Shown here: positions 1 to 64,000 of the stretch, piece after piece | How the letters are laid out: each line of letters begins with the position of its first letter | Numbering within the stretch: position 1 is the first letter of the stretch | Program-made: the position numbers and the translations under genes | The notes under the pieces: model-generated | Databases searched by the model: none | What the model was told of the DNA's origin: nothing | What the model saw: only the letters and a program-made list of their open reading frames with translations | Source of the DNA: Escherichia coli | Lineage (GTDB): Bacteria; Pseudomonadota; Gammaproteobacteria; Enterobacterales; Enterobacteriaceae | Reading direction: 5' to 3' (one strand) | Length of the DNA stretch: 64,000 bases | NCBI RefSeq assembly: GCF_009931435.1 | Contig: NZ_CP043414.1

Positions 1-3000
1 GCTGCTCCCAAAACGAACCCGTGGCGCACTGGCAGTAGTGTTGAACGCCCAGAGGGGGTCTTTGAATACCTCCATTCCATGCGCCGTGTTTTTACATAAC
101 GTAATGGCAGCAGATGCACTCTCTCCACGTCGACCCGCGCGGCCTGCACGCTGCAAATAATTTGCCGGAGCTGGAGGAACGTTGTTCATTGCCACCAAAC
201 TCATACCACCAATGTCCACCCCCATCTCCATGGTCGTGGAGCAGTTCAGCACATTAACTTTGCCTGACTTAAATTGTTTTTCATTAAACTGGTTCTGCTC
301 AGGCGTTCTCTGCGCAGAGTGTTCCTCCAGACGATACCAGCTATCTTTCAGGGCCAGTCGGTCGCTGCGAGTAGACCATAATCCTTCCTCGCGGGCATGT
401 TGAATCAGCGCATTACTTTCCAGCCACTCCAGACGTTCTTCTCGGGCGATTTCTCCACCACCAGACAAACGCCAGTGACGTACAGGAAGCTCAGGCATTT
501 CAATCAACACTGCTTTTTCAGGTGCAATTTCTTTGCTACCCGGCAAATACGGAGAGTATCCCAGTAACGTGACGTCTAACGCACGTCGAGTATAGGGGCA
601 ACGCCACACTTGCTTTGGACTGTAAAATTCAGCTTGTTGTTTAATATCCAGCTGATAACCCGACTCAAACTGACGTAAGCAGGGTCGAATTGCATCCCAG
701 ACCTCAATCATTAAGTGGTTAACTAACGATTTCCAGTGAGCCTGCTCAGGTTGTATTGCCGGAAAGACTGCAATTAATAGCTTAATGACCCGGTTATAAT
801 GGCGATCGCGTATTTGTGGCCAAAGTTGATCACGTTTCTGCCCTTTGTTTTTTTTATCTGGACCCTGCAGCATTTTTACCGGGAAACGAGCCCCCATCCA
901 GCGAGGGTATTGCTCGTTTTCGTAAAAAACGGCACTGTTTTCACGTATAAAGAAATCAAGAGTAATCTTCAATAAATTACGCCATTCCGCTAATTGCTTA
1001 TCGGGATCGGGTAATAATGTCTTCCAGTCCTGCGGGCAGGTTGTAACTTTATCAATAAATGGATAGTGAATGGCTACCAGACCCAGACTTTCGAGGGTCC
1101 AGGCATTTTTAGGGCGGCGACCAAACTCACTGTATAAACAAAAATCTGCAAACTGTTGTTTAGTAAGATCAAGCCCAGACAATTCTTTAAAACTGCCTCT
1201 CATTCTATCGGCAAGGTCCACACTGCCAACCAGCTGTTCAGACAGTGTTTGCCATGACATGGTTTTCTTCTGCTGATTGCCAGAGTTAGCCTGGAGTATT
1301 TGCATCGCTTCAGCATGATCCGGGCTTAAGGAACTCACCATCGGCTCGATAATTTTAAGTGCCTGAATGTCCGCCGGGCTAAGCTCTTCATTAGCAACCA
1401 TCGCTTTTTTCAGCGCGTCAATAGAGTTTTTTAAAGGAAGGATAGAAAACTGGGCAATAAAACTCTCTAACAATGCGCAGTGTGCCGGGCTGAGCTTTGC
1501 TGATGGCTCATTAATATTGGCCAGCTCCTGGTAGCAAAGAGCTCGCAACGTCGCTTTATCGGCATCCTGCTGTAAGCGGGCAGAAATGCGGGCAGTGCCC
1601 TGACGTGAATCCGTAAAGGTGAGCAGACGTCGACCATTAAACGGTCCTAACTGCTCTTCTCTTGTCTGCGGTAATGGTGAAAACTCCAGCAGAGTAGGAA
1701 TAATTTCATTTAAAAAAAAGGGCGCGCCAAGTCGAAGCGGACGGAATAAAGGATTATTTTTTCGTTGGGTGTCACCACAGCAAACACAAGCAAAGGAATT
1801 ATTACGTCCCTCACCTCGAGATTCCGGTCTTAACAGGTTTATTTCATAGTGCTTTTGCGCTTCACTATCAATTTTCCCCGCCGTCGTTTCTTCCAGTGAA
1901 ATGATATATTTTTCACCATCGCTCGCAATCAGACGATCAAATTGAGAGTTATTGTCTAATTCGTCGTTGTCTTCATCTTCAGAATAAACATCTACATCAA
2001 GAGCAAACTCATCCACTTCGGCAGCGGCGGGTTGCGCTACCAACCAGTTCGTTCCATCACCGCGCATCTCCTCTTTGGCAGACAAATAAGCTGAACCACA
2101 CCCGGAGCAACGTAAAACTTCAAATACCGGCGCACCACAGTCACAATATTGGCGCTGCTCAAACCATACCTGACCAAATGGCCAGTCACTCTGATTTAAT
2201 TCATGTGCTTTATGTGAGCATTGTTTGTTTGAACATGCCCATAGACCCGCCAGTGTTCTGATAAATCCATGCATACGTAATGGCGTAAAAGCCAGTTCAC
2301 CTTCTCGCGATCTTGCCATTAGATCGAGGAGTTGCAGTAGCTCACGGTGATTAATATCTGGCCAGGTTCTTCTGGCAACATTGAGCAACTCACTCAAACG
2401 TACTGCCTGCCGTCCGGGATGAGTTAACGCCTGACGCAATTGCTGGGCCACACGGTAATGACAAAGCTGTTGGTAAAGATCCTGAGGGCTCAGAGATTTA
2501 AGAGAAGTTAAAGATGTGGGGTATTCATGACGAATCAGCGACTCCGATACCCGCGGTATTTGTCGATAACCGCGAACCACTTTGACATCACGTTCTGTAA
2601 CGCCCGCGAGATCAGCGACAAATTTAGCAAGCTCCTTATTACCTTCAGGAGAGTCTTCACCAATAGTGGCAGAGGTCGCGATAATCTGCACAGGTTTATC
2701 TGTGCCGGGTCCAACATTGAAAGCCTGCATAACACGACGTAAAAGCAGCGCTAACTCAGCAGCCTGAGAACCAATATAACTATGGGCTTCATCCAGGACG
2801 ATATACTTTAACATCCCCTGAGACTTTTCGATGATTGGGGCATCTTTACGACGAATCAGCATATATTCCAGCATGGTGGTATTCGTCACCATGATGGAAG
2901 GTGGTGCTTCGTAAATGGCTTCCCGACTCAAAGCTTGTTCAGGTACTTTCAACTGATCTTCCTGAATTTCGTATTTGGTATGCCGGGTTTCGCCATTATA

Positions 3001-3543
3001 TAGCGCGAAGCGTATTTTCCCCTTAAATCCGCGCGTCCATTCGCGAAGCCGCTCCTGTTGACTGTTAATTAATGCATTTAACGGATACAAGAAAATAGCT
3101 TGTGTCCCTGTTAGTGACTGGCGGGTCGATTTTTGCTGACGAATAAGATCTTCCAGAACCGGTACCATAAAGCATTCTGTTTTCCCGGATCCCGTACCGC
3201 TGCTCACTAACAAGGATTTTTTGTCTTCCAGAATTGTTCGCCACGCAGTGAGTTGATGACGAAATGGCACTGGCGCTTTGCTCAATGCATCAACCAGCGG
3301 GCTGGAGATCAGCTTGTCCCGCAAATCCTCCATTGTTTCATCCGCAGGCATCCAGCCGAATGTACTTTCGAATACCGGGTCTGCAAGCAGTGACCCCTCC
3401 TGACCGGGAGGCTGAAAATATTGTGATTCCAGATAATGAGTCAACGACTTGCTCCGCAATGCCAACTGACTTACCACCGACCTCACCGCACGCTGATGAA
3501 GCTGATTTAGAAGTGGCGCATAATGCAGTTGCTGAACGTCCAT
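1..3543 (-). CDS. Large superfamily-2 DEAH helicase, C-terminus runs off the window (at least 1181 codons visible); candidate Druantia DruE-like
   Basis: Minus-strand frame appears uninterrupted from ATG at 3541-3543 to position 1 (checked by hand at several points; not in ORF track because no stop in window). Walker A SSGTGSGKT near 3179-3205, DEAH box VLDEAH at 2782-2799, motif V MEMGVDIGG near 205-231, motif VI QRAGRAGRRGE near 121-153. Cys clusters (FACVCCGD, CSNKQCSH, CDCGAPVFEVLRCSGCG) lie between about 1770 and 2260. Confidence 0.75.
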   Translation of the reverse strand, partial: MDVQQLHYAPLLNQLHQRAVRSVVSQLALRSKSLTHYLESQYFQPPGQEGSLLADPVFESTFGWMPADETMEDLRDKLISSPLVDALSKAPVPFRHQLTAWRTILEDKKSLLVSSGTGSGKTECFMVPVLEDLIRQQKSTRQSLTGTQAIFLYPLNALINSQQERLREWTRGFKGKIRFALYNGETRHTKYEIQEDQLKVPEQALSREAIYEAPPSIMVTNTTMLEYMLIRRKDAPIIEKSQGMLKYIVLDEAHSYIGSQAAELALLLRRVMQAFNVGPGTDKPVQIIATSATIGEDSPEGNKELAKFVADLAGVTERDVKVVRGYRQIPRVSESLIRHEYPTSLTSLKSLSPQDLYQQLCHYRVAQQLRQALTHPGRQAVRLSELLNVARRTWPDINHRELLQLLDLMARSREGELAFTPLRMHGFIRTLAGLWACSNKQCSHKAHELNQSDWPFGQVWFEQRQYCDCGAPVFEVLRCSGCGSAYLSAKEEMRGDGTNWLVAQPAAAEVDEFALDVDVYSEDEDNDELDNNSQFDRLIASDGEKYIISLEETTAGKIDSEAQKHYEINLLRPESRGEGRNNSFACVCCGDTQRKNNPLFRPLRLGAPFFLNEIIPTLLEFSPLPQTREEQLGPFNGRRLLTFTDSRQGTARISARLQQDADKATLRALCYQELANINEPSAKLSPAHCALLESFIAQFSILPLKNSIDALKKAMVANEELSPADIQALKIIEPMVSSLSPDHAEAMQILQANSGNQQKKTMSWQTLSEQLVGSVDLADRMRGSFKELSGLDLTKQQFADFCLYSEFGRRPKNAWTLESLGLVAIHYPFIDKVTTCPQDWKTLLPDPDKQLAEWRNLLKITLDFFIRENSAVFYENEQYPRWMGARFPVKMLQGPDKKNKGQKRDQLWPQIRDRHYNRVIKLLIAVFPAIQPEQAHWKSLVNHLMIEVWDAIRPCLRQFESGYQLDIKQQAEFYSPKQVWRCPYTRRALDVTLLGYSPYLPGSKEIAPEKAVLIEMPELPVRHWRLSGGGEIAREERLEWLESNALIQHAREEGLWSTRSDRLALKDSWYRLEEHSAQRTPEQNQFNEKQFKSGKVNVLNCSTTMEMGVDIGGMSLVAMNNVPPAPANYLQRAGRAGRRGESASAAITLCKNTAHGMEVFKDPLWAFNTTASAPRVRFGSS

Positions 3544-6500
3544 CAATGACATACTCCTGCTTGTTCAAAATAATATTGATAGATTACCCCTAATTGCTGT
3601 GGGGCTTGCTGATAGTGAAATTCAAAAAGCGCAGACAGTTGATGTATCAGGTTATTATCTTTTTGGGTTAACAGCGCTGCGACTAACATCAAATTAAAAC
3701 GTTTTTCAAGCCGTGAGTGATATTTATCTTCAATCCAAAGCTTATTAAAAACAGATTTTAACTCTGGAGTAATAGCACTAGACCAAAGTTCTTTAGGGAA
3801 GATACTGATACGCCCAAAGCTGTCGGGGTTCCTTAATAGCATCTGTTTAGCTTCATTAAACTGCTCACGACTAACAGTTGGCAATACATCACAACCGGTT
3901 GGTAGGCTCTCACTATATGTAAGTAACATATTCGCAATGGGAGCCAGCCGACGATCGATATGTGCACGATGGTTCATAAAAGCAATAAAGGGTTGCAATA
4001 TATGTAATGCTAATGTTTTATCGTTAATCTGTTTTTCCAGATAAGTCCAACATTTTTGGAAAACATCTTTCCAGATTGAAACGGGAATCCATCCCCATGA
4101 AAAGGGTAATTCTTCCTGTATATCATAAATCGTATCGCTATCACCAGAAAGACATGATGATATTAACAATTGAACAACCACGCGGTAATTACTCGAAATA
4201 CCTCTGAACAAGTCCAGATCCAGCAAGGATAAGCCATTATTCATTTTGTACTTCTTAATATACTCTGTTAATAAACAGCAATAATTTTGCAATGGGTTGT
4301 TATCTATTTCAAAAATTAGCTCATTAAAATTTTTTTTGCGCTGTTCTGGGTCTGCTTCGCATAGAGCATTTAGTAATAAATCATTTGTCTGCAATACAGG
4401 TAGCATCCATTTAATTACTGGTGCAATGCGAGCTGTACCATCAAGTTTTCCCACAATTAACCATGGACTATCCTGAACATTCAGAGCTGAAAGATCATAA
4501 GCAAATTCATCTTTTTTTAGCAATGATTTGTGTAAGCCAGGATCCTTAAGAGAAATAGCATCAACAACCAGTTCGTCTATTCTATTTGCAGGAAAAACAA
4601 CAGAATTTTTTATATCAACCAGCAACCCTTGATCGTGTTCAATAAAACTACCATCGTAGCGTTTAATATTGAGTGTTGCTTTATCCTTTCCAAATCTGTC
4701 AGAGTAAAAATCAACACATAATGTACTATTGCTGTTCCATGCACATGCCAGCATAGCATTTAGCAAATTATAGTTCTCATAAAGTGAAATTTGTTGTAAT
4801 TTGTCATTGCGTCCTGATAAAAGAGGAAGGTCGGCATGTAAATAACGGAATTTTTCAGCTACTGGATTTTCATCCAATAACTCGATATTAAGATATCCTC
4901 TTCCAGCACATGATATGGTTAATAACTCAGCATCTATTCCATGCAAATGTGCTATAGATGCCACACCATCAAAATGAACAGAACCATCATTAGTTACAAA
5001 TCGGCCACCGCTAACCGGCTTAGGTAATAATAGTTTAAGATTAGAACCATCTTTCCAGGAGACCCGTAAATCAACGGTATTTTCCAGCATCTGCGATGAA
5101 TTATAATAAATAGCACACTCGTTTTGTGAATAATCGGACTTAAGTGTTACTTTTTCATTGTTTGAATATTTATCAATTCTAGTATCCGTTATACCAGAAA
5201 GCATAATAATGCCTTGCTGAGCACTCTCAGGTATAATATTAATATCGAAGTCTGCTGGTAAAACTACAACTTTACCGCTAAATAAAACCTCATCATTAAC
5301 TATTCGCCGGACTTCTATCTGTCCTTTTGGCATTTCTGATGCGACAGAATACCAGGCATTGTTACCTGAACGAATGGAACGCCAAAAAAGTTCTTTCTCC
5401 GGTACAATGCCATATTGCAGATCCTTTTTCCAACCGATCTTCGGCCAGGCTCGATGGACAGGATAATCCGATTTAACCAGTTCAACTTCTGTCGATTTAA
5501 TATAATATTCAATCGCAGAATCATAAAGTTGCTGGGTGCGAATTGTACAAACAGCACCATCATGTAAAACAACGCTAAATACTCCACTTATTTTAGTTAA
5601 GCTGCGTTCACTGTTTTTCAGCAACCTTGGGATATCAAACTCACCTTCTCCACTAATATCTAAATGGCTATTTTTCGGTAGCGAAATAAACAGAGCATTT
5701 AGCCTGGAACTCACAGACCCCATACCGACAAGTTTTAGCTGCGATTCACTCTCATTCATCGCTTCAAAAACCCAGGGGAGTTCTTCAGTAAGTTCATAAC
5801 CGCCTTTTGGAATTGTGTGGCCTAACAGAATTGGACCTTCATGAAGCGACAACGAGATTTCGGCCATTGCATCTGCACCAGAGAGCTTTTGCATCGCAAT
5901 AGGTAATAACTCGACCCGCCAATCTTGCTGCTCATAACGGCTTAGCATTGCCAACCTTGCCCCGCCATTTCTCCATTTTCCTGAAATGATGAGTCGGGTC
6001 TGCTCCGGCTGAATATGGCATTCAAACAAAGAGGTTAACTGTTCTGTACGCATTGTGGCCGGGAATCGGAACCGGGCATCACAATACCAACTGTCATCAA
6101 CATCGACCCAGATTCTTTCAACCTGAAGACTACTTGCACTGCGTATTTCAGAAGATTGAGAAAGTAATCGCCTTACAATCTCTGCAGCATTCGCTTCGGG
6201 GAGAACGAGTGGAAGTTGAAGATGCCAGTCTGGAGAGAGCTTACGTAATGCAGAAACGGGATCACTGCTTTGAGGTGGATGCTCACTAAGTAATCGGCAG
6301 AGAGTCTCGCAGAATTCACCGGCTATTTCATAGACCAGTTCGTTTTGCATTGTGACAGGAATCGTATCGCCTAATTCTTGTGCAATTTTAGCGGCAGGAT
6401 ATTGAGATGCTTGCCCACGAAGCGCCTGATATATCCTTCTGAAATAGGTAATCAAATAACCGCTCTCATTTTCAATCATGCGGATAGGTAAACCACCTTC

Positions 6501-6902
6501 ACAAGCCAGTGTATGCAGATAACCCGAAGCTTGCCCCAGGTTTCTTATCTTTCTTTTCCAGTAGCGAATGCCATCATTAACCAGCTTCTGTCGATGAACA
6601 TACGGAACTTTCCAGTCAATAGAATCTAAAATTGTGTCCCATTTAGGGTGTCCGACCGTATGAGTCCGGCGGATAAACTCTGCGGCATATATGCTAAATA
6701 GAACATCGCTATAGGAAATGAATATCGTTCTTGGATAACTACGAGGGGCATATGTACGCAGTAGTTCTGCCAAACTTTCGTACTCTGTATCAGTACAACG
6801 GTAAGCATATAACGCCCGTCCATCAGCTCCGGATAATGAACGGCGACTAAAAAACATGTTAAGCCATTGCAAAAGTGGGTTAACTGGAGTTTTCACAAGC
6901 AA
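3543..6902 (-). CDS. Hypothetical 1119-aa protein, no recognisable motifs; upstream partner of the helicase (candidate DruH-like)
   Basis: Single long ORF in track; AT-rich; its TGA stop overlaps the helicase ATG (ATGA at 3541-3545), implying translational coupling. Confidence 0.6.
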   Translation of the reverse strand: MLVKTPVNPLLQWLNMFFSRRSLSGADGRALYAYRCTDTEYESLAELLRTYAPRSYPRTIFISYSDVLFSIYAAEFIRRTHTVGHPKWDTILDSIDWKVPYVHRQKLVNDGIRYWKRKIRNLGQASGYLHTLACEGGLPIRMIENESGYLITYFRRIYQALRGQASQYPAAKIAQELGDTIPVTMQNELVYEIAGEFCETLCRLLSEHPPQSSDPVSALRKLSPDWHLQLPLVLPEANAAEIVRRLLSQSSEIRSASSLQVERIWVDVDDSWYCDARFRFPATMRTEQLTSLFECHIQPEQTRLIISGKWRNGGARLAMLSRYEQQDWRVELLPIAMQKLSGADAMAEISLSLHEGPILLGHTIPKGGYELTEELPWVFEAMNESESQLKLVGMGSVSSRLNALFISLPKNSHLDISGEGEFDIPRLLKNSERSLTKISGVFSVVLHDGAVCTIRTQQLYDSAIEYYIKSTEVELVKSDYPVHRAWPKIGWKKDLQYGIVPEKELFWRSIRSGNNAWYSVASEMPKGQIEVRRIVNDEVLFSGKVVVLPADFDINIIPESAQQGIIMLSGITDTRIDKYSNNEKVTLKSDYSQNECAIYYNSSQMLENTVDLRVSWKDGSNLKLLLPKPVSGGRFVTNDGSVHFDGVASIAHLHGIDAELLTISCAGRGYLNIELLDENPVAEKFRYLHADLPLLSGRNDKLQQISLYENYNLLNAMLACAWNSNSTLCVDFYSDRFGKDKATLNIKRYDGSFIEHDQGLLVDIKNSVVFPANRIDELVVDAISLKDPGLHKSLLKKDEFAYDLSALNVQDSPWLIVGKLDGTARIAPVIKWMLPVLQTNDLLLNALCEADPEQRKKNFNELIFEIDNNPLQNYCCLLTEYIKKYKMNNGLSLLDLDLFRGISSNYRVVVQLLISSCLSGDSDTIYDIQEELPFSWGWIPVSIWKDVFQKCWTYLEKQINDKTLALHILQPFIAFMNHRAHIDRRLAPIANMLLTYSESLPTGCDVLPTVSREQFNEAKQMLLRNPDSFGRISIFPKELWSSAITPELKSVFNKLWIEDKYHSRLEKRFNLMLVAALLTQKDNNLIHQLSALFEFHYQQAPQQLGVIYQYYFEQAGVCH

Positions 6903-7113
6903 CCTGCCTTCCTTTGATACAATTCGTAACAGGTTACTATCATCATAAAAAAGCTCAACCCGATGAACTCGCTAAAAATGAGACAAATCATTTATATCTC
7001 GAAAAAACTTGTTACAATCATGAGCGCTACACCGAACTTAACCATATAAATTATGTGCGTTTTGTTTATTTTTTAAACAATTACAACTATCCATTATTTA
7101 CACAGGTATCAAA

Positions 7114-8766
7114 ATGTTAGCGCAGCTTTTTGAGCAGTTGTTTCAATCGATAGACTCTACACTGATCACCAATATTTTCATCTGGGCTGTTATATTCGTA
7201 TTTTTATCAGCGTGGTGGTGTGACAAAAAAAATATACATAGTAAGTTTAGAGAATATGCTCCAACCTTAATGGGGGCATTAGGTATTCTGGGTACTTTCA
7301 TTGGTATTATTATTGGGTTACTCAATTTTAATACTGAAAGTATTGATACCAGCATCCCCGTATTATTAGGCGGCCTAAAAACAGCATTCATTACAAGCAT
7401 TGTAGGTATGTTTTTTGCCATTTTATTTAATGGAATGGATGCTTTCTTTTTTGCCAATAAACGAAGTGCGTTAGCAGAAAATAACCCTGAATCTGTTACA
7501 CCTGAACATATCTATCATGAATTAAAAGAGCAGAACCAGACTCTGACTAAATTAGTCTTGGGTATTAACGGTGATAGTGAAGGTTCTCTTATTGCTCAAA
7601 TAAAATTACTACGTACTGAGATTAGCGATTCCTCGCAGGCACAATTAGCTAATCACACTCATTTCAGTAATAAGCTTTGGGAACAACTTGAACAATTTGC
7701 AGATCTAATGGCAAAAGGTGCTACAGAACAAATTATTGATGCTTTACGACAAGTCATTATTGATTTTAATGAAAATTTAACTGAACAGTTTGGTGAAAAC
7801 TTTAAAGCACTTGATGCCTCTGTAAAAAAACTTGTTGAGTGGCAGGAAAATTATAAAACGCAAGTTGAGCTGATGTCAGAACAATATCAACAAAGTGTCG
7901 AGTCTCTGGTTGAAACAAAAACTGCGGTTGCCGGGATTTGGGAAGAATGTAAAGAAATTCCTCTGGCTATGTCTGAACTGCGTGAAGTGCTTCAGGTGAA
8001 CCAACATCAAATCAGCGAACTCTCCCGCCATTTAGAAACCTTTGTCGCTATCCGCGATAAAGCTACAACCGTATTACCTGAAATACAGAACAAAATGGCT
8101 GAAGTGGGTGAACTGCTGAAATCCGGAGCTGCAAATGTTAGTGCATCTCTTGAGCAAACCAGCCAGCAAATACTTCTTAATGCAGATTCAATGCGCGTGG
8201 CCCTGGATGAAGGTACCGAAGGATTCAGACAATCGGTTACCCAAACACAACAAGCATTTGCCTCGATGGCACATGATGTCAGCAATTCCTCCGAAACTCT
8301 AACCAGCACGTTAGGTGAAACAATTACTGAAATGAAACAAAGTGGTGAAGAATTCCTGAAGTCACTAGAGTCGCACTCGAAAGAATTGCATAGAAATATG
8401 GAACAAAATACGACTAATGTAATTGATATGTTCAGTAAGACTGGTGAAAAGATTAACCATCAACTATCCAGTAATGCCGATAATATGTTTGATTCAATCC
8501 AGACATCATTTGATAAGGCAAGTGCAGGGCTGACTTCTCAAGTCAGAGAATCAATTGAAAAATTTGCTCTATCCATCAACGAGCAGTTACATGCTTTTGA
8601 GCAAGCAACTGAACGTGAGATGAACCGTGAAATGCAATCATTAGGTAATGCTCTGCTTTCAATCAGCAAAGGTTTTGTCGGTAACTATGAAAAACTTATT
8701 AAAGATTACCAAATAATTATGGGACAGTTACAAGCATTAATTTCTGCTAATAAACATCGAGGGTAA
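7114..8766 (+). CDS. zorA: MotA/ExbB/TolQ-like membrane protein with long coiled-coil tail; ZorA-like (Zorya)
   Basis: Three N-terminal hydrophobic helices (LITNIFIWAVIFVFLSAWW, LMGALGILGTFIGIIIGLL, IPVLLGGLKTAFITSIVGMFFAILF) followed by about 440 aa of Q/E/L-rich heptad-like sequence; first gene of a three-gene operon. Confidence 0.65.
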   Translation: MLAQLFEQLFQSIDSTLITNIFIWAVIFVFLSAWWCDKKNIHSKFREYAPTLMGALGILGTFIGIIIGLLNFNTESIDTSIPVLLGGLKTAFITSIVGMFFAILFNGMDAFFFANKRSALAENNPESVTPEHIYHELKEQNQTLTKLVLGINGDSEGSLIAQIKLLRTEISDSSQAQLANHTHFSNKLWEQLEQFADLMAKGATEQIIDALRQVIIDFNENLTEQFGENFKALDASVKKLVEWQENYKTQVELMSEQYQQSVESLVETKTAVAGIWEECKEIPLAMSELREVLQVNQHQISELSRHLETFVAIRDKATTVLPEIQNKMAEVGELLKSGAANVSASLEQTSQQILLNADSMRVALDEGTEGFRQSVTQTQQAFASMAHDVSNSSETLTSTLGETITEMKQSGEEFLKSLESHSKELHRNMEQNTTNVIDMFSKTGEKINHQLSSNADNMFDSIQTSFDKASAGLTSQVRESIEKFALSINEQLHAFEQATEREMNREMQSLGNALLSISKGFVGNYEKLIKDYQIIMGQLQALISANKHRG

Positions 8767-8772
8767 TCGATC

Positions 8773-9480
8773 ATGGATAAGATTATAGGGAAACAATTAC
8801 CTAAAAAAGATCAAGATAATGAACACTGGGTATCCATGTCAGACCTAATGGCAGGGCTGATGATGGTTTTTATGTTCATATCTATTGCTTATATGCACTA
8901 CGTACGTATTGAAAAAGAAAAAATTAAAGAAGTTGCCGTAGCCTACGAGAATGCTCAGTTACAGCTTTATAATGCTCTGGATATTGAGTTTGCAAAGGAT
9001 TTACAAGACTGGGATGCAGAGATCGATAAACAGACTCTGGAGGTTCGATTTAAATCACCGGATGTTTTATTTGGCTTAGGAAGCACAGAGCTAAAACCAA
9101 AGTTTAAACTCATTCTTGACGACTTCTTTCCTCGCTACCTAAAAGTTCTAGATAATTATCAGGACCATATTACTGAAGTCCGCATTGAAGGTCACACAAG
9201 TACTGACTGGACAGGAACAACGAATCCTGATATTGCTTATTTTAATAATATGGCACTATCACAAGGTCGTACACGTGCAGTATTACAATACGTTTATGAC
9301 ATAAAAAATATCGCGACACACCAACAATGGGTTAAAAGTAAATTTGCCGCAGTAGGTTATTCATCTGCACATCCCATTCTTGATAAAACCGGCAAGGAGG
9401 ATCCTAATCGCTCTCGTCGTGTCACCTTCAAAGTTGTAACAAATGCCGAATTGCAGATTAGAAAGATTATTCAGGAGTAA
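8773..9480 (+). CDS. zorB: MotB/OmpA-like peptidoglycan-anchoring protein; ZorB-like
   Basis: N-terminal TM segment (LMAGLMMVFMFISIAYM) and C-terminal OmpA/MotB-like region (NMALSQGRTRAVLQYV, NRSRRVTF); starts 6 nt after zorA stop. Confidence 0.65.
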   Translation: MDKIIGKQLPKKDQDNEHWVSMSDLMAGLMMVFMFISIAYMHYVRIEKEKIKEVAVAYENAQLQLYNALDIEFAKDLQDWDAEIDKQTLEVRFKSPDVLFGLGSTELKPKFKLILDDFFPRYLKVLDNYQDHITEVRIEGHTSTDWTGTTNPDIAYFNNMALSQGRTRAVLQYVYDIKNIATHQQWVKSKFAAVGYSSAHPILDKTGKEDPNRSRRVTFKVVTNAELQIRKIIQE

Positions 9481-9483
9481 GAG

Positions 9484-10587
9484 ATGAAATTATCTATCGA
9501 CATTTCAGAACTTATTCAATTAGGGAAGAAAATGTTACCAGAAGGAGTCGATTTTTTTCTGGATGAATCCCCTATTGACTTTGATCCTATAGATATTGAG
9601 TTATCCACGGGTAAAGAAGTTAGTATCGAAGATCTTGACCCTGGTAGCGGGCTTATCTCTTATCATGGCCGCCAGGTTCTTTTATATATTCGGGACCATT
9701 CAGGGCGTTATGATGCGGCTATCGTAGATGGCGAAAAAGGAAAACGTTTTCATATTGCCTGGTGCAGAACTCTTGATGAAATGCGCCATAAAAATCGATT
9801 TGAAAGGTATCATGCAACTAACCGCATAGATGGTTTATTCGAAATTGATGATGGTTCAGGTCGGAGCCAGGATGTTGATTTACGGGTATGTATGAATTGC
9901 CTCGAACGACTTAATTATAAAGGAAGTATTGATAAACAACGAAAAAGAGAGATTTTTAAATCATTCTCATTAAATGAGTTTTTTTCAGATTATAGTACCT
10001 GTTTTCGTCATATGCCTAAGGGTATCTATGACAAAACAAATAGTGGGTATGTCGAAAACTGGAAAGATATATCTAAATCAATACGAGAAAAGGCAAATTA
10101 TGTTTGTAATGATTGTGGCGTGAATTTATCAACCGCCAAAAACTTGTGCCATGTCCATCATAAAAATGGCATCAAATATGATAATCACCATGAAAACCTT
10201 CTTGTTCTGTGCAAGGATTGCCATCGAAAACAGCCCCTCCACGAAGGTATATTCGTTACCCAAGCTGAGATGGCTATCATTCAACGTTTACGTTCCCAAC
10301 AAGGGTTATTAAAAGCAGAATCCTGGAATGAAATATATGACCTGACTGATCCATCAGTGCATGGTGATATTAATATGATGCAACATAAAGGCTTTCAACC
10401 TCCTGTTCCTGGGTTAGATCTTCAAAACTCAGAACATGAAATTATTGCAACCGTAGAAGCTGCATGGCCAGGCCTTAAAATTGCAGTTAACCTTACTCCC
10501 GCCGAAGTCGAAGGATGGAGAATATATACCGTGGGTGAGCTGGTTAAAGAAATACAAACAGGAGCCTTTACGTCAGCAACGTTGTAA
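9484..10587 (+). CDS. zorE: HNH endonuclease-domain protein; ZorE-like (Zorya type II effector)
   Basis: C-terminal HNH signature CNDCGVNLSTAKNLCHVHHKNG...NHHENLLVLCKDCH; starts 3 nt after zorB stop. Confidence 0.6.
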   Translation: MKLSIDISELIQLGKKMLPEGVDFFLDESPIDFDPIDIELSTGKEVSIEDLDPGSGLISYHGRQVLLYIRDHSGRYDAAIVDGEKGKRFHIAWCRTLDEMRHKNRFERYHATNRIDGLFEIDDGSGRSQDVDLRVCMNCLERLNYKGSIDKQRKREIFKSFSLNEFFSDYSTCFRHMPKGIYDKTNSGYVENWKDISKSIREKANYVCNDCGVNLSTAKNLCHVHHKNGIKYDNHHENLLVLCKDCHRKQPLHEGIFVTQAEMAIIQRLRSQQGLLKAESWNEIYDLTDPSVHGDINMMQHKGFQPPVPGLDLQNSEHEIIATVEAAWPGLKIAVNLTPAEVEGWRIYTVGELVKEIQTGAFTSATL

Positions 10588-10597
10588 ATTCCGAAAC

Positions 10598-10623
10598 TCC
10601 GTGAAAGTTAAGACTTTCACGGA
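10598..10623 (+). other. 11-bp stem hairpin just after zorE stop (terminator-like, no U-tract)
   Basis: tccgtgaaagt-taag-actttcacgga. Confidence 0.35.
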
Positions 10624-10796
10624 AGATAAATAAAATTCTCCTGATTTGTGACTCAAATTATAAAAGTCGTTTATGGCATAACTTGTCTGTTTTTTTGGTG
10701 TAATAGGTATAAAGGCATATGCTATGGTTAGCCTTATATTTAAAACTTTCCTCATACGGGTGAAGGTTAAAGCTTGGTAGATAGGTTACAGTCACA

Positions 10797-11406
10797 ATGA
10801 ATAAAGCAATAACGGTGCTTGCTATAATGATGGCTTCATTTTCCGTAAATGCGTATGTATTACCGGAAACGCCTGTGCCATTTAAAAGTGGTACCGGAGC
10901 AATTGATAACAACACTGTCTACATTGGTTTAGGTAGCGCAGGTACGGCATGGTACAAGCTGGAGAAACAGACCAAAGATAAAAAAATGGACAGCGTTAGC
11001 TGCATTTCCTGGTGGACCGAGAGATCAAGCAACTTCTGCATTTATTGATGGCAATCTGTATGTGTTTGACGGCATTGGCAAAAACAGTGAGGGCTTGACT
11101 CAGGTATTTAATGACGTTCACAAATACAACCTCAAAACCAATAGCTGGGTTAAATTGATGTCGCACGCGCCGATGGGCATGGCGGGTCATGTGACATTTG
11201 TACACAACGGCAAGGCTTATGTTACTGGCGGTGTTAACCAGAATATCTTCAATGGCTATTTTGAAGATCTTAACGAAGCTGGAAAAGATTCAGCGTACCG
11301 GTCACCGGAGAACTGGATGACGGTACTGCGAAGCAGTCATTTCAGTCGGGGGATGATTGTAGACAAATTTGTTGACGCTATTTTGCGGTTTTGGCGTGAA
11401 GGGTGA
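10797..11406 (+). pseudogene. nanM: N-acetylneuraminate epimerase (nanM/yjhT) N-terminal fragment, frameshifted and truncated
   Basis: ORFs 10797-11048 and 11062-11406 together carry the NanM signal peptide and first Kelch-like repeats (MNKAITVLAIMMASFSVNAYVLPETPVPFKSGTGAIDNNTVYIGLGSAGTAWYKL; FDGIGKNSEGLTQVFNDVHKYNLKTNSWVKLMSHAPMGMAGHVTFVHNGKAYVTGGVNQNIFNGYFEDLNEAGKD) but are split by a frameshift and end far short of the full-length protein. Confidence 0.6.
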
Positions 11407-11413
11407 GCGTTCA

Positions 11414-12064
11414 TTAATTTGATTTATTTGCATCCATCAACGCTTTTAACTGCTCCGGCGAAAACGGTGGTTTGCGTCGGTGCAACATCGCATGGCAATT
11501 AGGGCACACAGGAAGCAAATCATTAACTGGATCCAGCTGGTAATTCTCTTTAATGGCTGAAAGCGGCACCAGGTGATGCACATGGATAAAGCCTTCAGCG
11601 ATATCACCATAGATCTTCACCAGATCAACGCCGCATACGTTGCACTGGCATCCATGATGTTCGACCGCTTTATCTCGGGCCTTTTTATCGCGTTCATAGC
11701 GGTTTACTGTCACCTTTATCGCCGCACCTTCAACGTATGTCTCCTGCGACGGCAACTCATCCGGGAACAGAACGTCGGCTATGGGAGCCGCAGCGGCTTT
11801 ATCCTGATGAATATGAAATCCCTGCTCTATGAGTAGTTTGACGCATTTAGATTTTATTCCGCCGGTGAAATCCGCAGGGGTAAATTGCGTCCCCGTCATC
11901 AATGTCGCTGCGATGCCAGCAATCGCCTTCGAGGGGTAACGTCGGCCATGATATTCAATCTCATACAACCGCGCAGGCTGGAACTGATGAGTTTCTCCCG
12001 CATCCCATAAATGGATAGCTTCGATGATATACCGCCGCGGAAGATGATCAGGGAGTTTATTCAT
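11414..12064 (-). CDS. HNH endonuclease with about 140-aa N-terminal domain of unknown function
   Basis: C-terminal HHGCQCNVCG...HVHHLVPLS...NDLLPVCPNCHAMLH (zinc-finger HNH); N-terminal region has no motif I recognise. Confidence 0.7.
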   Translation of the reverse strand: MNKLPDHLPRRYIIEAIHLWDAGETHQFQPARLYEIEYHGRRYPSKAIAGIAATLMTGTQFTPADFTGGIKSKCVKLLIEQGFHIHQDKAAAAPIADVLFPDELPSQETYVEGAAIKVTVNRYERDKKARDKAVEHHGCQCNVCGVDLVKIYGDIAEGFIHVHHLVPLSAIKENYQLDPVNDLLPVCPNCHAMLHRRKPPFSPEQLKALMDANKSN

Positions 12065-12143
12065 GGAGAATGTCCTTATACGTTCTCAGAACAGGCAGCA
12101 AAAAAACAAATGAGATCAAGGTAATATATCTTCACTTGCAGGC

Positions 12144-13073
12144 TTGAACAGCAGAAAATTTGCGAGCATGATCGCAATTATTTCACTGCCAGGGATATCA
12201 ATGGCTTCCAGTAAATCGCTACAGCAGGCAATTGCCAATATAAAAATCTGGCACAAGGGTGAACAGCGCGCGCCGCATAAGCCATTGTTATTGCTATACG
12301 TATTAGCGGGATACCTGAATGGACATCCGCGCCTTTTCGATTATGGCTCGGAAATCTACGAACCTCTGCACAGTTTACTGGAACGTTTTGGGCCACAGCG
12401 TTCACAGTACCGACCTGATATGCCGTTCTGGCGATTACAAGGCGACGGATTCTGGCAATTACACAATGCCGAACTTTGCTCAACAGCAGGGAGTAGCCGA
12501 CAACCGCCAGTGAAGGAACTGACCGAACACCGCGTTGCAGGCGGTTTCGATGAACAGCACTATGCCCTGGTAATCGGCAATAAAAAACTCATCAATACCC
12601 TGGCGCAACAGATACTCGAAGCGCACTTCACCGAGAGCATTCAGGAAGAAATTGCTGACGAGCTGGGTTTTGATCTCCAGCAAATCCGTAAACAGCGCGA
12701 CCCGTTATTTCGCAAACTTGTATTGCGCGCATATAACTACCAGTGCGCGATATGTGGCTTTAATATGCGCCACGATGACACCACCGTCGCACTGGAAGCA
12801 GCGCATATAAAATGGAAACAGCACGGCGGTCCTTGTGAAATTCCTAATGGCCTGGCGCTTTGTGCAATACACCATAAAGCCTTTGATAAAGGATCGATTG
12901 GCCTGGATGAAAATATGCGGGTACTGGTCTCGGATGCGGTAAACGGCGGAGGGATCGTTGAGAAACTATTCTGGGATTTTGACGGGAAAACTATTGCGTT
13001 ACCACAGGTGCGTAAAAATTACCCTTTTGAGGGGTTTGTGGAGTGGCATCGAAAAGAGGTTTTTAGGGGGTGA
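12144..13073 (+). CDS. HNH endonuclease with about 190-aa N-terminal domain of unknown function (start may be a downstream Met, e.g. 12201)
   Basis: HNH signature CAICGF...AAHIKWKQHGGP...NGLALCAIHHKAFDKG; divergent from the 216-aa HNH gene across a 79-bp spacer. Confidence 0.7.
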   Translation: MNSRKFASMIAIISLPGISMASSKSLQQAIANIKIWHKGEQRAPHKPLLLLYVLAGYLNGHPRLFDYGSEIYEPLHSLLERFGPQRSQYRPDMPFWRLQGDGFWQLHNAELCSTAGSSRQPPVKELTEHRVAGGFDEQHYALVIGNKKLINTLAQQILEAHFTESIQEEIADELGFDLQQIRKQRDPLFRKLVLRAYNYQCAICGFNMRHDDTTVALEAAHIKWKQHGGPCEIPNGLALCAIHHKAFDKGSIGLDENMRVLVSDAVNGGGIVEKLFWDFDGKTIALPQVRKNYPFEGFVEWHRKEVFRG

Positions 13074-13114
13074 GGTTGATAACTATCGCAGTATGTTCAA
13101 TATTGCTGACATAA

Positions 13115-13297
13115 TCAGTGCAGGATCTTGCCGCTAGTTTACAACTCGCCTTCGATAGCGGCGCAAAACGAGTTCTGTTGCCGATATCCTCGGCTATGGA
13201 TATTCCAACAGTTCCGGCAGAGTTGTTTACCAAGTTTCAGGTAAGTTTTTACTCAGAACCGGTTGATGCGGTTTATAAGGCGCTGGATGTGAATTAA
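13115..13297 (+). pseudogene. C-terminal remnant of a Lon-like protease gene (possibly BrxL-like), no start codon
   Basis: Open frame with no Met translates to SVQDLAASLQLAFDSGAKRVLLPISSAMDIPTVPAELFTKFQVSFYSEPVDAVYKALDVN, resembling the extreme C-terminus of Lon-family proteases (compare Lon AAHRGGIKTVLIPFENKRDLEEIP...). Confidence 0.4.
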
Positions 13298-13628
13298 CAC
13301 ATTCCTCAGCTTATTTACAAAAGGATTATTCCCATTTGATATAATATCAGTGCCAATTTACTTTTTTCAATGGAATATATCTCGGCTAAATAACAATAAA
13401 ACTTATCGCTAATGGATTAAATAAACAATTTTCTAATTTATTTCACCACCTTTGATATAGAAATTGATGGTGTTGTCGCTGCCATTGCTTATGGTGATGA
13501 TAAAATCCACGTTTCTGGATCGGTGCGTAGAAAATCATCACTTCCTTGATATTTTGATGCGATATGATCATACCGTTCCGTAGTACCAATTTCAACTTCA
13601 GGCTAAACCCCAACATTAAAAAAATTAG

Positions 13629-13672
13629 AGTTATTCACTGATTATATTATCAATAATATAATCAGTGAATAA
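13629..13672 (-). terminator. Perfect 20-bp inverted repeat immediately downstream of the 682-aa gene, followed on the minus strand by a T-run; likely intrinsic terminator
   Basis: gttattcactgattatatta / tcaa / taatataatcagtgaataac; minus-strand downstream sequence ctctaatttttttaatg. Confidence 0.5.
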
Positions 13673-13695
13673 CATGGACTATATAATAAATTGCT

Positions 13696-15744
13696 CTAAT
13701 CATTTCCCTTACGAATATATGGGCCAAAAGCCCAAGAATCATAATAAGGGTGATGGACTAATTTTTCATTAAATCGAACACTATAAGTTAATTTTTTTAT
13801 ATTTTTACGTACAGCATTAATACTGGGCAAAGAGGAAAGATAATCTATAAACTTATCGATAGTGATTTTCCCTTCGCAACACTCAAACCCATCAATGATA
13901 TTTTTCGCCATTTTTCCATTTTCATTTGTTTGATATATCACTCCAGGTATTCGTTGAAAAAAACTAGATAATGCATATTTGTCCGCTACATATGTATCAT
14001 CCACATGATATTTCCCACCGAGCATAGTTGTAGTAACAATAAGCTTATACACACCTTTGGGTTGCCATGTTGATGGTAGTTCGAATTCTTTAATGATCAC
14101 ATCAAGATGATTAAGATAATGTTCAGAAATTCGATTTATTTGTTGAAAATAAGAACGCATAAATTTATTATTATGATCATGTATTAATGAGCTATCTCCA
14201 ACGATGTTACACACTTGCTGATAGTACTTACCATAATATATTGGTTGACCATTTGATTTTAGTTCTGTAAAAATCAAACAATCATCCAGGAGAATCACGC
14301 AATCGCACTGATAATTAGCATGAGCATCAATTGGAGAAGCTTTAATCCCCGCATCACGAACTTGTTTTATAAATTGTTGCTCATGAAATCGCCCTTTACT
14401 TGCTTGAGAAATTTTTTTGGAACCAAATAATGACATTAGAGAGCGAGTCACTGAGCTATTTGCTATTAATGCAGGCATTAAGCATAAACCGTCCATACAG
14501 GGAATAAATGGGCAATCATTAAGATCATGTGATTTTGAATTGAAGGTAAAATAATCTATCAGTTTTTTTGCTGCATCTGCTGCAATCCCCTTACGTTGAA
14601 AGAATGATAACCAACTCTCACGGCTTTTTATGACCAGCCAGCGATCCAACTGTAGGGGTATAGGTTTTGTCGATGAAAATCTTTTGCTCATTTCTTCTTT
14701 AGATAACTCGACTAAACATTGATAAGCGTGCACCCAATTAAATAATGATATATTCCCATATTCTTCATGAAGGTCATCAGGAGACATATTTTCCAACTCG
14801 CTTAAATGAAATGAGCTAAAAACGCCATCAGAATTTAAGTAAGATGGCATATGATCCTTTACCCAACTATTTAGATGAAAATGTTTGTTACTAAATTCAT
14901 GAACTTCGCTATATAGATGTGACGCTCTCATCATTAGTCTATTTCTTGCAATCTCATAATCTCGGTATAAACAAAAACTATCAACCTCAAGAGAGTAAAT
15001 GTTATTATCCAATTTTGTAAATACTGCACTACTTAGTCTGAAAAAGTCTCTTACTCTGCTTAATGAGTCAAAAACATTCCACTCATTAAGGTACCCTCCC
15101 ATTGAAAGCAAGGTTTGTTTATTCACACAAGAAGTTAGTTTCAATGGCCCATGAGTCCGTAAATAAGAAAATATTCTTCCGGTGTAATTGGCTACCTCAT
15201 CAAATGCCCTATCGATAACTCGAAAATATTCGATATCAGGTTCAGCATGAATATTAATATTTTCAGAAACGATAAATAATGGAAAAATCCTCTTCATTTT
15301 TTTAGGATCATTGACCACAACCAAGGATGATAATGATGATAAAAACATCTCACAAAACATGATGAGATTAAGTATTAATGCATGTGATTTTTTTGTATTT
15401 TTACGCCAAATACCAGCACATTTTGCAGCCCCAAAGAAAGAATTATTTATATCATGCATAATTTTACATTGACTCTCGAACTCAGAGATTAGTTCAATGT
15501 TATCAGGAAATGAGTTTACTAGCTCATTAATACATTTTTTGAATGTATTGTTATACTCAACTTCAGTCTGAACTGAAAATCTATTATAATAGATGGAAGA
15601 TATTCTCAGCACATCCAAGGCGATATCTATACTAATATCATCTCTTTTTATGTACTCACAAAAAAAAGAACAAAACTGTTTCGGGTCGTTAGCAAGATTA
15701 CTAATTCTAGTGGTATCATAAACTTTTTCCATTTTTCCATACAT
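13696..15744 (-). CDS. Hypothetical 682-aa protein, very AT-rich, no confident domain assignment
   Basis: Single long ORF flanked by more than 600 bp of AT-rich non-coding DNA on each side; possible PD-(D/E)xK-like motif CDCVILLDDCLIFTELK in the C-terminal third (weak). Confidence 0.6.
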   Translation of the reverse strand: MYGKMEKVYDTTRISNLANDPKQFCSFFCEYIKRDDISIDIALDVLRISSIYYNRFSVQTEVEYNNTFKKCINELVNSFPDNIELISEFESQCKIMHDINNSFFGAAKCAGIWRKNTKKSHALILNLIMFCEMFLSSLSSLVVVNDPKKMKRIFPLFIVSENINIHAEPDIEYFRVIDRAFDEVANYTGRIFSYLRTHGPLKLTSCVNKQTLLSMGGYLNEWNVFDSLSRVRDFFRLSSAVFTKLDNNIYSLEVDSFCLYRDYEIARNRLMMRASHLYSEVHEFSNKHFHLNSWVKDHMPSYLNSDGVFSSFHLSELENMSPDDLHEEYGNISLFNWVHAYQCLVELSKEEMSKRFSSTKPIPLQLDRWLVIKSRESWLSFFQRKGIAADAAKKLIDYFTFNSKSHDLNDCPFIPCMDGLCLMPALIANSSVTRSLMSLFGSKKISQASKGRFHEQQFIKQVRDAGIKASPIDAHANYQCDCVILLDDCLIFTELKSNGQPIYYGKYYQQVCNIVGDSSLIHDHNNKFMRSYFQQINRISEHYLNHLDVIIKEFELPSTWQPKGVYKLIVTTTMLGGKYHVDDTYVADKYALSSFFQRIPGVIYQTNENGKMAKNIIDGFECCEGKITIDKFIDYLSSLPSINAVRKNIKKLTYSVRFNEKLVHHPYYDSWAFGPYIRKGND

Positions 15745-16421
15745 CCTATTGTCTAAATTACTATAAAATTAGCCACTTAACTAATAATTATAAATTTCAT
15801 CTTTTGCACCTTGCATTTTTATAACCAATGAAATCTACAACAAGCAACTGATGGATAATCCGATATTGGTCGCATTTAATGGCATGGTAGCAAAGTTTTC
15901 ATCACATACCTCCTTTGCACCAGAATAAACGCCAGAGACCTGAAATTGCGAGTACACTACAGAAATTGTACTGCCGGTCCCATCAGCATAAAACCATAGT
16001 TACACAGGTAATCATCATTATTCACCAAGATAATAAATATTATTCGGTAGAATAGCGTTCTCAGGTGGTCAGTAAAATTGTCTTCAACAAGATGTCTGCG
16101 CATCTCGTCTGCTAGCCCTACATAACTGCTCTCGACCGAAACTATTTATTGAATGTTCACCAAGGTGGGCGTGGAGACAAAATGACGTCTTTTGATATTA
16201 GCTACCTGAGCCACATGGTCAAAACGTTCAAGTAGCATAGCGAAACCACCCTGCCCACGTAATGTGGACGATGCAGCTTCCAGCCAGAGCAAACTTGGGA
16301 CCATCGACTACCAAATGAAGAATACTGAACTGCTTTTCTGGCAGGCCTATATACTGCACGGATATGGGTGATTTCAGACACAAAAAAAGCCGCTCTTGAG
16401 CGACTCGATTTGCATACGGTG

Positions 16422-16506
16422 TGGTGCCGAAGGCCGGACTCGAACCGGCACGTATTTCTACGGTTGATTTTGAATCAACTGCGTCTACCGATTTCGCCAC
16501 TTCGGC
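16422..16506 (-). tRNA. leuX: tRNA-Leu (anticodon CAA), leuX
   Basis: Minus-strand sequence GCCGAAGTGGCGAAATCGGTAGACGCAGTTGATTCAAAATCAACCGTAGAAATACGTGCCGGTTCGAGTCCGGCCTTCGGCACCA, with T-loop GGTTCGAGTCC and 3' CCA; matches recalled leuX. Confidence 0.9.
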
Positions 16507-16701
16507 ACTGAAGAGGTATGCGGAAAACGTTGTGGATTATACCTGTCACGCGCCACCATGCAAGCGCCAGCTTGCTCGCACCTCGCTAAGTGCTGAAATT
16601 TTCAGCATTGCATTCCGCGATGTGTAACCTTTGTCACACTCCAGGCACCCCGCCCTACCATGCTCTACACTTCCCAGACAACACCAGAGAAGGACAAAAA
16701 T

Positions 16702-17721
16702 ATGTCGATGATAAAAAGCTATGCCGCAAAAGAGGCTGGCGGCAAACTGGAAGTTTATGAGTACGATCCCGGTGAACTGAAACCACAAGATGTCGAAGTG
16801 CAGGTGGATTACTGCGGGATCTGCCATTCCGATCTGTCGATGATCGACAACGAATGGGGATTTTCACAGTATCCGCTGGTTGCCGGGCATGAGGTGATTG
16901 GGCGCGTGGTGGCGCTCGGGAGCGCCGCGCAGGATAAAGGTTTGCAGGTCGGTCAGCGTGTCGGGATTGGCTGGACGGCGCGTAGCTGTGGTCACTGCGA
17001 CGCCTGTATTAGCGGTAATCAGATCAACTGTGAGCAAGGTGCGGTGCCGACGATTATGAATCGTGGCGGCTTTGCTGAGAAGTTGCGTGCGGACTGGCAA
17101 TGGGTGATTCCACTGCCAGAAAATATCGACATTGAATCTGCCGGGCCACTGTTGTGCGGCGGTATCACGGTCTTTAAACCACTGTTGATGCACCATATCA
17201 CTGCCACCAGCCGCGTTGGGGTAATTGGTATTGGCGGGCTGGGGCATATCGCTATAAAACTTCTGCACGCAATGGGATGCGAGGTGACGGCCTTTAGTTC
17301 GAATCCGGCGAAAGAGCAGGAGGTGCTGGCGATGGGTGCCGATAAAGTGGTGAATAGCCGCGATCCGCAGGCACTGAAAGCACTGGTGGGGCAGTTTGAT
17401 CTCATTATCAACACCGTCAACGTCAGCCTCGACTGGCAGCCTTATTTTGAGGCGCTGACGTATGGCGGTAATTTCCATACAGTCGGCGCGGTCCTCACGC
17501 CGCTGTCTGTTCCGGCCTTTACGTTAATTGCGGGCGACCGCAGCGTCTCTGGTTCAGCAACAGGTACACCTTATGAGCTGCGTAAGCTGATGCGCTTTGC
17601 CGCCCGCAGCAAGGTTGCACCGACTACCGAACTGTTCCCAATGTCGAAAATTAACGACGCCATTCAGCATGTACGCGATGGTAAAGCGCGCTACCGAGTG
17701 GTCCTGAAAGCAGATTTTTGA
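16702..17721 (+). CDS. ahr: NADPH-dependent aldehyde reductase (zinc alcohol dehydrogenase family)
   Basis: Protein starts [14 protein letters not shown], contains GHEVIG and CGICHSDL; adjacent to leuX as in K-12. Confidence 0.9.
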
Positions 17722-17724
17722 AAA

Positions 17725-18288
17725 TCATTCGCAGCGCTGATCTGAGGCGCTGCCCTCTTTCGCACATATTCTGTTTTGTCTTATCGCCAGCACAGCCTGC
17801 CGACATTGTTCGGTGACATTGGCAATATCATGGTTGATATCAATGCGCACAATATCCTGTTCATCTGCTTGTGGACGCTCCAGCGCCTCAAACTGACTTT
17901 TTAGTAACGCTACCGGCATAAAATGCCCAGCCCGACGCTGCATTCTCGCGAGAATAGTTTCATAATCGCCATCTAACCAGAGGAAATGAACATGGGGGCT
18001 ACCCTTGCGTAAAATATCACGATACTGTTTTTTTAATGATGAACAGACAATAAATCCTGTTTCATTCTTTTTATAAAGACTGTATGAAGCATCATTTAAG
18101 CGTTCCAGCCAGGGAAGTCGATCTTCATCAGATAATGGAATGCCTTGCGACATTTTATCTATATTTTTGGCTGGATGAAGATCGTCACCATCAATAAATT
18201 TCGCAGACAATAACGCGGCAACCTTGCTACCAATTAATGTTTTACCACTCCCTGATACGCCCATCAAAATAAAGCTTTCACCCGCCAT
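17725..18288 (-). CDS. idnK: Gluconokinase (thermosensitive)
   Basis: P-loop GVSGSGKT; synteny with idnDOTR. Confidence 0.9.
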   Translation of the reverse strand: MAGESFILMGVSGSGKTLIGSKVAALLSAKFIDGDDLHPAKNIDKMSQGIPLSDEDRLPWLERLNDASYSLYKKNETGFIVCSSLKKQYRDILRKGSPHVHFLWLDGDYETILARMQRRAGHFMPVALLKSQFEALERPQADEQDIVRIDINHDIANVTEQCRQAVLAIRQNRICAKEGSASDQRCE

Positions 18289-18504
18289 TTAAAATCTCCT
18301 GAATCATCTTACCTGCGGCGATACTACGCCTGGCGGCATAATAATTTCACGTTTTTTTATTTCTGTTGATAAGAATTACAAGGCACATCACGTTATGCGT
18401 AACATAGTAATGTAACAATTTTCTGACGTGATCTTCATCACAAATAATGACAATTAAAACCGCTTAAATGCTTCCGAGGTGTCTACCTGACCAGTGAGGA
18501 ATTT

Positions 18505-19536
18505 ATGCAAGTGAAAACACAGTCCTGCGTTGTTGCGGGCAAGAAAACTGTTGCCGTTACCGAGCAGACGATAGATTGGAATAATAATGGAACATTAGTA
18601 CAAATAACCCGAGGTGGAATTTGCGGTTCCGATTTACATTATTATCAGGAAGGAAAAGTAGGTAATTTCATGATAAAGGCACCGATGGTGTTAGGTCATG
18701 AAGTTATCGGTAAAGTTATTCATAGCGACTCATCAGAATTACATGAAGGGCAAACGGTAGCCATTAATCCGTCTAAACCTTGCGGTCACTGCAAATACTG
18801 CATTGAACATAACGAGAATCAGTGTACAGAGATGCGTTTTTTTGGCAGTGCCATGTATTTCCCTCATGTTGATGGTGGCTTTACCCGTTATAAAATGGTC
18901 GAAACGTCGCAATGTGTCCCTTATCCGGCCAAAGCTGACGAAAAGGTTATGGCTTTTGCCGAACCTTTAGCCGTCGCGATTCATGCCGCACATCAGGCCG
19001 GCGAGTTACAGGGCAAGCGAGTATTTATTTCCGGTGTTGGGCCCATTGGCTGCCTGATTGTCAGTGCTGTGAAAACACTGGGGGCCTCGGAAATTGTCTG
19101 TGCCGATGTGAGTCCCCGTTCCCTTTTGCTGGCCAAAGAGATGGGGGCGGATGTGCTCGTAAACCCACAAAACGACGACATGGATCACTGGAAAGCGGAA
19201 AAAGGCTATTTCGATGTCAGCTTTGAAGTGTCCGGTCATCCTTCATCAGTGAATACCTGTCTGGAGGTCACTCGTGCACGCGGCGTAATGGTGCAGGTAG
19301 GTATGGGAGGCGCGATGGCAGAATTCCCAATGATGACGTTGATTGGTAAGGAGATTTCACTCAAAGGCTCTTTCCGTTTTACCAGCGAATTTAATACCGC
19401 AGTGTCATGGCTGGCGAATGGCGTTATCAATCCACTGCCTTTACTGAGTGCTGAATATCCCTTCACTGACCTGGAAGAGGCGCTACGTTTCGCCGGTGAT
19501 AAAACCCAGGCAGCAAAAGTCCAGCTTGTTTTCTAA
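18505..19536 (+). CDS. idnD: L-idonate 5-dehydrogenase
   Basis: Zinc-ADH motifs (GHEVIG, CGHCKYC); synteny. Confidence 0.9.
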   Translation: MQVKTQSCVVAGKKTVAVTEQTIDWNNNGTLVQITRGGICGSDLHYYQEGKVGNFMIKAPMVLGHEVIGKVIHSDSSELHEGQTVAINPSKPCGHCKYCIEHNENQCTEMRFFGSAMYFPHVDGGFTRYKMVETSQCVPYPAKADEKVMAFAEPLAVAIHAAHQAGELQGKRVFISGVGPIGCLIVSAVKTLGASEIVCADVSPRSLLLAKEMGADVLVNPQNDDMDHWKAEKGYFDVSFEVSGHPSSVNTCLEVTRARGVMVQVGMGGAMAEFPMMTLIGKEISLKGSFRFTSEFNTAVSWLANGVINPLPLLSAEYPFTDLEEALRFAGDKTQAAKVQLVF

Positions 19537-19559
19537 GAGATAAATAAAGGAATAATACA

Positions 19560-20324
19560 ATGAACGATCTATTTTCACTGGCAGGAAAAAATATCTTGAT
19601 TACCGGTTCAGCACAGGGCATTGGCTTTTTACTGGCAACCGGCCTGGGTAAATATGGCGCACAAATAATTATTAATGATATTACTGCCGAACGCGCAGAA
19701 CTTGCTGTAAAAAAACTCCACCAGGAGGGTATTCAGGCCGTTGCCGCACCTTTTAATGTTACTCATAAACATGAAATTGATGCCGCCGTTGAACATATCG
19801 AAAAGGACATCGGCCCCATTGATGTGCTGGTGAATAACGCCGGTATCCAGCGCCGTCATCCTTTTACTGAGTTCCCTGAACAAGAGTGGAATGATGTGAT
19901 CGCAGTAAACCAGACCGCCGTGTTCCTGGTGTCGCAAGCGGTAACTCGTCACATGGTTGAACGCAAGGCAGGTAAAGTTATTAATATTTGCTCGATGCAA
20001 AGCGAACTGGGACGTGACACCATCACCCCTTATGCCGCATCGAAAGGGGCGGTAAAAATGCTCACCCGCGGCATGTGCGTCGAGCTGGCGCGCCACAATA
20101 TTCAGGTCAACGGTATTGCGCCGGGCTATTTCAAAACAGAAATGACTAAAGCACTGGTTGAGGACGAAGCCTTCACCGCCTGGTTGTGCAAACGGACCCC
20201 CGCCGCACGCTGGGGAGATCCGCAGGAACTGATTGGTGCTGCGGTGTTCCTTTCTTCAAAAGCCTCTGATTTCGTAAACGGCCACCTGTTGTTTGTTGAT
20301 GGCGGCATGTTAGTGGCTGTTTAA
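19560..20324 (+). CDS. idnO: 5-keto-D-gluconate 5-reductase (SDR family)
   Basis: SDR motif TGSAQGIG, YAASKGA; synteny. Confidence 0.9.
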   Translation: MNDLFSLAGKNILITGSAQGIGFLLATGLGKYGAQIIINDITAERAELAVKKLHQEGIQAVAAPFNVTHKHEIDAAVEHIEKDIGPIDVLVNNAGIQRRHPFTEFPEQEWNDVIAVNQTAVFLVSQAVTRHMVERKAGKVINICSMQSELGRDTITPYAASKGAVKMLTRGMCVELARHNIQVNGIAPGYFKTEMTKALVEDEAFTAWLCKRTPAARWGDPQELIGAAVFLSSKASDFVNGHLLFVDGGMLVAV

Positions 20325-20388
20325 CACCTACTACCCTACGTGCAGCGCGAAAGCGCTGCTTTTCTGGCACTAATAAGAGATAAAGACT

Positions 20389-21708
20389 ATGCCATTAATC
20401 ATTATTGCGGCAGGCGTCGCGCTGCTTCTTATCCTGATGATCGGCTTTAAAGTTAACGGCTTTATTGCCCTCGTTCTGGTAGCTGCCGTCGTCGGATTTG
20501 CCGAAGGGATGGATGCACAGGCCGTCCTGCACTCTATACAAAATGGTATCGGCAGCACGCTCGGCGGGCTGGCAATGATCCTCGGTTTCGGGGCCATGTT
20601 AGGCAAGCTGATTTCTGATACGGGTGCGGCACAACGTATCGCCACTACGCTGATTGCTACTTTTGGTAAAAAACGCGTGCAATGGGCGCTAGTGATCACC
20701 GGTCTGGTTGTGGGCCTCGCCATGTTTTTTGAAGTGGGTTTTGTCCTGCTGTTGCCGTTGGTATTTACCATCGTAGCATCATCAGGATTACCCCTGTTGT
20801 ATGTTGGCGTACCAATGGTAGCAGCGCTCTCTGTAACCCACTGTTTTCTGCCGCCACATCCAGGGCCTACTGCCATCGCGACTATCTTTGAGGCTAATCT
20901 CGGAACGACTTTACTGTATGGATTTATCATTACCATTCCGACAGTTATTGTCGCAGGACCGCTGTTTTCTAAACTGCTAACTCGCTTTGAGAAAGCACCA
21001 CCGGAAGGCTTATTTAATCCTCATCTGTTTAGCGAAGAGGAGATGCCCTCCTTCTGGAACAGTATTTTCGCTGCCGTGATCCCGGTCATCCTGATGGCTA
21101 TCGCCGCCGTTTGTGAAATTACGTTACCGAAAACTAACACCGCGCGCCTCTTCTTTGAATTTGTCGGTAACCCTGCCGTTGCGCTGTTTATTGCCATTGT
21201 TATTGCGATTTTCACACTGGGCCGACGTAATGGACGCACCATCGAGCAAATCATGGATATCATTGGGGATTCTATAGGCGCTATCGCGATGATTGTGTTT
21301 ATTATCGCTGGCGGCGGCGCGTTTAAGCAGGTATTAGTAGATAGCGGTGTCGGGCAGTATATTTCACACTTAATGACCGGAACTACACTTTCGCCGTTAT
21401 TGATGTGCTGGACTGTTGCGGCGCTGTTGCGTATCGCTCTGGGCTCTGCCACCGTCGCGGCCATTACCACCGCGGGTGTGGTGTTGCCGATTATCAACGT
21501 TACCCATGCCGATCCCGCTTTAATGGTACTGGCAACCGGTGCGGGCAGCGTGATCGCGTCACACGTAAACGACCCTGGCTTCTGGCTATTTAAAGGGTAT
21601 TTTAATCTGACGGTTGGTGAAACGTTGCGTGCCTGGACGGTGATGGAAACCCTTATTTCTATTATGGGTTTGCTGGGCGTGTTAGCCATTAACGCCGTAT
21701 TGCACTGA
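20389..21708 (+). CDS. idnT: Gluconate/idonate transporter (GntP family)
   Basis: Polytopic membrane protein of 439 aa; synteny. Confidence 0.9.
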   Translation: MPLIIIAAGVALLLILMIGFKVNGFIALVLVAAVVGFAEGMDAQAVLHSIQNGIGSTLGGLAMILGFGAMLGKLISDTGAAQRIATTLIATFGKKRVQWALVITGLVVGLAMFFEVGFVLLLPLVFTIVASSGLPLLYVGVPMVAALSVTHCFLPPHPGPTAIATIFEANLGTTLLYGFIITIPTVIVAGPLFSKLLTRFEKAPPEGLFNPHLFSEEEMPSFWNSIFAAVIPVILMAIAAVCEITLPKTNTARLFFEFVGNPAVALFIAIVIAIFTLGRRNGRTIEQIMDIIGDSIGAIAMIVFIIAGGGAFKQVLVDSGVGQYISHLMTGTTLSPLLMCWTVAALLRIALGSATVAAITTAGVVLPIINVTHADPALMVLATGAGSVIASHVNDPGFWLFKGYFNLTVGETLRAWTVMETLISIMGLLGVLAINAVLH

Positions 21709-21774
21709 AAGAATAAAATATTGTGATGTAGTTTCGGGGGAAGATTGAAGATTCCCCCGACGTTGGGAGAAGTT

Positions 21775-22773
21775 ATGCGCAATCACAGAATTTCTTTACA
21801 GGATATCGCTACGCTGGCTGGCGTAACAAAAATGACCGTGAGTCGTTATATCCGCTCGCCGAAAAAGGTGGCAAAGGAAACAGGCGAGCGCATCGCCAAA
21901 ATTATGGAAGAGATCAATTATATCCCTAATCGCGCTCCCGGCATGTTGTTGAATGCACAAAGTTATACCCTCGGTATCTTGATTCCGTCATTTCAAAATC
22001 AACTCTTCGCTGACATTCTCGCGGGAATAGAATCCGTCACCTCTGAGCATAATTATCAGACCCTTATTGCTAATTACAATTACGATCGCGATTCCGAAGA
22101 AGAGTCGGTGATTAACCTGCTCTCTTATAACATTGACGGGATTATTCTTTCGGAAAAATATCACACCATCAGGACGGTGAAATTTCTGCGTTCAGCCACC
22201 ATTCCGGTCGTGGAATTGATGGATGTACAGGGAGAACGGCTGGATATGGAGGTCGGTTTTGATAATCGGCAGGCCGCTTTTGACATGGTGTGTACCATGC
22301 TGGATAAGCGAGTCAGGCGCAAAATTCTGTATCTCGGTTCCAAAGATGACACCCGCGATGAACAGCGTTATCAGGGGTATTGCGATGCGATGATGCTGCA
22401 TAATCTTTCCCCGTTACGCATGAATCCACGCGCCATCTCATCCATTCATTTAGGAATGCAATTAATGCGTGATGCCCTTAGCGCAACCCCGGATTTAGAC
22501 GGTGTATTTTGCACCAATGACGATATTGCGATGGGTGCGCTTCTGCTGTGCCGCGAGCGAAACCTCGCCGTGCCAGAACAAATTTCCATTGCGGGTTTTC
22601 ATGGGCTGGAGATTGGCAGGCAAATGATCCCAAGCCTCGCCAGCGTAATTACTCCCCGTTTTGATATTGGTCGGATGGCCGCCCAAATGTTGCTGAGCAA
22701 AATTAAAAATAACGATCACAACCACAACACTGTTGACCTCGGGTATCAGATTTATCACGGTAACACGCTTTAG
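21775..22773 (+). CDS. idnR: LacI-family transcriptional regulator of the idn operon
   Basis: N-terminal [24 protein letters not shown]; start placed at MRNHRIS internal Met. Confidence 0.85.
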
Positions 22774-22850
22774 GTTATTTTCTCTTCATTACACGTATTC
22801 TCTTTGCCGGACGTTGCCTATACTCCAGGCAGGAAACTGGAGGATATCTC

Positions 22851-24353
22851 ATGAGCGAACCCCTGTTAATTGCCCGCACGCCGGACACAGAACTGTTTTT
22901 ACTGCCGGGAATGGCTAACCGTCACGGGCTGATTACTGGCGCAACGGGGACGGGTAAAACCGTTACGCTGCAAAAACTGGCAGAGTCATTGTCGGAAATC
23001 GGTGTTCCGGTGTTTATGGCCGATGTGAAAGGTGATTTAACGGGAGTAGCGGAGGAAGGTACATCTTCGGAAAAACTGCTCGCAAGGCTTAAAAATATCG
23101 GCGTCAATGACTGGCAACCACATGCTAATCCGGTGGTGGTGTGGGATATCTTTGGCGAGAAAGGCCATCCGGTGCGGGCGACGGTTTCAGACCTGGGGCC
23201 GCTGTTGCTGGCGCGACTGTTGAATCTCAACGATGTGCAATCTGGCGTGCTGAATATTATCTTCCGCATTGCTGACGATCAGGGGCTGTTGCTGCTCGAC
23301 TTTAAAGATTTGCGGGCGATTACCCAGTACATCGGCGATAACGCCAAATCCTTCCAGAATCAGTACGGTAATATCAGTAGCGCATCGGTTGGTGCCATCC
23401 AGCGCGGGCTGTTATCGCTGGAACAGCAAGGCGCAGCACACTTCTTTGGTGAGCCGATGCTGGATATCAAAGACTGGATGCGTAGCGATACCAACGGTAA
23501 AGGCGTTATCAATATCCTCAGCGCCGAGAAGCTTTATCAGATGCCGAAACTGTACTCCGCCAGCCTGCTGTGGATGCTTTCAGAGTTATATGAACAATTG
23601 CCTGAAGCGGGCGATCTGGAGAAACCAAAACTGGTGTTTTTCTTCGACGAAGCACATCTGCTGTTTAACGATGCACCGCAGGTACTGCTGGATAAGATTG
23701 AGCAGGTGATAAGGCTTATTCGCTCAAAAGGCGTGGGCGTCTGGTTCGTTTCGCAAAACCCGTCAGATATTCCGGATAATGTGCTCGGGCAGCTCGGTAA
23801 TCGCGTTCAACACGCTTTGCGGGCTTTTACGCCCAAAGATCAGAAAGCAGTAAAAGCTGCGGCGCAAACCATGCGGGCCAATCCGGCGTTTGATACCGAA
23901 AAGGCGATTCAGGAACTGGGGACCGGCGAGGCGTTAATCTCGTTTCTCGATGCGAAAGGAAGCCCTTCAGTGGTGGAACGGGCGATGGTGATTGCCCCCT
24001 GTTCACGAATGGGGCCGGTGACGGAAGATGAGCGTAACGGCCTGATTAATCACTCCCCGGTGTATGGCAAGTACGAGGATGACGTGGACCGGGAATCCGC
24101 CTATGAAATGTTGCAAAAAGGCTTTCAGGCCAGTACCGAGCAGCAAAATAATCCTCCCGCGAAAGGGAAAGAGGTGGCGGTGGATGACGGTATTCTTGGT
24201 GGATTGAAGGATATTTTGTTTGGCACTACCGGACCACGCGGCGGGAAGAAAGATGGTGTGGTGCAAACAATGGCGAAAAGCGCCGCCCGCCAGGTGACGA
24301 ATCAGATTGTGCGTGGTGTGCTGGGGAGTTTGCTGGGGGGGAGAAGAAGGTAA
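22851..24353 (+). CDS. yjgR: P-loop ATPase of unknown function (DUF853 family)
   Basis: Walker A GATGTGKT; 500 aa; synteny. Confidence 0.85.
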
Positions 24354-24513
24354 GTCAGGTGCGATTTGTCTTTGCCTGATGCGACGCTGGCGCGCCTTAT
24401 CATGCCTACACTACTGCAATATATTGAATTTTCATGATTTTTCAGGCATGAACGAAGCACACTTTGCTAACAATAATAAAGGGAGCTTTCGCTCCCTTTA
24501 TTCGTTCATCAGG

Positions 24514-25599
24514 TTACGATTTTCTCATTAACAGCCACAGGCTGATTAAGAAGAAGCTGGCGCTTGGCAGCAACGCGCCGATAATCGGCGGGATGCCGTA
24601 AACCAACGTCAGCGGGCCGAAGATCTGGTCCAGTACGTAGAAGACAAAACCGAAGCTGATACCGGTGACCACACGCACGCCCATCGGTACGCTACGCAGT
24701 GGGCCAAAGATAAACGACAGCGCCATCAGCATCATCACCGCCACGGATAGCGGCTGGAAGATTTTGCTCCACATGTTGAGCTGATAACGTCCGGCATCCT
24801 GACCGCTCGACTTCAGATACTTCACATAGTTGTGCAAACCACTGATGGAGAGGGCATCCGGGTCCAGTGCCACCACGCCCAGTTTGTCCGGCGTGAGGTT
24901 GGTTTTCCAGGTACCGCTCACCGTCTGTGAACCAGTGATCTGTTTCGGATTGGTCAGATCAGATTCATCAACCTGCGACAGACGCCAGACTTTATGTTCC
25001 GGGTCAAACTTCGCGGTAGCGGCATAGCGTACAGATTGCAGACGACGATTCTCATTAAAGGCATAGATACTGATGCCACCTAACTCTTCGTCACCTTTAA
25101 CCCGCTCAATGTAGACGAAGTTGTTGCCATCTTTTGCCCATAAGCCTTGCTGGGTAGAGAGCAACGAGCCACCGTACATCGCCTGCGCACGGTAGTTACG
25201 CGCCATCTGCTCGCCCTGCGGTGCGACCCATTCGCCAATCGCCATCGTCAACAAGACCAGCGGAATGGCGGTTTTCATCACCGACAGCGCCACCTGCATA
25301 CGGGTAAAACCAGAAGCCTGCATGACCACCAGTTCGCTGCGCTGTGCCAGCATCCCCAACCCAAGTAATGCACCCAGCAGGGCCGCCATCGGGAAGAAGA
25401 TTTGCACATCTTTCGGCACGCTCAGCAAGGTATACATTCCTGCGCCTAACGCGTCGTAACTCCCCTGCCCGGCTTTTTTCAGCTGATCGACAAACTTGAT
25501 AATGCCCGACAGCGACACCAGCATGAACAGCGTCATCATGATGGTGGTGAAAATAGTTTTACCGATATAGCGGTCAAGTACGCCAAAAGGTTGCATCAC
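24514..25599 (-). CDS. lptG: LPS export ABC transporter permease LptG
   Basis: Membrane permease; 4-nt overlap with lptF; synteny. Confidence 0.9.
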   Translation of the reverse strand: MMQPFGVLDRYIGKTIFTTIMMTLFMLVSLSGIIKFVDQLKKAGQGSYDALGAGMYTLLSVPKDVQIFFPMAALLGALLGLGMLAQRSELVVMQASGFTRMQVALSVMKTAIPLVLLTMAIGEWVAPQGEQMARNYRAQAMYGGSLLSTQQGLWAKDGNNFVYIERVKGDEELGGISIYAFNENRRLQSVRYAATAKFDPEHKVWRLSQVDESDLTNPKQITGSQTVSGTWKTNLTPDKLGVVALDPDALSISGLHNYVKYLKSSGQDAGRYQLNMWSKIFQPLSVAVMMLMALSFIFGPLRSVPMGVRVVTGISFGFVFYVLDQIFGPLTLVYGIPPIIGALLPSASFFLISLWLLMRKS

Positions 25600-26696
25600 A
25601 CCGCTCCTTTACGCGAAAAACTGGCGCGCAGGCGGCGGACCGGCACGGTGTCCCAAAGGTTGAGAACAATCGCCAAAGCCAGATAAATCAGGTTTACGGT
25701 CCACATCCACAGCGTCGGGTCCAGCTTACCTTTACCGCCGTTCGATTTCAGGGAGGTCTGGATCAGGAAGAACAACAGATACAGCAGCATGGCTGGCAGC
25801 ATCGACAGTACGCGCCCCTGACGCGGGTTAACCACGCTCAGCGGAACGACCATAAGCGCCATCATAAACACGGTGAATACCAACGTGATACGCCAGTTCA
25901 GTTCTGCGCGGGCACGATCGGTGTCAGTGTTCCACAATGTGCGCATGTCCATCTGGTCGGTATCGTTCGGGTCGAGCGCCACCGCCTGGTGACCAATGAT
26001 CGCCTGATAATCCTGGAAGTCCGTAATGCGGAAATCGCGTAACAGTGCAGTGCCTTCGAAGCGCGTTCCCTGGTTGAGAGTGACGACCTGGGAGCCGTCG
26101 CGCAGCTGGGTTAAATGTCCGGAATCGGCCACCACCACAGAAGGACGTGCATTACCTTTTGGTCGAATTTGCGCGAGGAACACATCTTTGAAATCGCTGC
26201 CGTCAACGCTTTCGATGAACAGCACCGAGCTGCCATTAGTCGCTTGCTGGAATTGCCCTTGCGCCAGCGCCGCCATGCCAGGGTTCGCTTTCGCTTCTGC
26301 TAACACTTCATCCTGATGTCGCGATGACCACGGTCCCGCCCACATCACGTTAACCGCCGCGACGATTGCCGTGAATACCGCAAGGATCATTGCCGCTTTC
26401 ACCAGAACCGCTTTGCTCAAGCCGCAGGCATGCATTACCGTAATTTCACTTTCGGTATACAGTTTGCCCAGCGTCATCAGCAGCCCGAGGAACAGGCTTA
26501 ATGGCAGGATAAGCTGCGCCATTTCCGGCACGCCCAACCCGAGAAGGGAGAGCACCAGATTCGCCGGAATATCGCCGTCAACCGCTGCGCCGAGGATCCT
26601 CACTAACTTTTGACAGAAGAAGATCAAAAGCAAGATGAAGAGTATCGCCAGCTGGCTTTTGAGCGTCTCCCGCACCAGATATCTTATGATTATCAC
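25596..26696 (-). CDS. lptF: LPS export ABC transporter permease LptF
   Basis: Membrane permease; synteny with pepA divergent. Confidence 0.9.
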   Translation of the reverse strand: MIIIRYLVRETLKSQLAILFILLLIFFCQKLVRILGAAVDGDIPANLVLSLLGLGVPEMAQLILPLSLFLGLLMTLGKLYTESEITVMHACGLSKAVLVKAAMILAVFTAIVAAVNVMWAGPWSSRHQDEVLAEAKANPGMAALAQGQFQQATNGSSVLFIESVDGSDFKDVFLAQIRPKGNARPSVVVADSGHLTQLRDGSQVVTLNQGTRFEGTALLRDFRITDFQDYQAIIGHQAVALDPNDTDQMDMRTLWNTDTDRARAELNWRITLVFTVFMMALMVVPLSVVNPRQGRVLSMLPAMLLYLLFFLIQTSLKSNGGKGKLDPTLWMWTVNLIYLALAIVLNLWDTVPVRRLRASFSRKGAV

Positions 26697-26959
26697 TTTA
26701 AATACGCCCGTAAAAACTCGTCTTTTGCAGGATTTTAGCTTGTTTCATGGCTTAAACGTCATTTATTCTCTTGAGTCGTCGAAATCGTCGCTAAGATAAT
26801 TATACTCAACGGATTCACCTCTCAGATTTTGTTCTGACGTGCCAATGCCGTAATAACGTTAAGATTAACACGAAGTCATCGCAACAGCGGACATGAGTTA
26901 CGAAAGCTTGCAATTCTATCTGTAGCCACCGCCGTTGTCTTTAAGATTCAGGAGCGTAG

Positions 26960-28474
<1,515 letters not shown>

Positions 28475-28475
28475 T

Positions 28476-28595
28476 TGCATCAGGCTGTGTTGTTATTGTC
28501 GGATGCGGCGTGAATGCCTTATCCGACCTACACAGAGTACCGGACCCGTAGGCCTGATAAGACGCGACAGCGTCGCATCAGGCAATTCGGCGTTT
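28476..28595. repeat. REP/BIME-type repetitive extragenic palindromes between pepA and holC
   Basis: gccggatgcggcgtgaatgccttatccgacctaca and gtaggcctgataagacgcgacagcgtcgcatcaggc units. Confidence 0.6.
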
Positions 28596-28635
28596 ATCTG
28601 ATGTGTATTTAAATCCACCACAAGAAGCCCCATTT

Positions 28636-29079
28636 ATGAAAAACGCGACGTTCTATCTTCTGGACAATGACACCACCGTCGATGGCTTAAGCGCCGTTGA
28701 GCAACTGGTGTGTGAAATTGCCGCAGAACGTTGGCGCAGCGGTAAGCGCGTGCTCATCGCTTGTGAAGATGAAAAGCAGGCTTACCGACTGGATGAAGCC
28801 CTGTGGGCGCGTCCGGCAGAAAGCTTTGTTCCGCATAATTTAGCGGGAGAAGGACCGCGCGGCGGTGCGCCGGTGGAGATCGCCTGGCCACAAAAGCGTA
28901 GCAGCAGCCCGCGCGATATATTGATTAGTCTGCGAACAAGCTTTGCAGATTTTGCCACCGCTTTCACAGAAGTGGTAGACTTCGTTCCTTATGAAGATTC
29001 TCTGAAACAACTGGCGCGCGAACGCTATAAAGCCTACCGCGTGGCTGGTTTCAACCTGAATACGGCAACCTGGAAATAA
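28636..29079 (+). CDS. holC: DNA polymerase III chi subunit
   Basis: Starts MKNATFYLL; stop overlaps valS start (TAATG). Confidence 0.85.
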
Positions 29080-31934
29080 TGGAAAAGACATACAACCCAC
29101 AAGATATCGAACAGCCGCTTTACGAGCACTGGGAAAAGCAGGGCTACTTTAAGCCTAATGGCGATGAAAGCCAGGAAAGTTTCTGCATCATGATCCCGCC
29201 GCCGAACGTCACCGGCAGTTTGCATATGGGTCACGCCTTCCAGCAAACCATCATGGATACCATGATCCGCTATCAGCGTATGCAGGGTAAAAATACCCTG
29301 TGGCAGGTCGGTACTGACCACGCCGGGATCGCTACCCAGATGGTAGTTGAGCGCAAGATTGCCGCAGAAGAAGGTAAAACCCGTCACGACTACGGCCGCG
29401 AAGCTTTCATCGACAAAATCTGGGAATGGAAAGCGGAATCCGGCGGCACCATTACCCGTCAGATGCGTCGTCTCGGTAACTCCGTCGACTGGGAGCGCGA
29501 ACGCTTCACGATGGACGAAGGCCTGTCCAATGCGGTGAAAGAAGTTTTCGTTCGTCTGTATAAAGAAGACCTGATTTACCGTGGTAAACGCCTGGTAAAC
29601 TGGGACCCGAAACTGCGTACCGCAATCTCTGACCTGGAAGTGGAAAACCGCGAATCGAAAGGTTCGATGTGGCACATCCGCTATCCGCTGGCTGACGGCG
29701 CGAAAACCGCAGACGGTAAAGATTATCTGGTGGTTGCGACTACCCGTCCGGAAACCCTGCTGGGCGATACCGGCGTGGCCGTTAACCCGGAAGATCCGCG
29801 TTACAAAGATCTGATTGGCAAATATGTCATTCTGCCGCTGGTTAACCGTCGTATTCCGATTGTTGGCGACGAACACGCCGATATGGAAAAAGGCACTGGC
29901 TGCGTGAAGATCACCCCGGCGCACGACTTTAACGACTATGAAGTCGGTAAACGTCACGCCCTGCCGATGATCAACATCCTGACCTTTGACGGTGATATCC
30001 GTGAAAGCGCCCAGGTGTTCGATACCAAAGGTAACGAATCTGACGTTTATTCCAGCGAAATCCCGGCAGAGTTCCAGAAACTCGAGCGTTTTGCTGCGCG
30101 TAAAGCGGTCGTTGCCGCGGTTGACGCACTCGGCCTGCTGGAAGAAATTAAACCGCACGACCTGACCGTTCCTTACGGCGACCGTGGCGGCGTGGTTATC
30201 GAACCGATGCTGACCGACCAGTGGTACGTACGTGCCGACGTGCTGGCGAAACCGGCGGTTGAAGCGGTTGAGAACGGCGACATTCAGTTCGTACCGAAGC
30301 AGTACGAAAACATGTACTTCTCCTGGATGCGCGATATTCAGGACTGGTGTATCTCTCGTCAGCTGTGGTGGGGTCACCGTATCCCGGCATGGTACGACGA
30401 CGCGGGTAACGTTTATGTTGGCCGCAACGAAGACGAAGTGCGTAAAGAAAATAACCTCGGTGCTGATGTTGCCCTGCGTCAGGACGAAGACGTTCTCGAC
30501 ACCTGGTTCTCCTCCGCACTGTGGACCTTCTCTACCCTTGGCTGGCCGGAAAACACCGACGCACTGCGCCAGTTCCACCCAACCAGCGTGATGGTATCTG
30601 GTTTCGACATCATCTTCTTCTGGATTGCCCGCATGATCATGATGACCATGCACTTCATCAAAGATGAAAATGGCAAACCGCAGGTGCCGTTCCACACCGT
30701 TTACATGACCGGCCTGATTCGTGATGACGAAGGCCAGAAGATGTCCAAATCCAAGGGTAACGTGATTGACCCGCTGGATATGGTTGACGGTATTTCGCTG
30801 CCGGAACTGCTGGAAAAACGTACCGGCAATATGATGCAGCCGCAGCTGGCGGACAAAATCCGTAAGCGCACCGAGAAGCAGTTCCCGAACGGCATTGAGC
30901 CGCACGGTACTGACGCGCTGCGCTTCACCCTGGCGGCGCTGGCTTCTACCGGTCGTGACATCAACTGGGATATGAAGCGTCTGGAAGGCTACCGTAACTT
31001 CTGTAACAAGCTGTGGAACGCCAGCCGCTTTGTGCTGATGAACACAGAAGGTCAGGATTGCGGCTTCAACGGCGGCGAAATGACGCTGTCGCTGGCGGAC
31101 CGCTGGATTCTGGCGGAGTTCAACCAGACTATCAAAGCGTACCGCGAAGCGCTGGACAGCTTCCGCTTCGATATCGCCGCCGGCATTCTGTATGAATTCA
31201 CCTGGAACCAGTTCTGTGACTGGTATCTGGAGCTGACCAAGCCGGTAATGAACGGTGGAACAGAAGCCGAACTGCGCGGTACTCGCCATACGCTGGTGAC
31301 TGTACTGGAAGGTCTGCTGCGCCTCGCGCATCCGATCATTCCGTTCATCACCGAAACCATCTGGCAGCGTGTGAAAGTACTTTGCGGAATCACTGCCGAC
31401 ACCATCATGCTGCAGCCGTTCCCGCAGTACGATGCGTCTCAGGTCGATGAAGCCGCACTGGCCGACACCGAGTGGCTGAAGCAGGCGATCGTTGCGGTAC
31501 GTAACATCCGTGCAGAAATGAACATCGCACCGGGTAAACCGCTGGAGCTGCTGCTGCGTGGTTGCAGCGCGGATGCAGAACGTCGCGTAAATGAAAACCG
31601 TGGCTTCCTGCAAACGCTGGCGCGTCTGGAAAGCATCACCGTGCTGCCTGCCGATGACAAAGGTCCGGTTTCTGTTACTAAGATCGTCGATGGTGCAGAA
31701 CTGCTGATCCCGATGGCAGGCCTCATTAACAAAGAAGATGAGCTGGCGCGTCTGGCAAAAGAAGTGGCGAAGATCGAAGGCGAAATTAGCCGTATCGAGA
31801 ACAAACTGGCGAATGAAGGCTTTGTAGCGCGCGCACCAGAAGCGGTCATCGCGAAAGAGCGTGAGAAGCTGGAAGGTTATGCGGAAGCGAAAGCGAAACT
31901 GATTGAACAGCAGGCTGTTATCGCCGCGCTGTAA
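29079..31934 (+). CDS. valS: Valyl-tRNA synthetase
   Basis: 951 aa; HIGH-type motif [14 protein letters not shown] and KMSKS. Confidence 0.95.
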
Positions 31935-31954
31935 TCAACACCGTGATGAAAACG

Positions 31955-31984
31955 AAGGCCGGAGCATGCTCCGGCCTTTTTTAT
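31955..31984 (+). terminator. Rho-independent terminator after valS
   Basis: GC-rich hairpin ggccggagc-at-gctccggcc followed by ttttttatc. Confidence 0.8.
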
Positions 31985-31987
31985 CTC

Positions 31988-42886: not shown

Positions 42887-45583
42887 TTACTGCCAGCCGT
42901 AACGACGGCTATAGAACCCTTTCACCAACTGGGTTAACGTCATATACCCTGCCAGAATCGCAACCAGCCACGGGAAATAGCTTAACGGCAGCGCCTGCAG
43001 TTGCAGATAACTGGCCAACGGCGAAAACGGCAATGCGATCCCGACTATCATCACAATCACGGTCATGATCATTAACGGCCACGATGCACAGCTCTGAATA
43101 AACGGTACACGACGGGTACGGATCATATGCACAATCAGCGTTTGCGACAGTAATCCCACCACAAACCAGCCCGACTGGAACAGCGTTTGCGTTTCCGGCG
43201 TGTTGGCATGGAATACCCACCACATCAGGCAAAACGTCAGAATATCGAAGATCGAACTGATCGGTCCGAAGAAGATCATAAAGCGCCCCAAATCCGCCGG
43301 ATTCCAACGCTGAGGCTTTTGAATTTGCTCGTCGTCGACGTTATCAAACGGGATCGCCACCTGTGACACATCGTACAGCAGGTTCTGGATCAGTAAGTGT
43401 AAAGGCAGCATCGGCAGGAAGGGCAAGAAAGCACTCGCCACCAGCACGCTGAACACATTACCGAAGTTAGAACTCGCCGTCATTTTTATGTATTTCAGCA
43501 TGTTGGCGAAAGTCCGGCGTCCTTCAATAACCCCCTCCTCCAGCACCATCAGGCTTTTTTCCAGCAGGATGATATCAGCCGCTTCACGGGCAATATCTAC
43601 CGCACCGTCCACAGAAATGCCGATATCCGCAGCGCGTAAGGCGGGCGCATCATTAATACCATCGCCCATAAAGCCAACCACATGCCCTTCGCGCTTTAGC
43701 AAGGTCACGATGCGTTCTTTATGCATCGGCGTCAGGCGAGCAAACAGCGTGGTGCGCTGTGCAAGATTTGCCAGTTCGTCGTCAGATAGCGTTTCAATAT
43801 CACTACCAATGACCACCTCTCCCGCGTCCAGTCCCACTTCATGGCACACTTTCGCCGCCACTAACTCGCTGTCGCCAGTAAGGATTTTCACGGTAATGCC
43901 ACTCGCTTTTAATGCCTTCAGTGCCGGAGCTGTTGTCTCTTTCGGCGGATCAAGGAAAGCAATATATCCTTCGAGGATCAGGTCGGATTCATCCGCCCGC
44001 TGGTAATCCCCTTCACGTGCTGGCAGGTATTTCGTCGCCACCGCAACCACGCGCAGCCCCTGACGATTCAGCGTATCAGTAACGCGCTTAATCTTACGCA
44101 GTATGATGTCATCAAGCGGCACAATCTCACCATTGTGACGCACCTGCGAACACACATTGAGGATTTCCTGCAATGCGCCTTTGCAAACCAGTTGATGATG
44201 TTCGGTATTCTCTGCCACTACCACCGACATCCGGCGACGCTCGAAATCAAACGGAATCTCATCAATTTTTTGCCAACGACTGGCCAGCGAGCGCGCTGAC
44301 TCTTCATCCGTACCTTCGAGCACCGCTGTATCAAGCAGGTTTTTAAGTCCGGTCTGATAATGACTGTTCAACCACGCGCTATGCAGCACGCGTTCGCTGG
44401 TTTTACCGGAGATATCGGTATGATTCTCCAGCACAATTTTATCCTGCGTCAGGGTGCCGGTTTTATCAGTGCACAGAATATCCATAGCGCCAAAGTTCTG
44501 AATGGCATCCAGATGTTTGACGATCACTTTCTGTTTCGACAGCTTTACGGCACCACGCGCCAGCGTCGAAGTGACAATCATCGGCAACATTTCTGGCGTT
44601 AAGCCTACCGCGACCGAAAGTGCGAACAGTGCCGCTTCCCACCAGTCACCTTTGGTGTAACCGTTGATCAGCAACACCACCGGAGCCATCACCAGCATAA
44701 AGCGAATCAGCAGCATACTGACGCGGCTAATCCCTTGCTGAAAGGCATTCGGCTCGCTTTCCTGCTCACTAACACGCCCCGCCAGTTGACCAAACCAGGT
44801 GTTGGCTCCTGTAGCAATCACCATTGCTTGTGCCGTGCCGCTCACCACGGTGGTGCCCATAAAACACAGGGTGTCGCACTCCAGCGGATTGCTGTGCTCC
44901 GGCTGGCGAGTGGTAGCAGCTTTTTCCACGGGCAGAGACTCACCGGTTAACGACGCCTGAGCGACAAACAGATCCCGCGCCTGCAAGATACGTAAATCTG
45001 CCGGGATCATATCCCCCGCCGCCAGTTTTATAATATCGCCGGGCACTAGTTGGTCTATCGGAATTTCCAGCCAGCCATTTTCACCTTTATCGTTAATTAC
45101 GCGCAGTACCGTCGCGGTATTACTGACCATCGCTTTCAGGGCATCTGCCGCTTTGGTGGAACGAGCTTCCTGAATAAAGTTCAGCAACGTAGAAATAGCG
45201 ACCATTAGCGCGATAACACCTGCGGCAAATAAATCTTCCGTGGCGTAAGAAATAGCACCGAGAATGGTGAGCAAAATATTAAAGGGGTTGCGATAGCAGA
45301 CCCATAAATGTACCCACCACGGCGACGGTTGTTGCGCGGGTAATTTATTTTCACCATGTTGTTCGCGGGCAGATTCCACTTCCGCCTGATTTAACCCTTC
45401 CGGATGGGTATTGAACGTTTTCCATAATTCCTGTTCTGGCATCACCGCCATTTTCAGGCAATGCGCACTTAAGGACGGCGGGACCGCCGTATTCACTGTC
45501 TGCTGCGCGCCAGGCAATGGATCGCGATGAACCAGACGGGAAGGTAAATGGCGAATGAGCCGGGTAAAAATTTCTTTAAACAT
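42887..45583 (-). CDS. mgtA: Mg2+-importing P-type ATPase
   Basis: 898 aa; P-type motifs DKTGTLT and GDGINDAPAL. Confidence 0.95.
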   Translation of the reverse strand: MFKEIFTRLIRHLPSRLVHRDPLPGAQQTVNTAVPPSLSAHCLKMAVMPEQELWKTFNTHPEGLNQAEVESAREQHGENKLPAQQPSPWWVHLWVCYRNPFNILLTILGAISYATEDLFAAGVIALMVAISTLLNFIQEARSTKAADALKAMVSNTATVLRVINDKGENGWLEIPIDQLVPGDIIKLAAGDMIPADLRILQARDLFVAQASLTGESLPVEKAATTRQPEHSNPLECDTLCFMGTTVVSGTAQAMVIATGANTWFGQLAGRVSEQESEPNAFQQGISRVSMLLIRFMLVMAPVVLLINGYTKGDWWEAALFALSVAVGLTPEMLPMIVTSTLARGAVKLSKQKVIVKHLDAIQNFGAMDILCTDKTGTLTQDKIVLENHTDISGKTSERVLHSAWLNSHYQTGLKNLLDTAVLEGTDEESARSLASRWQKIDEIPFDFERRRMSVVVAENTEHHQLVCKGALQEILNVCSQVRHNGEIVPLDDIILRKIKRVTDTLNRQGLRVVAVATKYLPAREGDYQRADESDLILEGYIAFLDPPKETTAPALKALKASGITVKILTGDSELVAAKVCHEVGLDAGEVVIGSDIETLSDDELANLAQRTTLFARLTPMHKERIVTLLKREGHVVGFMGDGINDAPALRAADIGISVDGAVDIAREAADIILLEKSLMVLEEGVIEGRRTFANMLKYIKMTASSNFGNVFSVLVASAFLPFLPMLPLHLLIQNLLYDVSQVAIPFDNVDDEQIQKPQRWNPADLGRFMIFFGPISSIFDILTFCLMWWVFHANTPETQTLFQSGWFVVGLLSQTLIVHMIRTRRVPFIQSCASWPLMIMTVIVMIVGIALPFSPLASYLQLQALPLSYFPWLVAILAGYMTLTQLVKGFYSRRYGWQ

Positions 45584-45850
45584 AAGGAGTCCCTCCGCAC
45601 TGTCTGAAACAGTGCAGAAATGTCTTCAGGCGTGGCGAAGCCTTACCTGAAGGTAATAAAGCTGAGCTGGGACGTTAAAACGTCACGGCCTTACGCATCC
45701 GGTAACGCCGTGAAAAGACGGGCTTACCGGAAAAGTTTTAATCTCCGTCGAGGGAGAGGCGTGGGATCAGGTTCCATATAACCTCCGGTAAGTGAAAAAA
45801 GCGCCGCAAATAATAAGGAGAATCCAATAATATTCGTGGCATTTATGGCG
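45584..45850 (-). promoter_or_regulatory. mgtA 5' leader (Mg2+/proline-sensing riboswitch-attenuator region)
   Basis: Long untranslated leader between the presumed promoter and mgtA start, containing mgtL; assignment by established knowledge of the mgtA leader, boundaries approximate. Confidence 0.55.
45724..45777 (-). CDS. mgtL: mgtA leader peptide
   Basis: 17-aa proline-rich peptide [17 protein letters not shown] (C-terminal end of track ORF 45724-45930) upstream of mgtA. Confidence 0.8.
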
Positions 45851-45959
45851 ATATAATACCTACTGGCAACTAAACCAACGATAAACCAGACTTTACCCAT
45901 TGCTGAATGCACGGGTAAAGTTAGGCTCAAATAATGAAACGCAATTACGGGACAACAGG

Positions 45960-46907
45960 ATGCAAAATCGGCTGACCATCAAAGACATCGCGCGCTTAAG
46001 CGGCGTGGGGAAATCTACGGTTTCCCGAGTGCTGAATAACGAAAGCGGCGTGAGTCAGCGCACGCGCGAGCGCGTGGAAGCAGTGATGAATCAGCATGGA
46101 TTTTCCCCTTCCCGCTCTGCGCGCGCTATGCGTGGGCAAAGCGATAAAGTGGTCGCCATCATTGTTACCCGTCTGGATTCGTTGTCAGAAAATCTCGCCG
46201 TCCAAACCATGCTGCCAGCGTTCTATGAACAAGGTTACGACCCGATCATGATGGAAAGTCAGTTTTCTCCGCAATTAGTTGCCGAACATTTGGGGGTGCT
46301 GAAACGGCGTAATATCGACGGCGTAGTGCTGTTCGGTTTTACCGGCATAACCGAAGACATGTTAGCCCACTGGCAGTCATCGCTGGTTCTGCTGGCACGT
46401 GACGCGAAAGGCTTTGCTTCGGTCTGTTATGACGACGAAGGGGCAATCAAAATCCTGATGCAACGGCTGTATGATCAGGGACATCGTAATATCAGTTATC
46501 TCGGCGTACCGCACAGTGACGTGACGACCGGTAAGCGACGTCACGAAGCCTACCTGGCGTTCTGCAAAGCGCATAAACTGCATCCCGTCGCCGCCCTGCC
46601 AGGCCTTGCGATGAAGCAAGGCTATGAGAACGTAGCAAAAGTGATTACCCCTGAAACTACCGCGTTACTGTGCGCAACCGACACGCTGGCACTTGGCGCA
46701 AGTAAATACTTGCAAGAGCAACGCATCGACACCTTGCAACTGGCGAGCGTCGGTAATACACCGTTAATGAAATTCCTCCATCCGGAGATCGTCACCGTTG
46801 ACCCAGGTTACGCCGAAGCCGGACGCCAGGCGGCCAGCCAGTTAATTGCGCAGGTAACCGGGCGCAGCGAACCGCAACAAATCATCATCCCTGCCACCCT
46901 ATCCTGA
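45960..46907 (+). CDS. treR: Trehalose operon repressor (LacI family)
   Basis: HTH IKDIARLSGVGKSTVSRVLN; start placed at MQNRLTIKD. Confidence 0.9.
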   Translation: MQNRLTIKDIARLSGVGKSTVSRVLNNESGVSQRTRERVEAVMNQHGFSPSRSARAMRGQSDKVVAIIVTRLDSLSENLAVQTMLPAFYEQGYDPIMMESQFSPQLVAEHLGVLKRRNIDGVVLFGFTGITEDMLAHWQSSLVLLARDAKGFASVCYDDEGAIKILMQRLYDQGHRNISYLGVPHSDVTTGKRRHEAYLAFCKAHKLHPVAALPGLAMKQGYENVAKVITPETTALLCATDTLALGASKYLQEQRIDTLQLASVGNTPLMKFLHPEIVTVDPGYAEAGRQAASQLIAQVTGRSEPQQIIIPATLS

Positions 46908-47026
46908 TCGTTTCCTGAACGATAAATTGTGATCTTCGCTGCGTTTCGGGAACGTTCCCGTTTTTTAAATTTTTCCGCGCACTATATTCTGCAGCCAACC
47001 AAAAATGTCATCTGCCATGGGGCTTT

Positions 47027-48448
47027 ATGATGAGCAAAATAAACCAAACGGATCTCGATCGGCTGATTGAACTGGTCGGCGGGCGCGGCAATATTGCGAC
47101 GGTGAGCCACTGTATTACTCGTCTGCGCTTTGTCCTCAACCAACCGGCCAATGCCAGACCGAAAGAAATTGAGCAACTCCCCATGGTGAAAGGCTGTTTC
47201 ACCAATGCCGGGCAATTTCAGGTGGTAATTGGCACCAACGTGGGTGATTACTATCAAGCGTTGATAGCGACGACCGGACAGGCGCAGGTTGATAAAGAGC
47301 AGGTGAAAAAAGCTGCCCGGCAGAATATGAAATGGCATGAGCAGTTGATCTCTCATTTCGCGGAGATCTTCTTCCCGCTGCTGCCCGCGTTGATTAGTGG
47401 TGGTTTGATCCTCGGTTTTCGCAATGTGATCGGCGATTTGCCCATGAGCAACGGTCAAACGCTGGCGCAAATGTACCCTTCCCTGCAAACGATCTACGAT
47501 TTTCTATGGTTGATCGGTGAAGCGATCTTCTTCTACCTGCCGGTCGGAATTTGCTGGTCAGCGGTGAAAAAAATGGGCGGCACGCCGATCCTCGGTATCG
47601 TGCTTGGCGTGACGCTGGTTTCCCCACAGTTGATGAACGCTTATCTGCTCGGGCAGCAGCTACCGGAAGTATGGAACTTTGGCATGTTCAGCATCGCCAA
47701 AGTGGGCTATCAGGCACAAGTTATTCCGGCACTGTTAGCCGGGCTGGCTCTGGGCGTTATAGAAACTCGCCTTAAGCGTATCGTGCCGGATTACCTCTAT
47801 CTGGTGGTGGTGCCGGTCTGTTCGCTGATCCTCGCGGTGTTCCTCGCCCATGCGCTGATTGGTCCGTTTGGTCGCATGATTGGCGATGGCGTTGCCTTTG
47901 CGGTGCGTCACCTGATGACCGGCAGCTTTGCCCCCATTGGTGCGGCATTGTTTGGCTTCCTTTACGCACCGCTGGTGATCACCGGCGTACACCAGACCAC
48001 GCTTGCTATAGATTTGCAGATGATTCAAAGCATGGGTGGCACGCCAGTGTGGCCGCTTATTGCGCTGTCGAATATCGCTCAGGGCTCCGCCGTGATAGGC
48101 ATTATCATTTCCAGCCGCAAGAACAATGAACGCGAGATCTCCGTGCCTGCCGCTATCTCCGCCTGGCTTGGGGTCACTGAGCCTGCAATGTACGGCATCA
48201 ACCTGAAATATCGCTTCCCGATGCTGTGCGCGATGATTGGTTCTGGTCTGGCAGGATTACTATGCGGTCTGAACGGCGTTATGGCGAATGGCATCGGCGT
48301 AGGCGGCCTGCCGGGAATTCTCTCTATTCAACCGAGCTACTGGCAAGTGTTTGCGCTGGCAATGGCTATCGCCATCATCATCCCGATTGTACTCACCTCA
48401 TTTATCTACCAGCGGAAATACCGCCTGGGTACGCTGGACATTGTTTAA
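47027..48448 (+). CDS. treB: PTS trehalose-specific EIIBC component
   Basis: 473 aa; EIIB cysteine motif in N-terminus (VSHCITRLRF); polytopic. Confidence 0.9.
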   Translation: MMSKINQTDLDRLIELVGGRGNIATVSHCITRLRFVLNQPANARPKEIEQLPMVKGCFTNAGQFQVVIGTNVGDYYQALIATTGQAQVDKEQVKKAARQNMKWHEQLISHFAEIFFPLLPALISGGLILGFRNVIGDLPMSNGQTLAQMYPSLQTIYDFLWLIGEAIFFYLPVGICWSAVKKMGGTPILGIVLGVTLVSPQLMNAYLLGQQLPEVWNFGMFSIAKVGYQAQVIPALLAGLALGVIETRLKRIVPDYLYLVVVPVCSLILAVFLAHALIGPFGRMIGDGVAFAVRHLMTGSFAPIGAALFGFLYAPLVITGVHQTTLAIDLQMIQSMGGTPVWPLIALSNIAQGSAVIGIIISSRKNNEREISVPAAISAWLGVTEPAMYGINLKYRFPMLCAMIGSGLAGLLCGLNGVMANGIGVGGLPGILSIQPSYWQVFALAMAIAIIIPIVLTSFIYQRKYRLGTLDIV

Positions 48449-48497
48449 TTTTCTTCGGGGCGCAATTGCGCCCCCTCGCATTTGCAGGAATAACGTA

Positions 48498-50153
48498 ATG
48501 ACGAATCTTCCCCACTGGTGGCAAAACGGCGTTATCTACCAGATTTATCCCAAGAGTTTTCAGGACACCACGGGTAGCGGCACCGGTGATTTAGGTGGCG
48601 TTATCCAACGCCTGGACTATCTGCATAAACTGGGCGTCGATGCTATCTGGCTAACCCCCTTTTATGTCTCTCCCCAGGTCGATAACGGATACGACGTAGC
48701 GAACTATACGGCGATAGATCCCACTTACGGTACGCTGGACGATTTTGACGAAATGGTGACGCAGGCGAAATCACGCGGCATTCGTATCATTCTCGATATG
48801 GTGTTTAACCATACCTCTACCCAACATGCCTGGTTTCGCGAGGCGCTGAGCAAAGAAAGCCCTTACCGCCAGTTTTATATCTGGCGCGATGGTGAACCAG
48901 AAACGCCACCGAATAACTGGCGTTCAAAATTTGGCGGTAGTGCGTGGCGCTGGCATGCAGAAAGCGAACAGTACTATTTGCATCTCTTTGCACCAGAACA
49001 GGCGGATCTCAACTGGGAGAATCCGGCGGTACGCGCAGAACTGAAAAAAGTCTGTGAGTTCTGGGCCGATCGCGGGGTCGACGGGTTACGCCTGGATGTA
49101 GTGAATTTGATCTCTAAAGATCCGCGTTTTCCTAATGACCTGGATGGCGACGGGCGTCGCTTCTACACCGACGGGCCACGAGCACACGAGTTTTTGCACG
49201 AGATGAACCGCGATGTGTTTACGCCTCGCGGTTTAATGACCGTGGGTGAAATGTCCTCCACCAGCCTTGAGCATTGCCAGCGATACGCGGCACTAACAGG
49301 CAGTGAATTGTCGATGACCTTTAATTTTCATCACCTGAAGGTCGATTATCCCGGTGGTGAAAAATGGACGCTGGCTAAACCTGACTTTGTGGCGTTGAAA
49401 GCATTGTTCCGCCACTGGCAACAAGGAATGCACAACGTGGCATGGAATGCCTTGTTCTGGTGTAACCACGATCAGCCGCGCATTGTTTCTCGTTTTGGTG
49501 ATGAAGGGGACTACCGCGAACCTGCGGCAAAAATGCTGGCGATGGTGCTGCATGGCATGCAGGGAACGCCATATATCTATCAGGGCGAAGAGATTGGCAT
49601 GACCAATCCACATTTCACGCGCATTACTGACTATCGCGACGTGGAGAGCCTCAATATGTTTGCCGAACTGCGCAACGATGGGCGTGACGCCGAGGAGTTA
49701 TTGGCAATCCTCGCCAGTAAATCCCGTGACAATAGTCGCACGCCAATGCAATGGAGCAACGGCGATAATGCCGGGTTTACAACGGGTGAACCGTGGATTG
49801 GCCTGGGCGATAACTATCAAGAAATCAACGTAGAAGCTGCGCTGGCCGATGAGTCCTCGGTGTTTTATACCTACCAAAAGTTAATCGCACTGCGTAAGCA
49901 AGAAGCCGTCCTGACATGGGGCAATTACCAGGATCTGCTGCCAGACAGCCCTGTATTGTGGTGCTATCGCCGTGAATGGAAGGGGCAAACCTTGCTGGTC
50001 ATTGCCAACCTTAGCCGTGAGATCCAACCCTGGCAGCCAGGGCAAATGCGAGGAAACTGGCAGCTTGTGATGCATAACTACGAAGAAGCCTCAGCACAAC
50101 CCTGTGCCATGACTTTACGGCCTTTTGAGGCCGTCTGGTGGTTACAGAAGTAA
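48498..50153 (+). CDS. treC: Trehalose-6-phosphate hydrolase
   Basis: GH13 motifs (GVDGLRLDV, FNHTS); start placed at MTNLPHWWQNG. Confidence 0.9.
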   Translation: MTNLPHWWQNGVIYQIYPKSFQDTTGSGTGDLGGVIQRLDYLHKLGVDAIWLTPFYVSPQVDNGYDVANYTAIDPTYGTLDDFDEMVTQAKSRGIRIILDMVFNHTSTQHAWFREALSKESPYRQFYIWRDGEPETPPNNWRSKFGGSAWRWHAESEQYYLHLFAPEQADLNWENPAVRAELKKVCEFWADRGVDGLRLDVVNLISKDPRFPNDLDGDGRRFYTDGPRAHEFLHEMNRDVFTPRGLMTVGEMSSTSLEHCQRYAALTGSELSMTFNFHHLKVDYPGGEKWTLAKPDFVALKALFRHWQQGMHNVAWNALFWCNHDQPRIVSRFGDEGDYREPAAKMLAMVLHGMQGTPYIYQGEEIGMTNPHFTRITDYRDVESLNMFAELRNDGRDAEELLAILASKSRDNSRTPMQWSNGDNAGFTTGEPWIGLGDNYQEINVEAALADESSVFYTYQKLIALRKQEAVLTWGNYQDLLPDSPVLWCYRREWKGQTLLVIANLSREIQPWQPGQMRGNWQLVMHNYEEASAQPCAMTLRPFEAVWWLQK

Positions 50154-50546
50154 GTATCCGCTAAGCCCCGGTAATACTGGTCATTCCGGGGTTTTGCCTT
50201 TCAGTATGTTGTTTTTGTTGATTTTATAATCAACAAATTCATTAAAAAATTTACATAACGCTGTAGCGCCCGTCATCCGTACGCTCTGCTTTTTACTTTG
50301 AGCTACATCAAAAAAAGTTCAAACATCCTTGATGCAAAGCACTATATATAGACTTTAAAATGCGTCCCGACCCAATATGTTGTATTAATCGACTATAATT
50401 GCTACTACAGCTCCCCACGAAAAAGGTGCGGCGTTGTGGATAAGCGGATGGCGATTGCGGAAAGCACCGGAAAACGAAACGAAAAAACCGGAAAACGCCT
50501 TTCCCAATTTCTGTGGATAACCTGTTCTTAAAAATATGGAGCGATC

Positions 50547-52685
50547 ATGACACCGCATGTGATGAAACGAGACGGCTGCAAAGTGCCGTTTAAATCAGAG
50601 CGCATCAAAGAAGCGATTCTGCGTGCAGCTAAAGCAGCGGAAGTCGATGATGCAGATTATTGCGCCACTGTTGCCGCGGTTGTCAGCGAGCAGATGCAGG
50701 GCCGCAGCCAGGTGGATATCAACGAGATCCAGACCGCCGTTGAAAACCAGCTGATGTCGGGTCCATACAAACAACTGGCTCGTGCTTACATCGAGTACCG
50801 TCACGATCGCGATATTGAACGTGAAAAACGCGGTCGCCTGAATCAGGAGATCCGTGGTCTGGTTGAGCAGACCAACGCCTCGTTGCTCAACGAAAACGCC
50901 AACAAAGACAGCAAGGTGATTCCAACCCAGCGCGACCTGCTGGCCGGGATTGTGGCTAAACACTATGCACGTCAGCACCTGCTGCCGCGTGACGTGGTGC
51001 AGGCGCATGAGCGTGGCGATATTCACTATCACGATCTCGATTACTCGCCGTTCTTCCCGATGTTCAACTGCATGTTGATCGACCTGAAAGGTATGCTGAC
51101 CCAGGGCTTTAAGATGGGTAACGCCGAGATTGAACCACCGAAGTCGATCTCTACGGCAACCGCGGTAACAGCGCAGATTATTGCTCAGGTCGCCAGTCAT
51201 ATTTATGGCGGCACCACCATTAACCGTATCGATGAAGTGCTGGCACCGTTTGTCACCGCCAGCTACAACAAACACCGCAAGACCGCAGAAGAGTGGAACA
51301 TCCCGGACGCCGAAGGTTACGCTAACTCTCGTACCATCAAAGAGTGCTACGATGCCTTCCAGTCGCTGGAGTACGAAGTAAACACCCTGCACACCGCCAA
51401 CGGTCAAACACCGTTTGTGACCTTTGGTTTTGGTCTGGGCACCAGCTGGGAGTCTCGCCTGATTCAGGAGTCTATCCTGCGTAACCGTATCGCGGGCCTC
51501 GGTAAAAACCGCAAAACTGCGGTGTTCCCGAAACTGGTGTTTGCGATTCGCGATGGCCTGAACCATAAAAAAGGCGATCCGAACTACGACATCAAACAGC
51601 TGGCGCTGGAGTGCGCAAGCAAGCGCATGTATCCGGATATCCTGAACTACGATCAGGTAGTGAAAGTCACCGGTTCGTTTAAAACCCCGATGGGCTGCCG
51701 TAGCTTCCTCGGCGTGTGGGAAAATGAAAACGGCGAACAGATCCACGATGGTCGTAACAACCTCGGCGTGATCAGCCTGAACCTGCCGCGCATTGCGCTG
51801 GAAGCGAAAGGCGATGAAGCCACCTTCTGGAAGCTGCTGGATGAACGTCTGGTGCTGGCACGTAAGGCGCTGATGACCCGTATCGCTCGTCTCGAAGGCG
51901 TTAAAGCGCGCGTGGCCCCGATCCTCTATATGGAAGGTGCTTGTGGCGTTCGTCTGAATGCTGACGACGACGTTTCTGAAATCTTCAAAAACGGTCGTGC
52001 GTCTATTTCGCTGGGTTACATCGGCATCCACGAAACCATTAACGCGCTGTTTGGCGGCGAGCATGTGTATGACAACGAGCAGCTGCGCGCGAAAGGTATC
52101 GCCATTGTTGAACGTCTGCGTCAGGCGGTGGATCAGTGGAAAGAAGAAACGGGTTACGGTTTTAGCCTTTACAGCACGCCAAGTGAAAACCTGTGCGACC
52201 GCTTCTGCCGTCTCGATACCGCGGAGTTTGGCGTGGTGCCGGGCGTGACTGATAAAGGTTACTACACCAACAGTTTCCACCTCGATGTCGAGAAGAAGGT
52301 GAACCCGTACGACAAGATCGACTTTGAAGCGCCTTACCCGCCGCTGGCGAACGGTGGCTTCATTTGCTACGGCGAATATCCAAACATTCAGCACAACCTG
52401 AAGGCGCTGGAAGATGTCTGGGATTACAGCTATCAGCATGTACCGTATTACGGCACCAATACGCCGATTGATGAGTGTTACGAGTGTGGTTTTACCGGTG
52501 AGTTTGAGTGCACCAGTAAAGGCTTCACCTGCCCGAAATGCGGTAACCATGACGCCTCCCGTGTGTCGGTGACTCGCCGCGTGTGCGGATATTTAGGTAG
52601 CCCGGATGCGCGTCCGTTTAACGCTGGTAAGCAGGAAGAAGTTAAGCGCCGCGTTAAACATTTGGGAAATGGGCAGATCGGTTAA
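50547..52685 (+). CDS. nrdD: Anaerobic ribonucleoside-triphosphate reductase
   Basis: 712 aa; C-terminal glycyl-radical motif RVCGYLG and zinc-ribbon CxxC...CPKCG. Confidence 0.95.
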   Translation: MTPHVMKRDGCKVPFKSERIKEAILRAAKAAEVDDADYCATVAAVVSEQMQGRSQVDINEIQTAVENQLMSGPYKQLARAYIEYRHDRDIEREKRGRLNQEIRGLVEQTNASLLNENANKDSKVIPTQRDLLAGIVAKHYARQHLLPRDVVQAHERGDIHYHDLDYSPFFPMFNCMLIDLKGMLTQGFKMGNAEIEPPKSISTATAVTAQIIAQVASHIYGGTTINRIDEVLAPFVTASYNKHRKTAEEWNIPDAEGYANSRTIKECYDAFQSLEYEVNTLHTANGQTPFVTFGFGLGTSWESRLIQESILRNRIAGLGKNRKTAVFPKLVFAIRDGLNHKKGDPNYDIKQLALECASKRMYPDILNYDQVVKVTGSFKTPMGCRSFLGVWENENGEQIHDGRNNLGVISLNLPRIALEAKGDEATFWKLLDERLVLARKALMTRIARLEGVKARVAPILYMEGACGVRLNADDDVSEIFKNGRASISLGYIGIHETINALFGGEHVYDNEQLRAKGIAIVERLRQAVDQWKEETGYGFSLYSTPSENLCDRFCRLDTAEFGVVPGVTDKGYYTNSFHLDVEKKVNPYDKIDFEAPYPPLANGGFICYGEYPNIQHNLKALEDVWDYSYQHVPYYGTNTPIDECYECGFTGEFECTSKGFTCPKCGNHDASRVSVTRRVCGYLGSPDARPFNAGKQEEVKRRVKHLGNGQIG

Positions 52686-52704
52686 TCTTCACTCTGCGCT
52701 AAGC

Positions 52705-52790
<86 letters not shown>

Positions 52791-52819
52791 ACACGCGGAC
52801 TGATAAGCCAGGCGAAATA

Positions 52820-53284
52820 ATGAATTATCATCAGTACTATCCTGTCGACATCGTCAACGGCCCCGGCACTCGCTGCACCCTGTTTGTCTCCGGGTGTGTT
52901 CATGAATGCCCCGGTTGCTATAACAAAAGCACCTGGCGGGTAAATTCCGGTCAGCCATTTACCAAAGCAATGGAAGACCAGATCATTAACGATCTGAATG
53001 ACACCCGCATCAAACGCCAGGGTATTTCCCTCTCCGGCGGCGATCCGCTGCATCCGCAAAACGTGCCGGATATTCTGAAACTGGTACAACGCATCCGCGC
53101 CGAATGTCCTAGTAAAGACATCTGGGTGTGGACAGGCTATAAACTCGACGAACTCAACGCTACGCAAATGCAGGTTGTTGATTTGATTAACGTGCTGGTC
53201 GACGGCAAATTTATGCAGGATCTAAAAGACCCTTCCCTGATCTGGCGCGGCAGCAGCAATCAGGTGGTGCATCATTTGCGTTAG
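52820..53284 (+). CDS. nrdG: Anaerobic ribonucleotide reductase activating protein (radical SAM)
   Basis: CxxxCxxC radical-SAM cluster motif CVHECPGCYN; start placed at MNYHQYYP. Confidence 0.9.
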   Translation: MNYHQYYPVDIVNGPGTRCTLFVSGCVHECPGCYNKSTWRVNSGQPFTKAMEDQIINDLNDTRIKRQGISLSGGDPLHPQNVPDILKLVQRIRAECPSKDIWVWTGYKLDELNATQMQVVDLINVLVDGKFMQDLKDPSLIWRGSSNQVVHHLR

Positions 53285-53524
53285 TCACTCACCCAGTCGG
53301 ACCTTAATGGCCTCCTGTGGGTTGGCCAGTCGTTCCCTGACAGTGCGTAACAAGGCTTCTTCACTATCACTGACAGTGAGCGTTTTTACCGGCATTCGTC
53401 CATTTTCCGCAACGTACTGAAACAGCAGCCGCACTGCTTCAGTAGGCGTGATGTTTAATTTTTCCAGCACCGCATAAGCCTCATTTTTCAGTTTGTCATC
53501 CAGGCGGACGTTAAGTGTGGCCAT
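53285..53524 (-). CDS. Ribbon-helix-helix protein resembling RelB/DinJ-family antitoxins; no toxin partner in view
   Basis: 79 aa, MATLNVRLDDKLKNEAYAVLEKLNITPTEAVRLL resembles DinJ N-terminus (ARIDEDLKNQAADVL...); downstream is convergent nrdG. Confidence 0.5.
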   Translation of the reverse strand: MATLNVRLDDKLKNEAYAVLEKLNITPTEAVRLLFQYVAENGRMPVKTLTVSDSEEALLRTVRERLANPQEAIKVRLGE

Positions 53525-53714
53525 TATGCCTCCGGTAATTATGAAAAGTGTAATGCATTATAGCAGTACATATGCATTACATTCATTTCTGGAAAACGCC
53601 TCGCAAAAATGAGGATGACACGCAGGATTATGTCGTGGTGAAGATAGATATTGCGGTGATTTTTCGAAGGGTAAGAAAGCGTTGGGCGGTAACGTTTCAC
53701 CGCCCAATAAGGAA

Positions 53715-54104
<390 letters not shown>

Positions 54105-54284
54105 TCACTTCCTTTTTTATTTACACTTCATCCTTCACACTGCCTCATCGACGGCTACGCTCATTCGACCGGGTCACGTACTACGAGTACGCTCCCCGGC
54201 TCTCATTCACTTTCCGTCTCGATGCAGCGCGAATGATTTTGTGTAATTTTTTAGTTTATGGCGCGGCAGGTCGCGCCAGCTTTT

Positions 54285-55637
54285 TTACTGCCCGGCGATT
54301 TTCATCTCCGGCAACAGCACAGAACCACACTGTATATTGCTGCGTGTTTCAATATCGTTACCGACGGTGACAATATTGCGCCACATATCTTTTAAATTAC
54401 CTGCGATGGTGATTTCGCTAACCGGATACTGAATTTCGCCATTCTCTACCCAGAAGCCCGCAGCACCACGGGAATAATCACCGGTAATGGCACTCACGCC
54501 CTGGCCCATCAGCTCCGTCACCACCAGCCCGGTGCCCATCTCTTTGAGCATTTGTTCGAAGCTTAGCCCTTGCCCGGCAATCCGCCAGTTGTGAATACCG
54601 CCCGCATGTCCGGTGCTTTTCAGCCCCAGTTTCCGCGCCGAATAGCTGGTCAGCAGCCACTGAGTCAGGATACCATCTTTGACGATATCGCGGCGCTCGG
54701 TGCGCACACCTTCGCTGTCGAATGGTGTAGATGCCAGCCCTTTCAGCAAATGCGGATGCTCTTCAATGGTCAGCCAATCCGGCAGAATTTGTTTACCCAG
54801 CGAATCCAGCAGGAAGGTGGATTTACGGTAAACCGATCCACCCGCTATCGCCCCCACCAGATGCCCAAAAAGTCCGGTTGCCACTTCATTGGCAAAAATT
54901 ACCGGCGCTTTCATGGTGGAAAGTTTACGCGGTGACAGGCGCGATAAAGTACGACGAGCACAATCGGCCCCGACCCACTCTGGCGTCTGCAGATCGCTCA
55001 TCGCGCGACCAATGGTGTAGGCGTAATCACGCTCCATATCGCCATTTTCTTCGGCAATTACGCAGCTTGAGAGTGAATGACGCGTTGAGCAATAACCCTG
55101 CAACATGCCGTGGCTGTTGCCAAAAACTTTTACGCCGTAGTGGCTGTTAAAACTGCCACCTTCGGTATTGGTAATACGCTTGTCCGCCTGTAATGCTGCC
55201 TGTTCTGCGCGAGCCGCCAGTTCAATAGCTTCATCCGGGGAAACTTCCGCAGGGTGAAACAAGTCGAGATCCGGCGCGTCAAAGGCCAGCAGCTCTTTGT
55301 CTGCCACGCCGGCACAGGGATCTGGCGAGGTATAACGGGCAATATCCAGCGCTGCCTGTACGGTGCGGGCAATGGCCTGCGGACTTAAATCGGTAGACGA
55401 TGCGCTGCCTTTGCGGTTCTGGTGATAAACAGTGATCCCCAGCGCGCCATCGCTATTGAATTCGACATTCTCCACTTCGCCATATCGCGTGCTAACGCTA
55501 ATGCCGGTGGTCTTGCTGACGGCAACTTCCGCACCGTCCGATTTGCCTGAGGCCAACTCCAGCGCAGTGGAAACTGCTTCTTCCAGAATCTTGCGCTGCG
55601 CTTCAACTTGAGAGATTACTTTCATTGCAAGTGCCAT
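54285..55637 (-). CDS. pmbA: Metalloprotease PmbA/TldE
   Basis: 450 aa; synteny with yjgA divergent. Confidence 0.9.
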
Positions 55638-55730
55638 AATGTAGAGAGTTTCTCTGAAGTCTAACAGAGAACCGTTTTTCAGTGCGCATCTTAACTGGTA
55701 ACATTAGCCTCTTTTTTTAAGGAGCCTGAG

Positions 55731-56282
55731 ATGACTAAGCAGCCCGAAGACTGGCTCGACGACGTTCCCGGTGATGACATCGAAGACGAAGACGATGAAA
55801 TTATCTGGGTCAGTAAAAGTGAAATTAAACGTGATGCCGAGGAGCTAAAACGCCTTGGCGCAGAAATTGTTGATCTGGGGAAAAACGCACTGGATAAGAT
55901 CCCGTTAGACGCGGATCTGCGTGCGGCTATTGAGCTCGCCCAGCGTATTAAGATGGAAGGTCGCCGCCGCCAGTTGCAGCTCATCGGTAAGATGCTGCGC
56001 CAGCGCGACGTAGAACCGATCCGTCAGGCGCTGGATAAGCTGAAAAACCGCCACAACCAGCAAGTGGTGTTGTTCCATAAACTGGAAAACCTGCGCGATC
56101 GTCTGATCGAGCAAGGTGATGACGCCATCGCTGAAGTATTGAATCTGTGGCCCGATGCCGATCGTCAGCAACTGCGTACTCTGATCCGCAACGCGAAGAA
56201 AGAGAAAGAAGGGAATAAGCCGCCGAAATCCGCGCGCCAGATTTTCCAGTATCTGCGTGAGTTAGCGGAAAACGAAGGGTAA
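55731..56282 (+). CDS. yjgA: Ribosome-associated protein YjgA (DUF615)
   Basis: 183 aa highly charged protein; synteny. Confidence 0.85.
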
Positions 56283-56304
56283 TTTTCGTTGTTGATGTGA
56301 GTAT

Positions 56305-56420
56305 GGTTTGCCGGATGCGGTGCACCTGTAGGCCTGATAAGACGCATCAAGCGTCGCATCAGGCACTATGCTCAAATGCCGGATGCGGCGTGAACGCCTT
56401 ATCCGGCCTACACACACTAT
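56305..56420. repeat. REP/BIME cluster between yjgA and mpl
   Basis: Three REP-like units (gccggatgcggtgcacctgtaggcctgataagacgc..., gcgtcgcatcaggc, gccggatgcggcgtgaacgccttatccggcctaca). Confidence 0.6.
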
Positions 56421-56437
56421 ATCAGGCTGAGGCAGAA

Positions 56438-57811
56438 TTACTGCGCGGCTTCCGCTTTCTTCGCTAGCCCATCCAGCAGTTTCTGATGAATTCCACCAAA
56501 ACCGCCGTTGCTCATCACCAGAATATGGTCGCCAGGCTGAGCGGTTTTCACCACCATATCTGCCAGCGTATCAACATCGCCACTCCAGTGTGCAGGCTGA
56601 ACGCAGGCTTCTGCCACTTCTGCGACCTGCCACGGAATATGCGCCGGTTGCAGCAGGAAGACTTCATCGGCACGACCTAATGAAGGTGCCAAATCGTCTT
56701 TGCAGATCCCCATTTTCATGGTGTTTGAGCGCGGTTCCAGCACGGCAATAATGCGCGCCGTACCGCCAACTTTGCCGCGCAGCGCAGCCAGCGTTGCCAG
56801 AATCGCCGTCGGGTGATGGGCAAAATCGTCATACACCGTCACGCCATTTGCTTCTCCGCGCAACTCCAGACGACGACGAGCGTTAATAAACGAACCCAGC
56901 GCGTTAGCAGCATCTGCCGGCGCTACGCCAACATGACGGGCCGCCGCAATCGCCATCAGGCCGTTGTGCATATTATGTTCGCCCACCAGCGACCATTTCA
57001 CTTCGCCCACTTTTTCGCCATCCAGCAAGACTTCCCATTCGGAAGCGTCAGTGGTCAGCTTTTTCGCCTGCCAGTGCCCCTGCTCGCCCACCAGCTCCTG
57101 CTCGCTCCAGCAGCCCATCGCCATGGTTTGTTTCAGGTTGATGTCGTTTTCCGGCCAGATAATACGCCCCTGCCCCGGAACGATACGCACCAGATGGTGG
57201 AACTGTTTCTGGATCGCTTTCAGGTCGTCAAAGATATCGGCATGATCGAACTCAAGGTTGTTGAGGATCAGCGTACGCGGGCAGTAATGGACAAATTTAG
57301 AGCGTTTGTCGAAGAAGGCGCAGTCATACTCATCCGCTTCGATAACAAAGAAGTCGCTTTCGCCTAAACGTGCCGAAACGTCAAAGTTCCCCGGAACACC
57401 GCCGATCACAAAACCCGGTTTATAGCCACACTGTTCCAGAATCCAGGTCGCCATTCCCGCCGTGGTGGTTTTGCCGTGTGTACCGGCAACGGCCAACACC
57501 CAGCGGTCACGCAGCACAAAATCGTGCAGCCACTGCGGGCCAGACATATAAGGGATGTTTTTTTCCAGTACCGCTTCCACACACGGATTTCCACGGGTCA
57601 TGGCGTTGCCAATGATCACCAGATCCGGCTGCGGGTCGAGCTGGCTGGCATCGTAACCCTGAATCAGTTCAATGCCTTGCTTCTCAAGTAAGGTGCTCAT
57701 CGGCGGATACACATTGGCGTCCGAACCCGTTACTTCATGGCCTAACTGGCGCGCCAGCATCGCCAGACCGCCCATAAACGTGCCACAAATTCCTAAAATA
57801 TGAATGCGCAT
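56438..57811 (-). CDS. mpl: UDP-N-acetylmuramate:L-alanyl-gamma-D-glutamyl-meso-diaminopimelate ligase
   Basis: Mur-ligase motifs (GTHGKTTT); 457 aa. Confidence 0.9.
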   Translation of the reverse strand: MRIHILGICGTFMGGLAMLARQLGHEVTGSDANVYPPMSTLLEKQGIELIQGYDASQLDPQPDLVIIGNAMTRGNPCVEAVLEKNIPYMSGPQWLHDFVLRDRWVLAVAGTHGKTTTAGMATWILEQCGYKPGFVIGGVPGNFDVSARLGESDFFVIEADEYDCAFFDKRSKFVHYCPRTLILNNLEFDHADIFDDLKAIQKQFHHLVRIVPGQGRIIWPENDINLKQTMAMGCWSEQELVGEQGHWQAKKLTTDASEWEVLLDGEKVGEVKWSLVGEHNMHNGLMAIAAARHVGVAPADAANALGSFINARRRLELRGEANGVTVYDDFAHHPTAILATLAALRGKVGGTARIIAVLEPRSNTMKMGICKDDLAPSLGRADEVFLLQPAHIPWQVAEVAEACVQPAHWSGDVDTLADMVVKTAQPGDHILVMSNGGFGGIHQKLLDGLAKKAEAAQ

Positions 57812-57986
57812 ACGTCACTATCCTTTTTTAATCTGGCGCTCATTTTACGCATATGTCGGGCAAGTGAGAAACGCATTTCAGGATAATCCGTAATTTGCTG
57901 GCGCGATTCACCTGAGCGCAACATTGAGATTATTTGTTAAGATTGTTGCGGTCGCTTTACTCCATAAACATTGCAGGGAAAGTTTT

Positions 57987-58985
57987 ATGAAAACGTTAGG
58001 TGAATTTATTGTCGAAAAGCAGCACGAGTTTTCTCATGCTACCGGTGAGCTCACTGCTTTGCTGTCGGCAATAAAACTGGGCGCCAAGATTATCCATCGC
58101 GATATCAACAAAGCAGGACTGGTTGATATCCTGGGTGCCAGCGGTGCTGAGAACGTGCAGGGCGAGGTTCAGCAGAAACTCGACTTGTTCGCTAATGAAA
58201 AACTGAAAGCCGCACTGAAAGCACGCGATATCGTTGCGGGCATTGCCTCTGAAGAAGAAGATGAGATTGTCGTCTTTGAAGGCTGTGAACACGCAAAATA
58301 CGTGGTGCTGATGGACCCACTGGATGGCTCGTCCAACATCGATGTTAACGTCTCTGTCGGTACCATTTTCTCCATCTACCGCCGCGTTACGCCTGTTGGC
58401 ACGCCGGTAACGGAAGAAGATTTCCTCCAGCCTGGTAACAAACAGGTTGCGGCAGGTTACGTGGTATACGGCTCCTCTACCATGCTGGTTTACACCACCG
58501 GATGCGGTGTTCATGCCTTTACTTACGATCCTTCGCTTGGCGTTTTCTGCCTGTGCCAGGAACGGATGCGCTTCCCGGAGAAAGGCAAAACCTACTCCAT
58601 CAACGAAGGAAACTACATTAAGTTTCCGAACGGGGTGAAGAAGTACATTAAATTCTGCCAGGAAGAAGATAAGTCTACCAACCGCCCGTATACCTCACGT
58701 TATATCGGTTCACTGGTCGCGGATTTCCACCGTAACCTGCTGAAAGGTGGGATTTATCTCTACCCAAGCACCGCCAGCCACCCGGACGGCAAACTGCGTT
58801 TGCTGTATGAGTGCAACCCGATGGCGTTCCTCGCGGAACAAGCGGGCGGTAAAGCGAGCGATGGCAAAGAGCGTATTCTGGATATCATCCCGGAAACCCT
58901 GCACCAGCGTCGTTCGTTCTTTGTCGGCAATGACCATATGGTTGAAGATGTCGAACGCTTTATCCGTGAGTTCCCGGACGCGTAA
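57987..58985 (+). CDS. fbp: Fructose-1,6-bisphosphatase class I
   Basis: Starts [15 protein letters not shown]; 332 aa. Confidence 0.9.
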
Positions 58986-59017
58986 TCTCCTGCGCCTCTC
59001 CATACGGAGAGGCGTTT

Positions 59018-60013
59018 TTATCGCTGCGCAATATTGACTCTTGTCACTGGCGAACTCTGGCGATTCTCCCACAGCACCGTTAATCCACGCTGTAAGGCAA
59101 TAAAAATGAACAGCAAAATGCCGATGGCGATTTTCGTCCACCAGGAACTCAGCGTACCGTCAAAGTTGATATATGTCTGAATCAGTCCCTGAATCGCCAC
59201 GCCAAAAAGCGTCCCAAGTACTGTTCCAACGCCACCGCTCAAAAGTGTACCGCCAATCACCACTGAGGCGATAGCGTCCAGTTCCACACCTACGCCCGCC
59301 AGCGCATATCCGGCTTGGGTATAAATCGAGAAAACAATCCCCGCCAGTGTTGCCAGCCCGGTGGAGAGCATATAAATGCGAATAGTGGTGCTGCGAGTGG
59401 AAATGCCCATCAGGTTCGCCGACGTCGCGTTGCCACCAATGGCGTATACCTGATTACCAAAACGGGTACGATGCGCGAGGAATATGCCGATAACTACCAC
59501 CGCCAGCATCAGTAGCCCCATCGCACTTAAGCGACCGCCACCAGGGATTTTCCATGCAAGGCTTGAGAGCGTGTCATAAACAGGATGGTTTATCGGGATC
59601 GATTCTTCCGAAACGAGATAGCTGACGCCGCGCAAAAAGAACATTCCTGCCAGGGTAATGATAAACGCCGGGATCTTCAGGGCGTCGATCAAAAGCCCCA
59701 TAAATGCGCCGAAGGCACAGCCCATCACCAGCACCAGTGGAAACGCCAGCAGCGGCGAGAGGCCGAAATCGCCAATCACCTTTGCCAGAAACACCCCAGT
59801 AAAGGCGATCACCGAACCGACGGAGAGATCGATCCCTCCGGAGAGGATCACAAAGGTCATGCCGACGGCAATAATCCCCAGAAAGGCGTTATCGGTCAGG
59901 ATATTGCAGATCACTCTTGTGGAAGCAAAACCGGGGAACTGCGTCAGGCAGTAGAGATAGCCCAACACAAAGACGCCGATGGTGATCATCAGTGGCAAGT
60001 TACGTTTTATCAC
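59018..60013 (-). CDS. yjfF: Galactofuranose ABC transporter permease
   Basis: 331-aa ABC permease; overlaps ytfT by 14 nt. Confidence 0.85.
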   Translation of the reverse strand: MIKRNLPLMITIGVFVLGYLYCLTQFPGFASTRVICNILTDNAFLGIIAVGMTFVILSGGIDLSVGSVIAFTGVFLAKVIGDFGLSPLLAFPLVLVMGCAFGAFMGLLIDALKIPAFIITLAGMFFLRGVSYLVSEESIPINHPVYDTLSSLAWKIPGGGRLSAMGLLMLAVVVIGIFLAHRTRFGNQVYAIGGNATSANLMGISTRSTTIRIYMLSTGLATLAGIVFSIYTQAGYALAGVGVELDAIASVVIGGTLLSGGVGTVLGTLFGVAIQGLIQTYINFDGTLSSWWTKIAIGILLFIFIALQRGLTVLWENRQSSPVTRVNIAQR

Positions 60014-61022
60014 GGCTACGCACTCCTTTAATCAGACTGATAAAGCGTTGCGACTGAACAATCAGCACGCAAAGCACCACCACCGCTTTCACCACCTGGT
60101 TCATCTCCGGCGGAAAGCCAGAAAGCAAGATCCCGGTGTTCATCCCCTGAATAATCAGCGCCCCTACCACTGAGAGCAGCAGGTTAAAGCGCCCGCCCAT
60201 CAGCGATCCACCGCCAATCACCACCGCAAGAATGGCGTCCAGTTCCAGCCATAACCCGGCGTTATTGGCATCGGCACCGCGAATATCCGCCGCCACGATA
60301 ATGCCCGCAATCGCCGCACATAGCCCGCTCAACACGTAGGTGAGCATGACGATGATCCGCGTGTTGACTCCGGCATTTTTTGCCGCCCGAATGTTGATAC
60401 CAACAGCTTCGATAAACATCCCCAGTGCCGTTTTGCGGGTCAACAGCCAGAACAGAAGAAGCGTCAGCACCGCAATAATGACTGGCGTTGGCAGGAACAA
60501 CAGCGATCCGCTGCCAAACCATGAGAGATCCGGCGAGTTAAACGTGACGATCTGCCCGGAGGTGATCAGTTGCGCCACGCCGCGCCCGGCGACCATCAGG
60601 ATCAGGGTGGCGACAAACGGCTGAATTTTGAGGATCGCTACCAGTATGCCGTTCCACAATCCCGCCAGGATGCCGGTGCCCAGGGCGCTTAACAAAACAA
60701 TCGGCAGGCTGAATCCCGCGACCGTCATCGCAGCCGTTGTGGCTCCGGCGATAGCCATCACCGCCCCTACGGAGAGATCGATACCACCGGTGGCGATAAC
60801 CAGCGTCATGCCAATCGCCAGTAGCGCAACCGGGGCGGCGCGATTAAGAATGTCGATGGGGCTACCGAACAAACGCCCATCCTGAAGCACCACCTGCCAG
60901 AAATGCGGGGCCACCAGGCTATCGACCAGCAGCACCAGCAATAGCGCCGCCAGCTGCGGCATTCCCGTTGGCCAGCGAAAGCGCCTTTTCGACGGCGTAG
61001 TGTCCGGGAGAGATTGAGGCAT
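60000..61022 (-). CDS. ytfT: Galactofuranose ABC transporter permease
   Basis: ABC permease; start placed at MPQSLPDTTPSKRR. Confidence 0.85.
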   Translation of the reverse strand: MPQSLPDTTPSKRRFRWPTGMPQLAALLLVLLVDSLVAPHFWQVVLQDGRLFGSPIDILNRAAPVALLAIGMTLVIATGGIDLSVGAVMAIAGATTAAMTVAGFSLPIVLLSALGTGILAGLWNGILVAILKIQPFVATLILMVAGRGVAQLITSGQIVTFNSPDLSWFGSGSLLFLPTPVIIAVLTLLLFWLLTRKTALGMFIEAVGINIRAAKNAGVNTRIIVMLTYVLSGLCAAIAGIIVAADIRGADANNAGLWLELDAILAVVIGGGSLMGGRFNLLLSVVGALIIQGMNTGILLSGFPPEMNQVVKAVVVLCVLIVQSQRFISLIKGVRSRDKT

Positions 61023-61035
61023 CACACAGTTCTCC

Positions 61036-62538
61036 TTACGCCGCAATGGCGTTCATGATCGCCGGAACGGAAAGCTCTGCCAGCGGGATCTCCGCAACCT
61101 GTTTGCGATCGCGCATGATAATCACCCGGTCGGCATAGCCCACCAGCTCTTCCAGTTCGGAGGAGATCACCAGCAGCGCCAGACCATCGGCGCATAGCGT
61201 TTCAATCAGGCGGATGATCTCAGCGTGGGCACCAACATCAATGCCGCGCGTTGGCTCGTCGAGGATCAGAAATTGTGGACGAGTCAGCAGCCAGCGAGAG
61301 AGCAGCACTTTTTGCTGATTGCCACCGGAGAGAAACTCAATCGGCTGTTCGGTGGAAGGTGTGCGAATGCCAAGCTGGCGGATAAAGCGTTCGGCAATCT
61401 CTTGCTGTTCTTTGCGCGAAATCGGCCGTAACCAGCCGCGCTGGGCCTGGAGAGCGAGGATGATATTTTCCCGCACCGAGGCGGCGGCGATGATGCCATC
61501 GGTTTTCCTGTCTTCCGGGCAGAAGCCGATACCCAGTACCGAAGCCTGATGTGGCGATCGCAGGATTTGCTGTTTGCCTTTGATCAACGCCGTGCCGCTG
61601 TCAGCAGGTTTGATCCCGAAGATCACTTCGGCGGTTTCGGTACGTCCTGATCCCAGCAAGCCTGCCAGGCCAACGATCTCGCCGGGGCGTACTTCGAGAT
61701 CAAACGGTGCGATCGTTCCTTTTTTGCCGTAATTTTTGAACGCGGCAACGGGTTTGTCGCTTAACAATGTTCGCCCGGCACGCTGTAGCGTGTGGGTGTC
61801 CAGCTCGCGCCCCAGCATCATTTTTACCAGTTCGATCTGCGGTAGCTCGCGGGTTTCCCGACAGCCTACGAAACTGCCGTTGCGTAAGACGGTGATCCGA
61901 TCGCTGACCTGATAGACCTGATCGAGAAAGTGAGTAACGAAGATCAGGCTGACGCCGCGATCGCGCAACTGACGCATCAGGCCAAACAGTAACTCTACTT
62001 CCTGAGTATCGAGGCTGGCGGTGGGTTCATCGAGGATCAGCACTTTGGCGGAGAGATCGATGGCCCGGCAAATGGCGACGATTTGCTGCATCGCGACTGA
62101 AAAGCGGTTGAGCGGTTCCCGCACGTCGAGGGAGAAACCGTAAGATGCCATCAGTTCGGTGGCGCGCTTTTCCATCTCTTTACGGCGTAGAAGGCCGAAA
62201 CGTTTGGGTTCGCGACCTATGAATAGATTATCAGCGACCGACATATTGGGTAGCAGGTTGACTTCCTGATAGACGGTGCCGATGCCGAGTTGTTGTGCGT
62301 GGGCGGTATTTTTCGGTGAGATAGTCTGGCCTTCCAGCCAGATGGTGCCACGATCGGCGTGGTAGACACCGGTTAATGCTTTGATTAGCGTTGATTTTCC
62401 CGCCCCGTTTTCACCGAGCAGCGCCATGATTTCACCACGGCGCAGGCTGAAATCAACGTTGTCTAACGCTTTGACGCCGGGGAAAAATTTACTTAATCCT
62501 TCGGTGCGGAGGATTTCCTGGTGTTGGTTAGTATTCAT
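61036..62538 (-). CDS. ytfR: Galactofuranose ABC transporter ATP-binding protein (tandem ABC domains)
   Basis: Two Walker A motifs (GENGAGKST, GLLGSGRTE) and LSGG signatures. Confidence 0.9.
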   Translation of the reverse strand: MNTNQHQEILRTEGLSKFFPGVKALDNVDFSLRRGEIMALLGENGAGKSTLIKALTGVYHADRGTIWLEGQTISPKNTAHAQQLGIGTVYQEVNLLPNMSVADNLFIGREPKRFGLLRRKEMEKRATELMASYGFSLDVREPLNRFSVAMQQIVAICRAIDLSAKVLILDEPTASLDTQEVELLFGLMRQLRDRGVSLIFVTHFLDQVYQVSDRITVLRNGSFVGCRETRELPQIELVKMMLGRELDTHTLQRAGRTLLSDKPVAAFKNYGKKGTIAPFDLEVRPGEIVGLAGLLGSGRTETAEVIFGIKPADSGTALIKGKQQILRSPHQASVLGIGFCPEDRKTDGIIAAASVRENIILALQAQRGWLRPISRKEQQEIAERFIRQLGIRTPSTEQPIEFLSGGNQQKVLLSRWLLTRPQFLILDEPTRGIDVGAHAEIIRLIETLCADGLALLVISSELEELVGYADRVIIMRDRKQVAEIPLAELSVPAIMNAIAA

Positions 62539-62557
62539 AGTTTCCCCCGTTGTAAAG

Positions 62558-62670
62558 CGTGCGCCAGATAAGACACAACAGCGTCGCATCAGGCATCTCG
62601 CACAACCGCCGGATGCGGCGTGAATGCCTTATCCGGCGGCCCACAAGTCGGCATCAGGCATTGATGCCCC
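62558..62670. repeat. REP/BIME cluster between ytfR and ytfQ
   Basis: gcgtcgcatcaggc and gccggatgcggcgtgaatgccttatccggc units. Confidence 0.6.
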
Positions 62671-63627
62671 TCAATACCCCATGTTTTTCTTCTTCTCTAA
62701 CTCTTCTTTTGCAGTATCAGGCAGGTAAAGGGTGGACTTGGTCAGGGTCAGCTTTTCAGGCATGGTGCCGTCTTTTTTATATTTCTCCAGCGCATCAAAA
62801 GCGGGGCCTGCCATGTTCGGCGTCAGTTCAACGCTGGCGTTCGCTTCGCCATCAATCATCGCTTTGTAGATGTCCGGCACGCCGTCGATAGAGCCTGTCA
62901 GGATATCTTTGCCCGGTTTCAGGCCCGCTTCTTTAATTGCCTGAATTGCACCAATCACCATGTCATCGTTATGGGCGTAAACCATGCAGATGTTTTTGCC
63001 GTTGTTTTCCGCTTTGATAAAGCTCTCCATCACTTCTTTGCCTTTACTACGGGTAAAGTCACCTGACTGCGAGCGGATAATTTTGATATTTGGCGCATTC
63101 TTAATGGCTTCGGCAAAGCCTTTCTTACGGTCAATGGCGACACTGGCCCCAACGGTGCCCTGCAGCTCCACCACGTTACACGGTTTGCCATTCACTTCTT
63201 TTACCAGCCAGTCACCGATCAACTTGCCTTCCAGAATGTTGTCGGCAGTGACGGTGGTCATATAGAGAGATTTGTCTTTCACATCGATGGAACGGTCAAG
63301 CAAGAAGACCGGGATTTCGGCATCTTTCGCCTCTTTTAATACCGGCTCCCAACCGGTCGCTACCACCGGAGCGATAAAGATCGCATCCACCCCTTGCGCG
63401 ACGAAGGAACGTACCGCTTTAATCTGGTTTTCCTGCTTTTGCTGACCATCGGCAATTTTCAACGTAATTCCGCGCTTTTCGGCTTCACTTTTCGCCACAT
63501 TGGTTTCTGCGGCGCGCCAGCCGGATTCCGATCCGACCTGCGAAAATCCAACGGTTAATGGAGCAGCCAACGCCATAGACGACATGGCTGCCGAGACTGC
63601 AGAGACTACAAGTAAGCGTTTCCACAT
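62671..63627 (-). CDS. ytfQ: Galactofuranose-binding periplasmic protein
   Basis: 318 aa with signal peptide; periplasmic sugar-binding fold family by similarity to K-12 YtfQ. Confidence 0.9.
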   Translation of the reverse strand: MWKRLLVVSAVSAAMSSMALAAPLTVGFSQVGSESGWRAAETNVAKSEAEKRGITLKIADGQQKQENQIKAVRSFVAQGVDAIFIAPVVATGWEPVLKEAKDAEIPVFLLDRSIDVKDKSLYMTTVTADNILEGKLIGDWLVKEVNGKPCNVVELQGTVGASVAIDRKKGFAEAIKNAPNIKIIRSQSGDFTRSKGKEVMESFIKAENNGKNICMVYAHNDDMVIGAIQAIKEAGLKPGKDILTGSIDGVPDIYKAMIDGEANASVELTPNMAGPAFDALEKYKKDGTMPEKLTLTKSTLYLPDTAKEELEKKKNMGY

Positions 63628-63937
63628 AGGGTTGTCCTCGTCGGGGTAATTATTATTGGTGAAAAGATGTTCGCGAAAAAACTATAGACAATTCGTTATG
63701 TAACGGATTGCGTTACATCACACTTCAAAAAAGTAAATAAAACGTTAATCACAAGTTTGTAATCGCTTTCATCTCACTATGAAAAATGCGGCTACGGTTA
63801 TGGATTTTCCTGCTCTGTAAACCTTCTTAAAACTGGCGAAAAAGGAAAATGAAGACGAAAACAAGCGAAGACATTCGGCGCGAGTTGGCTATAATACTCG
63901 GCACTTGTTTGCCACATATTTTTAAAGGAAACAGACA

Positions 63938-64000
63938 TGAGCTTACTCAACGTCCCTGCGGGTAAAGATCTGCCGGAAGACATCTACGTTGTTATTGAGA
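63938..64000 (+). CDS. ppa: Inorganic pyrophosphatase, 5' end only (runs off window)
   Basis: Begins MSLLNVPAGKDLPEDIYVVIE. Confidence 0.85.

What the first reader, a model, noticed from the sequence alone, without database searches (positions are those of the whole stretch)
1..6902. Translationally coupled operon: 1119-aa unknown protein plus giant DEAH helicase (Druantia type III-like candidate, or a related undescribed helicase system)
Two very large minus-strand genes lie in AT-rich DNA next to Zorya genes. The upstream 1119-aa protein has no motif I can recognise, and its TGA stop overlaps the helicase ATG (ATGA at 3541-3545). The helicase has clear SF2 motifs but exceeds 1181 aa and runs off the window. 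A large unknown protein followed by a large helicase matches what I recall of Druantia type III (DruH then DruE); I cannot confirm this without a search, and the unusual helicase layout leaves open a distinct or unclassified system.
Basis: partly seen in the sequence, partly recalled or inferred. Interest (0 to 1): 0.8.

Follow-up and report, generated by a model that had tools for sequence, protein, structure and literature searches.

The report
Known Druantia type III defence operon
These two very large genes are druH and druE, the already well-studied two-gene Druantia type III anti-phage system of E. coli, in its usual place beside Zorya II, so this is an ordinary instance of a known system.

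Summary
A 1119-aa minus-strand ORF (3543-6902) is followed by a DEAH helicase gene that starts at 3543 and runs off the left edge. The junction is TGATG (a 1-nt overlap), not ATGA.

The 1119-aa protein matches PADLOC DruH3 over its full length (2551 bits). The helicase matches DruE3 (1360 bits), far better than any other type. Both match solved structures named DruH (9tud) and DruE (9tu7) almost residue for residue.

The operon is 99.1% (DruH) and 99.7% (DruE part) identical in protein to that of E. coli ATCC 8739. That operon has been cloned with its native promoter and shown to protect against phages, including with DEAH mutants. About 10% of complete E. coli genomes carry the operon. Zorya II lies upstream on the opposite strand, and in relatives ARMADA II lies downstream.

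[quoted passage not shown] In E. coli and P. aeruginosa the defence is non-abortive. Whether DruE and DruH cut DNA is disputed among 2026 preprints.

Nothing supports an undescribed system. Novelty: already known. Interest: low.

The parts
3543..6902 (-). druH (1119 aa; YjiT / STY4851-ECs_5259 family), the first gene of the Druantia III operon
   Evidence: ORF. PADLOC DruH3 PDLC00041, 2551 bits, full length. NCBIfam NF038336, 988 bits. PDB 9tud 'DruH', 2567 bits. 1109 of 1119 aa identical to ATCC 8739 DruH. No Pfam or PHROGs domain.
1..3543 (-). druE, N-terminal 1181 of 2104 codons (YprA/MrfA-like SF2 DEAH helicase), cut by the left window edge
   Evidence: Translation. PADLOC DruE3 PDLC00037, 1360 bits, profile positions 4-1141 of 2055. 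1177 of 1181 aa identical to ATCC 8739 DruE. The full-length relative (L001 9229-15543) matches PDB 9tu7 at 4861 bits.
3541..3545 (-). druH stop / druE start overlap, TGATG (1 nt shared), indicating translational coupling
   Evidence: Sequence read. Tight junctions are also seen in distant druH-druE loci: 8-nt and 4-nt overlaps, and gaps of 7, 9 and 15 nt.
2659..3261 (-). DruE RecA1 / DEAD domain (aa 95-295), with motif I GSGKT (nt 3178-3192) and motif II DEAH (nt 2782-2793)
   Evidence: Pfam PF00270, E = 6e-24. Motifs located. K121 and D251/E252 are the ATP-site residues in the published structures, and mutating them abolishes defence.
340..2658 (-). About 770 aa inserted between RecA1 and the conserved end of RecA2 (aa 296-1068). 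Contains Cys clusters CDC 467, CSGC 479 and CVCC 586.
   Evidence: No Pfam domain here. Cys motifs. The literature assigns this stretch to a BrxA-like domain, a beta-barrel and the INS and Stalk ('protruding') domains that mediate dimerisation and DruH contact.
124..339 (-). DruE RecA2 C-terminal part (Helicase_C, aa 1069-1140), with motif VI QRAGRAGR (nt 130-153)
   Evidence: Pfam PF00271, E = 2e-12. Motif located.
6210..6902 (-). DruH N-terminal alpha-helical region (aa 1-231), the best-conserved part of the family, with invariant charged residues R21, E40, E75, R78, R79, R117 and E135
   Evidence: Six-sequence alignment across alpha- and gammaproteobacterial DruH: 22 of the 38 invariant columns fall in the first 231 aa. 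tblastn matches to distant homologs cover mainly aa 1-250 to 1-640. A conserved N-terminal cleft is the proposed exonuclease site in P. aeruginosa DruH.
6903..7113 (.). 211-bp divergent intergenic region between druH and zorA, presumed to hold the promoters of both operons
   Evidence: Five sigma-70-like matches in 6800-7200 against 1.2 expected; these are consensus matches only. The literature describes zorABE as divergently transcribed from druHE, and the ATCC 8739 operon is active from its native promoter.
7114..10587 (+). Neighbouring, separate system: Zorya type II (zorA 7114-8766, zorB 8773-9480, zorE 9484-10587), the reported synergy partner of Druantia III
   Evidence: PADLOC ZorA2 999 bits, ZorB2 347 bits, ZorE2 586 bits. 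RefSeq names. Synergy literature.

Best explanation
This is the canonical E. coli Druantia type III anti-phage system (subtype III-A, 'cluster 11'). It is a translationally coupled druH-druE operon on a defence island inserted at the leuX tRNA-Leu gene. Zorya II is transcribed divergently upstream. In near-identical genomes ARMADA II lies downstream, beyond the window edge.

Shown for operons 99% identical to this one, and agreed by all groups: both proteins are required, and protection leaves the infected cell alive (non-abortive). DruE is a dimeric YprA/MrfA-like SF2 helicase that cannot load on blunt or intact duplex DNA. It loads on exposed 3' single-stranded DNA or forks and unwinds 3'-to-5' using its DEAH ATPase. 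Phage replication, recombination or injection intermediates are therefore the trigger, and heavily modified T-even DNA escapes.

My commitment on the disputed steps, which is inference: the helicase, not the C-terminal PLD-like pocket, is DruE's essential output in this E. coli clade. I put that at about 0.6. DruH then acts on the single strands that DruE exposes, binding them and probably trimming or nicking them through its family-wide conserved N-terminal charged cleft. I put that at about 0.5. Final destruction of phage DNA is shared with other nucleases such as ZorE and RecBCD.
For: Identity:
- PADLOC DruH3 2551 bits and DruE3 1360 bits.
- NCBIfam YjiT_fam 988 bits.
- PDB 9tud (DruH) and 9tu7 (DruE) match at 2567 and 4861 bits.
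- 1109 of 1119 and 1177 of 1181 aa are identical to ATCC 8739.
- 537 of 5426 complete E. coli genomes carry the pair at 95-99.5% identity.
- Gene order and context match RefSeq annotation.
- The druH->druE order is kept in 5 of 6 distant plasmid loci.

Architecture:
- DEAD and Helicase_C lie in the window. The MrfA Zn-binding domain (DUF1998) lies in the off-window part of the near-identical L001 protein.
- All published ATP-site and DNA-path residues that were checked are present, except that position 97 is Q, not K.

Function, from papers:
- The ATCC 8739 operon with its native promoter protects. Deleting either gene, or mutating DEAH, abolishes defence. Cultures do not collapse at high multiplicity of infection.
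- DruE unwinds 3'-tailed and forked DNA, not blunt or 5'-tailed DNA.
- Deletion mutants in ATCC 8739 and EDL933 become phage-sensitive.

Disputed steps:
- There is no HxK(x4)D motif anywhere in the full-length DruE.
- Two groups found the PLD domains dispensable.
- The invariant charged residues of DruH cluster in aa 1-231.
- Two groups report DruH nuclease activity.
Against: - Only 56% of druE lies in the window, so the intactness of its C-terminal 923 codons in this genome is unverified.
- This exact allele is untested. It differs from ATCC 8739 by 10 DruH and 4 DruE substitutions.
- Most mechanistic sources are May 2026 preprints that contradict each other.
- Wu et al. and Loeff et al. report ATP-dependent DruE nuclease activity and loss of defence in nuclease-pocket mutants: R1258A in E. 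coli, D1740A in P. aeruginosa.
- Hu et al. see DruH only as an ssDNA binder inhibited by ATP.
- Himpich et al. see no nuclease activity for DruE, and DruH's function remained enigmatic to them.
- A mycobacterial type III system is reported to act by abortive infection and to be activated by a tail protein.
- I could not map the P. aeruginosa DruH catalytic residues onto this protein residue by residue.
Confidence: 0.92

Rival explanations
1. Same Druantia III system, but acting as a true helicase-nuclease degradation machine. DruH is a 3'-5' exonuclease that trims forked DNA to leave 5' overhangs. It then recruits DruE, breaking the autoinhibited DruE dimer into a 1:1 DruE-DruH complex. DruE's C-terminal PLD-like pocket is the essential effector that degrades phage DNA.
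For: Loeff, Chanez and Jinek reconstituted this for the P. aeruginosa system, where the D1740A and E266Q mutants lose DNA degradation and defence. Wu et al. report ATP/Mg-dependent cleavage of long DNA by E. coli ECOR19 DruE, and loss of defence in R1258A. The conserved N-terminal charged cluster of DruH is present here.
Against: [quoted passage not shown] One of them saw no reproducible nuclease activity. No canonical HxK(x4)D motif exists in the full-length E. coli DruE. E. coli DruE and DruH did not form a stable complex in two studies.
Confidence: 0.3
2. Same Druantia III system, but with no nuclease of its own. DruE unwinds phage DNA from 3' ends. DruH, released from ATP inhibition as nucleotide pools fall, coats the separated strands and immobilises the genome. 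Other systems or host nucleases finish the job.
For: This is the model of Hu et al. for the ATCC 8739 system. It rests on DruH-ssDNA and DruH-ATP structures, and on reduced defence in the R1031A, H1062A and R1064A mutants. R1031, H1062, R1064 and K1067 are all present in the window's DruH. Synergy with ZorE fits the idea of a borrowed nuclease.
Against: Druantia III protects alone in K-12 strains that lack Zorya, ARMADA and restriction systems, so something must still clear the phage. Two groups measure DruH nuclease activity. The H1062-K1067 segment aligns to a gap in five distant DruH homologs, so an ATP switch built on it is unlikely to be the family-wide mechanism (weak alignment).
Confidence: 0.25
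3. [not shown]
For: Xu et al. 2013 reported reduced fliC expression and motility in EDL933 deltaZ5898. RefSeq carries this product name on the closest hit.
Against: Himpich et al. found no effect of deleting druE in EDL933 on fliC mRNA or on motility. The protein is a DNA helicase structurally and biochemically. Its best non-Druantia relatives are the DNA repair helicase MrfA/YprA and the defence helicases DpdJ, DrmA and Cas3. The gene is always paired with druH and sits in defence islands.
Confidence: 0.03
4. A distinct, undescribed helicase-based system that only resembles Druantia.
For: Only the unusual spacing of the helicase motifs and the lack of any Pfam domain in the 1119-aa protein.
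Against: There are full-length, top-scoring matches to the DruH3 and DruE3 models, and near-identity to proteins deposited and published as DruH and DruE. The motif spacing is a described feature of the family.
Confidence: 0.01

Closest known systems
Druantia type III (III-A, 'cluster 11') of E. coli ATCC 8739 / NCTC 12923, ECOR19 and EDL933 (z5897-z5898)
   Same: Same two genes, same order, same lengths (1119 and 2104 aa) and same divergent Zorya II neighbour. DruH is 99.1% and the DruE N-terminal part 99.7% identical in protein. The structures 9tud and 9tu7 are of essentially this protein.
   Different: There are 10 substitutions in DruH (N96D, S165A, H211Q, K311R, L604Q, N787D, I792K, C901G, K1058E, N1059D, written ATCC 8739 residue -> window residue) and 4 in the DruE part. 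The island here abuts tRNA-Leu leuX, as in the O157-type context. In ATCC 8739 the right flank is IS elements and cadC.
Druantia type III of Pseudomonas aeruginosa (PaDruantia; Loeff, Chanez, Jinek 2026) and of Mycolicibacterium smegmatis (Li and He 2026)
   Same: The same DruH + DruE two-gene architecture, and both genes are required.
   Different: These are distant clades. The distant DruH homologs I aligned are only 17-22% identical. PaDruantia targets T2 and T6 and needs its nuclease pocket. The mycobacterial system is reported as abortive and triggered by a tail protein. The E. coli clade is weak on T-even phages with modified DNA.
Druantia types I, II and IV
   Same: They share the signature helicase DruE. 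DruE1, DruE2 and DruE4 models match at 251-368 bits.
   Different: Those types pair DruE with other genes and have no DruH; only DruE is shared across subtypes, and DruH is specific to type III. Their DruE carries a non-PLD (Vsr-like) C-terminal domain. Here the partner is DruH and the best model is DruE3 by about 1000 bits.
DISARM class I (DrmA, DrmB, DrmC, DrmD, DrmMI) and ARMADA type II (ArmA-D)
   Same: DruE resembles a fusion of DrmA (helicase), DrmB (DUF1998) and DrmC-like PLD units. ArmC is its closest paralogous lineage. ARMADA II lies directly downstream in near-identical genomes.
   Different: The druHE operon has no methyltransferase and no SNF2 helicase. DrmA models match at only 39-41 bits. 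ARMADA and DISARM have no DruH.
MrfA/YprA DNA repair helicase of Bacillus subtilis (PDB 6ZNP)
   Same: The same helicase family: an SF2 DEAH core plus the MrfA Zn-binding domain, with 3'-5' polarity on DNA.
   Different: MrfA is 751 aa and acts in mitomycin C repair. DruE has about 770 aa inserted in the core, a dimerisation stalk, PLD-like C-terminal domains and a DruH partner. The sequence match is only 71 bits.

Membership tests
Druantia type III | A DruH-family protein (about 1100 aa; YjiT / STY4851-ECs_5259 family) | tested here: met
   PADLOC DruH3 PDLC00041, 2551 bits, profile 1-1117 of 1117. NCBIfam NF038336, 988 bits against a cut-off of 150. PDB 9tud 'DruH', 2567 bits.
Druantia type III | A DruE helicase of the type III clade | tested here: met
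   DruE3 models match at 1360, 1060 and 725 bits, against 368 bits or less for DruE1, DruE2 and DruE4. The window holds profile positions 4-1141 of 2055. The full-length protein of the 99.5%-identical genome matches PDB 9tu7 at 4861 bits.
Druantia type III | druH immediately upstream of druE on the same strand, as a two-gene operon | tested here: met
   TGATG overlap at 3541-3545. The same order is seen in RefSeq genomes and in 5 of 6 distant plasmid loci.
Druantia type III | DruE architecture: SF2 DEAH core plus MrfA Zn-binding domain (DUF1998) | tested here: met
   DEAD at 95-295 and Helicase_C at 1069-1140 are in the window. MZB PF09369, E = 7e-12, lies at about aa 1612-1691 of the near-identical L001 protein, which is outside the window.
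Druantia type III | Two C-terminal PLD-like domains in DruE (III-A) | tested here: inconclusive
   This region lies outside the window. In the L001 full-length protein Pfam finds no PLD family, and there is no HxK(x4)D motif. The PLD-like fold is reported from cryo-EM structures. I ran no fold comparison.
Druantia type III | No other Druantia-specific partner genes (those of types I, II and IV) | tested here: met
   The upstream neighbours are ZorA2, ZorB2 and ZorE. The downstream neighbours in near-identical genomes are a DrmD-like helicase, a PglX-like methyltransferase and a second large helicase, which together are ARMADA II.
Druantia type III | Confers anti-phage protection that needs both genes and the DEAH motif | not testable with these tools
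   Shown experimentally for the 99%-identical ATCC 8739, ECOR19 and EDL933 operons. Not shown for this exact allele.
[not shown]
   Claimed in 2013 and not reproduced in 2026. By sequence the window protein is the same orthologue that RefSeq sometimes labels this way.
DISARM class I | Separate DrmA, DrmB and DrmC genes plus a methyltransferase in the same operon | tested here: not met
   The operon has only two genes and no methyltransferase. DrmA models match at only 39-41 bits, over the Helicase_C region alone.
Zorya type II (neighbour) | ZorA2, ZorB2 and ZorE in one operon | tested here: met
   999, 347 and 586 bits to the type II models. RefSeq names.

The most novel reading that the evidence does not exclude
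The published, conflicting roles for DruH may reflect real clade differences. The residues that bind ATP and ssDNA in E. coli DruH (H1062, R1064, K1067) lie in an 11-residue segment (aa 1057-1068, nt 3699-3734). In my alignments that segment is an insertion absent from five distant DruH homologs. The invariant charged residues of the family (R21, E40, E75, R78, R79, R117, E135) all lie in the N-terminal helical domain, which is proposed as the exonuclease cleft in the Pseudomonas protein. On this reading the ATP-gated ssDNA clamp would be an Escherichia/Klebsiella-clade add-on to an ancestral N-terminal nuclease or DNA-binding site. Two of this window's ten substitutions against ATCC 8739 (K1058E, N1059D) fall inside that segment.
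Probability: 0.25. Interest if true: 0.3.

Novelty: already known. Interest (0 to 1): 0.07.

Why it matters
As a discovery it does not matter. The system was defined in 2018, it is in PADLOC and DefenseFinder, and it is carried by about one in ten complete E. coli genomes. Since 2025-2026 it has been covered by cryo-EM structures and several mechanistic studies on operons 99% identical to this one.

Its practical value is correct annotation. The two 'unknown' giants here are druH and druE, not a motility RNA helicase and not a new system. The window also samples the Zorya II - Druantia III (- ARMADA II) defence island at leuX, which accounts for much of the phage resistance of EHEC-type strains and so bears on phage therapy.

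The one live scientific question is who cuts the DNA: DruE, DruH or neither. Sequence analysis of this window cannot settle that.

Tried and rejected
- Pfam and PHROGs on DruH found nothing significant, so no domain-level clue beyond the family models.
- A search for a canonical PLD HxK(x4)D motif, or any HxK after residue 1600, in the full-length DruE found none. I therefore did not endorse an 'active PLD nuclease' from sequence.
- The weak PDB matches of DruH aa 817-932 to designer pentatricopeptide repeat proteins (E = 2e-4 to 1e-3, with no stretch passing on its own) were judged to be helical-repeat noise.
- The alternative druE start at ATG 3552 was rejected. The Shine-Dalgarno-like AGGAG would then be only 1 nt away, and both RefSeq and the PDB constructs use 3543.
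- Mapping the P. aeruginosa DruH residues R22, K28, E64 and E220 onto this protein by number fails: the window has S22, G28, Y64 and R220.
- A promoter scan of the druH-zorA spacer gave consensus matches only. No terminator-like site was found.
- Rfam found nothing in 1-17000 except tRNA-Leu.
- For the neighbouring 682-aa orphan, the AlphaFold2 model built on a 7-sequence alignment was too poor to search with (pLDDT 51.5, pTM 0.34). I ran no fold search.
- The low-GC patches at 32-38 kb were checked. They lie among ordinary core genes.


Full report
**The observation.** The window holds a 1119-codon minus-strand ORF at 3543-6902 with a TTG start. RefSeq uses the same start in near-identical genomes, and an AAGGAAGG Shine-Dalgarno-like element sits 4 nt upstream. 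Directly downstream on the same strand a second frame is open from ATG 3543-3541 to base 1. That is 1181 codons, truncated only by the window edge. The junction read on the minus strand is TGATG, so stop and start share one base.

The helicase carries GSGKT (118-122), DEAH (251-254), SAT (291-293) and QRAGRAGR (1131-1138). Pfam DEAD covers aa 95-295 and Helicase_C covers aa 1069-1140, so about 770 residues separate the two halves of the core. GC content is 0.398 for druH and 0.474 for the druE part, against 0.504 for the core genes of the window.

**What it is.** The PADLOC models settle it. The 1119-aa protein matches DruH3 (PDLC00041) at 2551 bits over the whole profile. The helicase matches DruE3 (PDLC00037) at 1360 bits over profile positions 4-1141 of 2055. 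DruE1, DruE2 and DruE4 models reach 368 bits or less, and DrmA, Cas3, DpdJ and BrxH models reach 97 bits or less. NCBIfam places the first protein in YjiT_fam, the STY4851/ECs_5259 family, at 988 bits against a cut-off of 150. The PDB holds a 1119-residue chain deposited as DruH (9tud, 2567 bits). It also holds a 2108-residue chain (9tu7 and five further entries) that matches the full-length helicase of the closest genome at 4861 bits over residues 1-2104.

**Distribution and context.** The 7.1-kb stretch occurs once per genome in 537 of 5426 complete E. coli genomes at 95-99.5% identity. In the two relatives I fetched, druE is 2104 codons. After a 223-bp gap it is followed by a DrmD-like helicase, a 1640-aa PglX-like methyltransferase and another helicase of about 2100 aa. 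The literature names these genes ARMADA type II.

Upstream and divergent in the window are ZorA2, ZorB2 and ZorE. The island ends at tRNA-Leu(CAA) at 16422-16506. This matches the published description of the O-island 172 type context at leuX.

**Relation to tested systems.** The window's DruH is 1109/1119 identical to that of E. coli ATCC 8739, and the DruE part is 1177/1181 identical. The substitutions are listed.

- Hu et al. cloned the ATCC 8739 operon with its native promoter. They showed protection against diverse phages, loss of protection on deleting either gene or mutating DEAH, and no culture collapse at high multiplicity of infection.
- Himpich et al. tested the same operon.
- Bell et al. 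deleted it in ATCC 8739.
- Li et al. deleted it in EDL933.
- Wu et al. tested the closely related ECOR19 system.

**Conservation beyond E. coli.** A tblastn search of plasmids found distant DruH homologs at 23-29% identity, mostly over the N-terminal part. In five of the six loci I opened, the homolog lies immediately upstream of a 1700-2100-aa DEAD/DEAH helicase. These loci are from Pseudomonas luteola, Sinorhizobium, Methylocystis, Marinobacter and Azotobacter. Their junctions are an 8-nt overlap, a 4-nt overlap, and gaps of 7, 9 and 15 nt. The sixth locus is disrupted by an IS3-family element. The coupled two-gene layout is therefore a family property.

**How it works: the agreed part.**

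- DruE is a YprA/MrfA-family SF2 helicase that forms dimers.
- It does not act on blunt duplex DNA. It loads on 3' single-stranded tails or forks and unwinds 3'-to-5'.
- Its ATP site uses K121, R165, D251, E252, R1135 and R1139. All of these are present in the window protein.
- Mutating K121 or D251 abolishes defence.
These helicases carry a BrxA-like domain, a beta-barrel and INS/Stalk ('protruding') domains inserted in RecA2. The stalk mediates dimerisation and DruH contact.
- The trigger is therefore exposed single-stranded DNA in phage replication, recombination or injection intermediates. Hypermodified T-even DNA escapes.

**How it works: the disputed part.**

- Wu et al. call DruE a helicase-nuclease with one active PLD domain. 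They call DruH a sensor with Ig-like domains and a dimer-dependent nicking activity.
- Loeff et al., working on the P. aeruginosa system, find DruH to be a 3'-5' exonuclease that licenses a DruE-DruH degradation complex at forks.
- Hu et al. find no canonical PLD motif and that the PLD domains are dispensable. They see DruH as an ssDNA binder inhibited by ATP.
- Himpich et al. see no reproducible DruE nuclease activity, also find the PLD domains dispensable, and find that DruH associates with DruE only indirectly.

**My own checks on the dispute.** First, the full-length E. coli DruE has no HxK(x4)D motif, and no HxK at all after residue 1600. This agrees with Hu et al.

Second, I aligned six DruH proteins that are 17-22% identical. 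Of the 38 invariant columns, 22 fall in the first 231 residues. They include R21, E40, E75, R78, R79, R117 and E135. This fits a conserved functional site in the N-terminal helical domain, which is where Loeff et al. place the exonuclease cleft.

Third, H1062, R1064 and K1067 are the E. coli residues that contact ATP and ssDNA. They lie in an 11-residue segment that aligns to a gap in all five distant homologs, under both MAFFT modes. The C-terminal 150 residues are barely alignable, so this last point is tentative.

I therefore commit to the following, as inference. The helicase is DruE's essential output in this clade (about 0.6). DruH acts on the exposed strands through its conserved N-terminal cleft, binding and probably trimming them (about 0.5). 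Clearance of phage DNA is shared with other nucleases.

**Verdict.** This is an ordinary, apparently intact copy of a known and intensively studied defence system, as far as the window shows. Novelty: already known. Interest: low.

**Caveats.** 44% of druE lies outside the window, this exact allele is untested, and most of the mechanistic sources are unreviewed preprints that disagree.

Noticed in passing
window 13696-15744 (-): A 682-aa ORF in very AT-rich DNA (GC 0.328), lying between the restriction-like genes and leuX. It has no hit in PADLOC, NCBIfam, PHROGs, Pfam or PDB sequences. Homologs occur only in Enterobacterales, at 41-75% identity outside E. coli; UniRef labels one of them a NERD domain protein. 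A PD-(D/E)xK-like signature is invariant in a 7-sequence alignment: D481, D487, E494-L-K496. It may be an uncharacterised nuclease or a single-gene defence candidate. The AlphaFold2 model was too poor to use (pLDDT 51.5).
   Followed up: partly
window 11414-12064 (-) and 12144-13073 (+): A divergent pair of HNH proteins. One is a 216-aa HNH endonuclease, with PHROGs HNH hits and weak type IV restriction matches. The other is a 309-aa 'phosphorothioated DNA-binding restriction endonuclease' (NF045808, 436 bits against a cut-off of 180). I saw no dnd/PT modification genes among the ORFs listed in 1-20000. Parts of this stretch occur in almost all E. coli genomes next to nanM and nanS.
   Followed up: partly
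window about 10797-11406 (+): Short ORFs that RefSeq annotates in the closest genome as a frameshifted, truncated N-acetylneuraminate epimerase (nanM) pseudogene. It looks like a scar at the junction between the Zorya/Druantia cargo and the older nanCMS-linked region.
   Followed up: no
L001 1-9005 and L002 1-9005 (left of the window edge in near-identical genomes): Downstream of druE lie a 952-aa DrmD-like SNF2 helicase (350 bits, below the DISARM cut-off of 610), a 1640-aa PglX-like methyltransferase and a second helicase of about 2100 aa. [quoted passage not shown] PADLOC v2 and NCBIfam do not yet name them. Whether the window's own genome has them cannot be seen.
   Followed up: partly
window 9484-10587 (+), zorE: This ZorE (367 aa) matches the long ZorE model (PDLC00645, 375 positions) end to end. 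The shorter ZorE models (about 270-283 positions) stop near residue 275. It therefore has the extra C-terminal region of about 90 aa that Wu et al. report as typical of Druantia-associated, synergy-competent ZorE.
   Followed up: partly
window 3699-3734 (-), DruH aa 1057-1068: The segment IEDKYHSRLEKR holds the published ATP- and ssDNA-contacting residues H1062, R1064 and K1067. It aligns to a gap in five distant DruH homologs. It also holds two of this allele's ten differences from ATCC 8739 (K1058E, N1059D). The alignment in this region is weak.
   Followed up: partly
window 3253-3255 (-), DruE residue 97: Wu et al. list 'K97' among the residues that shape the nucleotide pocket. This protein has Q97 in the context FRHQLTAW, which looks like the helicase Q-motif, and ATCC 8739 shows no difference from the window at this position. 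This is probably a strain difference or a slip in the preprint.
   Followed up: no
RefSeq records NZ_CM148325.1 and NZ_CM172715.1 (hits H1, H14): Newer PGAP annotation names DruE 'motility-regulating DEAH-box RNA helicase' and DruH 'STY4851/ECs_5259 family protein', while it names the Zorya genes correctly. The DruE name rests on a 2013 phenotype that was not reproduced in 2026.
   Followed up: yes
window 16422-16506 (-) and 16660-64000: tRNA-Leu(CAA) (leuX) marks the island boundary. To its right lies ordinary E. coli core genome. In the closest genome the first genes are annotated ahr, idnK and idnD; further along, NCBIfam matches include valS, rraB and an ornithine carbamoyltransferase. The two low-GC dips at 32-34 kb and 36-38 kb coincide with a 407-aa ORF and a 581-aa ORF that have no NCBIfam match.
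   Followed up: partly

What the first reader, a model, noticed from the sequence alone, without database searches (positions are those of the whole stretch)
1..3543. Helicase core split by a roughly 850-aa insert containing Cys-rich zinc-ribbon-like clusters
Motif I (about 3179-3205) and the DEAH box (2782-2799) lie within the first 250 codons, but motifs V and VI (MEMGVDIGG, QRAGRAGRRGE) do not appear until about codons 1105-1140, at window positions 121-231. The intervening region carries FACVCCGD, CSNKQCSH and CDCGAPVFEVLRCSGCG. This is not the usual contiguous RecA1-RecA2 arrangement and suggests an inserted DNA- or partner-binding module.
Basis: seen in the sequence. Interest (0 to 1): 0.6.

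Follow-up and report, generated by a model that had tools for sequence, protein, structure and literature searches.

The report
DruE phage-defence helicase, split core
This is the front half of DruE, the large DNA helicase of the E. coli Druantia type III anti-phage system. Its motor is interrupted by zinc-binding, DNA-gripping and dimerising domains, an arrangement predicted in 2025 and shown by cryo-EM in 2026.

Summary
The frame runs off the window edge; the full protein is 2104 aa.

It is DruE of Druantia type III (PADLOC DruE3, 1360 bits). It follows druH with a 1-nt overlap, in the E. coli leuX defence island next to Zorya II. The residues compared match the cryo-EM entry PDB 9TU7 almost exactly.

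The "850-aa insert" is really two insertions.
- Block A (aa ~327-637): a winged-helix domain plus a double zinc-binding domain.
- Block B (aa ~665-1063): a duplex-binding "Cap" domain with a nested dimerisation bundle.

Eight cysteines (437, 442, 467, 469, 479, 482, 586, 589) are invariant in 122 of 122 aligned sequences.

Published structures show these domains clamp the incoming duplex, carry the strand-separating wedge and an autoinhibitory lock loop, and dimerise the enzyme. Verdict: already known, low interest.

The parts
1..3543 (-). druE, 5' part: codons 1-1181 of 2104. The gene continues beyond the left edge of the window.
   Evidence: One open frame with no stop. PADLOC DruE3, 1360 bits. 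PDB 9tu7_Y, 2704 bits over aa 1-1181. The 99.5%-identical E. coli locus carries a 2104-aa CDS.
3280..3543 (-). N-terminal region (aa 1-88), before RecA1. The boundary is approximate.
   Evidence: It precedes the Pfam DEAD match. The NTR of YprA-family helicases is described.
2566..3279 (-). RecA1 (aa ~89-326), with motif I GTGSGKT (3178-3198), motif II DEAH (2782-2793) and motif III SAT (2665-2673).
   Evidence: Pfam DEAD at aa 95-295, E 6e-24. Motif coordinates. Aligns to MrfA RecA1. Mean identity to the query across 121 homologues is 0.53.
2254..2565 (-). Insertion block A, part 1: a small helical winged-helix-like domain (aa ~327-430). The papers call it WH, FHD or 'BrxA-like'.
1633..2253 (-). 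Insertion block A, part 2: the double zinc-binding beta domain (aa ~431-637; dZBD / ZBM_L). Eight invariant Cys: 437, 442, 467, 469, 479, 482 (window 2098-2235) and 586, 589 (1777-1788). Acidic 'lock' loop at aa ~505-526 (1966-2031).
   Evidence: All eight Cys are 122/122 invariant; C588 is only 14/122. The AF2 model is beta-rich at aa 435-602 with a disordered stretch at 515-531. Two Zn motifs reported. Deleting the lock loop abolishes defence. N596 and R601 contact the duplex.
1552..1632 (-). First strand and helix of RecA2, carrying motif IV (aa 638-664, RRLLTFTDSRQGTARISARLQQDADKA). This is an island of helicase core between the two insertions.
   Evidence: When aa 665-1063 are spliced out, the Pfam Helicase_C match extends from model positions 39-110 to 16-110 and rises from 47.8 to 56.7 bits, starting at R638. 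F643, D645 and R647 are 122/122 invariant, and segment identity is 0.63 against 0.26-0.30 in the flanking domains. R647 and R652 contact the DNA backbone.
355..1551 (-). Insertion block B, inside RecA2: the duplex-binding 'Cap' domain (aa ~665-1063; DBD / Cap / 'MarR-like'). It carries the strand-separating wedge F887 (window 883-885).
1267..1512 (-). Four-helix dimerisation subdomain nested in block B (aa 678-759; DD / PD).
   Evidence: It is the least conserved segment: identity 0.07, occupancy 0.52. pLDDT is low, about 51-62. Deleting it makes DruE monomeric and abolishes defence.
31..354 (-). Remainder of RecA2 (aa ~1064-1171), with motif V MEMGVDIGG (205-231) and motif VI QRAGRAGRRGE (121-153).
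   Evidence: Pfam Helicase_C at aa 1069-1140, E 2e-12. Segment identity 0.57. [quoted passage not shown]
3543..6902 (-). druH, the partner gene. Its stop overlaps the druE start by 1 nt (TGATG).
   Evidence: PADLOC DruH3, 2551 bits, full length. Junction sequence with AGGAG upstream of the ATG. RefSeq annotates the equivalent gene as 'STY4851/ECs_5259 family protein'.

Best explanation
The ORF is the N-terminal 1181 residues of DruE, the signature protein of the two-gene Druantia type III-A anti-phage system (druH-druE) in the E. coli leuX defence island.

DruE is a YprA/MrfA-like superfamily-2 DNA helicase that moves 3'-to-5'. Its two RecA-like motor domains are interrupted by lineage-specific accessory domains, in this order:
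1. RecA1, with motifs I-III.
2. A winged-helix domain.
3. A double zinc-binding beta domain with eight invariant Cys, enough for two Zn(Cys)4 sites.
4. The first strand and helix of RecA2, with motif IV.
5. A ~400-aa duplex-binding Cap domain with a nested four-helix dimerisation bundle.
6. The rest of RecA2, with motifs V and VI.

Shown by published cryo-EM and mutagenesis on a near-identical protein:
- The zinc domain and the Cap domain form the entry channel that grips and over-twists the incoming duplex.
- A Cap loop (F887) acts as the strand-separating wedge.
- An acidic loop of the zinc domain (aa ~505-526) acts as a lock that occupies the DNA path in the resting state.
- The nested bundle dimerises DruE.
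- The lock and the dimerisation bundle are each required for defence.

Inferred: the inserts turn a generic MrfA-type translocase into a junction-specific unwinding machine. It loads on 3' ssDNA tails or forks of phage replication or recombination intermediates, and DruH acts as sensor or DNA processor.

The C-terminal half lies outside the window. It holds the extended WH, OB/Zn, MZB (DUF1998) and two PLD-like domains.
For: Continuity and motifs: one frame with no stop; Pfam DEAD and Helicase_C at the two ends.

Identity:
- PADLOC DruE3 1360 bits, and DruH3 2551 bits for the adjacent gene.
- PDB 9tu7_Y at 2704 bits over aa 1-1181, identical in the stretches printed apart from one position near aa 676. 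9TU7 is the E. coli DruE monomer.
- 99.5% DNA identity to E. coli chromosomes; 537 of 5426 complete genomes carry the locus. Island context.

Two insertions rather than one:
- Splicing out aa 665-1063 extends the Helicase_C match to model positions 16-110, starting at R638.
- The 638-664 segment is as conserved as the core (0.63 against 0.26-0.30), with F643, D645 and R647 invariant in 122/122.
- Published statements: 'INS and Stalk embedded within RecA2' and 'inserted into the RecA2 fold'.

Zinc sites: 8 Cys are 122/122 invariant and 21/21 or 17/21 in an independent set. Two Zn motifs lie in dZBD/ZBM_L.

Function of the inserts:
- Duplex clamp and F887 wedge.
- Entry-site contacts N596, R601, K812, R886, K890, K900, R914.
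- Lock-loop deletion lowers unwinding by 40% and abolishes defence.
- DD deletion gives a monomer and abolishes defence.

My own models agree: five helices plus a beta domain with a disordered 515-531 loop, winged-helix hits, and a MarR-like subfold inside the Cap.

The MZB domain is present in the off-window half.
Against: - Domain boundaries are approximate. They come from conservation, Pfam, AF2 secondary structure and residue numbers quoted in the papers. I could not read the 9TU7 coordinates.
- I did not establish which four Cys bind which zinc.
- In the text I searched, no paper reports mutating the dZBD cysteines.
- The mechanistic papers are 2026 preprints and disagree on points outside the window. 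These include whether the PLD domains are an active nuclease or dispensable, and whether DruH is an exonuclease, an ssDNA binder or a protein sensor.
- A direct phmmer alignment of my spliced construct to MrfA did not place TFTDSR on MrfA's motif IV. The assignment rests on the Pfam profile, conservation and DNA contacts.
Confidence: 0.96

Rival explanations
1. The N-terminal and C-terminal helicase motifs belong to two different proteins, or to a pseudogene, because of a frameshift or stop.
For: None found. The only weak point is that the ORF is cut by the window edge.
Against: - 1181 codons with no stop, while the other frames hold 53 and 94 stops.
- Collinear single-stretch matches over aa 1-1180 to dozens of ~2050-2100-aa homologues.
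- The same reading frame is a 2104-aa CDS in RefSeq genomes.
- The purified protein has a calculated monomer mass of 237 kDa and elutes at about 438 kDa, as a dimer.
Confidence: 0.005
2. The Cys-rich insert is a selfish element inside a helicase gene: an intein, a homing endonuclease or a transposon remnant. It would be spliced out or be functionally irrelevant.
For: Zinc-ribbon motifs and insertion into a conserved ATPase domain are typical of some inteins and homing endonucleases (general knowledge). Pfam finds nothing in aa 300-1068.
Against: - No intein or endonuclease domain hit.
- The insert sits at the same position, with invariant residues, in all 121 full-length homologues at 37-55% identity.
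- It is present in the mature protein and ordered in the cryo-EM maps.
- Deleting the lock loop or the DD abolishes defence.
Confidence: 0.01
3. The protein is a DEAH-box RNA helicase that regulates flagellar motility, which is the RefSeq product name for some copies. The insert would then be an RNA- or regulator-binding module.
Against: - Deleting druE in EDL933 had no effect on fliC transcript or swimming in a later study.
- DruE unwinds DNA carrying a 3' overhang or a fork and binds DNA in several cryo-EM structures.
- The gene forms a defence operon with druH and protects against phages.
Confidence: 0.03
4. The cysteine clusters are a compositional accident and bind no metal.
For: No metal analysis was run here. 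C588 in FACVCCGD is not conserved.
Against: - Eight Cys are invariant in 122/122 sequences, while the surrounding domain averages 30% identity.
- Two groups model two zinc-binding motifs in this domain from cryo-EM maps.
Confidence: 0.005

Closest known systems
E. coli Druantia type III-A DruE (cryo-EM entries PDB 9TU7-9TUC; bioRxiv 10.64898/2026.05.13.724758, 10.64898/2026.05.12.722862 and 10.64898/2026.05.12.724681)
   Same: Essentially the same protein: 2704 bits over aa 1-1181, identical in the printed stretches. Same residue numbering for Walker A T117-T122, DEAH 251-254, DD 678-759 and R1135/R1138. Same partner gene druH and the same neighbouring Zorya II.
   Different: The window holds only the first 1181 of 2104 residues. 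There are a few substitutions between strains, for example 4 of 1181 against strain 24A16CRGN010 and one visible difference near aa 676 against 9TU7.
Pseudomonas aeruginosa type III DruE (bioRxiv 10.64898/2026.05.13.724313)
   Same: Same architecture. [quoted passage not shown]
   Different: An orthologue, not the same protein. It is reported as an autoinhibited dimer with an active PLD nuclease (D1740), whereas the PLD domains of the E. coli protein were found dispensable. A second solved DruE-like chain, 9wae (1970 aa), matches only the core motifs. I did not determine its source organism.
[quoted passage not shown] 2025, PMC12458937)
   Same: Per that paper, they share the post-RecA1 BrxA-like helical domain, the beta-barrel zinc-binding module inserted at the start of RecA2, and a MarR-like domain also inserted into RecA2. 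The paper treats this as a shared derived character of the lineage.
   Different: They belong to different systems with different partner genes. The paper describes different C-terminal nucleases and extra coiled-coil or HTH elements. I did not compare their sequences here.
Bacillus subtilis MrfA/YprA (PDB 6ZNP, 6ZNS)
   Same: Same SF2 subfamily. E 6e-16, improving to 5.6e-18 once the inserts are spliced out, at which point the match becomes a single collinear stretch. Same motif order, and the same MZB/DUF1998 domain downstream.
   Different: MrfA has contiguous RecA1-RecA2, with about 200 aa from DExH to motif VI against 880 aa here. It has no WH, dZBD, Cap or DD domains, and it works in mitomycin-C damage repair, not phage defence.
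DISARM DrmA and Dpd DpdJ helicases
   Same: Related YprA-like defence helicases. PADLOC gives DpdJ at 7.6e-24 and DrmA at 1.7e-11 on the core motifs.
   Different: The matches cover only RecA1 or the last part of RecA2. Per Bell 2025 they carry different insertions, namely ZBMs in RecA1, and in DISARM the OB-CON-DUF1998 module is a separate protein.

Membership tests
Druantia type III DruE | Full-length similarity to DruE type III profiles | tested here: met
   PADLOC PDLC00037 DruE3: 1360 bits, aa 6-1180 on profile positions 4-1141 of 2055. Type I, II and IV models score far lower, at 251-368 bits.
Druantia type III DruE | Adjacent, co-oriented druH gene (two-gene system) | tested here: met
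   Window 3543-6902 (-) scores 2551 bits on DruH3 over the full length. Its stop overlaps the druE ATG by 1 nt.
Druantia type III DruE | Near-identity to an experimentally validated DruE | tested here: met
   PDB 9tu7_Y at 2704 bits over aa 1-1181. 9TU7 is the E. coli DruE monomer from the defence-validated system.
Druantia type III DruE | C-terminal MZB/DUF1998 zinc domain | tested here: met
   The domain is not in the window because the gene is cut at codon 1181. In the 99.5%-identical locus L001 the remaining 923 aa carry Pfam MZB PF09369, E 5.7e-12, at aa 1612-1691.
Druantia type III DruE | Protection against phage infection | not testable with these tools
   Shown for the near-identical E. 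coli system in the literature, not for this strain.
Superfamily 2 helicase (YprA/MrfA-like) | Motifs I, II, III, IV, V and VI in order, on two RecA-like domains | tested here: met
   Motif positions. Pfam DEAD and Helicase_C. Motif IV recovered by the spliced Pfam test and by invariance. Similarity to MrfA 6znp at E 6e-16.
Superfamily 2 helicase (YprA/MrfA-like) | Contiguous RecA1-RecA2 core, as in MrfA | tested here: not met
   880 aa from DEAH to motif VI, against about 200 in MrfA. [quoted passage not shown] It does not exclude family membership.
Intein or homing-endonuclease insertion | Intein splicing blocks or an endonuclease domain; patchy presence among homologues | tested here: not met
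   No such Pfam hit in aa 300-1068. The insert is present in all 121 full-length homologues and in the mature protein.
Zinc-binding module (two Zn(Cys)4 sites) | Conserved sets of four Cys ligands, and bound zinc | tested here: inconclusive
   Eight Cys are invariant in 122/122, which is consistent with two sites. Two cryo-EM studies report two Zn motifs. I could not read the ligand pairing or the metal content with these tools.

The most novel reading that the evidence does not exclude
The two Zn(Cys)4 sites of the inserted zinc domain may be more than structural staples. They could act as a redox- or metal-sensitive switch that controls the adjacent acidic 'lock' loop (aa 505-526), and so control DruE autoinhibition. 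In the text I searched, none of the four structural studies reports mutating these eight cysteines; only the MZB cysteines C1681-C1690 were mutated. My data neither exclude nor support this reading.
Probability: 0.04. Interest if true: 0.4.

Novelty: already known. Interest (0 to 1): 0.1.

Why it matters
The finding shows that a raw-sequence reader can spot a real and unusual helicase architecture: a motor domain with large functional modules inserted into it. That architecture underlies how Druantia III recognises and unwinds phage DNA junctions.

For discovery it adds little. The domain layout was predicted in September 2025 and solved by cryo-EM by several groups in May 2026, on a protein essentially identical to this one.

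Three small additions come from this work:
- An explicit mapping of motif IV as a 27-residue core island between two insertions.
- The demonstration that exactly eight, not nine, cysteines are invariant across 122 sequences.
- A reconciliation of two published descriptions of the Cap domain. It holds a MarR-like winged-helix subfold of about 70 residues, but the domain as a whole has no homologue.

Tried and rejected
- **Frameshift or two proteins:** rejected.
- **Intein or mobile insertion:** rejected.
- **Direct phmmer alignment of a spliced mini-core to MrfA:** it gave one collinear stretch and a better E-value, but it did not place TFTDSR on MrfA's motif IV. The Pfam profile on a slightly different splice settled the point.
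- **NCBIfam:** no DruE-specific model. All 22 hits fall far below their cut-offs.
- **Foldseek of the WH+dZBD model against the PDB:** nothing below E 1. That library stops at 2026-04-08 and lacks 9TU7, so it could not confirm the model against the real structure.
- **First homologue search:** it returned mostly truncated E. coli fragments. The representative search supplied the diverse full-length set.
- **Pfam version:** the tool's Pfam release lacks PF27116, which the precomputed annotations list on homologues. From which partial proteins carry it, I infer that it covers the zinc domain (it needs residues beyond about aa 565-610). I could not retrieve its name.
- **Rfam:** no RNA family hit in window 1-7100.
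Full report
**Observation**

The reverse strand of window 1-3543 translates as 1181 codons with no stop, starting at ATG 3543-3541. The other two frames of that strand hold 53 and 94 stops. The frame runs off the left edge of the window.

- GTGSGKT, aa 116-122
- DEAH, aa 251-254
- SAT, aa 291-293
- MEMGVDIGG, aa 1105-1113
- QRAGRAGRRGE, aa 1131-1141
- CSNKQCSH, aa 437-444
- CDCG...CSGCG, aa 467-483
- FACVCCGD, aa 584-591

Pfam places DEAD at aa 95-295 (E 6e-24). Helicase_C appears only at aa 1069-1140 (E 2e-12) and covers just model positions 39-110. No Pfam-A family in the tool's release matches aa 300-1068.

**Identity**

PADLOC scores the protein 1360 bits on DruE type III. The upstream gene (window 6902-3543, minus strand) scores 2551 bits on DruH type III. 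The druH stop and the druE start overlap by one base (TGATG), with AGGAG upstream.

The DNA is 99.5% identical to E. coli chromosomes, and 537 of 5426 complete genomes carry the locus. In strain 24A16CRGN010 the gene is 2104 codons long and differs from the window copy at 4 of the first 1181 residues.

In that strain the gene order is ARMADA-like genes, druE, druH, zorA2-zorB2-zorE, two HNH-type restriction genes, an unannotated 682-aa ORF, then tRNA-Leu. The window itself confirms Zorya II and tRNA-Leu(CAA) at 16422-16506.

The PDB holds a 2108-residue chain, 9tu7_Y, that matches aa 1-1181 at 2704 bits and is identical in the printed stretches apart from one position near aa 676. 9TU7 is the E. 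coli DruE monomer. The off-window C-terminal half of the near-identical gene carries the MrfA zinc-binding domain (MZB/DUF1998) at aa 1612-1691.

**Anatomy: two insertions, not one**

The Helicase_C match lacks the first third of the model. I therefore looked for the missing RecA2 strand. The segment RRLLTFTDSRQGTARISARLQQDADKA (aa 638-664) looks like SF2 motif IV.

Three results support that reading:
- Joining aa 598-664 directly to aa 1064-1181 extends the Helicase_C match to model positions 16-110, starting at R638. The score rises from 47.8 to 56.7 bits.
- I aligned 121 full-length cluster representatives (at least 1900 aa, 37-55% identical). The mean fraction identical to the query is 0.53 in RecA1, 0.63 in aa 638-664 and 0.57 in aa 1064-1171. 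It is only 0.26-0.30 in the intervening domains and 0.07 in aa 678-759. F643, D645 and R647 are invariant in 122/122.
- R647 and R652 contact the phosphate backbone at the duplex-to-ssDNA transition in a DNA-bound structure.

The layout is therefore:

| Segment | Residues (approx.) |
|---|---|
| RecA1 | 89-326 |
| Block A: winged-helix domain | 327-430 |
| Block A: zinc domain | 431-637 |
| RecA2 strand and helix with motif IV | 638-664 |
| Block B: Cap domain (nested bundle at 678-759) | 665-1063 |
| Rest of RecA2 | 1064-1171 |

Spacing is conserved across the family:

| Interval | Median (aa) | Range (aa) |
|---|---|---|
| DEAH to motif IV | 387 | 359-409 |
| Motif IV to motif VI | 450 | 431-488 |
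| DEAH to motif VI | 839 | 790-895 |

**Cysteines**

C437, C442, C467, C469, C479, C482, C586 and C589 are invariant in 122/122 sequences. C588, the middle Cys of FACVCCGD, is kept in only 14/122. An independent 21-sequence set gives the same picture. Eight invariant Cys fit two Zn(Cys)4 sites. I could not determine which Cys pair with which.

**My own structure models**

An AF2 model of aa 327-640 (pLDDT 80.3) shows five helices at aa 346-411, a beta-rich domain at aa 435-602 and a disordered acidic loop at aa 515-531.
- Foldseek against a PDB copy that predates 9TU7 finds nothing below E 1.

An AF2 model of aa 662-1068 (pLDDT 85.5, pTM 0.80) has low confidence over the nested bundle.

This reconciles two published statements. 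The domain contains a MarR-like subfold (Bell 2025), but as a whole it has no known homologue.

**What the literature already shows**

Bell et al. [quoted passage not shown]

Four preprints from May 2026 give cryo-EM structures.
[quoted passage not shown] A dZBD loop (505-523) is a 'lock'; deleting it raises ssDNA affinity, cuts unwinding by 40% and abolishes defence. Deleting the DD (678-759) gives a monomer that unwinds faster but does not protect.
- **The second E. coli study** names FHD, ZBM_L (two zinc motifs) and Cap with a PD subdomain (680-758). It shows Cap and ZBM_L compressing and over-twisting the duplex, with F887 as the wedge.
- **The third E. coli study** lists the entry-site contacts N596, R601, K812, R886, K890, K900 and R914.

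**Mechanism**

- **Shown (literature):** DruE is a 3'-to-5' DNA helicase that needs a 3' tail or a fork. The helicase motifs, the MZB cysteines, the lock loop and dimerisation are each required for defence.
- **Inferred:** the inserted domains convert an MrfA-type ssDNA translocase into a junction-engaging unwinding machine with built-in autoinhibition.
- **Unsettled, and outside this window:** whether the C-terminal PLD domains are an active nuclease or dispensable, and what DruH does. It has been called an exonuclease, an ssDNA binder and a sensor of late phage proteins.

**Rivals**

- A frameshift or two genes is excluded.
- An intein or mobile insertion is excluded by family-wide conservation and by the unspliced mature protein.

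**Verdict**

The feature is already described in detail for essentially this exact protein. Novelty: already known. Interest: low.

Noticed in passing
window 7114-10587 (+): A complete Zorya type II operon lies divergent from druH: zorA2 7114-8766, zorB2 8773-9480, zorE 9484-10587. PADLOC scores are 999, 347 and 586 bits. A 211-bp intergenic region (6903-7113) holds promoter-like sites on both strands. [quoted passage not shown]
   Followed up: partly
window 13696-15744 (-): A 682-aa ORF lies between the restriction genes and tRNA-Leu, and RefSeq annotates it as hypothetical. It has no match in PADLOC or NCBIfam and no Pfam match below E 0.4. It is an uncharacterised gene in a defence island and a possible defence candidate.
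   Followed up: partly
window 11414-13073: Two divergent HNH-type genes. The first is a 216-aa HNH endonuclease (11414-12064, -) with only a weak type IV restriction hit. The second (12144-13073, +) scores 436 bits on NCBIfam NF045808, phosphorothioated DNA-binding restriction endonuclease.
   Followed up: partly
window 16422-16506 (-): tRNA-Leu(CAA), i.e. leuX, marks the island boundary. To its right the window appears to be core E. coli chromosome (ahr, idnK/D/O/T/R, yjgR, lptFG, pepA, holC, valS and onwards). This is judged from a closely related strain's annotation and from matching ORF coordinates.
   Followed up: partly
[not shown]
   Followed up: yes
homologues of window aa ~430-610: Precomputed annotations list a newer Pfam family, PF27116, on homologues. 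The tool's Pfam release does not contain it. Only partial proteins that extend past about aa 565-610 carry it, so it probably covers the double zinc-binding domain. Its name could not be retrieved.
   Followed up: partly
window 45677-45792 (-), 27521-27715 (-), 56331-56408 (-), 62562-62638 (-): Rfam gathering-score hits elsewhere in the window: the Mg riboswitch (mgtA leader), Ysr276 antisense RNA, and two naRNA4 copies. All are expected in E. coli core sequence.
   Followed up: no
window 10797-11292: In the related strain this stretch is annotated as a frameshifted fragment of an N-acetylneuraminate epimerase gene, a likely remnant between Zorya II and the HNH genes. I did not verify it in the window sequence.
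   Followed up: no

What the first reader, a model, noticed from the sequence alone, without database searches (positions are those of the whole stretch)
1..16506. leuX-associated accessory island without a visible integrase, carrying stacked defence cargo
Everything downstream of the tRNA-Leu 3' end is AT-rich, non-backbone DNA holding the helicase operon, Zorya-like genes, HNH nucleases, an orphan ORF and two gene remnants. I found no integrase-like coding sequence in the 675 bp next to the tRNA or elsewhere in the window. In K-12 this site carries KpLE2 with intB, so here the island has different content and possibly a degraded or distal integration module.
Basis: partly seen in the sequence, partly recalled or inferred. 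Interest (0 to 1): 0.6.

Follow-up and report, generated by a model that had tools for sequence, protein, structure and literature searches.

The report
Integrase-less leuX defence island mosaic
The DNA beside the leuX tRNA gene is a patchwork of mostly known anti-phage defence genes at E. coli's best-documented defence hotspot; it is real and has no integrase, but the site and its main cargo are already described in the literature.

Summary
leuX (tRNA-Leu CAA) is at 16422-16506 (-). The DNA downstream is accessory (GC 0.41 vs 0.50). It has no integrase gene or remnant, and no second copy of the leuX 3' end within about 59 kb.

It is not one degraded island. It has four layers:
1. 1-10766: the right part of the known O157 "OI-172/SpLE6" block, with Druantia III (druE cut by the window edge, druH) and Zorya II (zorA2/B2/E). 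ARMADA II lies left of the window.
2. 10767-11460: a diverged partial duplicate of the backbone (nanM', ythB-like segment).
3. 11414-13073: an HNH gene and a phosphorothioate-DNA-binding HNH restriction gene, found in 23% and 39% of E. coli.
4. 13074-16421: the last 59 codons of brxL (a BREX relic), a 682-aa uncharacterised NERD/PD-(D/E)xK protein with Upx-like fold, and a 677-bp spacer.

The joints look like recombination or IS scars, not att sites. In sister strains an integrase-bearing KpLE2-like element sits between leuX and this same island.

leuX is published "hotspot #37", where most occupants lack a detectable mobile element. [quoted passage not shown] Verdict: already known, low interest. 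The NERD protein is the only unexplored part.

The parts
1..3543 (-). 3' part of druE (C-terminal 1181 of 2104 aa), the Druantia type III helicase-nuclease. The gene is cut by the window edge, not in the genome.
   Evidence: PADLOC DruE3 PDLC00037, E = 0, full length on the complete gene from the 99.2%-identical genome. No stop codons; 99.2% aa identity to Sakai ECs_5260.
3543..6902 (-). druH (STY4851/ECs_5259 = YjiT family), 1119 aa, Druantia type III
   Evidence: PADLOC DruH3 PDLC00041, 2551 bits, residues 3-1119. NCBIfam NF038336, 988 bits against a cut-off of 150. 99.4% aa identity to Sakai ECs_5259.
6903..7113 (.). Intergenic region between the divergently transcribed druHE and zorABE operons (promoter role inferred)
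   Evidence: Gene coordinates. Divergent transcription is described for EDL933 in bioRxiv 10.1101/2025.09.22.677730.
7114..10587 (+). Zorya type II operon: zorA2 7114-8766, zorB2 8773-9480, zorE 9484-10587
   Evidence: PADLOC ZorA2 999 bits (1-550), ZorB2 347 bits, ZorE2 586 bits, each full length. 98.6-99.6% aa identity to Sakai.
10767..11292 (+). Diverged partial duplicate of the backbone: last 11 bp of nanC, the intergenic stretch, and the first ~495 bp of nanM (nanM', frameshifted pseudogene)
   Evidence: 93.2% identical to the strain's own intact nanM 34 kb to the left. Its allele-specific substitutions are shared with the Sakai and plasmid copies and absent from four backbone alleles. 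Annotated as a partial, frameshifted N-acetylneuraminate epimerase.
11290..11460 (.). Segment B': second, diverged copy of the ythB-like small ORF (11337-11414, -) and the 3' end of the HNH gene
   Evidence: 85.8% identical to the copy just right of nanS. Base-level alignment of both joints. The native copy is backbone, present in 5010 genomes.
11414..12064 (-). HNH endonuclease, 216 aa; semi-conserved flank gene; probable type IV-like restriction nuclease (inferred)
   Evidence: Pfam HNH at residues 141-197. Weak PADLOC mREase_IV hits. Its interior is present in 1236 of 5426 genomes, far more than carry the block. Precisely absent in K-12 and truncated in UTI89.
12201..13073 (+). Phosphorothioated-DNA-binding HNH restriction endonuclease (SBD-HNH), 290 aa; semi-conserved anchor gene on the distal side of the hotspot
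   Evidence: NCBIfam NF045808, 436 bits against a cut-off of 180. Its 3' end is in 2133 of 5426 genomes, and homology stops just after the stop codon. A 248-bp relic remains in K-12.
13118..13580 (+). BREX relic: the last 59 codons of brxL (13118-13297) plus the ~280 bp that follow brxL in intact BREX loci
   Evidence: TIGR02653 BrxL positions 617-675 of 675, E = 4e-24. 84-94% nt identity to the ends of intact brxL genes. Strain O111:NM 08-4377 has a full BREX-1 at the same position next to SBD-HNH.
13696..15744 (-). 682-aa 'orphan': a member of an uncharacterised long NERD / PD-(D/E)xK nuclease family with Upx-like fold; candidate single-gene defence protein (function inferred)
15745..16421 (.). 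677-bp non-coding spacer including the leuX terminator. Only the ~50 bp next to the tRNA are shared with K-12.
   Evidence: Present in 357 genomes and never annotated as a gene. No integrase similarity. Homology with K-12 ends at about window 16367.
16422..16506 (-). leuX, tRNA-Leu(CAA). Bases 16422-16444 are the 3' segment reused as the attachment site by integrase-bearing elements.
   Evidence: ARAGORN and Rfam. In UTI89, Ecol_316 and Sakai a second (sometimes degenerate) copy of this 23-mer marks the end of an element inserted at leuX.

Best explanation
Window 1-16421 is the leuX-proximal 16.4 kb of a ~37.7-kb variable segment between leuX and nanS. It has no integrase. This is E. coli defence hotspot #37.

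It is a layered mosaic, not one integrated element. Reading leftward from the tRNA:
(a) A small leuX-proximal slot. A BREX-1 system has been almost entirely deleted here, leaving 59 codons of brxL. A single-gene NERD/PD-(D/E)xK protein now sits next to the tRNA.
(b) Two semi-conserved restriction-type genes (HNH, and SBD-HNH that targets phosphorothioated DNA). They form the usual distal flank of the hotspot.
(c) The ~33-kb block known from O157:H7 as OI-172/SpLE6: Zorya II, Druantia III and, beyond the window, ARMADA II.

How the block got there (inferred). It was imported from a diverged donor by recombination, not by tRNA-site integration. On its right it brought the donor's own copy of nanM-(nanS)-ythB-HNH, and the crossover fell in that homologous DNA. 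On its left an IS-associated or illegitimate joint formed 46 bp inside the recipient's HNH gene. This left diverged direct duplicates on both sides of the block. The redundant right copy has since decayed by different deletions in different lineages.

What the cargo does (from published experiments on 98.6-99.6%-identical proteins). Zorya II is a ZorAB membrane motor with the ZorE nickase. Druantia III has DruH as the likely sensor and DruE as helicase-nuclease. Together they protect against phage and act synergistically.

The leuX attachment site itself is intact and unoccupied in this strain.
For: Shown by tools:
- System identities come from full-length HMM matches, with near-identity to Sakai proteins.
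- The block is 97.4-98.6% identical at DNA level to Sakai SpLE6 and is in 504 genomes.
- There is no integrase and no distal repeat.
- APEC O1 has leuX directly followed by spacer, NERD gene, brxL', SBD-HNH, HNH' and nanS, about 4.7 kb with no block. 104 genomes have the intact leuX|spacer junction.
- Ecol_316 has leuX, an intact integrase, KpLE2-like genes, a degenerate repeat, then this island.
- Two diverged direct repeats flank the block: a 527-bp nanM repeat at 93.2% and a 183-bp ythB/HNH-end repeat at 85.8%.
- The left joint is native B plus 46 bp of HNH, then an IS remnant. That joint is shared by 444 genomes.
- The right copy carries allele-specific changes absent from four backbone alleles. 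Those changes are shared by the window, Sakai and plasmid copies.
- Sakai's right copy has different internal deletions.
- Between this strain and Sakai the block is more similar (97.4-98.3%) than either flank (96.0% left; 94.3-96.6% right).
- The block, with its nanM fragment, occurs on 4 E. coli plasmids between IS elements. druHE alone occurs on Klebsiella plasmids.
- A full BREX-1 sits in the proximal slot of strain O111:NM 08-4377.

From the literature:
- Hotspot #37 is the richest defence locus, and 68% of its occupants have no detectable mobile element (PMC10121019; PMC12707154).
- Deletion mutants in EDL933 show defence by the three systems (bioRxiv 10.1101/2025.09.22.677730).
- The Druantia III mechanism and its synergy with Zorya II are described in PMC13192584 (abstract).
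Against: - The recombination route is inferred from scars only. No donor genome with the nanM' allele in a native setting was found.
- The excess similarity of the block over the flanks is modest and rests on one pairwise comparison.
- The IS remnant at the left joint was not identified. No matching IS end exists at the right edge of the chromosomal copy.
- In Sakai and O111 truncated integrase genes do lie in the leuX-proximal slot. An integrase-mediated origin for that small slot, followed by complete loss here, cannot be excluded.
- Defence activity of the HNH gene, the SBD-HNH gene and the NERD protein in this strain is untested.
Confidence: 0.75

Rival explanations
1. A single P4-type tRNA-integrating genomic island whose integrase and distal attachment repeat have decayed or been deleted.
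For: It abuts the 3' end of a tRNA gene that integrases do use. GC is low. Related strains have truncated integrase genes in the leuX-proximal slot: Sakai ECs_5253 and O111:NM 08-4377. Sakai's annotation draws the whole region as one 'phage-like element SpLE6'.
Against: There is no integrase similarity at any level in the window or in 59 kb to the left. No distal repeat is found even with indels, and none in Sakai, K-12 or O111 either. The HNH and SBD-HNH genes in the middle are in 23-39% of genomes, independently of the block. The block has its own duplicate-plus-IS boundaries well away from the tRNA. The truncated Sakai integrase is separated from the block by the semi-conserved SBD-HNH gene.
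Confidence: 0.12
2. The Zorya/Druantia/ARMADA block is a composite IS-bounded transposon that transposed into the nanS-HNH interval.
For: An IS transposase pseudogene lies exactly at the left joint. Plasmid copies are bracketed by IS3-family and ISKpn26 elements. 25 plasmids carry all or part of it.
Against: The chromosomal right edge shows no IS remnant, only the zorE terminator running into nanC/nanM'. No target-site duplication is seen. What flanks the block are 183-527-bp diverged duplicates of chromosomal DNA, which transposition does not create. The plasmid copies carry the chromosomal nanM fragment, so they derive from the chromosome rather than the reverse.
Confidence: 0.1
3. The block is ancestral at this locus and is simply inherited vertically. 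Strains without it (APEC O1, UTI89, K-12) lost it by deletion.
For: The left joint is identical in 444 genomes. In UTI89 and APEC O1 the HNH gene is truncated close to where the block joins, as a deletion might leave.
Against: The duplicated nanM' and B' copies are 7-14% diverged from the native copies in the same genome. The block is closer between Sakai and this strain than the flanking backbone is. The preprint reports the three systems in 66 serotypes and in other genera. Copies exist on plasmids. The UTI89 truncation point in HNH differs from the block's joint.
Confidence: 0.08

Closest known systems
[quoted passage not shown]
   Same: Same genes in the same order, at 97.4-98.6% DNA and 98.6-99.6% protein identity, including the nanM fragment next to zorE. 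Same chromosomal interval, leuX to nanS.
   Different: In Sakai the block lies behind another element (SpLE5, with its own integrase), followed by a truncated integrase and SBD-HNH. The HNH gene and most of nanM' are deleted there, and the UDG-family gene is missing. Here the leuX-proximal slot holds a BREX relic and a NERD protein, with no integrase.
E. coli defence hotspot #37 (Hochhauser et al. 2023, PMC10121019; reviewed in PMC12707154)
   Same: Anchored by leuX. Stacked defence systems with replacement. Zorya and BREX are preferentially found here. 68% of occupants have no detectable mobile element.
   Different: The review states that an integrase is present at the tRNA anchor. This strain, and 104 genomes with the same leuX|spacer junction, have none.
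KpLE2 / PR-Y cryptic element of E. coli K-12
   Same: Same attachment site at the leuX 3' end and the same distal backbone (nanS-nanM-nanC-fimB).
   Different: KpLE2 has intB (a pseudogene in MG1655) and metabolic cargo (fec, sgc, nanXY). It shares only ~50 bp after leuX, plus relics of SBD-HNH and ythB, with this window. In Ecol_316 a KpLE2-like element and this island are stacked in tandem.
Upx, single-protein PD-(D/E)xK anti-phage nuclease (PDB 9wuf; PMC13099982)
   Different: Upx is 1212 aa with two nuclease domains. There is no detectable sequence similarity: no PADLOC hit and no PDB profile hit. TM-score is only 0.34. Function is untested.
Immigration control region (hotspot #36; hsd-mcr-mrr)
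   Same: An integrase-less defence locus where alternative cassettes replace each other between conserved anchors, presumably by homologous recombination (PMC12707154).
   Different: Different chromosomal site and gene families. Here a tRNA attachment site is also available and is used by other elements.

Membership tests
Zorya type II | zorA (MotA-like), zorB (MotB-like) and zorE (HNH nickase) adjacent in one operon | tested here: met
   Full-length PADLOC ZorA2, ZorB2 and ZorE2 hits on three consecutive + strand genes, 7114-10587.
Druantia type III | druH plus druE (large YprA/DUF1998 helicase) adjacent | tested here: met
   DruH3 and DruE3 models, E = 0, full length. The genes overlap by 1 bp. 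druE is complete only when the 99.2%-identical genome is used, because the window cuts it.
Anti-phage activity of Zorya II / Druantia III in this strain | Loss of the genes sensitises the host to phage | not testable with these tools
   Shown for EDL933 mutants in bioRxiv 10.1101/2025.09.22.677730. Proteins here are 98.6-99.6% identical to Sakai's.
tRNA-integrated genomic island (P4-type integrase) | Lies immediately 3' of a tRNA gene | tested here: met
   Accessory DNA starts ~50 bp after leuX.
tRNA-integrated genomic island (P4-type integrase) | Tyrosine integrase gene next to the tRNA | tested here: not met
   tblastn with ECs_5253, ECs_5242 and FimB gave nothing better than E = 0.1 in the window. 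None is annotated.
tRNA-integrated genomic island (P4-type integrase) | Direct repeat of the tRNA 3' end at the distal boundary | tested here: not met
   Only the tRNA's own copy was found in the window plus 59 kb of left flank, allowing up to 4 edits. 0 of 20 shuffles gave a hit.
BREX type I | brxA, brxB, brxC, pglX, pglZ and brxL all present | tested here: not met
   Only BrxL residues 617-675 remain. The full operon is at the same site in strain O111:NM 08-4377.
Phosphorothioate-dependent SBD-HNH restriction endonuclease (NF045808) | Full-length match above the curated cut-off | tested here: met
   436 bits against a cut-off of 180, residues 6-289. Activity and host PT-modification status were not tested.
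Upx | Sequence membership (Upx model or PDB sequence match) and dual nuclease domains | tested here: not met
   No PADLOC hit at E <= 0.001. No PDB sequence-profile hit. One invariant D-ExK motif. The resemblance is at fold level only.
Hotspot #37 occupant (Hochhauser 2023) | Defence genes located at the leuX-anchored variable locus | tested here: met
   Position between ahr/leuX and nanS-nanM-nanC-fimB. Literature description.

The most novel reading that the evidence does not exclude
[quoted passage not shown] This arm is its own diverged copy of the target locus (nanM'-ythB'-HNH). It would let RecA-dependent recombination anchor one end next to nanS, while the other end is closed by an IS or illegitimate joint. 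IS-flanked plasmid copies would serve as shuttles. If general, this would answer the open question of how the 'MGE-less' occupants of hotspot #37 are mobilised. Separately, the 682-aa NERD protein beside leuX may be a new Upx-like single-gene defence system.
Probability: 0.3. Interest if true: 0.5.

Novelty: already known. Interest (0 to 1): 0.25.

Why it matters
The value is mostly clarification.

- It shows that the absence of an integrase here is the normal state of the resident DNA, not decay. An unoccupied, still usable leuX attachment site lies in front of it.
- The scars (diverged nanM/ythB duplicates, an IS joint, a 59-codon brxL stub) give concrete, testable evidence. They suggest that defence cargo at this hotspot turns over by recombination and deletion.
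[quoted passage not shown] It belongs to a widespread unannotated family and would be a reasonable candidate for a defence screen.

Tried and rejected
- **Distal repeat of the leuX 3' end.** I searched the window and ~59 kb of left flank of the near-identical genome, first with substitutions only and then with indels. None was found. The indel search was needed because tandem strains carry a repeat with a 1-bp deletion, which the first search missed.
- **Integrase remnant in the 677-bp spacer.** tblastn and a sensitive blastn against all E. coli found no gene-derived homolog.
- **The 682-aa ORF as a recombinase occupying the integrase's position.** Rejected. It has an invariant PD-(D/E)xK motif and a nuclease fold.
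- **First structure prediction of that protein.** With 7 sequences the model was unusable (pLDDT 50). It was replaced by a 101-sequence alignment (pLDDT 92.8).
- **Donor of the nanM' allele, and the block's right edge in other species.** Two exact-pattern scans of the species-representative genome collection found nothing. Exact matching is probably too strict.
- **The upstream helicase/methylase genes as DISARM.** PADLOC gives DrmD-like and DrmMI-like hits, but the literature classifies the operon as ARMADA II. It lies outside the window.
- **Rfam scan.** In the island it found only the tRNA.

Full report
**1. Checking the observation**

ARAGORN and Rfam place one tRNA in the window, tRNA-Leu(CAA) = leuX, at 16422-16506 on the minus strand. 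Its 3' end therefore faces lower coordinates.

The segment 1-16421 has GC 0.409, against 0.504 for the rest of the window. It is uneven. The druE part is 0.47 and the two HNH genes are 0.49. Zorya is 0.38 and the 3.3 kb next to the tRNA is 0.35.

No integrase is detectable. tblastn with two leuX-island integrases from O157 Sakai, a serine recombinase and FimB gives nothing better than E = 0.1 anywhere in the 64-kb window. The annotation of a 99.2%-identical complete genome (NZ_CM148325.1) has none across the window's span.

The whole arrangement is accessory. It occurs in 96 of 5426 complete E. coli genomes.

**2.

Window position 1 falls inside a 2104-aa gene. In the near-identical genome the variable DNA continues for 21.3 kb. 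It contains the rest of that gene, three more large helicase/methyltransferase genes, a UvrD-like helicase, a UDG-family gene and an IS transposase pseudogene. The backbone then resumes at nanS-nanM-nanC-fimB. The variable segment is thus about 37.7 kb, between nanS and leuX.

It contains no integrase. tblastn finds only fimB and fimE in the backbone. No second copy of the leuX 3' end is found, even allowing four edits including indels, and 0 of 20 shuffles gave a hit. K-12, Sakai's distal end and an O111 strain also lack such a distal copy. Its absence is therefore general at this locus.

**3. What the genes are**

- *Druantia type III.* PADLOC models identify window 3543-6902 as DruH and the 2104-aa helicase as DruE, both full length with E = 0.
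- *Zorya type II.* Window 7114-10587 encodes ZorA2, ZorB2 and ZorE, a complete system.
- *ARMADA II, outside the window.* The genes to the left give DrmD-like, DrmMI/type IIG-like, DruE-like and GajB-like hits. [quoted passage not shown] Deletion mutants there show broad and synergistic anti-phage protection (bioRxiv 10.1101/2025.09.22.677730). A 2026 preprint defines DruH as the likely sensor and DruE as the helicase-nuclease effector (PMC13192584, abstract).
- *Similarity to O157.* The proteins here are intact and 98.6-99.6% identical to those of O157 Sakai.
- *The two HNH genes.* Window 12201-13073 is a phosphorothioated-DNA-binding HNH restriction endonuclease (NF045808, 436 bits against a cut-off of 180). 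Window 11414-12064 is a small HNH protein.
- *The two remnants.* One is a frameshifted 5' part of nanM at 10797-11292. The other is the last 59 codons of the BREX protease BrxL at 13118-13297 (TIGR02653 positions 617-675 of 675).

**4. Anatomy: four layers, not one island**

*Layer 1, the leuX-proximal slot (13074-16421).*
- The 677-bp spacer is in 357 genomes. It directly abuts an intact leuX in 104 of them.
- APEC O1 shows the minimal state. leuX is followed by spacer, the NERD gene, brxL', SBD-HNH, a truncated HNH and nanS. That is about 4.7 kb with no mobile-element gene.
- In strain O111:NM 08-4377 the same slot holds a complete BREX-1, a PLD protein, AbiE and a truncated integrase.
- brxL' and the ~280 bp after it match the ends of such intact loci at 84-94%. 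A BREX system was therefore deleted here.

*Layer 2, HNH and SBD-HNH (11414-13073).*
- The SBD-HNH 3' end is in 2133 of 5426 genomes. Homology stops just after its stop codon.
- The HNH interior is in 1236 genomes.
- K-12 keeps a 248-bp SBD-HNH relic beside nanS.
- These genes are semi-conserved flank genes of the hotspot, with backbone-like GC.

*Layer 3, the diverged duplicate (10767-11460).*
- The strain has two direct repeats bracketing the big block. One is a 527-bp nanC-end/nanM-5' segment at 93.2% identity. The other is a 183-bp ythB-like/HNH-3'-end segment at 85.8%.
- The left copy is native-type. It ends 46 bp inside HNH, where an IS remnant begins.
- The right copy carries substitutions absent from four backbone alleles. 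Those substitutions are shared by the window, Sakai and plasmid copies.

*Layer 4, the block (left of 10766).*
- It is in 504 genomes. The left joint is in 444 of them. The right joint, zorE terminator into nanC/nanM', is present in essentially all of them, including Sakai and plasmids.
- In Sakai the right-hand duplicate has different internal deletions. It joins nanM'' directly to SBD-HNH. The common ancestor therefore had a fuller duplicate, which is decaying independently in each lineage.

**5. Relation to integrase-bearing elements**

Of the 30 best-matching genomes listed, the first seven match straight through leuX. The other 23 match only up to window 16445.

In Ecol_316 the order is: ahr, leuX, an intact 402-aa tyrosine integrase, KpLE2-type genes (nanXY, fec) and CP4-like genes. 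Next comes a degenerate copy of the leuX 3' end with a 1-bp deletion, and then this island. UTI89 has its PAI in the same position. Sakai has SpLE5 there.

KpLE2-type elements are therefore not alternatives to this island. They insert at leuX in front of it. The window strain has an empty attachment site.

**6. Most likely history (inferred)**

The block, with the donor's nanM-(nanS)-ythB-HNH on its right, was imported from a diverged lineage. The right end resolved by homologous recombination in the HNH/SBD-HNH region. The left end joined through an IS-associated or illegitimate event inside the recipient's HNH gene. This leaves diverged duplicates on both sides, as observed.

Supporting points:
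- Between this strain and Sakai the block is 97.4-98.3% identical. The flanks are 96.0% on the left and 94.3-96.6% on the right.
- The preprint reports the trio in 66 serotypes and other genera.
- Four E. coli plasmids carry the block with the nanM fragment between IS elements. Klebsiella plasmids carry druHE alone.

I could not find the donor. The mechanism is deduced from scars only.

Rival explanations are a degraded P4-type island, a composite transposon, and vertical inheritance with loss. Each explains part of the data and fails on specific points listed in the rivals section.

**7. The 'orphan' ORF**

The 682-aa protein has no Pfam, PADLOC, NCBIfam or PHROGs hit. Close homologs are few: Salmonella at 75%, and Izhakiella, Xenorhabdus, Pectobacterium and Pantoea at 41-56%.

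A profile search of 1.8 billion representative proteins finds 360 clusters, mostly about 650 aa. In 101 aligned sequences P412, G451, D481, E494 and K496 are invariant. D481, E494 and K496 form a D...ExK nuclease motif.

Homologs sit beside a type I R-M system plus a Cap4 nuclease, at a prophage end, and next to an integrase.

It is a plausible single-gene defence nuclease. It is not a Upx family member by sequence, and its function is untested.

**8. Comparison with what is known, and verdict**

leuX is hotspot #37 of Hochhauser et al. 2023, the most defence-rich locus in E. coli. In 68% of cases no mobile element is detectable there, and the authors say the mode of mobilisation is unclear (PMC10121019; PMC12707154).

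The main cargo is the published OI-172/SpLE6 block. The finding is therefore real and correctly observed, but already known.

What this analysis adds:
- the layered dissection of the region;
- the evidence that the SpLE6 annotation lumps unrelated layers together;
- the recombination scars at the joints;
- the structural assignment of the NERD protein.

Interest is low, about 0.25.

Noticed in passing
window 35665-37410 (-): A 581-aa ORF (annotated as a 525-aa hypothetical in the near-identical genome) in an AT-rich patch (GC 0.32) between argF and tabA. No PADLOC or NCBIfam hit. Looks like a small separate accessory insertion.
   Followed up: partly
L001:5818-6848 (outside the window, inside the ArmB methyltransferase gene): A segment of roughly 0.3-1 kb of the ARMADA II methyltransferase does not align, or aligns at only 82%, between this strain, Sakai, Ecol_316 and the plasmid copy. 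The rest of the block is 97-99% identical. This may be a swapped target-recognition region.
   Followed up: no
L002:38714-39364 (+), left end of the block: A uracil-DNA-glycosylase-family gene between the IS remnant and armD. It has no PADLOC, NCBIfam or PHROGs hit and is precisely absent from Sakai.
   Followed up: partly
window 16367-16421: The ~50 bp after leuX (the terminator hairpin) are shared with K-12, which has intB downstream. The variable DNA therefore begins about 50 bp past the tRNA rather than at its 3' end.
   Followed up: partly
window 13696-15744 (-): The NERD gene is annotated with different lengths in different genomes (587, 674, 678 and 682 aa). It is a pseudogene with an internal stop in Ecol_316.
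   Followed up: no
window 17.7-22.8 kb: The idnK-idnD-idnO-idnT-idnR cluster is present here and in APEC O1 but absent from O157 Sakai, where ahr is followed directly by yjgR.
   Followed up: no
window ~52866-53105 (-): A lone RelB/DinJ-family antitoxin gene between nrdG and cybC, with no annotated toxin partner.
   Followed up: no
L009:42269-42744 (K-12, between yjhR and nanS): K-12 retains a 248-bp relic of the SBD-HNH gene and the ythB segment beside nanS. The HNH ORF is cleanly absent between short TTCAT repeats.
   Followed up: partly
plasmids NZ_CP031815.1 and NZ_CP035203.1 (Klebsiella pneumoniae): Two Klebsiella plasmids carry druE-druH at 95.5% identity without Zorya. Several ~90-105-kb E. 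coli plasmids carry only a druE 3' fragment.
   Followed up: no
window 27521-27715, 45677-45792, 56331-56408, 62562-62638: Rfam hits in the backbone: Ysr276, the Mg riboswitch (mgtA leader), and two naRNA4 copies.
   Followed up: no

Follow-up and report, generated by a model that had tools for sequence, protein, structure and literature searches.

The 211-bp spacer between druH and zorA2 in the leuX island of Escherichia coli is an ordinary divergent promoter region of a known kind. It is best explained as a compact two-way control region, in which two predicted sigma-70-type promoters would stand back to back within an 88-bp core (6931-7018), and we put the probability of this reading at roughly 55%. 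The conserved −10 elements, at 6931-6936 on the minus strand and 7013-7018 on the plus strand, are 76 bp apart, and the predicted start sites are separated by about 101 bp. Between the promoters lies a dyad of the form ATGA-N6-TCAT, a candidate binding site for a regulator. The head-to-head layout of the two operons and the synergy of the defence systems that they encode have already been published; the anatomy of the promoters and of the dyad appears to be new. All positions refer to the window, that is, the whole 64-kb stretch of DNA that was analysed.

Two defence operons on either side of an AT-rich spacer

The spacer and the genes that flank it are as follows.

1 to 3543, minus strand: druE, its N-terminal 1181 codons, running off the left end of the window (PADLOC DruE3, 1360 bits)
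3543 to 6902, minus strand: druH of Druantia III (PADLOC DruH3; NCBIfam YjiT_fam; named 'STY4851/ECs_5259 family' by PGAP)
6903 to 7113, no strand: intergenic spacer between druH (minus) and zorA2 (plus), 211 bp, 31.8% GC
7114 to 8766, plus strand: zorA2 of type II Zorya (PADLOC ZorA2, 999 bits)
8773 to 9480, plus strand: zorB2 (PADLOC ZorB2, 347 bits)
9484 to 10587, plus strand: zorE, the HNH nickase effector (PADLOC ZorE2, 586 bits)

The open reading frames of druH, with a TTG start, and of zorA2, with an ATG start, bound 6903-7113 exactly, and both starts are identical in the RefSeq PGAP annotation of a 99.1%-identical genome. An earlier note on this DNA had described a 211-bp AT-rich divergent spacer at 6903-7113, and the coordinates, the AT-richness and the opposite strands of the neighbouring genes were all confirmed. 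It had also spoken of two divergent defence operons, a 'helicase operon' and a 'Zorya-like' one. The divergence holds, and the labels are replaced by those that PADLOC and NCBIfam assign, which are Druantia III for the former and a true Zorya II for the latter.

On the minus strand, the druH product matches the PADLOC DruH3 profile over its full length with 2551 bits and the NCBIfam profile with 988 bits. It is followed in the same operon by the large helicase gene druE, with which druH overlaps by one base, and this order of DruH and then a large DruE helicase is that of Druantia type III. PGAP names druE a 'motility-regulating DEAH-box RNA helicase' (Z5898), and its full length is 2104 aa in the 99.1%-identical genome. 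On the plus strand, a MotA-like ZorA2, an OmpA/MotB-like ZorB2 and an HNH ZorE are encoded in one co-directional operon with gaps of 6 and 3 nt between the genes, which is the composition of type II Zorya, and two NCBIfam equivalogs reach 1138 and 694 bits where their cut-offs are 700 and 600. The island adjoins the tRNA-Leu(CAA) gene leuX at 16422-16506, and 449 complete E. coli genomes match at least 80% of 3000-13200.

The position of the druH start bears on the length of the spacer. The annotated TTG at 6902 is TTG, ATG or CTG depending on the lineage, and the GTG at 6896, which is preceded by a well-spaced Shine-Dalgarno sequence, is kept in every intact druH-linked lineage and is GTT in the Pantoea remnant. 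The PADLOC DruH3 profile match begins at residue 3. Translation may start at this GTG, two codons inside the annotated TTG, in which case the spacer would measure 217 bp.

The GC content of the spacer compares with 48.0% in the window, 39.8% in druH and 38.1% in zorABE, and its sequence contains A-tracts. Equally AT-rich 211-bp windows make up 4% of the 64-kb window and 9% of the island, whose GC content is 32-40%; the core genes between 23 and 31 kb and between 43 and 62 kb of the window have about 50-55%. The AT-richness of the spacer is real but typical for the intergenic promoter region of an AT-rich island. A consensus scan of 6700-7300 listed 5 promoter-like sites, compared with 2.1 ± 1.3 in shuffled sequences, and a scan for terminator-like sites in the same interval returned none.

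The same locus is present in other strains, namely as the OI-172 zorABE/druHE junction of EDL933 (z5894-z5898) and in ATCC 8739 and ECOR19. A 2025 preprint on EDL933 describes O-island 172 as carrying zorABE (z5894-z5896), druHE and armABCD and calls zorABE and druHE 'divergently transcribed'. Only 2 of 211 spacer positions, 7058 and 7079, distinguish EDL933 and ATCC 8739 from the window; both lie in the unconserved zorA leader and outside the predicted elements, so that experiments in these strains apply to the sequence analysed here. In EDL933, chromosomal deletion of zorABE or druHE alters phage sensitivity in ordinary LB assays, and Druantia III defence is weaker natively than with heterologous expression. 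'Native promoter' constructs from ATCC 8739 protect K-12 hosts, as reported in separate papers for Zorya II and for Druantia III; the extent of the 'native promoter' fragment is unstated, and the Druantia construct sits downstream of a vector T7 promoter. In a Sakai microarray, the signal of ECs5259 (druH) drops about 4-fold as the cells enter stationary phase.

Among the E. coli instances of Zorya II, 2151 of 2518 occur with Druantia III. Both the non-random co-localisation of the two systems and their synergy are documented, and the synergy has been dissected mechanistically in studies that drive the systems from pBAD or lac promoters; rhamnose promoters, too, are used in the literature on the systems. 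Start sites, promoter elements and regulator sites in the spacer are not mapped in the available literature on both systems. Z5894-Z5899 are not listed in the supplements of an EDL933 transcriptome covering 11 conditions, and the locus has no entry among the start sites listed from EDL933 Cappable-seq (PMC10469882).

Predicted promoters and their conservation across genera

Because the junction is near-invariant in E. coli, with at least 99% identity across the spacer in 512 genomes, we gathered relatives from other genera via homologues of ZorA2 and DruH and compared about ten enterobacterial lineages. The head-to-head arrangement of druH and zorA2 was also found in Yersinia proxima, in an Enterobacter/Hafnia lineage, in Lelliottia and in Pectobacterium, with a gap of 216-222 bp as measured from the conserved GTG, and it holds even though DruH falls to 63% identity. 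The region upstream of a more distant DruH (48% identical) was too short and could not be aligned. Most of the spacer has diverged to near-randomness across the lineages compared; what is conserved comprises the predicted promoter elements, the dyad and the ribosome-binding sites of both genes. The elements discussed below are located as follows.

6903 to 6915, minus strand: AAAGGAAGGCAGG, the ribosome-binding region of druH, read from the sequence
6914 to 6943, plus strand: promoter-like pair TTGATA-18-TATCAT
6915 to 6923, plus strand: TGATACAAT, a second copy of the extended −10, overlapping the druH leader and P_druH
6931 to 6958, minus strand: predicted P_druH, with −35 TTGAGC (6958 to 6953), a 16-nt spacer and −10 TAACCT (6936 to 6931)
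6978 to 6991, no strand: dyad ATGA-N6-TCAT, candidate transcription-factor site, centred at 6984.5
6991 to 6996, plus strand: weak −35-like hexamer TTTATA for P_zorA, with a 16-nt spacer, from promoter scans
7009 to 7018, plus strand: predicted extended −10 of P_zorA, TTG-T-TACAAT, with TG at 7010-7011 and the hexamer at 7013-7018
7019 to 7100, plus strand: predicted 5′ leader of zorA, poorly conserved
7103 to 7106, plus strand: CAGG, the Shine-Dalgarno core of zorA2, 7 nt before the ATG and invariant in 9 of 9 lineages

On the zorA side, TGTTACAAT at 7010-7018 has the make-up of a sigma-70 extended −10, with TGn in front of a TATAAT-like hexamer that carries A at its second and T at its sixth position. 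Every position of TTGnTACAAT except the 'n' is kept in 8-9 of the 9 aligned lineages, and the extended −10 is conserved in at least ten lineages; it is identical in Serratia nevei and takes the form TGGTATTTT in Rahnella, whose ZorA2 is 59% identical. A PWM scan placed P_zorA at the same aligned position in all lineages scanned but Pantoea and Kosakonia, and these two carry the element as well (TGCTACACT and TGATACAAT), outside their four best PWM hits. The start site of zorA is predicted at about 7024-7026, which would give a leader of about 90 nt.

Identity in the leader (7019-7100) amounts to only 29-52% between lineage groups in the alignment. A structured RNA, riboswitch or sRNA in this segment was considered and rejected, since the spacer has no Rfam match at E ≤ 1, the fold of the leader is not significant (z = −1.74) and the leader is unconserved. 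Small open reading frames of 28-68 aa in the spacer were likewise rejected, since they lie in a segment that shows no conservation.

On the druH side, the top minus-strand PWM hit in E. coli is P_druH, which is also found at the same aligned position in Yersinia. Seen on the plus strand, GCTCAA (6953-6958) and TTAC (6934-6937) are conserved, and on the minus strand they read TTGAGC-N16-TAAT(G/C)T, the −10 being TAATGT or TAATCT in lineages other than E. coli. All five intact druH-linked lineages have TTGAGC and the 16-nt spacing, and the sequence of the spacer between the hexamers varies. The −35, the spacing and the −10 are thus conserved while the sequence between them changes, as would be expected for a real promoter. 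Transcription from P_druH is predicted to begin at about 6924, which would give druH a leader of 22-28 nt. The promoter would be a weak one: its −10 matches 3 of 6 consensus positions, and the −35 elements of both P_druH and P_zorA are weak. A weak P_druH is consistent with the reported weakness of native Druantia III defence in EDL933.

The two predicted promoters do not share elements. Bidirectional promoters of the kind associated with Warman et al. 2021 reportedly have shared or overlapping −10s, with starts about 18 bp apart. The spacer resembles them in being AT-rich and in carrying promoter-like hexamers on both strands. A bidirectional promoter with a shared −10 was rejected, however, because the −10 and −35 sets are separate and both the −10s (76 bp) and the predicted starts lie far apart.

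A conserved dyad between the predicted promoters

Within the dyad, TGA (6979-6981) and TCAT (6988-6991) are the same in all nine aligned lineages, whereas the N6 and the flanks vary, and the dyad is also present in Rahnella. Measured from the predicted start sites, its centre falls at about −40.5 for zorA and about −60.5 for druH. The spacings are fixed in most lineages, with 20 nt separating the −35 of druH from the dyad and 19 nt separating the dyad from the TG of the extended −10; the latter distance is 17 nt in Pantoea and 20 nt in Rahnella, and the former is invariant although the sequence between the elements varies. The composite pattern of dyad and extended −10 occurs once in the 64-kb window, compared with 0.05 occurrences expected. 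The right half of the dyad (TCATTTAT) overlaps the −35 region of P_zorA, and part of the conservation of this half may be intrinsic to the promoter. In Serratia nevei, the extended −10 is kept and the left half of the dyad is missing.

The DNA upstream of zorA2 differs among the lineages. It holds a divergent type I hsdR in Kosakonia, hipBA in Serratia fonticola, hsdM in S. nevei and a tautomerase gene in Rahnella, and one E. coli variant combines zorA2 with remnants of a T6SS and with unrelated upstream DNA. In Kosakonia, S. fonticola and Rahnella, zorA2 is still preceded by both the dyad and the extended −10. An IS903-like element, flanked by a 9-bp target duplication, has inserted in Serratia sp. 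PL17 precisely in the interval that separates P_druH from the dyad, which agrees with the proposed boundary between the druH and zorA modules. Among 80 Zorya II loci, the combination of dyad and extended −10 is absent outside the enterobacterial clade, and isolated TGA-N6-TCA sequences occur in distant Zorya II loci at about chance frequency, except in a related pair of Vibrio loci.

The consensus sites of CRP and FNR are TGTGA-N6-TCACA and TTGAT-N4-ATCAA, respectively. Such activators act from class II positions near −41.5, often together with an extended −10 as in galP1, or from class I positions near −61.5 as in lac, and malX-malI is a divergent pair with one CRP-type site. With the predicted starts, the spacer is like CRP-type divergent pairs in having back-to-back promoters around one TGA-N6-TCA dyad, whose centre would lie close to the class II position for zorA and to the class I position for druH. 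It is unlike CRP sites (GTGA/TCAC) and FNR sites (TTGA/TCAA) in its half-sites, which are ATGA/TCAT.

We scored the dyad with an approximate CRP PWM built from known sites; three of these performed poorly in leave-one-out, so that the matrix is rough. By this approximate matrix the dyad reaches 7.2 bits in E. coli, compared with a median of 11.6 bits for known sites; this score lies in the top 0.1% of window positions, and the orthologues range from −0.3 to 11 bits. The top match of the same approximate matrix in the window is at 18424 (15.1 bits), in the idnK-idnD spacer, which presumably contains a CRP site. Inspection of the alignment gave 7-8 of 10 matches to the FNR consensus, and the base that separates CRP (G) from FNR (T) is not conserved. 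By these comparisons the likeness of the dyad to CRP and FNR sites appears weak and limited to the TGA-N6-TCA core. We regard the dyad as a candidate regulator-binding site, with a chance somewhat short of even.

Proposed two-way control and competing explanations

Under the two-way control reading, P_zorA would be composed of the extended −10 TGTTACAAT and the weak −35 TTTATA, starting near 7025 with an unconserved leader of about 90 nt, and P_druH would be composed of the weak TTGAGC-16-TAACCT, with its start near 6924 and about 25 nt of leader. Both operons would be transcribed from the 88-bp core at a low to moderate basal level. A global regulator encoded by the host would probably bind the dyad and adjust the expression of zorA and possibly of druH too, and H-NS probably coats the whole AT-rich island, dampening expression without silencing it. 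Shared control of both operons via the dyad is plausible but rather unlikely, and so is its most specific form, in which one host global regulator would co-activate both operons through the dyad, as a class II activator on zorA and a class I activator on druH. The earlier suggestion of shared or coordinated promoters can be followed only in part: the footprint and the native-promoter plasmids support the presence of both promoters inside the spacer, and coordination is only suggested by the dyad at its fixed distance.

A rival reading has two independent constitutive promoters without a shared regulator. The dyad would then be conserved for reasons intrinsic to the promoter, for instance because its right half belongs to the −35/UP region of zorA, and the layout would persist through the co-travel of both systems on one mobile island. 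Extended −10 promoters can be activator-independent, and the extended −10 could free P_zorA from an activator. The overlap of TCATTTAT with the −35 hexamer, the PL17 insertion that parts druH from the dyad, the missing left half-site in S. nevei, the weak and inconsistent CRP score of the dyad and the fact that neither island encodes a regulator all point the same way. This account, which we consider possible but on the unlikely side, has difficulty with the left TGA, found 10 bp upstream of the −35 and unchanged in all nine lineages and in Rahnella while its neighbours vary, and with the distance of 20 nt between the dyad and the druH −35, which is fixed despite variable sequence. The promoters could also lie elsewhere in the spacer, with zorA transcribed from the druH-adjacent plus-strand elements and druH from the minus-strand site TTTAAA-16-CATAAT (7077 to 7050), so that the transcription units cross and interfere. 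The pair TTGATA-18-TATCAT is the best consensus match of the region (10/12, 9.5 bits); it ranks first by PWM score in E. coli, Enterobacter and Hafnia and is also among the hits in Lelliottia and Pectobacterium. The 64-kb window contains just two copies of TGNTACAAT, both in the spacer and 95 bp apart, and the two 10-mers are identical in the Enterobacter lineage. From TGATACAAT or TTGATA-18-TATCAT, the zorA leader would be 160-185 nt long. A further minus-strand candidate was found at 7120 to 7093, and because there are several promoter-like sequences in the AT-rich spacer, the true start sites could differ from those predicted. We nevertheless consider such crossed units improbable. Yersinia and Pantoea lack the druH-adjacent elements and Pectobacterium has them in degraded form, for which reason we rank them as secondary; 7027-7100 is unconserved; and the Zorya II loci of S. 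fonticola, Rahnella and S. nevei keep only the proximal element. Competition with P_druH is conceivable, since the druH-adjacent elements overlap both this promoter and the druH leader.

The earlier note had also pointed to H-NS-type silencing, and a stronger version of this idea is that the spacer is mainly an H-NS nucleation site and that both operons are silent until counter-silenced. The low GC content and the A-tracts of the spacer, the contrast in GC between island and core genes, the excess of promoter-like sites over shuffled sequences, which is typical of AT-rich acquired DNA, and the weaker native than plasmid-borne Druantia III defence of EDL933 are in its favour. As an AT-rich acquired island at leuX with an excess of promoter-like sites, the locus resembles H-NS-bound xenogeneic islands. 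It is unlike H-NS-silenced islands in that both systems are functional in their native host EDL933, where deletion of zorABE or druHE changes phage sensitivity in LB. In addition, ECs5259 gives a regulated microarray signal in Sakai, native-promoter plasmids function in K-12, which has H-NS, and the AT-richness is a property of the island as a whole. The activity of both systems, natively in EDL933 and from native-promoter plasmids, contradicts complete silencing, and we give the nucleation-site idea a low probability. H-NS binding is a reasonable, generic expectation for the whole AT-rich island and not one specific to the spacer; a literature search that included the supplements of PMC4720273 returned no H-NS data for ECs5256-5261. 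Hardly credible, finally, is a promoterless spacer with both operons transcribed by read-through from distant promoters. The upstream DNA on the same strand is the antisense strand of the other operon, over 3.5 kb for druH and over more than 6.9 kb within the window for zorA, the spacer contains conserved promoter footprints, and cloned operons with native upstream DNA are functional.

Returning to the back-to-back promoters predicted in the 88-bp core, their positions and the conserved dyad at fixed spacing between them offer a concrete starting point for examining co-regulation of Zorya II and Druantia III, and the same anatomy bears on the stability of the junction and on what 'native' cloning should include. 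If co-activation through the dyad is true, the fixed 88-bp core would owe its persistence across genera to the co-regulation of two synergistic defence systems, and the joint expression of Zorya II and Druantia III would be tied to a physiological signal, for example cAMP or oxygen.

Spacers altered or lacking an intact druH

In Kosakonia (L087 4505-5001), the type I restriction gene hsdR takes the place of druHE and is divergent from zorA2. The hsdR-zorA2 gap measures ~495 bp. Homology persists over its zorA-proximal ~190 bp, to about window position 6926, and within this part the druH promoter survives in degraded form (TTAAAC-16-TAATCC). Because this zorA-proximal homology and the degraded promoter remain, the sequence suggests that druHE was replaced via recombination at the druH start. 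In Pantoea sp. GD03673 (L006), the alignment with the other lineages covers the spacer and ~45 bp at the 5′ end of druH, but a tblastn search for DruH and DruE in the 6 kb upstream of zorA2 had no hits; the druH stretch is probably a remnant.

The Zorya II variant of E. coli E300010 (L002 5717-6022), which occurs without Druantia, adjoins T6SS gene remnants. Its DNA identity of 92.6% refers to a matched segment comprising the first ~100 bp of zorA2 and ~20 bp upstream; ahead of the zorA2 ATG, the sequence is window-like over about these 20 bp only, and the variant has its own consensus extended -10, TGATATAAT.

The druH-zorA spacer of Serratia sp. PL17 is interrupted by an IS903-like element (L005 about 4793-5854, about 1.06 kb) with inverted repeats GGCTTTGTTGAATAA..., flanked by a 9-bp target duplication (CCTTCAAGA/CCTTCACGA). 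The insertion point falls precisely into the stretch that separates the dyad from the predicted druH promoter. Plasmid pCUPF09A (NZ_CP182143.1, 136 kb) carries a 71-bp fragment (L003 4001-4071) that is 97% identical to window 6889-6959, comprises the druH 5′ end with adjoining spacer, and is flanked by IS5 and IS110 remnants.

CRP- and FNR-like sites elsewhere

With the approximate CRP matrix, the top CRP-like site of the whole window (18424-18445, TGACGTGATCTTCATCACAAAT, 15.1 bits) was placed in the divergent idnK-idnD spacer. This spacer contains a CRP site, and the match is a check on whether the matrix is plausible. In the Zorya II loci of Vibrio jasicida and V. splendidus (L069 and L080), which are related and non-independent of each other, an FNR/CRP-like dyad (TGATCCAAATCA and TGATTTGAATCA) precedes zorA by about 113 bp, and its spacing to the likely -10 differs from that of the window's dyad.

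Other genes of the island and the name of DruE

The following features lie between zorE and leuX (window positions):

Within 10797-13073, downstream of zorE: frameshifted remnant of nanM (N-acetylneuraminate epimerase)
11414-12064, - strand: HNH endonuclease
12144-13073, + strand: phosphorothioated-DNA-binding restriction endonuclease
13696-15744, - strand: 682-aa ORF adjoining leuX (RefSeq: hypothetical)

The two endonuclease genes 3′ of zorE are further defence-type genes of the same island. GC content around the 682-aa ORF is 32-35%, and its product had no match in Pfam, PADLOC or NCBIfam.

RefSeq names the product of druE (window 1-3543) a 'motility-regulating DEAH-box RNA helicase', which was traced to a 2013 study of Z5898 (PMC3681947). 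In recent preprints, DruE is a defence effector, namely a DNA helicase-nuclease, and this product name is therefore likely misleading.

Zorya II with a co-directional DruE-like helicase

Among the 80 distant Zorya II loci, 12 have a gene for a large DruE-like (YprA-family) helicase immediately 3′ of zorE and in the same orientation:

L008, 9604-13635: example of a zorE-downstream DruE-like helicase
L017, L018, L020, L029, L037, L043, L047, L048, L052, L074, L078: other loci with this arrangement

The hosts include Pseudomonas, Aliidiomarina, Thalassolituus, Halomonas, Enterovibrio and Vibrio, among others. In these 12 loci, the helicases score 278-300 bits against PADLOC DruE3 and follow zorE without an intervening DruH. 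The linkage of Zorya II and DruE thus has a second, co-directional form.

What the first reader, a model, noticed from the sequence alone, without database searches (positions are those of the whole stretch)
7114..10587. Zorya type II-like operon (zorA-zorB-zorE)
Three tightly packed genes: a MotA/ExbB-like channel protein with a long coiled-coil tail (550 aa), a MotB/OmpA-like peptidoglycan-binding protein (235 aa) and an HNH nuclease (367 aa), with 6-nt and 3-nt gaps. This composition is what is described for Zorya type II anti-phage systems. It is not novel in itself, but together with the neighbouring genes it marks the region as a defence island.
Basis: partly seen in the sequence, partly recalled or inferred. 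Interest (0 to 1): 0.65.

Follow-up and report, generated by a model that had tools for sequence, protein, structure and literature searches.

The report
Known type II Zorya phage defence
These three genes are an intact copy of the already named and experimentally studied type II Zorya anti-phage system of Escherichia coli, inside a published defence island, so the finding is correct but ordinary.

Summary
Three + strand ORFs lie at 7114-8766 (550 aa), 8773-9480 (235 aa) and 9484-10587 (367 aa), with 6-nt and 3-nt gaps. All three pass NCBIfam's curated equivalog cut-offs for type II Zorya: ZorA2 1137.7 bits against 700, ZorB2 443 against 400, ZorE 694 against 600. They also match the PADLOC ZorA2, ZorB2 and ZorE2 models end to end.

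The exact protein sequences are already in NCBI under those names. The operon is present in 590 of 5426 complete E. coli genomes. It is 98.9% identical and collinear with O157:H7 Sakai ECs_5258-5256.

Every residue shown by published mutagenesis to be needed is present at the same numbering: ZorB D24, and ZorE H90, Y189, H226, K231, H247 and H253 among others.

The neighbourhood is the published SpLE6 / O-island 172 layout at tRNA-Leu (leuX):
- Druantia III (druH-druE) is divergent on the left.
- Two HNH restriction-type nucleases lie on the right.
- An unannotated 682-aa protein with a PD-(D/E)xK fold also lies on the right.

No motility or Tol/Exb affiliation was found. Verdict: confirmed, already known, low interest. 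The only loose thread is the 682-aa nuclease-like gene.

The parts
6903..7113 (.). 211-nt divergent intergenic region between druH (leftward) and zorA (rightward); presumed promoter region for both
   Evidence: ORF map. Promoter-like sites on the + strand at 6914-6943 (10/12 matches) and 6991-7018 (9/12, with TG), but the region holds no more such sites than shuffles do, so the assignment is inferred. The junction is conserved in 506 of 5426 complete E. coli genomes.
7114..8766 (+). zorA2: 550-aa MotA/ExbB-family membrane subunit with a ~435-aa helical cytoplasmic tail
   Evidence: NCBIfam NF041792 ZorA2 equivalog 1137.7 bits (cut-off 700), aligned 1-550 of 550. PADLOC PDLC00638, E = 1.3e-301. 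Pfam MotA_ExbB 51-110. PDB 8VVI chain F (type II ZorA), E = 3.6e-37. Tail periodicity. 544 of 550 residues identical to Sakai ECs_5258.
8773..9480 (+). zorB2: 235-aa MotB-like subunit with an N-terminal TM helix carrying D24 and a C-terminal OmpA-like peptidoglycan-binding domain
   Evidence: NCBIfam NF041787 443 bits (cut-off 400). PADLOC PDLC00641, E = 1.5e-104. Pfam OmpA 99-213. D24 aligns with D21 of 8VVI chain A. 234 of 235 residues identical to Sakai ECs_5257.
9484..10587 (+). zorE: 367-aa HNH nuclease effector, including the ~100-aa C-terminal extension typical of Druantia-associated ZorE
   Evidence: NCBIfam NF041791 694 bits (cut-off 600). PADLOC PDLC00645 aligned 1-363 of the 375-position model; the shorter models (282-283 positions) stop at residue ~258-275. 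H90, E99, Y109, Y189, H226, K231, N234, H235, N238, L239, H247 and H253 are all present. 362 of 367 residues identical to Sakai ECs_5256.
10598..10623 (+). 11-bp stem / 4-nt loop hairpin 11 nt after the zorE stop; possible transcript end or stabiliser (no T-run follows)
   Evidence: RNA fold -16 kcal/mol, z = -4.07, 0 of 200 shuffles fold as well. The terminator scan did not call it because it lacks a T tract.
3543..6902 (-). druH (Druantia type III), 1119 aa, divergent from zorA
   Evidence: PADLOC DruH3 PDLC00041 2551 bits, full length. NCBIfam STY4851/ECs_5259 family 988 bits. 7 aa differences from Sakai ECs_5259.
1..3543 (-). druE (Druantia type III helicase-nuclease): the N-terminal 1181 codons only, cut by the window edge
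   Evidence: PADLOC DruE3 PDLC00037 1360 bits, covering profile positions 4-1141 of 2055. The full gene is 6315 nt in the closest genome.
10777..11460 (+). Relic copy of the core nanC-nanM (yjhT) start, fused to a nanS-end sequence; a non-functional fragment carried at the right edge of the Zorya block
   Evidence: blastn to Sakai nanC/yjhT (94%) and to the nanS end / SpLE6 boundary (84%). NCBIfam NanM partial hit covering model positions 97-177 of 384. Annotated as a frameshifted, incomplete pseudogene in the closest genome.
11414..12064 (-). 216-aa HNH endonuclease, possibly a type IV-like restriction enzyme
   Evidence: Pfam HNH 141-197, E = 1.2e-4. PHROGs HNH families. Weak PADLOC mREase_IV hits. 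Absent from Sakai SpLE6.
12201..13073 (+). Phosphorothioated-DNA-binding restriction endonuclease (sulfur-binding domain plus HNH)
   Evidence: NCBIfam NF045808 435.9 bits (cut-off 180). PADLOC HNH PDLC04132. 96% nt identity to Sakai ECs_5254. Start taken from the RefSeq annotation of the closest genome; the mechanical ORF starts at 12144.
13696..15744 (-). 682-aa low-GC ORF of unknown family (likely start at M5, giving 678 aa); predicted helical N-terminal region plus a PD-(D/E)xK nuclease domain; candidate defence gene
16422..16506 (-). tRNA-Leu(CAA), leuX: the integration hotspot that bounds the island on the right
   Evidence: ARAGORN. The core genes ahr and idnK/D/O/T/R follow, as in the closest genome. 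No second copy of the tRNA 3' end is present in the window.

Best explanation
This is an intact, chromosomal type II Zorya anti-phage system of an Escherichia coli-like genome.

The mechanism below is taken from work on near-identical orthologues and is inferred for this copy.
1. Five ZorA2 subunits surround two ZorB2 N-terminal helices in the inner membrane, forming a 5:2 ion-driven, stator-like motor.
2. The ZorB OmpA-like domain engages peptidoglycan when a phage perturbs the envelope.
3. That engagement opens an ion path through ZorB D24.
4. The resulting rotation or conformational change of the long pentameric ZorA tail recruits and concentrates ZorE at the entry site.
5. ZorE's HNH domain then nicks DNA, and at high local concentration cuts it. 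The targets include phage DNA and some host DNA. This blocks mainly T7-like podoviruses.

The operon sits back to back with Druantia III in the SpLE6 / OI-172-type island at leuX. The two systems have been reported to cooperate there. ZorE may also serve Druantia III independently of ZorAB against some phages.
For: Shown here:
- ORFs, lengths and gaps.
- All three proteins exceed the NCBIfam equivalog cut-offs and give full-length PADLOC Zor*2 matches.
- Pfam MotA_ExbB and OmpA domains.
- Sequence matches to the solved type II ZorAB complex 8VVI, with ZorB D24 aligned to its D21.
- A helical, amphipathic ZorA tail.
- All 12 ZorE residues probed by mutagenesis are present at identical numbering.
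- The exact sequences are already named ZorA2, ZorB2 and ZorE in NCBI.
- 98.9% nt identity and collinearity with Sakai ECs_5258-5256, with only 6, 1 and 5 aa differences, none at a residue reported as essential.
- The operon is in 590 of 5426 complete E. coli genomes (529 covering at least 80% of the query). The druH-zorA junction is in 506.

From the literature:
- 5:2 architecture; requirement for ZorB D24, the PG-binding domain and the ZorA tail (deletion of aa 106-550); ZorE nickase activity and ZorAB-dependent recruitment, all for the ATCC 8739 system (PMC11890865).
- Native deletion of zorABE or zorE in EDL933 raises sensitivity to Autographiviridae 100- to 1000-fold (bioRxiv 10.1101/2025.09.22.677730).
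- Druantia III-Zorya II synergy and the classes of ZorE mutants (PMC13192584).
Against: Nothing in the sequence argues against it. The caveats are these.
- Expression and activity of this particular copy are untested.
- Promoter-like sites in the 211-nt upstream region are no more frequent than in shuffled sequence.
- Pfam's generic HNH models barely detect ZorE (E = 0.081), so the nuclease assignment rests on the ZorE-specific models and the conserved motif.
- No solved ZorE structure was found by sequence.
- The sensing step (peptidoglycan perturbation) and the rotation of ZorA are models even in the literature.
- Whether defence is abortive or direct differs between studies and host strains.
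Confidence: 0.94

Rival explanations
1. The functional unit is larger than the three genes. Zorya II here works chiefly as one module of a composite Druantia III - Zorya II (- ARMADA II) island. ZorE is shared as a nuclease by both pathways, so the three-gene description is incomplete rather than wrong.
For: druH-druE lies divergently 211 nt from zorA. The junction is conserved in 506 genomes against 529 with a near-complete operon. ZorE carries the C-terminal extension reported to mark Druantia-associated ZorE. The closest genome and Sakai both carry ARMADA II-like genes just beyond druE. Published work reports synergy and ZorAB-independent use of ZorE by Druantia III against Bas37.
Against: Zorya II alone protects when cloned without Druantia (ATCC 8739 system). 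In EDL933 the Druantia-Zorya synergy was only weak and limited to a few phages. ARMADA II, if present in this genome, lies outside the window and cannot be checked. druE itself is cut by the window edge.
Confidence: 0.5
2. The genes encode a flagellar stator-like or Tol/Exb-like energising module with a housekeeping role in motility or envelope transport, and the HNH gene is an unrelated neighbour.
For: Weak family-level resemblance only: Pfam MotA_ExbB 28 bits; ZorB hits to MotB, MotS and MotD models at 27-40 bits.
Against: Those hits lie far below the curated cut-offs of 259-300 bits, while the Zorya II equivalogs are passed. ZorA gives no hit to any MotA, TolQ or ExbB equivalog at E <= 1e-3. 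The context in the window and in relatives consists of defence genes at a tRNA hotspot, with no flagellar, Tol or Ton genes. The operon is accessory, present in about 11% of E. coli genomes. The 3-nt zorB-zorE gap and the conserved gene trio argue for one operon.
Confidence: 0.01
3. The operon is an intact-looking but silent or decaying passenger of a degraded mobile element. This copy of the island has lost its integrases and carries pseudogene relics, so the operon may contribute nothing to defence in this host.
For: No integrase lies between the island and leuX, unlike Sakai SpLE5 and SpLE6. A nanM'/nanS' relic and other fragments flank the operon. No second att copy is present in the window.
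Against: All three ORFs are full length against their models. Differences from tested orthologues amount to only 12 amino acids, none at an essential site. The same island, also long fixed in O157:H7, is active from its native locus in EDL933.
Confidence: 0.05

Closest known systems
Type II Zorya of E. coli O157:H7 (Sakai ECs_5258-5256; EDL933 locus on O-island 172 / SpLE6)
   Same: Same gene order, lengths (550, 235 and 367 aa) and gaps. The operon is 98.9% nt identical and collinear, with 6, 1 and 5 aa differences. It has the same divergent druH-druE neighbour, the same nanM' relic and the same PT-DNA restriction endonuclease to the right. It lies on the same side of leuX.
   Different: Here the island abuts leuX directly. 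SpLE5 and both integrase genes of Sakai are absent. A 216-aa HNH gene and a 682-aa nuclease-like gene are present instead. The amino-acid differences are ZorA L149S, E220Q, E245G, V251I, L253Q and I535V; ZorB D131E; and ZorE D195E, S199E, Q314P, S364P and T366K (written window-to-Sakai). All lie outside residues reported as essential.
Type II Zorya of E. coli ATCC 8739 and ECOR19 (the cloned, mechanistically studied systems)
   Same: Protein lengths are identical, and so is the numbering of the mutated residues: ZorB D24; ZorA tail deletion 106-550; ZorB deletion 45-235; ZorE H90, E99, Y189, H226, K231, N234/H235, N238/L239 and H247/H253.
   Different: Direct percent identity could not be computed, because I did not locate the ATCC 8739 locus and ECOR19 is not held as a locus here.
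Sulfuricurvum kujiense type II ZorAB (PDB 8VVI)
   Same: Same family. ZorA matches at E = 3.6e-37 over residues 42-383, and ZorB at E = 1e-52 over 13-234. The channel Asp is conserved (D24 here, D21 there).
   Different: Distant orthologue. Its ZorA is 378 aa against 550 here, so the tail is much shorter.
Type I Zorya (ZorABCD) and type III Zorya (ZorABFG)
   Same: Shared ZorAB stator-like core. There are weak cross-hits to ZorA1, ZorA3, ZorB1 and ZorB3 models.
   Different: The effector is ZorE (HNH), not ZorC/ZorD or ZorF/ZorG, and no such genes lie nearby. The ZorA1 and ZorB1 equivalog and subfamily cut-offs are not reached; for example ZorB1 scores 32.8 bits against a cut-off of 400.
Flagellar stator MotAB and the Tol/Exb 5:2 motors
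   Same: Same superfamily architecture: a MotA/ExbB channel subunit, plus a single-TM partner with a conserved Asp and an OmpA-like peptidoglycan-binding domain.
   Different: ZorA has a ~435-aa cytoplasmic helical tail that those proteins lack. An HNH nuclease is co-encoded. The locus is accessory and lies in a defence island. No equivalog cut-off is met.

Membership tests
Zorya type II (ZorA2-ZorB2-ZorE) | ZorA: MotA/ExbB-family membrane domain followed by a long helical cytoplasmic tail | tested here: met
   NF041792 equivalog 1137.7 bits against 700, aligned 1-550 of 550. Pfam MotA_ExbB 51-110. Three hydrophobic segments. Tail with 4 Pro in 435 aa and 3.5-3.8-residue periodicity.
Zorya type II (ZorA2-ZorB2-ZorE) | ZorB: N-terminal TM helix with the ion-coupling Asp, plus a C-terminal OmpA-like PG-binding domain | tested here: met
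   NF041787 equivalog 443 bits against 400. TM segment 20-44 with D24. D24 aligns to D21 of 8VVI chain A. Pfam OmpA 99-213.
Zorya type II (ZorA2-ZorB2-ZorE) | ZorE: HNH nuclease effector with intact catalytic and Zn-site residues | tested here: met
   NF041791 equivalog 694 bits against 600. PADLOC ZorE2, E = 9.2e-177. H226, K231, N234, H235, H247, H253, H90 and Y189 are present. The generic Pfam HNH match is only weak.
Zorya type II (ZorA2-ZorB2-ZorE) | Contiguous same-strand order zorA-zorB-zorE, without the type I (ZorC/D) or type III (ZorF/G) effectors | tested here: met
   ORF map with 6-nt and 3-nt gaps. The neighbours are DruH and a nanM relic. No ZorC, ZorD, ZorF or ZorG hit among the flanking ORFs.
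Zorya type II (ZorA2-ZorB2-ZorE) | Confers protection against phage, dependent on all three genes, ion flux and nuclease activity | not testable with these tools
   Shown for orthologues of identical length and residue numbering (ATCC 8739, ECOR19) and for the EDL933 locus (PMC11890865, PMC13192584, bioRxiv 10.1101/2025.09.22.677730). Sakai, of the same serotype as EDL933, is 98.6-99.6% identical at protein level. Not tested for this copy.
Zorya type II (ZorA2-ZorB2-ZorE) | ZorA5:ZorB2 complex | not tested
   Only sequence homology to the solved 5:2 complex 8VVI. No multimer modelling was done.
Flagellar stator MotAB / TolQR / ExbBD | Match to the curated MotA/MotB, TolQ/TolR or ExbB/ExbD models, and a motility or transport gene context | tested here: not met
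   ZorA has no such hit at E <= 1e-3. ZorB scores 27-40 bits against MotB, MotS and MotD cut-offs of 259-300. The context is a defence island at leuX.
SpLE6 / O-island 172-type defence island (ARMADA II - Druantia III - Zorya II) | Divergent druHE and zorABE, with armABCD beyond druE, located between nanS and leuX | tested here: inconclusive
   The druH, druE (N-terminal part) and zorABE arrangement and the leuX side are met. The arm genes and the nanS side would lie beyond the window's left edge. They are present in the closest genome, which is 99.0% identical over the window's first 25 kb.

The most novel reading that the evidence does not exclude
Zorya II itself is standard. The most novel reading left open concerns its neighbour. 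The unannotated 682-aa protein between the PT-DNA restriction endonuclease and leuX (13696-15744, - strand) may be the founding E. coli member of an undescribed single-gene defence nuclease family. The family has a helical N-terminal sensor-like region and a FokI/McrC-like PD-(D/E)xK domain, and comprises about 227 clusters at 50% identity. In this variant of the island it replaces the integrase module and adds a further DNA-targeting layer beside ZorE and DruE.
Probability: 0.3. Interest if true: 0.35.

Novelty: already known. Interest (0 to 1): 0.1.

Why it matters
For Zorya biology it adds nothing. The system, its structure-function map, its island and its partnership with Druantia III are all published, and NCBI's pipeline already names these exact proteins.

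Its practical value is as annotation. It marks the first ~16.4 kb of the window as a leuX-anchored defence island. It predicts resistance of the host to T7-like podoviruses and, through Druantia III, to a broader range of phages, which matters for phage-therapy or phage-typing work on such strains.

The variable leuX-proximal part of the island differs from the O157:H7 reference. It holds a 216-aa HNH gene and a 682-aa PD-(D/E)xK-fold gene in place of integrases. That is the only place where something untested remains.

Tried and rejected
1. Locating the experimentally used ATCC 8739 Zorya II locus for a direct identity figure. I fetched NC_010468.1 4,040,000-4,140,000, which covers leuX and the yjiS/hsd 'immigration control' region. 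Neither holds zor genes, and the fim-leuX interval is deleted or rearranged around IS3 copies. I gave up and used O157:H7 Sakai plus residue numbering instead.
2. Reading Doron et al. 2018 (PMC6387622). It is not held.
3. PDB sequence search for ZorE found no solved relative.
4. Looking for a second att copy (the leuX 3' end) to delimit the island within the window found none. The repeat scan of 10.5-16.6 kb gave only short AT-rich chance-like pairs, plus one perfect 21-nt palindrome at 13630-13673.
5. The promoter and terminator consensus scan was not informative, because counts equalled those of shuffled sequence.
6. 'SPIDER' element membership, mentioned in PMC13192584, could not be tested. 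The full-text search found no occurrence of the term in the held copy of the cited preprint, so no definition was available.
7. Flagellar or Tol/Exb affiliation was considered and rejected.


Full report
**Observation.** The window has three + strand ORFs at 7114-8766 (550 aa, ATG), 8773-9480 (235 aa, ATG) and 9484-10587 (367 aa, ATG). The gaps are 6 nt and 3 nt. Shine-Dalgarno-like motifs sit before zorB (GAGGG) and zorE (AGGAG). The region is AT-rich, with GC of 0.38-0.40 against about 0.50-0.55 in the core genes further right.

**Identity of the three proteins.**
- Against NCBIfam, each protein exceeds the curated equivalog cut-off for type II Zorya. ZorA2 (NF041792) scores 1137.7 bits against 700 and aligns 1-550 of 550. 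ZorB2 (NF041787) scores 443 against 400. ZorE (NF041791) scores 694 against 600.
- PADLOC gives full-length matches to ZorA2 (E = 1.3e-301), ZorB2 (1.5e-104) and ZorE2 (9.2e-177). Only weak cross-hits go to type I and type III models.
- Pfam sees MotA_ExbB at ZorA 51-110 and apolipoprotein-like helical repeats in the tail. It sees OmpA at ZorB 99-213. For ZorE it gives only a marginal generic HNH match (HNH_3, E = 0.081).
- The HNH assignment for ZorE therefore rests on the ZorE-specific models and on the visible motif CHVHHKNGIKYDNHHENLLVLCKDCH.
- ZorA and ZorB match the solved type II ZorAB complex of Sulfuricurvum kujiense (8VVI), at E = 3.6e-37 and 1e-52. ZorE has no solved relative by sequence.

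**Anatomy.**
- ZorA has three hydrophobic segments (12-36, 48-74, 81-114). ZorB has one (20-44) containing D24. ZorE has none.
- ZorB D24 aligns with D21 of 8VVI chain A. Mariano et al. name that residue as the ion-coupling aspartate.
- The ZorA tail (116-550) has 4 prolines in 435 residues. Its hydrophobic periodicity is 3.5-3.8 residues in every 56-aa window, and the whole tail gives z = 3.0 at period 3.67 against shuffles.
- ZorE includes the ~100-aa C-terminal extension. The 375-position PADLOC model aligns to residues 1-363, while the 282-283-position models stop at residue ~258-275. Wu et al. report that this extension marks Druantia-associated ZorE.
- A stable hairpin lies 11 nt after the zorE stop (10598-10623; -16 kcal/mol; z = -4.07). 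It lacks a T-run, so calling it a terminator is only an inference.

**Comparison with tested systems.**
- The exact amino-acid sequences of all three proteins are already in public databases, named 'MULTISPECIES: type II Zorya anti-phage system protein ZorA2/ZorB2/ZorE [Escherichia]'.
- The operon occurs in 590 of 5426 complete E. coli genomes, and 529 of them cover at least 80% of the query.
- Against O157:H7 Sakai (ECs_5258-5256) it is collinear and 98.9% identical at nucleotide level. The amino-acid differences number 6, 1 and 5.
- Sakai is the same serotype (O157:H7) as EDL933. There, native deletion of zorABE or zorE raised sensitivity to Autographiviridae 100- to 1000-fold, and zorE complementation restored resistance (bioRxiv 10.1101/2025.09.22.677730).
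- Lengths and residue numbers match the ATCC 8739 constructs of Mariano et al.: ZorB D24N, ZorA deletion 106-550 and ZorB deletion 45-235.
- All twelve ZorE positions mutated by Wu et al. in the ECOR19 system are present at the same numbers: H90, E99, Y109, Y189, H226, K231, N234, H235, N238, L239, H247 and H253.
- None of the differences from Sakai falls on these residues.

**Surroundings.**
- To the left, divergent across a 211-nt spacer, is druH (3543-6902, - strand; PADLOC DruH3, 2551 bits).
- It is followed by the N-terminal 1181 codons of druE, which runs off the window edge (PADLOC DruE3, 1360 bits).
- The druH-zorA junction is conserved in 506 complete genomes. Nearly every near-complete copy of this operon therefore sits next to Druantia III, in agreement with the published association.
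- To the right lie five features in order:
  - a nanC/nanM'-nanS' relic (10777-11460);
  - a 216-aa HNH endonuclease (11414-12064, - strand);
  - a phosphorothioated-DNA-binding restriction endonuclease (12201-13073; NF045808, 435.9 bits against 180);
  - a 682-aa ORF of unknown family (13696-15744, - strand);
  - tRNA-Leu(CAA), leuX (16422-16506, - strand).
- After leuX come the core genes ahr, idnK/D/O/T/R, yjgR, lptFG, pepA, valS and so on.
- The closest complete genome is 99.0% identical over the window's first 25 kb. In it, four genes lie beyond druE: a DEAD/DEAH helicase, a 1640-aa methyltransferase, a 2113-aa helicase and a UvrD-like helicase. Then come nanS, nanM and nanC.
- This is the ARMADA II - Druantia III - Zorya II layout that Li et al. 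describe for O-island 172. Sakai's annotation calls it 'phage-like element SpLE6'.
- Compared with Sakai, the window lacks SpLE5 and both integrase genes. It carries the 216-aa HNH and the 682-aa gene instead.
- The full 25-kb arrangement is shared at 80% coverage or more by only 16 complete genomes.
- The core part of the window is at most 98.9% identical to any complete E. coli genome in the collection, and 95-99% identical to nearly all of them. The source is therefore E. coli or a very close relative.

- ZorA has no hit to flagellar MotA, TolQ or ExbB equivalogs at E <= 1e-3.
- ZorB's MotB, MotS and MotD hits score 27-40 bits against cut-offs of 259-300.
- No motility or transport genes flank the locus, here or in relatives.
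- The operon is accessory, present in about 11% of genomes.
- The stator/Tol/Exb alternative is rejected.

**Mechanism.** What is shown here is sequence membership and the conservation of every residue known to matter. What follows is carried over from near-identical orthologues (PMC11890865; PMC13192584):
- a ZorA5B2 inner-membrane motor that needs ZorB D24, the ZorB PG-binding domain and the ZorA tail;
- ZorAB-dependent recruitment of ZorE on infection;
- ZorE as a Mg2+/Mn2+-dependent nickase acting on supercoiled and relaxed DNA, with some double-strand cutting at high concentration.

The trigger (envelope or peptidoglycan perturbation) and tail rotation are models even in those papers. Whether the outcome is abortive or direct differs between host backgrounds.

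**Side finding.**
- The 682-aa ORF (likely start at M5, giving 678 aa, as in most database copies) has no match in PADLOC, NCBIfam, Pfam, PHROGs or PDB sequences.
- It is always annotated 'hypothetical protein'. With its leuX-side spacer it occurs in 331 of 5426 complete E. coli genomes.
- An exhaustive search found 227 representative clusters at E <= 1e-3, mostly 640-690 aa long.
- In a 53-sequence alignment the invariant residues include D481, E494 and K496, a D...ExK motif. Eight members give weak NERD hits, and a few give Card1, Mrr or Hjc hits.
- The AlphaFold2 model is confident (pLDDT 90.3, pTM 0.89).
- Three distant homologues were inspected. One sits next to a type I R-M system and a Cap4 nuclease. 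One sits next to a toxin-antitoxin-like pair. One lies in an integrase / KAP-NTPase / Mrr island.
- This is suggestive of a defence nuclease but is not a test.

**Verdict.** Interest is low. The only unexplored element is outside the finding's coordinates.

Noticed in passing
[not shown]
   Followed up: partly
window 1-6902 (- strand): Druantia type III: druH is complete (1119 aa), and druE is represented by its N-terminal 1181 codons, cut by the window's left edge. druE's start codon overlaps druH's stop codon by 1 nt. In the closest genome, ARMADA II-like genes (helicase, 1640-aa methyltransferase, 2113-aa helicase, UvrD-like helicase) follow beyond the window.
   Followed up: partly
window 10777-11460: A relic copy of the core nanC-end / nanM (yjhT) 5' part, fused to a nanS-end sequence, sits immediately right of zorE. 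It is also present in O157:H7 Sakai (ECs_5255). In relatives the intact nanC-nanM-nanS lie at the island's far left end, so the ARMADA-Druantia-Zorya block is bracketed by directly repeated nan sequences. This suggests that the block was acquired or moved by recombination in nan, not only by tRNA-site integration.
   Followed up: partly
window 11414-13073: Divergent pair of HNH nucleases. One is a 216-aa HNH protein (Pfam HNH 141-197) that is absent from Sakai. The other is a phosphorothioated-DNA-binding restriction endonuclease (NF045808, 436 bits) that is 96% identical at nucleotide level to Sakai ECs_5254. The island therefore also holds at least one modification-dependent (type IV-like) restriction enzyme.
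   Followed up: partly
window 15745-16506: The island abuts tRNA-Leu(CAA) leuX with about 680 nt of non-coding sequence and no integrase. O157:H7 Sakai has SpLE5 (integrase, IS629 and others) and an integrase fragment of SpLE6 at this position. No second copy of the tRNA 3' end exists in the window. Window 16370-16446 (the leuX 3' end plus the ~50 nt on its island side) matches the Sakai SpLE5/SpLE6 boundary at 81% identity.
   Followed up: partly
window 13630-13673: Perfect 21-nt inverted repeat (GTTATTCACTGATTATATTAT / ATAATATAATCAGTGAATAAC, 2 nt between the arms), 23 nt downstream of the stop of the 682-aa ORF. It could be a transcript-end hairpin or a protein-binding palindrome.
   Followed up: no
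window 35665-37410 (- strand): 581-aa ORF in a second low-GC patch (GC 0.37 at 36-38 kb), between argF and tabA. It is annotated 'hypothetical protein' in one E. coli genome and as a frameshifted 'DNA-binding protein' in ATCC 8739. It was not examined further.
   Followed up: no
window 8773-9480: NCBIfam's ZorB2 model (210 positions) aligns only from residue 26 and so leaves out D24. The 235-aa reading frame, with its start at 8773, is the one that retains the functionally essential Asp. It agrees with the RefSeq annotation and with the published constructs.
   Followed up: yes

Follow-up and report, generated by a model that had tools for sequence, protein, structure and literature searches.

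The fragment studied here occupies positions 10588–11410 of the window, by which we mean the whole 64,000-nt stretch of Escherichia coli DNA that was analysed. It is bounded by the zorE stop codon (10585–10587) on one side and by that of an HNH gene on the minus strand (11414) on the other (Table 1). The sequence to its left, positions 1–10587, aligns at 98.9–99.3% identity to records annotated zorA2-zorB2-zorE and druH-druE, with the genes adjacent and collinear. This cargo is the published OI-172 anti-phage island, made up of ARMADA II, Druantia III and Zorya II, which has been reported in 426 of 3792 genomes, including SMS-3-5 (bioRxiv 10.1101/2025.09.22.677730). The armABCD genes sit past the left end of the window and occur in 24A16CRGN010, the closest genome (99.3% identical over 17 kb). 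The OI-172 island of O157:H7 is likewise ~99% identical to the cargo in the window over 8.8 kb and bears the same RefSeq gene names. The preprint that describes OI-172 makes no mention of nanM, nanS, leuX or the island junctions (bioRxiv 10.1101/2025.09.22.677730).

Table 1. Features in and around the nanM′ fragment, in window coordinates.
Feature	Position	Strand	Basis
DruE′ (left cargo)			Name from near-identical RefSeq records
DruH (left cargo)	3543..6902		Name from near-identical RefSeq records
ZorA2-ZorB2-ZorE (left cargo)	7114..10587		Names from near-identical RefSeq records
zorE, last gene of type II Zorya system, right-hand end of OI-172-type cargo	9484..10587	+	ORF; name from near-identical RefSeq records
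209-bp spacer, zorE stop to nanM ATG	10588..10796	+	Read from sequence
nanM′ pseudogene, codons 1–165 of 368 of the N-acetylneuraminate mutarotase gene	10797..11292	+	Alignment to K-12 and other nanM alleles, Pfam, NCBIfam, PGAP
A7 homopolymer, +1 frameshift	10980..10986	+	A6 in K-12 and other intact alleles
Deletion junction, TTCA(G/A)C microhomology, nanM codon 165/nanS	11289..11294	+	Alignment
Right-hand copy (172 bp) of direct repeat: nanS tail and last 51 bp before HNH stop region	11289..11460	+	
′nanS tail, last 37 codons and TGA of the sialate O-acetylesterase gene	11293..11406	+	Alignment
26-codon ORF antisense to nanS tail, YthB-like frame	11337..11414	-	Translations; PGAP hypothetical protein WP_212734751.1
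HNH endonuclease gene	11414..12064	-	Pfam HNH match; in empty-site N24; widespread beside nanS
Phosphorothioated-DNA-binding restriction endonuclease (PTRE)	12201..13073	+	NCBIfam NF045808, 436 bits against a cutoff of 180
leuX tRNA-Leu(CAA), locus anchor	16422..16506	-	ARAGORN, annotation of closest genome

NanM is a periplasmic N-acetylneuraminate mutarotase/anomerase (PMC8141875). From the ATG to codon 165 the fragment is ~94.6% identical in nucleotides to K-12 nanM (yjhT), with which it shares its orientation relative to leuX, and the alignment shows that the signal-peptide region and the first Kelch blades are retained. The A7 run splits this stretch into two ORFs (10797–11048 and 11062–11406), both of which match NanM, so that the frame that is uninterrupted with A6 is broken here. 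When the frame is corrected, the product matches NCBIfam NF010730 over profile positions 6–177 of 384 (254.7 bits) and TIGR03547 with 201.8 bits, each below its cutoff (416 and 256.35, respectively), and Pfam NANM (PF24996) over positions 2–146 of 350. The family profiles span the N-terminal 45% of NanM alone, which falls short of a full-length six-bladed propeller (~368 residues). The catalytic residues of NanM, reportedly traced by Severi and colleagues in 2008 to Glu209 and Arg215, would lie beyond codon 165. Unlike its K-12 counterpart, the fragment thus comprises 45% of the gene, is frameshifted, is fused to a nanS tail, lacks an upstream nanC and, as described below, is under relaxed constraint. 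PGAP labels it 'frameshifted; incomplete' in near-identical RefSeq records.

The surroundings of the fragment are equally unlike the nanC-nanM-nanS operon, with zorE and the spacer upstream and 37 nanS codons downstream. Homology to the K-12 nanC-nanM region begins at ~10777, about 20 nt 5′ of the nanM ATG, which is the nanC stop/intergenic boundary. At the other end, nanM homology stops at 11292 and nanS homology begins at 11289. Approximately 1.53 kb is gone at this junction, comprising the 3′ two-thirds of nanM, the intergenic region and ~87% of nanS, and the alignment to K-12 nanC-nanM-nanS contains a single gap of 1531 columns (736–2266). Since the tail continues the nanM reading frame from codon 165, the second ORF ends in 37 residues of NanS sequence and not in junk. 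The tail also carries a 12-bp deletion between 11344 and 11345, together with clustered substitutions. A sequence-only reading of this locus had described the N-terminal portion of nanM alone, split over two ORFs and with nanC missing upstream, and each of these points is confirmed by the alignments and profiles; no intact nanM aligns across 10797–11406, where the frame is shifted and homology ends at 11292. The same reading saw no nanS downstream, which has to be corrected, as 11293–11406 consists of the last 37 codons of nanS and its stop.

We found the nanM′/′nanS junction of the window in 92–99 of 5426 complete E. coli genomes, including SMS-3-5, and it is identical in all aligned carriers. 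Because the same junction recurs in 92–96 independent complete genomes, the fragment is neither a chance product nor an assembly artefact. Among these genomes we found no island-free carrier; the junction occurs only with the island, and it has a single origin. The wider unit of zorE, the 209-bp spacer and the nanM start is present in 561–572 of the 5426 genomes, and the spacer travels with zorE without exception in E. coli. The spacer itself includes the motif GGTGAAGGTTAAAGCTTGGTAGA and a perfect 10-bp hairpin with no T-run (10599–10622), and is 92% identical to that of GF4-3 and ~91% identical to that of O157. We considered a 3′ trace of nanC in the spacer, which could not be established: its last ~25 nt are only ~60% similar, a weak match, and the nanC frame contains stop codons. 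No Rfam family matched between 10400 and 12300, and the promoter and terminator scan of the fragment region gave no signal above shuffled controls.

Among the island variants, identity falls from ~99% in the body to 91–94% from the 3′ end of zorE through the spacer (10455–10812, compared with loci L005 and L007). This drop exceeds what simple neutral drift would be expected to give, and suggests a mosaic boundary at this point.

The organisation of the whole locus is visible in the closest genome. It begins with fimB-nanC-nanM-nanS, in which nanM is intact, continues with the insert (IS4-family relic-UDG-ArmD-ArmC-ArmB-ArmA-DruE-DruH-ZorA2-ZorB2-ZorE-spacer-nanM′-′nanS), and ends with HNH-PTRE-hypothetical-leuX. 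Relative to the empty site of N24, the insert amounts to 32.6 kb. The closest genome therefore holds, ~33 kb from the fragment and beyond the island, an intact nanC-nanM and a full-length nanS that is frameshifted by a 1-nt deletion. Next to this left-hand nanS come the final 51 bp of the HNH 3′ region and then the IS4 relic, for which we detected no convincing terminal inverted repeat at the left junction. The island is consequently flanked by direct repeats, with a 184-bp partner of the 172-bp right-hand copy at the fim-side end of the ~32.6-kb island (86% identity between the two), and the first 516 bp of nanM are present twice at 93.6% identity. The partner copy lies outside the window, and within the window there are no repeats relevant to the island. 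Among the best 60 matching carriers, 59 contain two or more matching places, as would be expected if they had a resident nan locus elsewhere. From these carriers and the closest genome, we infer that the genome of the window also has a resident nanCMS. The island-linked nanM would be redundant, given the complete resident nanC-nanM-nanS-HNH′ block next to the island in this lineage.

On the leuX side, we considered HNH and PTRE as island cargo and rejected this, as the island-free N24 has the order fimB-nanC-nanM-nanS-HNH-PTRE. Both genes are ancestral neighbours of nanS. The nanS-tail-HNH-PTRE block is present at a coverage of at least 80% in 325 genomes, and partly deleted versions of it occur in thousands. 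Genomes of the K-12 type match the block partially, under the annotations 'PT-DNA restriction endonuclease' and 'YthB', and the K-12 pseudogene yjhR is the remnant counterpart of PTRE (12201–13073) in the same ancestral neighbourhood. K-12 and the window have lost different members of this neighbourhood: the body of HNH is deleted in K-12, whereas the window keeps HNH whole and has its deletion in nanS.

The 26-codon antisense ORF has its ATG overlapping the HNH stop codon (TAATG), and its frame, antisense to the nanS tail, is the one that K-12 ythB uses. HNH-intact genomes carry a YthB-like version of 26–30 codons that starts at this TAATG overlap. In K-12, where nearly the whole HNH body is missing (window ~11418–12049), YthB (MNKLPAHLSRQNCK..., K-12 locus L002 42598–42696) combines the first five HNH codons (MNKLP; window 12046–12064) with the nanS-antisense frame, and it is apparently a deletion-fusion product with its start region taken from HNH. 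Across E. coli the divergent HNH/PTRE pair (11414–13073) is found with many different internal deletions, at coverages of 68%, 58%, 51%, 44% and 20%, which suggests a widely decaying phosphorothioate-dependent restriction module.

Between PTRE and leuX, a frameshifted fragment (~13118–13293) is annotated as a hypothetical protein or peptidase. A 682-codon ORF (13696–15744, minus strand) adjoins leuX and matched no Pfam or NCBIfam family; just downstream of it lies a perfect 21-bp inverted repeat with a 2-nt separation (13630–13673). Neither the ORF list nor the annotation of the closest genome contains an integrase between 13074 and 16421, and no direct repeat of the leuX 3′ end occurs in 1–17000. 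The window does not hold an integrase-borne leuX island of the KpLE2/CP4 kind, while some other carriers do have an integrase-type island inserted at leuX.

To look for undeleted forms, we searched with a chimeric query composed of the spacer, nanM′ and the rest of K-12 nanM. It matched end to end in four genomes (GF4-3, S43, MB06022 and TW14425), each of which has a single nanM. The two examined in detail, GF4-3 and TW14425, have the order zorE-spacer-intact nanM-nanS′-HNH. In GF4-3 the island lies between the start of gntP and the position of the nanC stop, and gntP-fim-nanC is absent (L009 14880–16075, L007). Its left end also differs, with a UDG-like stretch of ~72% similarity and no IS4 relic. 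The right boundary of the island is accordingly at the nanC stop/nanM upstream region, and since four genomes still have this form, nanM was originally left whole behind the 209-bp spacer. The truncation is a later, internal nanM-to-nanS deletion and not the boundary of the island. The four-genome type, in which the island replaces host genes, could have arisen before or after the duplicated type. In all four, the island is directly flanked by uxuA (gntP start) and nanM. Strains of the GF4-3 type should lack type 1 fimbriae, as the whole fim operon is missing in GF4-3.

O157:H7 shows a further state of the same locus. Its left junction is identical to that of the closest genome (..CTCCGGCG abutting TGCGGCAC..) and it has the same spacer, but its OI-172 copy carries a nanM remnant with another form of deletion than the window. 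This relic consists of the ATG and 13 nt, a 342-bp gap, and then nanM to ~100 nt past the junction of the window. Its end is fused to the HNH/PTRE intergenic region, so that HNH and the antisense ORF are deleted and the island is kept. As the deletions differ, a longer island-linked nanM(-nanS-HNH) was cut down independently in the window type and in the O157 type.

The O157 type has also reached a plasmid. In the 168-kb NDM-5 plasmid pEC22-NDM-5 (NZ_CP060893.1; L016 1–9700), DruE-DruH-ZorA2-ZorB2-ZorE is followed by a 249-bp nanM relic of the O157 type and then by ISKpn26; given this relic, the defence genes of the plasmid were evidently captured from an O157-type chromosome. The zorE-spacer query matched five plasmid places.

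We then compared substitutions among five relics and four intact alleles, a small sample, with E69 as divergent reference. Relics differ from intact alleles by a dN of 0.029–0.037 and a dS of 0.12–0.19 (dN/dS 0.18–0.31), compared with a dN of 0.003–0.008 and a dS of 0.04–0.14 between pairs of intact alleles, so that dN is raised 5–10-fold in the relic comparisons. At thirteen sites all five relics share a state that none of the four intact alleles has, and seven of these 13 changes are non-synonymous. At 12 of these sites the relic state is derived, as E69 carries the state of the intact alleles there. The A-run is polymorphic, being A7 in five aligned carriers including the window and A6 in CFSAN061771; CUPS SST 5/1 presumably has A6 as well, because its annotation carries no 'frameshifted' flag. 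Some relic copies contain blocks of resident-type bases, including ~45 nt just 3′ of the junction in the window; these are short patches of gene conversion. The fragment thus combines homology and disabling lesions with relaxed constraint and with independent, differing lesions in related lineages, as a pseudogene does.

Relic and resident nanM of the same genome type differ by a dS of 0.187. Together with the nanS tail, which is at most 80% identical to the resident tails of 4917 other genomes, this argues that the two nanM copies are not a recent duplicate. The nanS-tail allele is found at 90% identity or more in ~92 genomes, all of them relic carriers. A donor scan, in which a conserved third-position-degenerate nanM pattern was run against the contigs of species-representative genomes, returned one locus, that of 'E. 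coli' E69 (CP089930.1; L006). With a dS of ~0.5, E69 is probably, contrary to its name, a member of a divergent Escherichia lineage, and it was rejected as donor of the island nanM because it is far more divergent. Import of nanM′ from a non-coli Escherichia was rejected in turn, as E69 lacks the relic state at all 13 fixed sites and the synonymous distance comes close to the range seen within E. coli. The nanS tail, which may still have come from such a source, shares about 10 states with E69. It is much more divergent than nanM′, whose synonymous divergence barely exceeds the E. coli range.

Taken together, 10588–11410 is quite probably a non-functional relic of a second nanM-nanS copy, situated at the leuX-side end of an integrase-less OI-172-type island and bearing a decay history of its own. 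The duplicated arrangement, to judge from its structure, would have come from recombination that moved the island and its right flank as one, in which one end may have been homologous (on the nanM, HNH or leuX side) and the other an illegitimate or IS-associated join, 51 bp inside the 3′ end of HNH, at the IS4-family relic. Decay of the copy included the ~1.53-kb in-frame deletion between TTCA(R)C microhomologies, which joined nanM codon 165 to the last 37 nanS codons, a 12-bp loss in the nanS tail, slippage of the A-run from A6 to A7 with a shift of frame, and an excess of amino-acid-changing substitutions alongside short gene conversion from resident-type alleles. Today the relic would have no role beyond offering homology.

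Defence-island hot spots contain remnants of flanking genes that are left behind by homology-facilitated illegitimate recombination or by exchange of large fragments. The island described here resembles such cases in having no integrase, a fixed locus, a carried piece of donor flank, one homologous junction and another at an IS relic; its recombination mechanism is deduced from structure.

The sequence-only reading had instead taken the fragment as a scar, left when earlier island content was replaced by the Zorya and helicase cargo, so that the genome's own nanM would remain after nanC, nanS and KpLE2-like content had been overwritten. The absence of nanC upstream, the orientation relative to leuX as in K-12, and GF4-3, whose island fills exactly the interval from the gntP start to where nanC would stop, with gntP-fim-nanC missing, are all compatible with such an overwriting. 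We nevertheless regard it as unlikely, because nanM is broken by an internal deletion that reaches into nanS and not by the cargo boundary, four genomes retain the gene whole after the same spacer, nanS survives as its tail, HNH and PTRE belong to the ancestral neighbourhood, and the closest genome keeps an intact resident nanC-nanM beside its frameshifted nanS. We also saw no sign of a KpLE2-type replacement, with neither an integrase nor an att repeat at leuX (13074–16421). The placement of the fragment at a junction of the Zorya/helicase island holds insofar as it borders the cargo in the leuX-fim region; the truncation itself is not the island boundary, as the intact nanM genes behind the same spacer show. 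Similarly, the alignment to K-12 nanC-nanM-nanS and to other strains that had been proposed for finding the breakpoints did locate them, but placed the deletion within nanM-nanS and not at the cargo edge.

Direct repeats flanking the island (184/172 bp and the 516 bp of nanM), with an IS4-family transposase relic exactly at the left junction, could also point to a local duplication of nanM-nanS-HNH′ upon island insertion, for example IS4-mediated or replicative, after which the copies diverged in place. This origin is decidedly unlikely: the relic-resident dS of 0.187 is greater than that between unrelated resident alleles, the relic nanS tail is no more than 80% identical to any resident tail (4917 genomes), and the island-linked nanM is the sole copy in the four-genome configuration. 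Retention for a function, whether as a small secreted peptide (the 83-codon ORF with the NanM signal sequence), as the 3′ end or terminator of HNH, or as the YthB-like antisense ORF, is very improbable. The signal-peptide region is intact by alignment, the deletion ends 37 bp short of an antisense ORF that overlaps the HNH stop and is open in all aligned carriers, and the K-12 YthB protein has been detected by others. Yet the frame varies among carriers (A6 or A7), dN is raised, O157:H7 has deleted HNH and the antisense ORF and still keeps the island, and the scans for promoters, terminators and Rfam families came back empty.

The fragment is an ordinary pseudogene, already annotated in RefSeq as a frameshifted, incomplete nanM and located beside an island already described. 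Its value as a historical marker is modest: it places the true right boundary of the island at the nanC/nanM junction, identifies HNH and PTRE as old residents, and shows that host DNA from the flank moved along with the island. Island lineages can be told apart by their relic variants, the plasmid-borne copy included. The locus also cautions against calling nanM lost from this site, as the resident nan locus is usually on the other side of the island.

More tentatively, the nanM′-′nanS relic and its repeat partner may be the trace of a spread of the 33-kb OI-172 island that needs no integrase, and could even serve as a substrate for it, although we would lean against this. Were it so, the island would travel with a piece of its old right-hand flank, with the nanM, HNH or leuX side acting as homology arm and the other end joined illegitimately. 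The three relic types would then serve as lineage barcodes, as in the derivation of the pEC22-NDM-5 copy from an O157-type chromosome, and the flanking repeats could allow RecA-dependent loss or re-capture of the island.

The resident nanS is itself damaged in many genomes, by the 1-nt deletion in the closest genome and with partial annotation in N24, O157:H7 and GF4-3 (L003 8760–9560, L004 11149–11715, L014 2692–3036 and L007 15604–15948), and the nan end of the locus is decaying generally. In SCPM-O-B-12142 (L001 15794–18179), a copy of IS1B connects fimD and zorA2, both truncated; the IS1 deletion has removed fimD′-fimB, the resident nanCMS and most of the island, leaving the nanM relic as the only nanM sequence.
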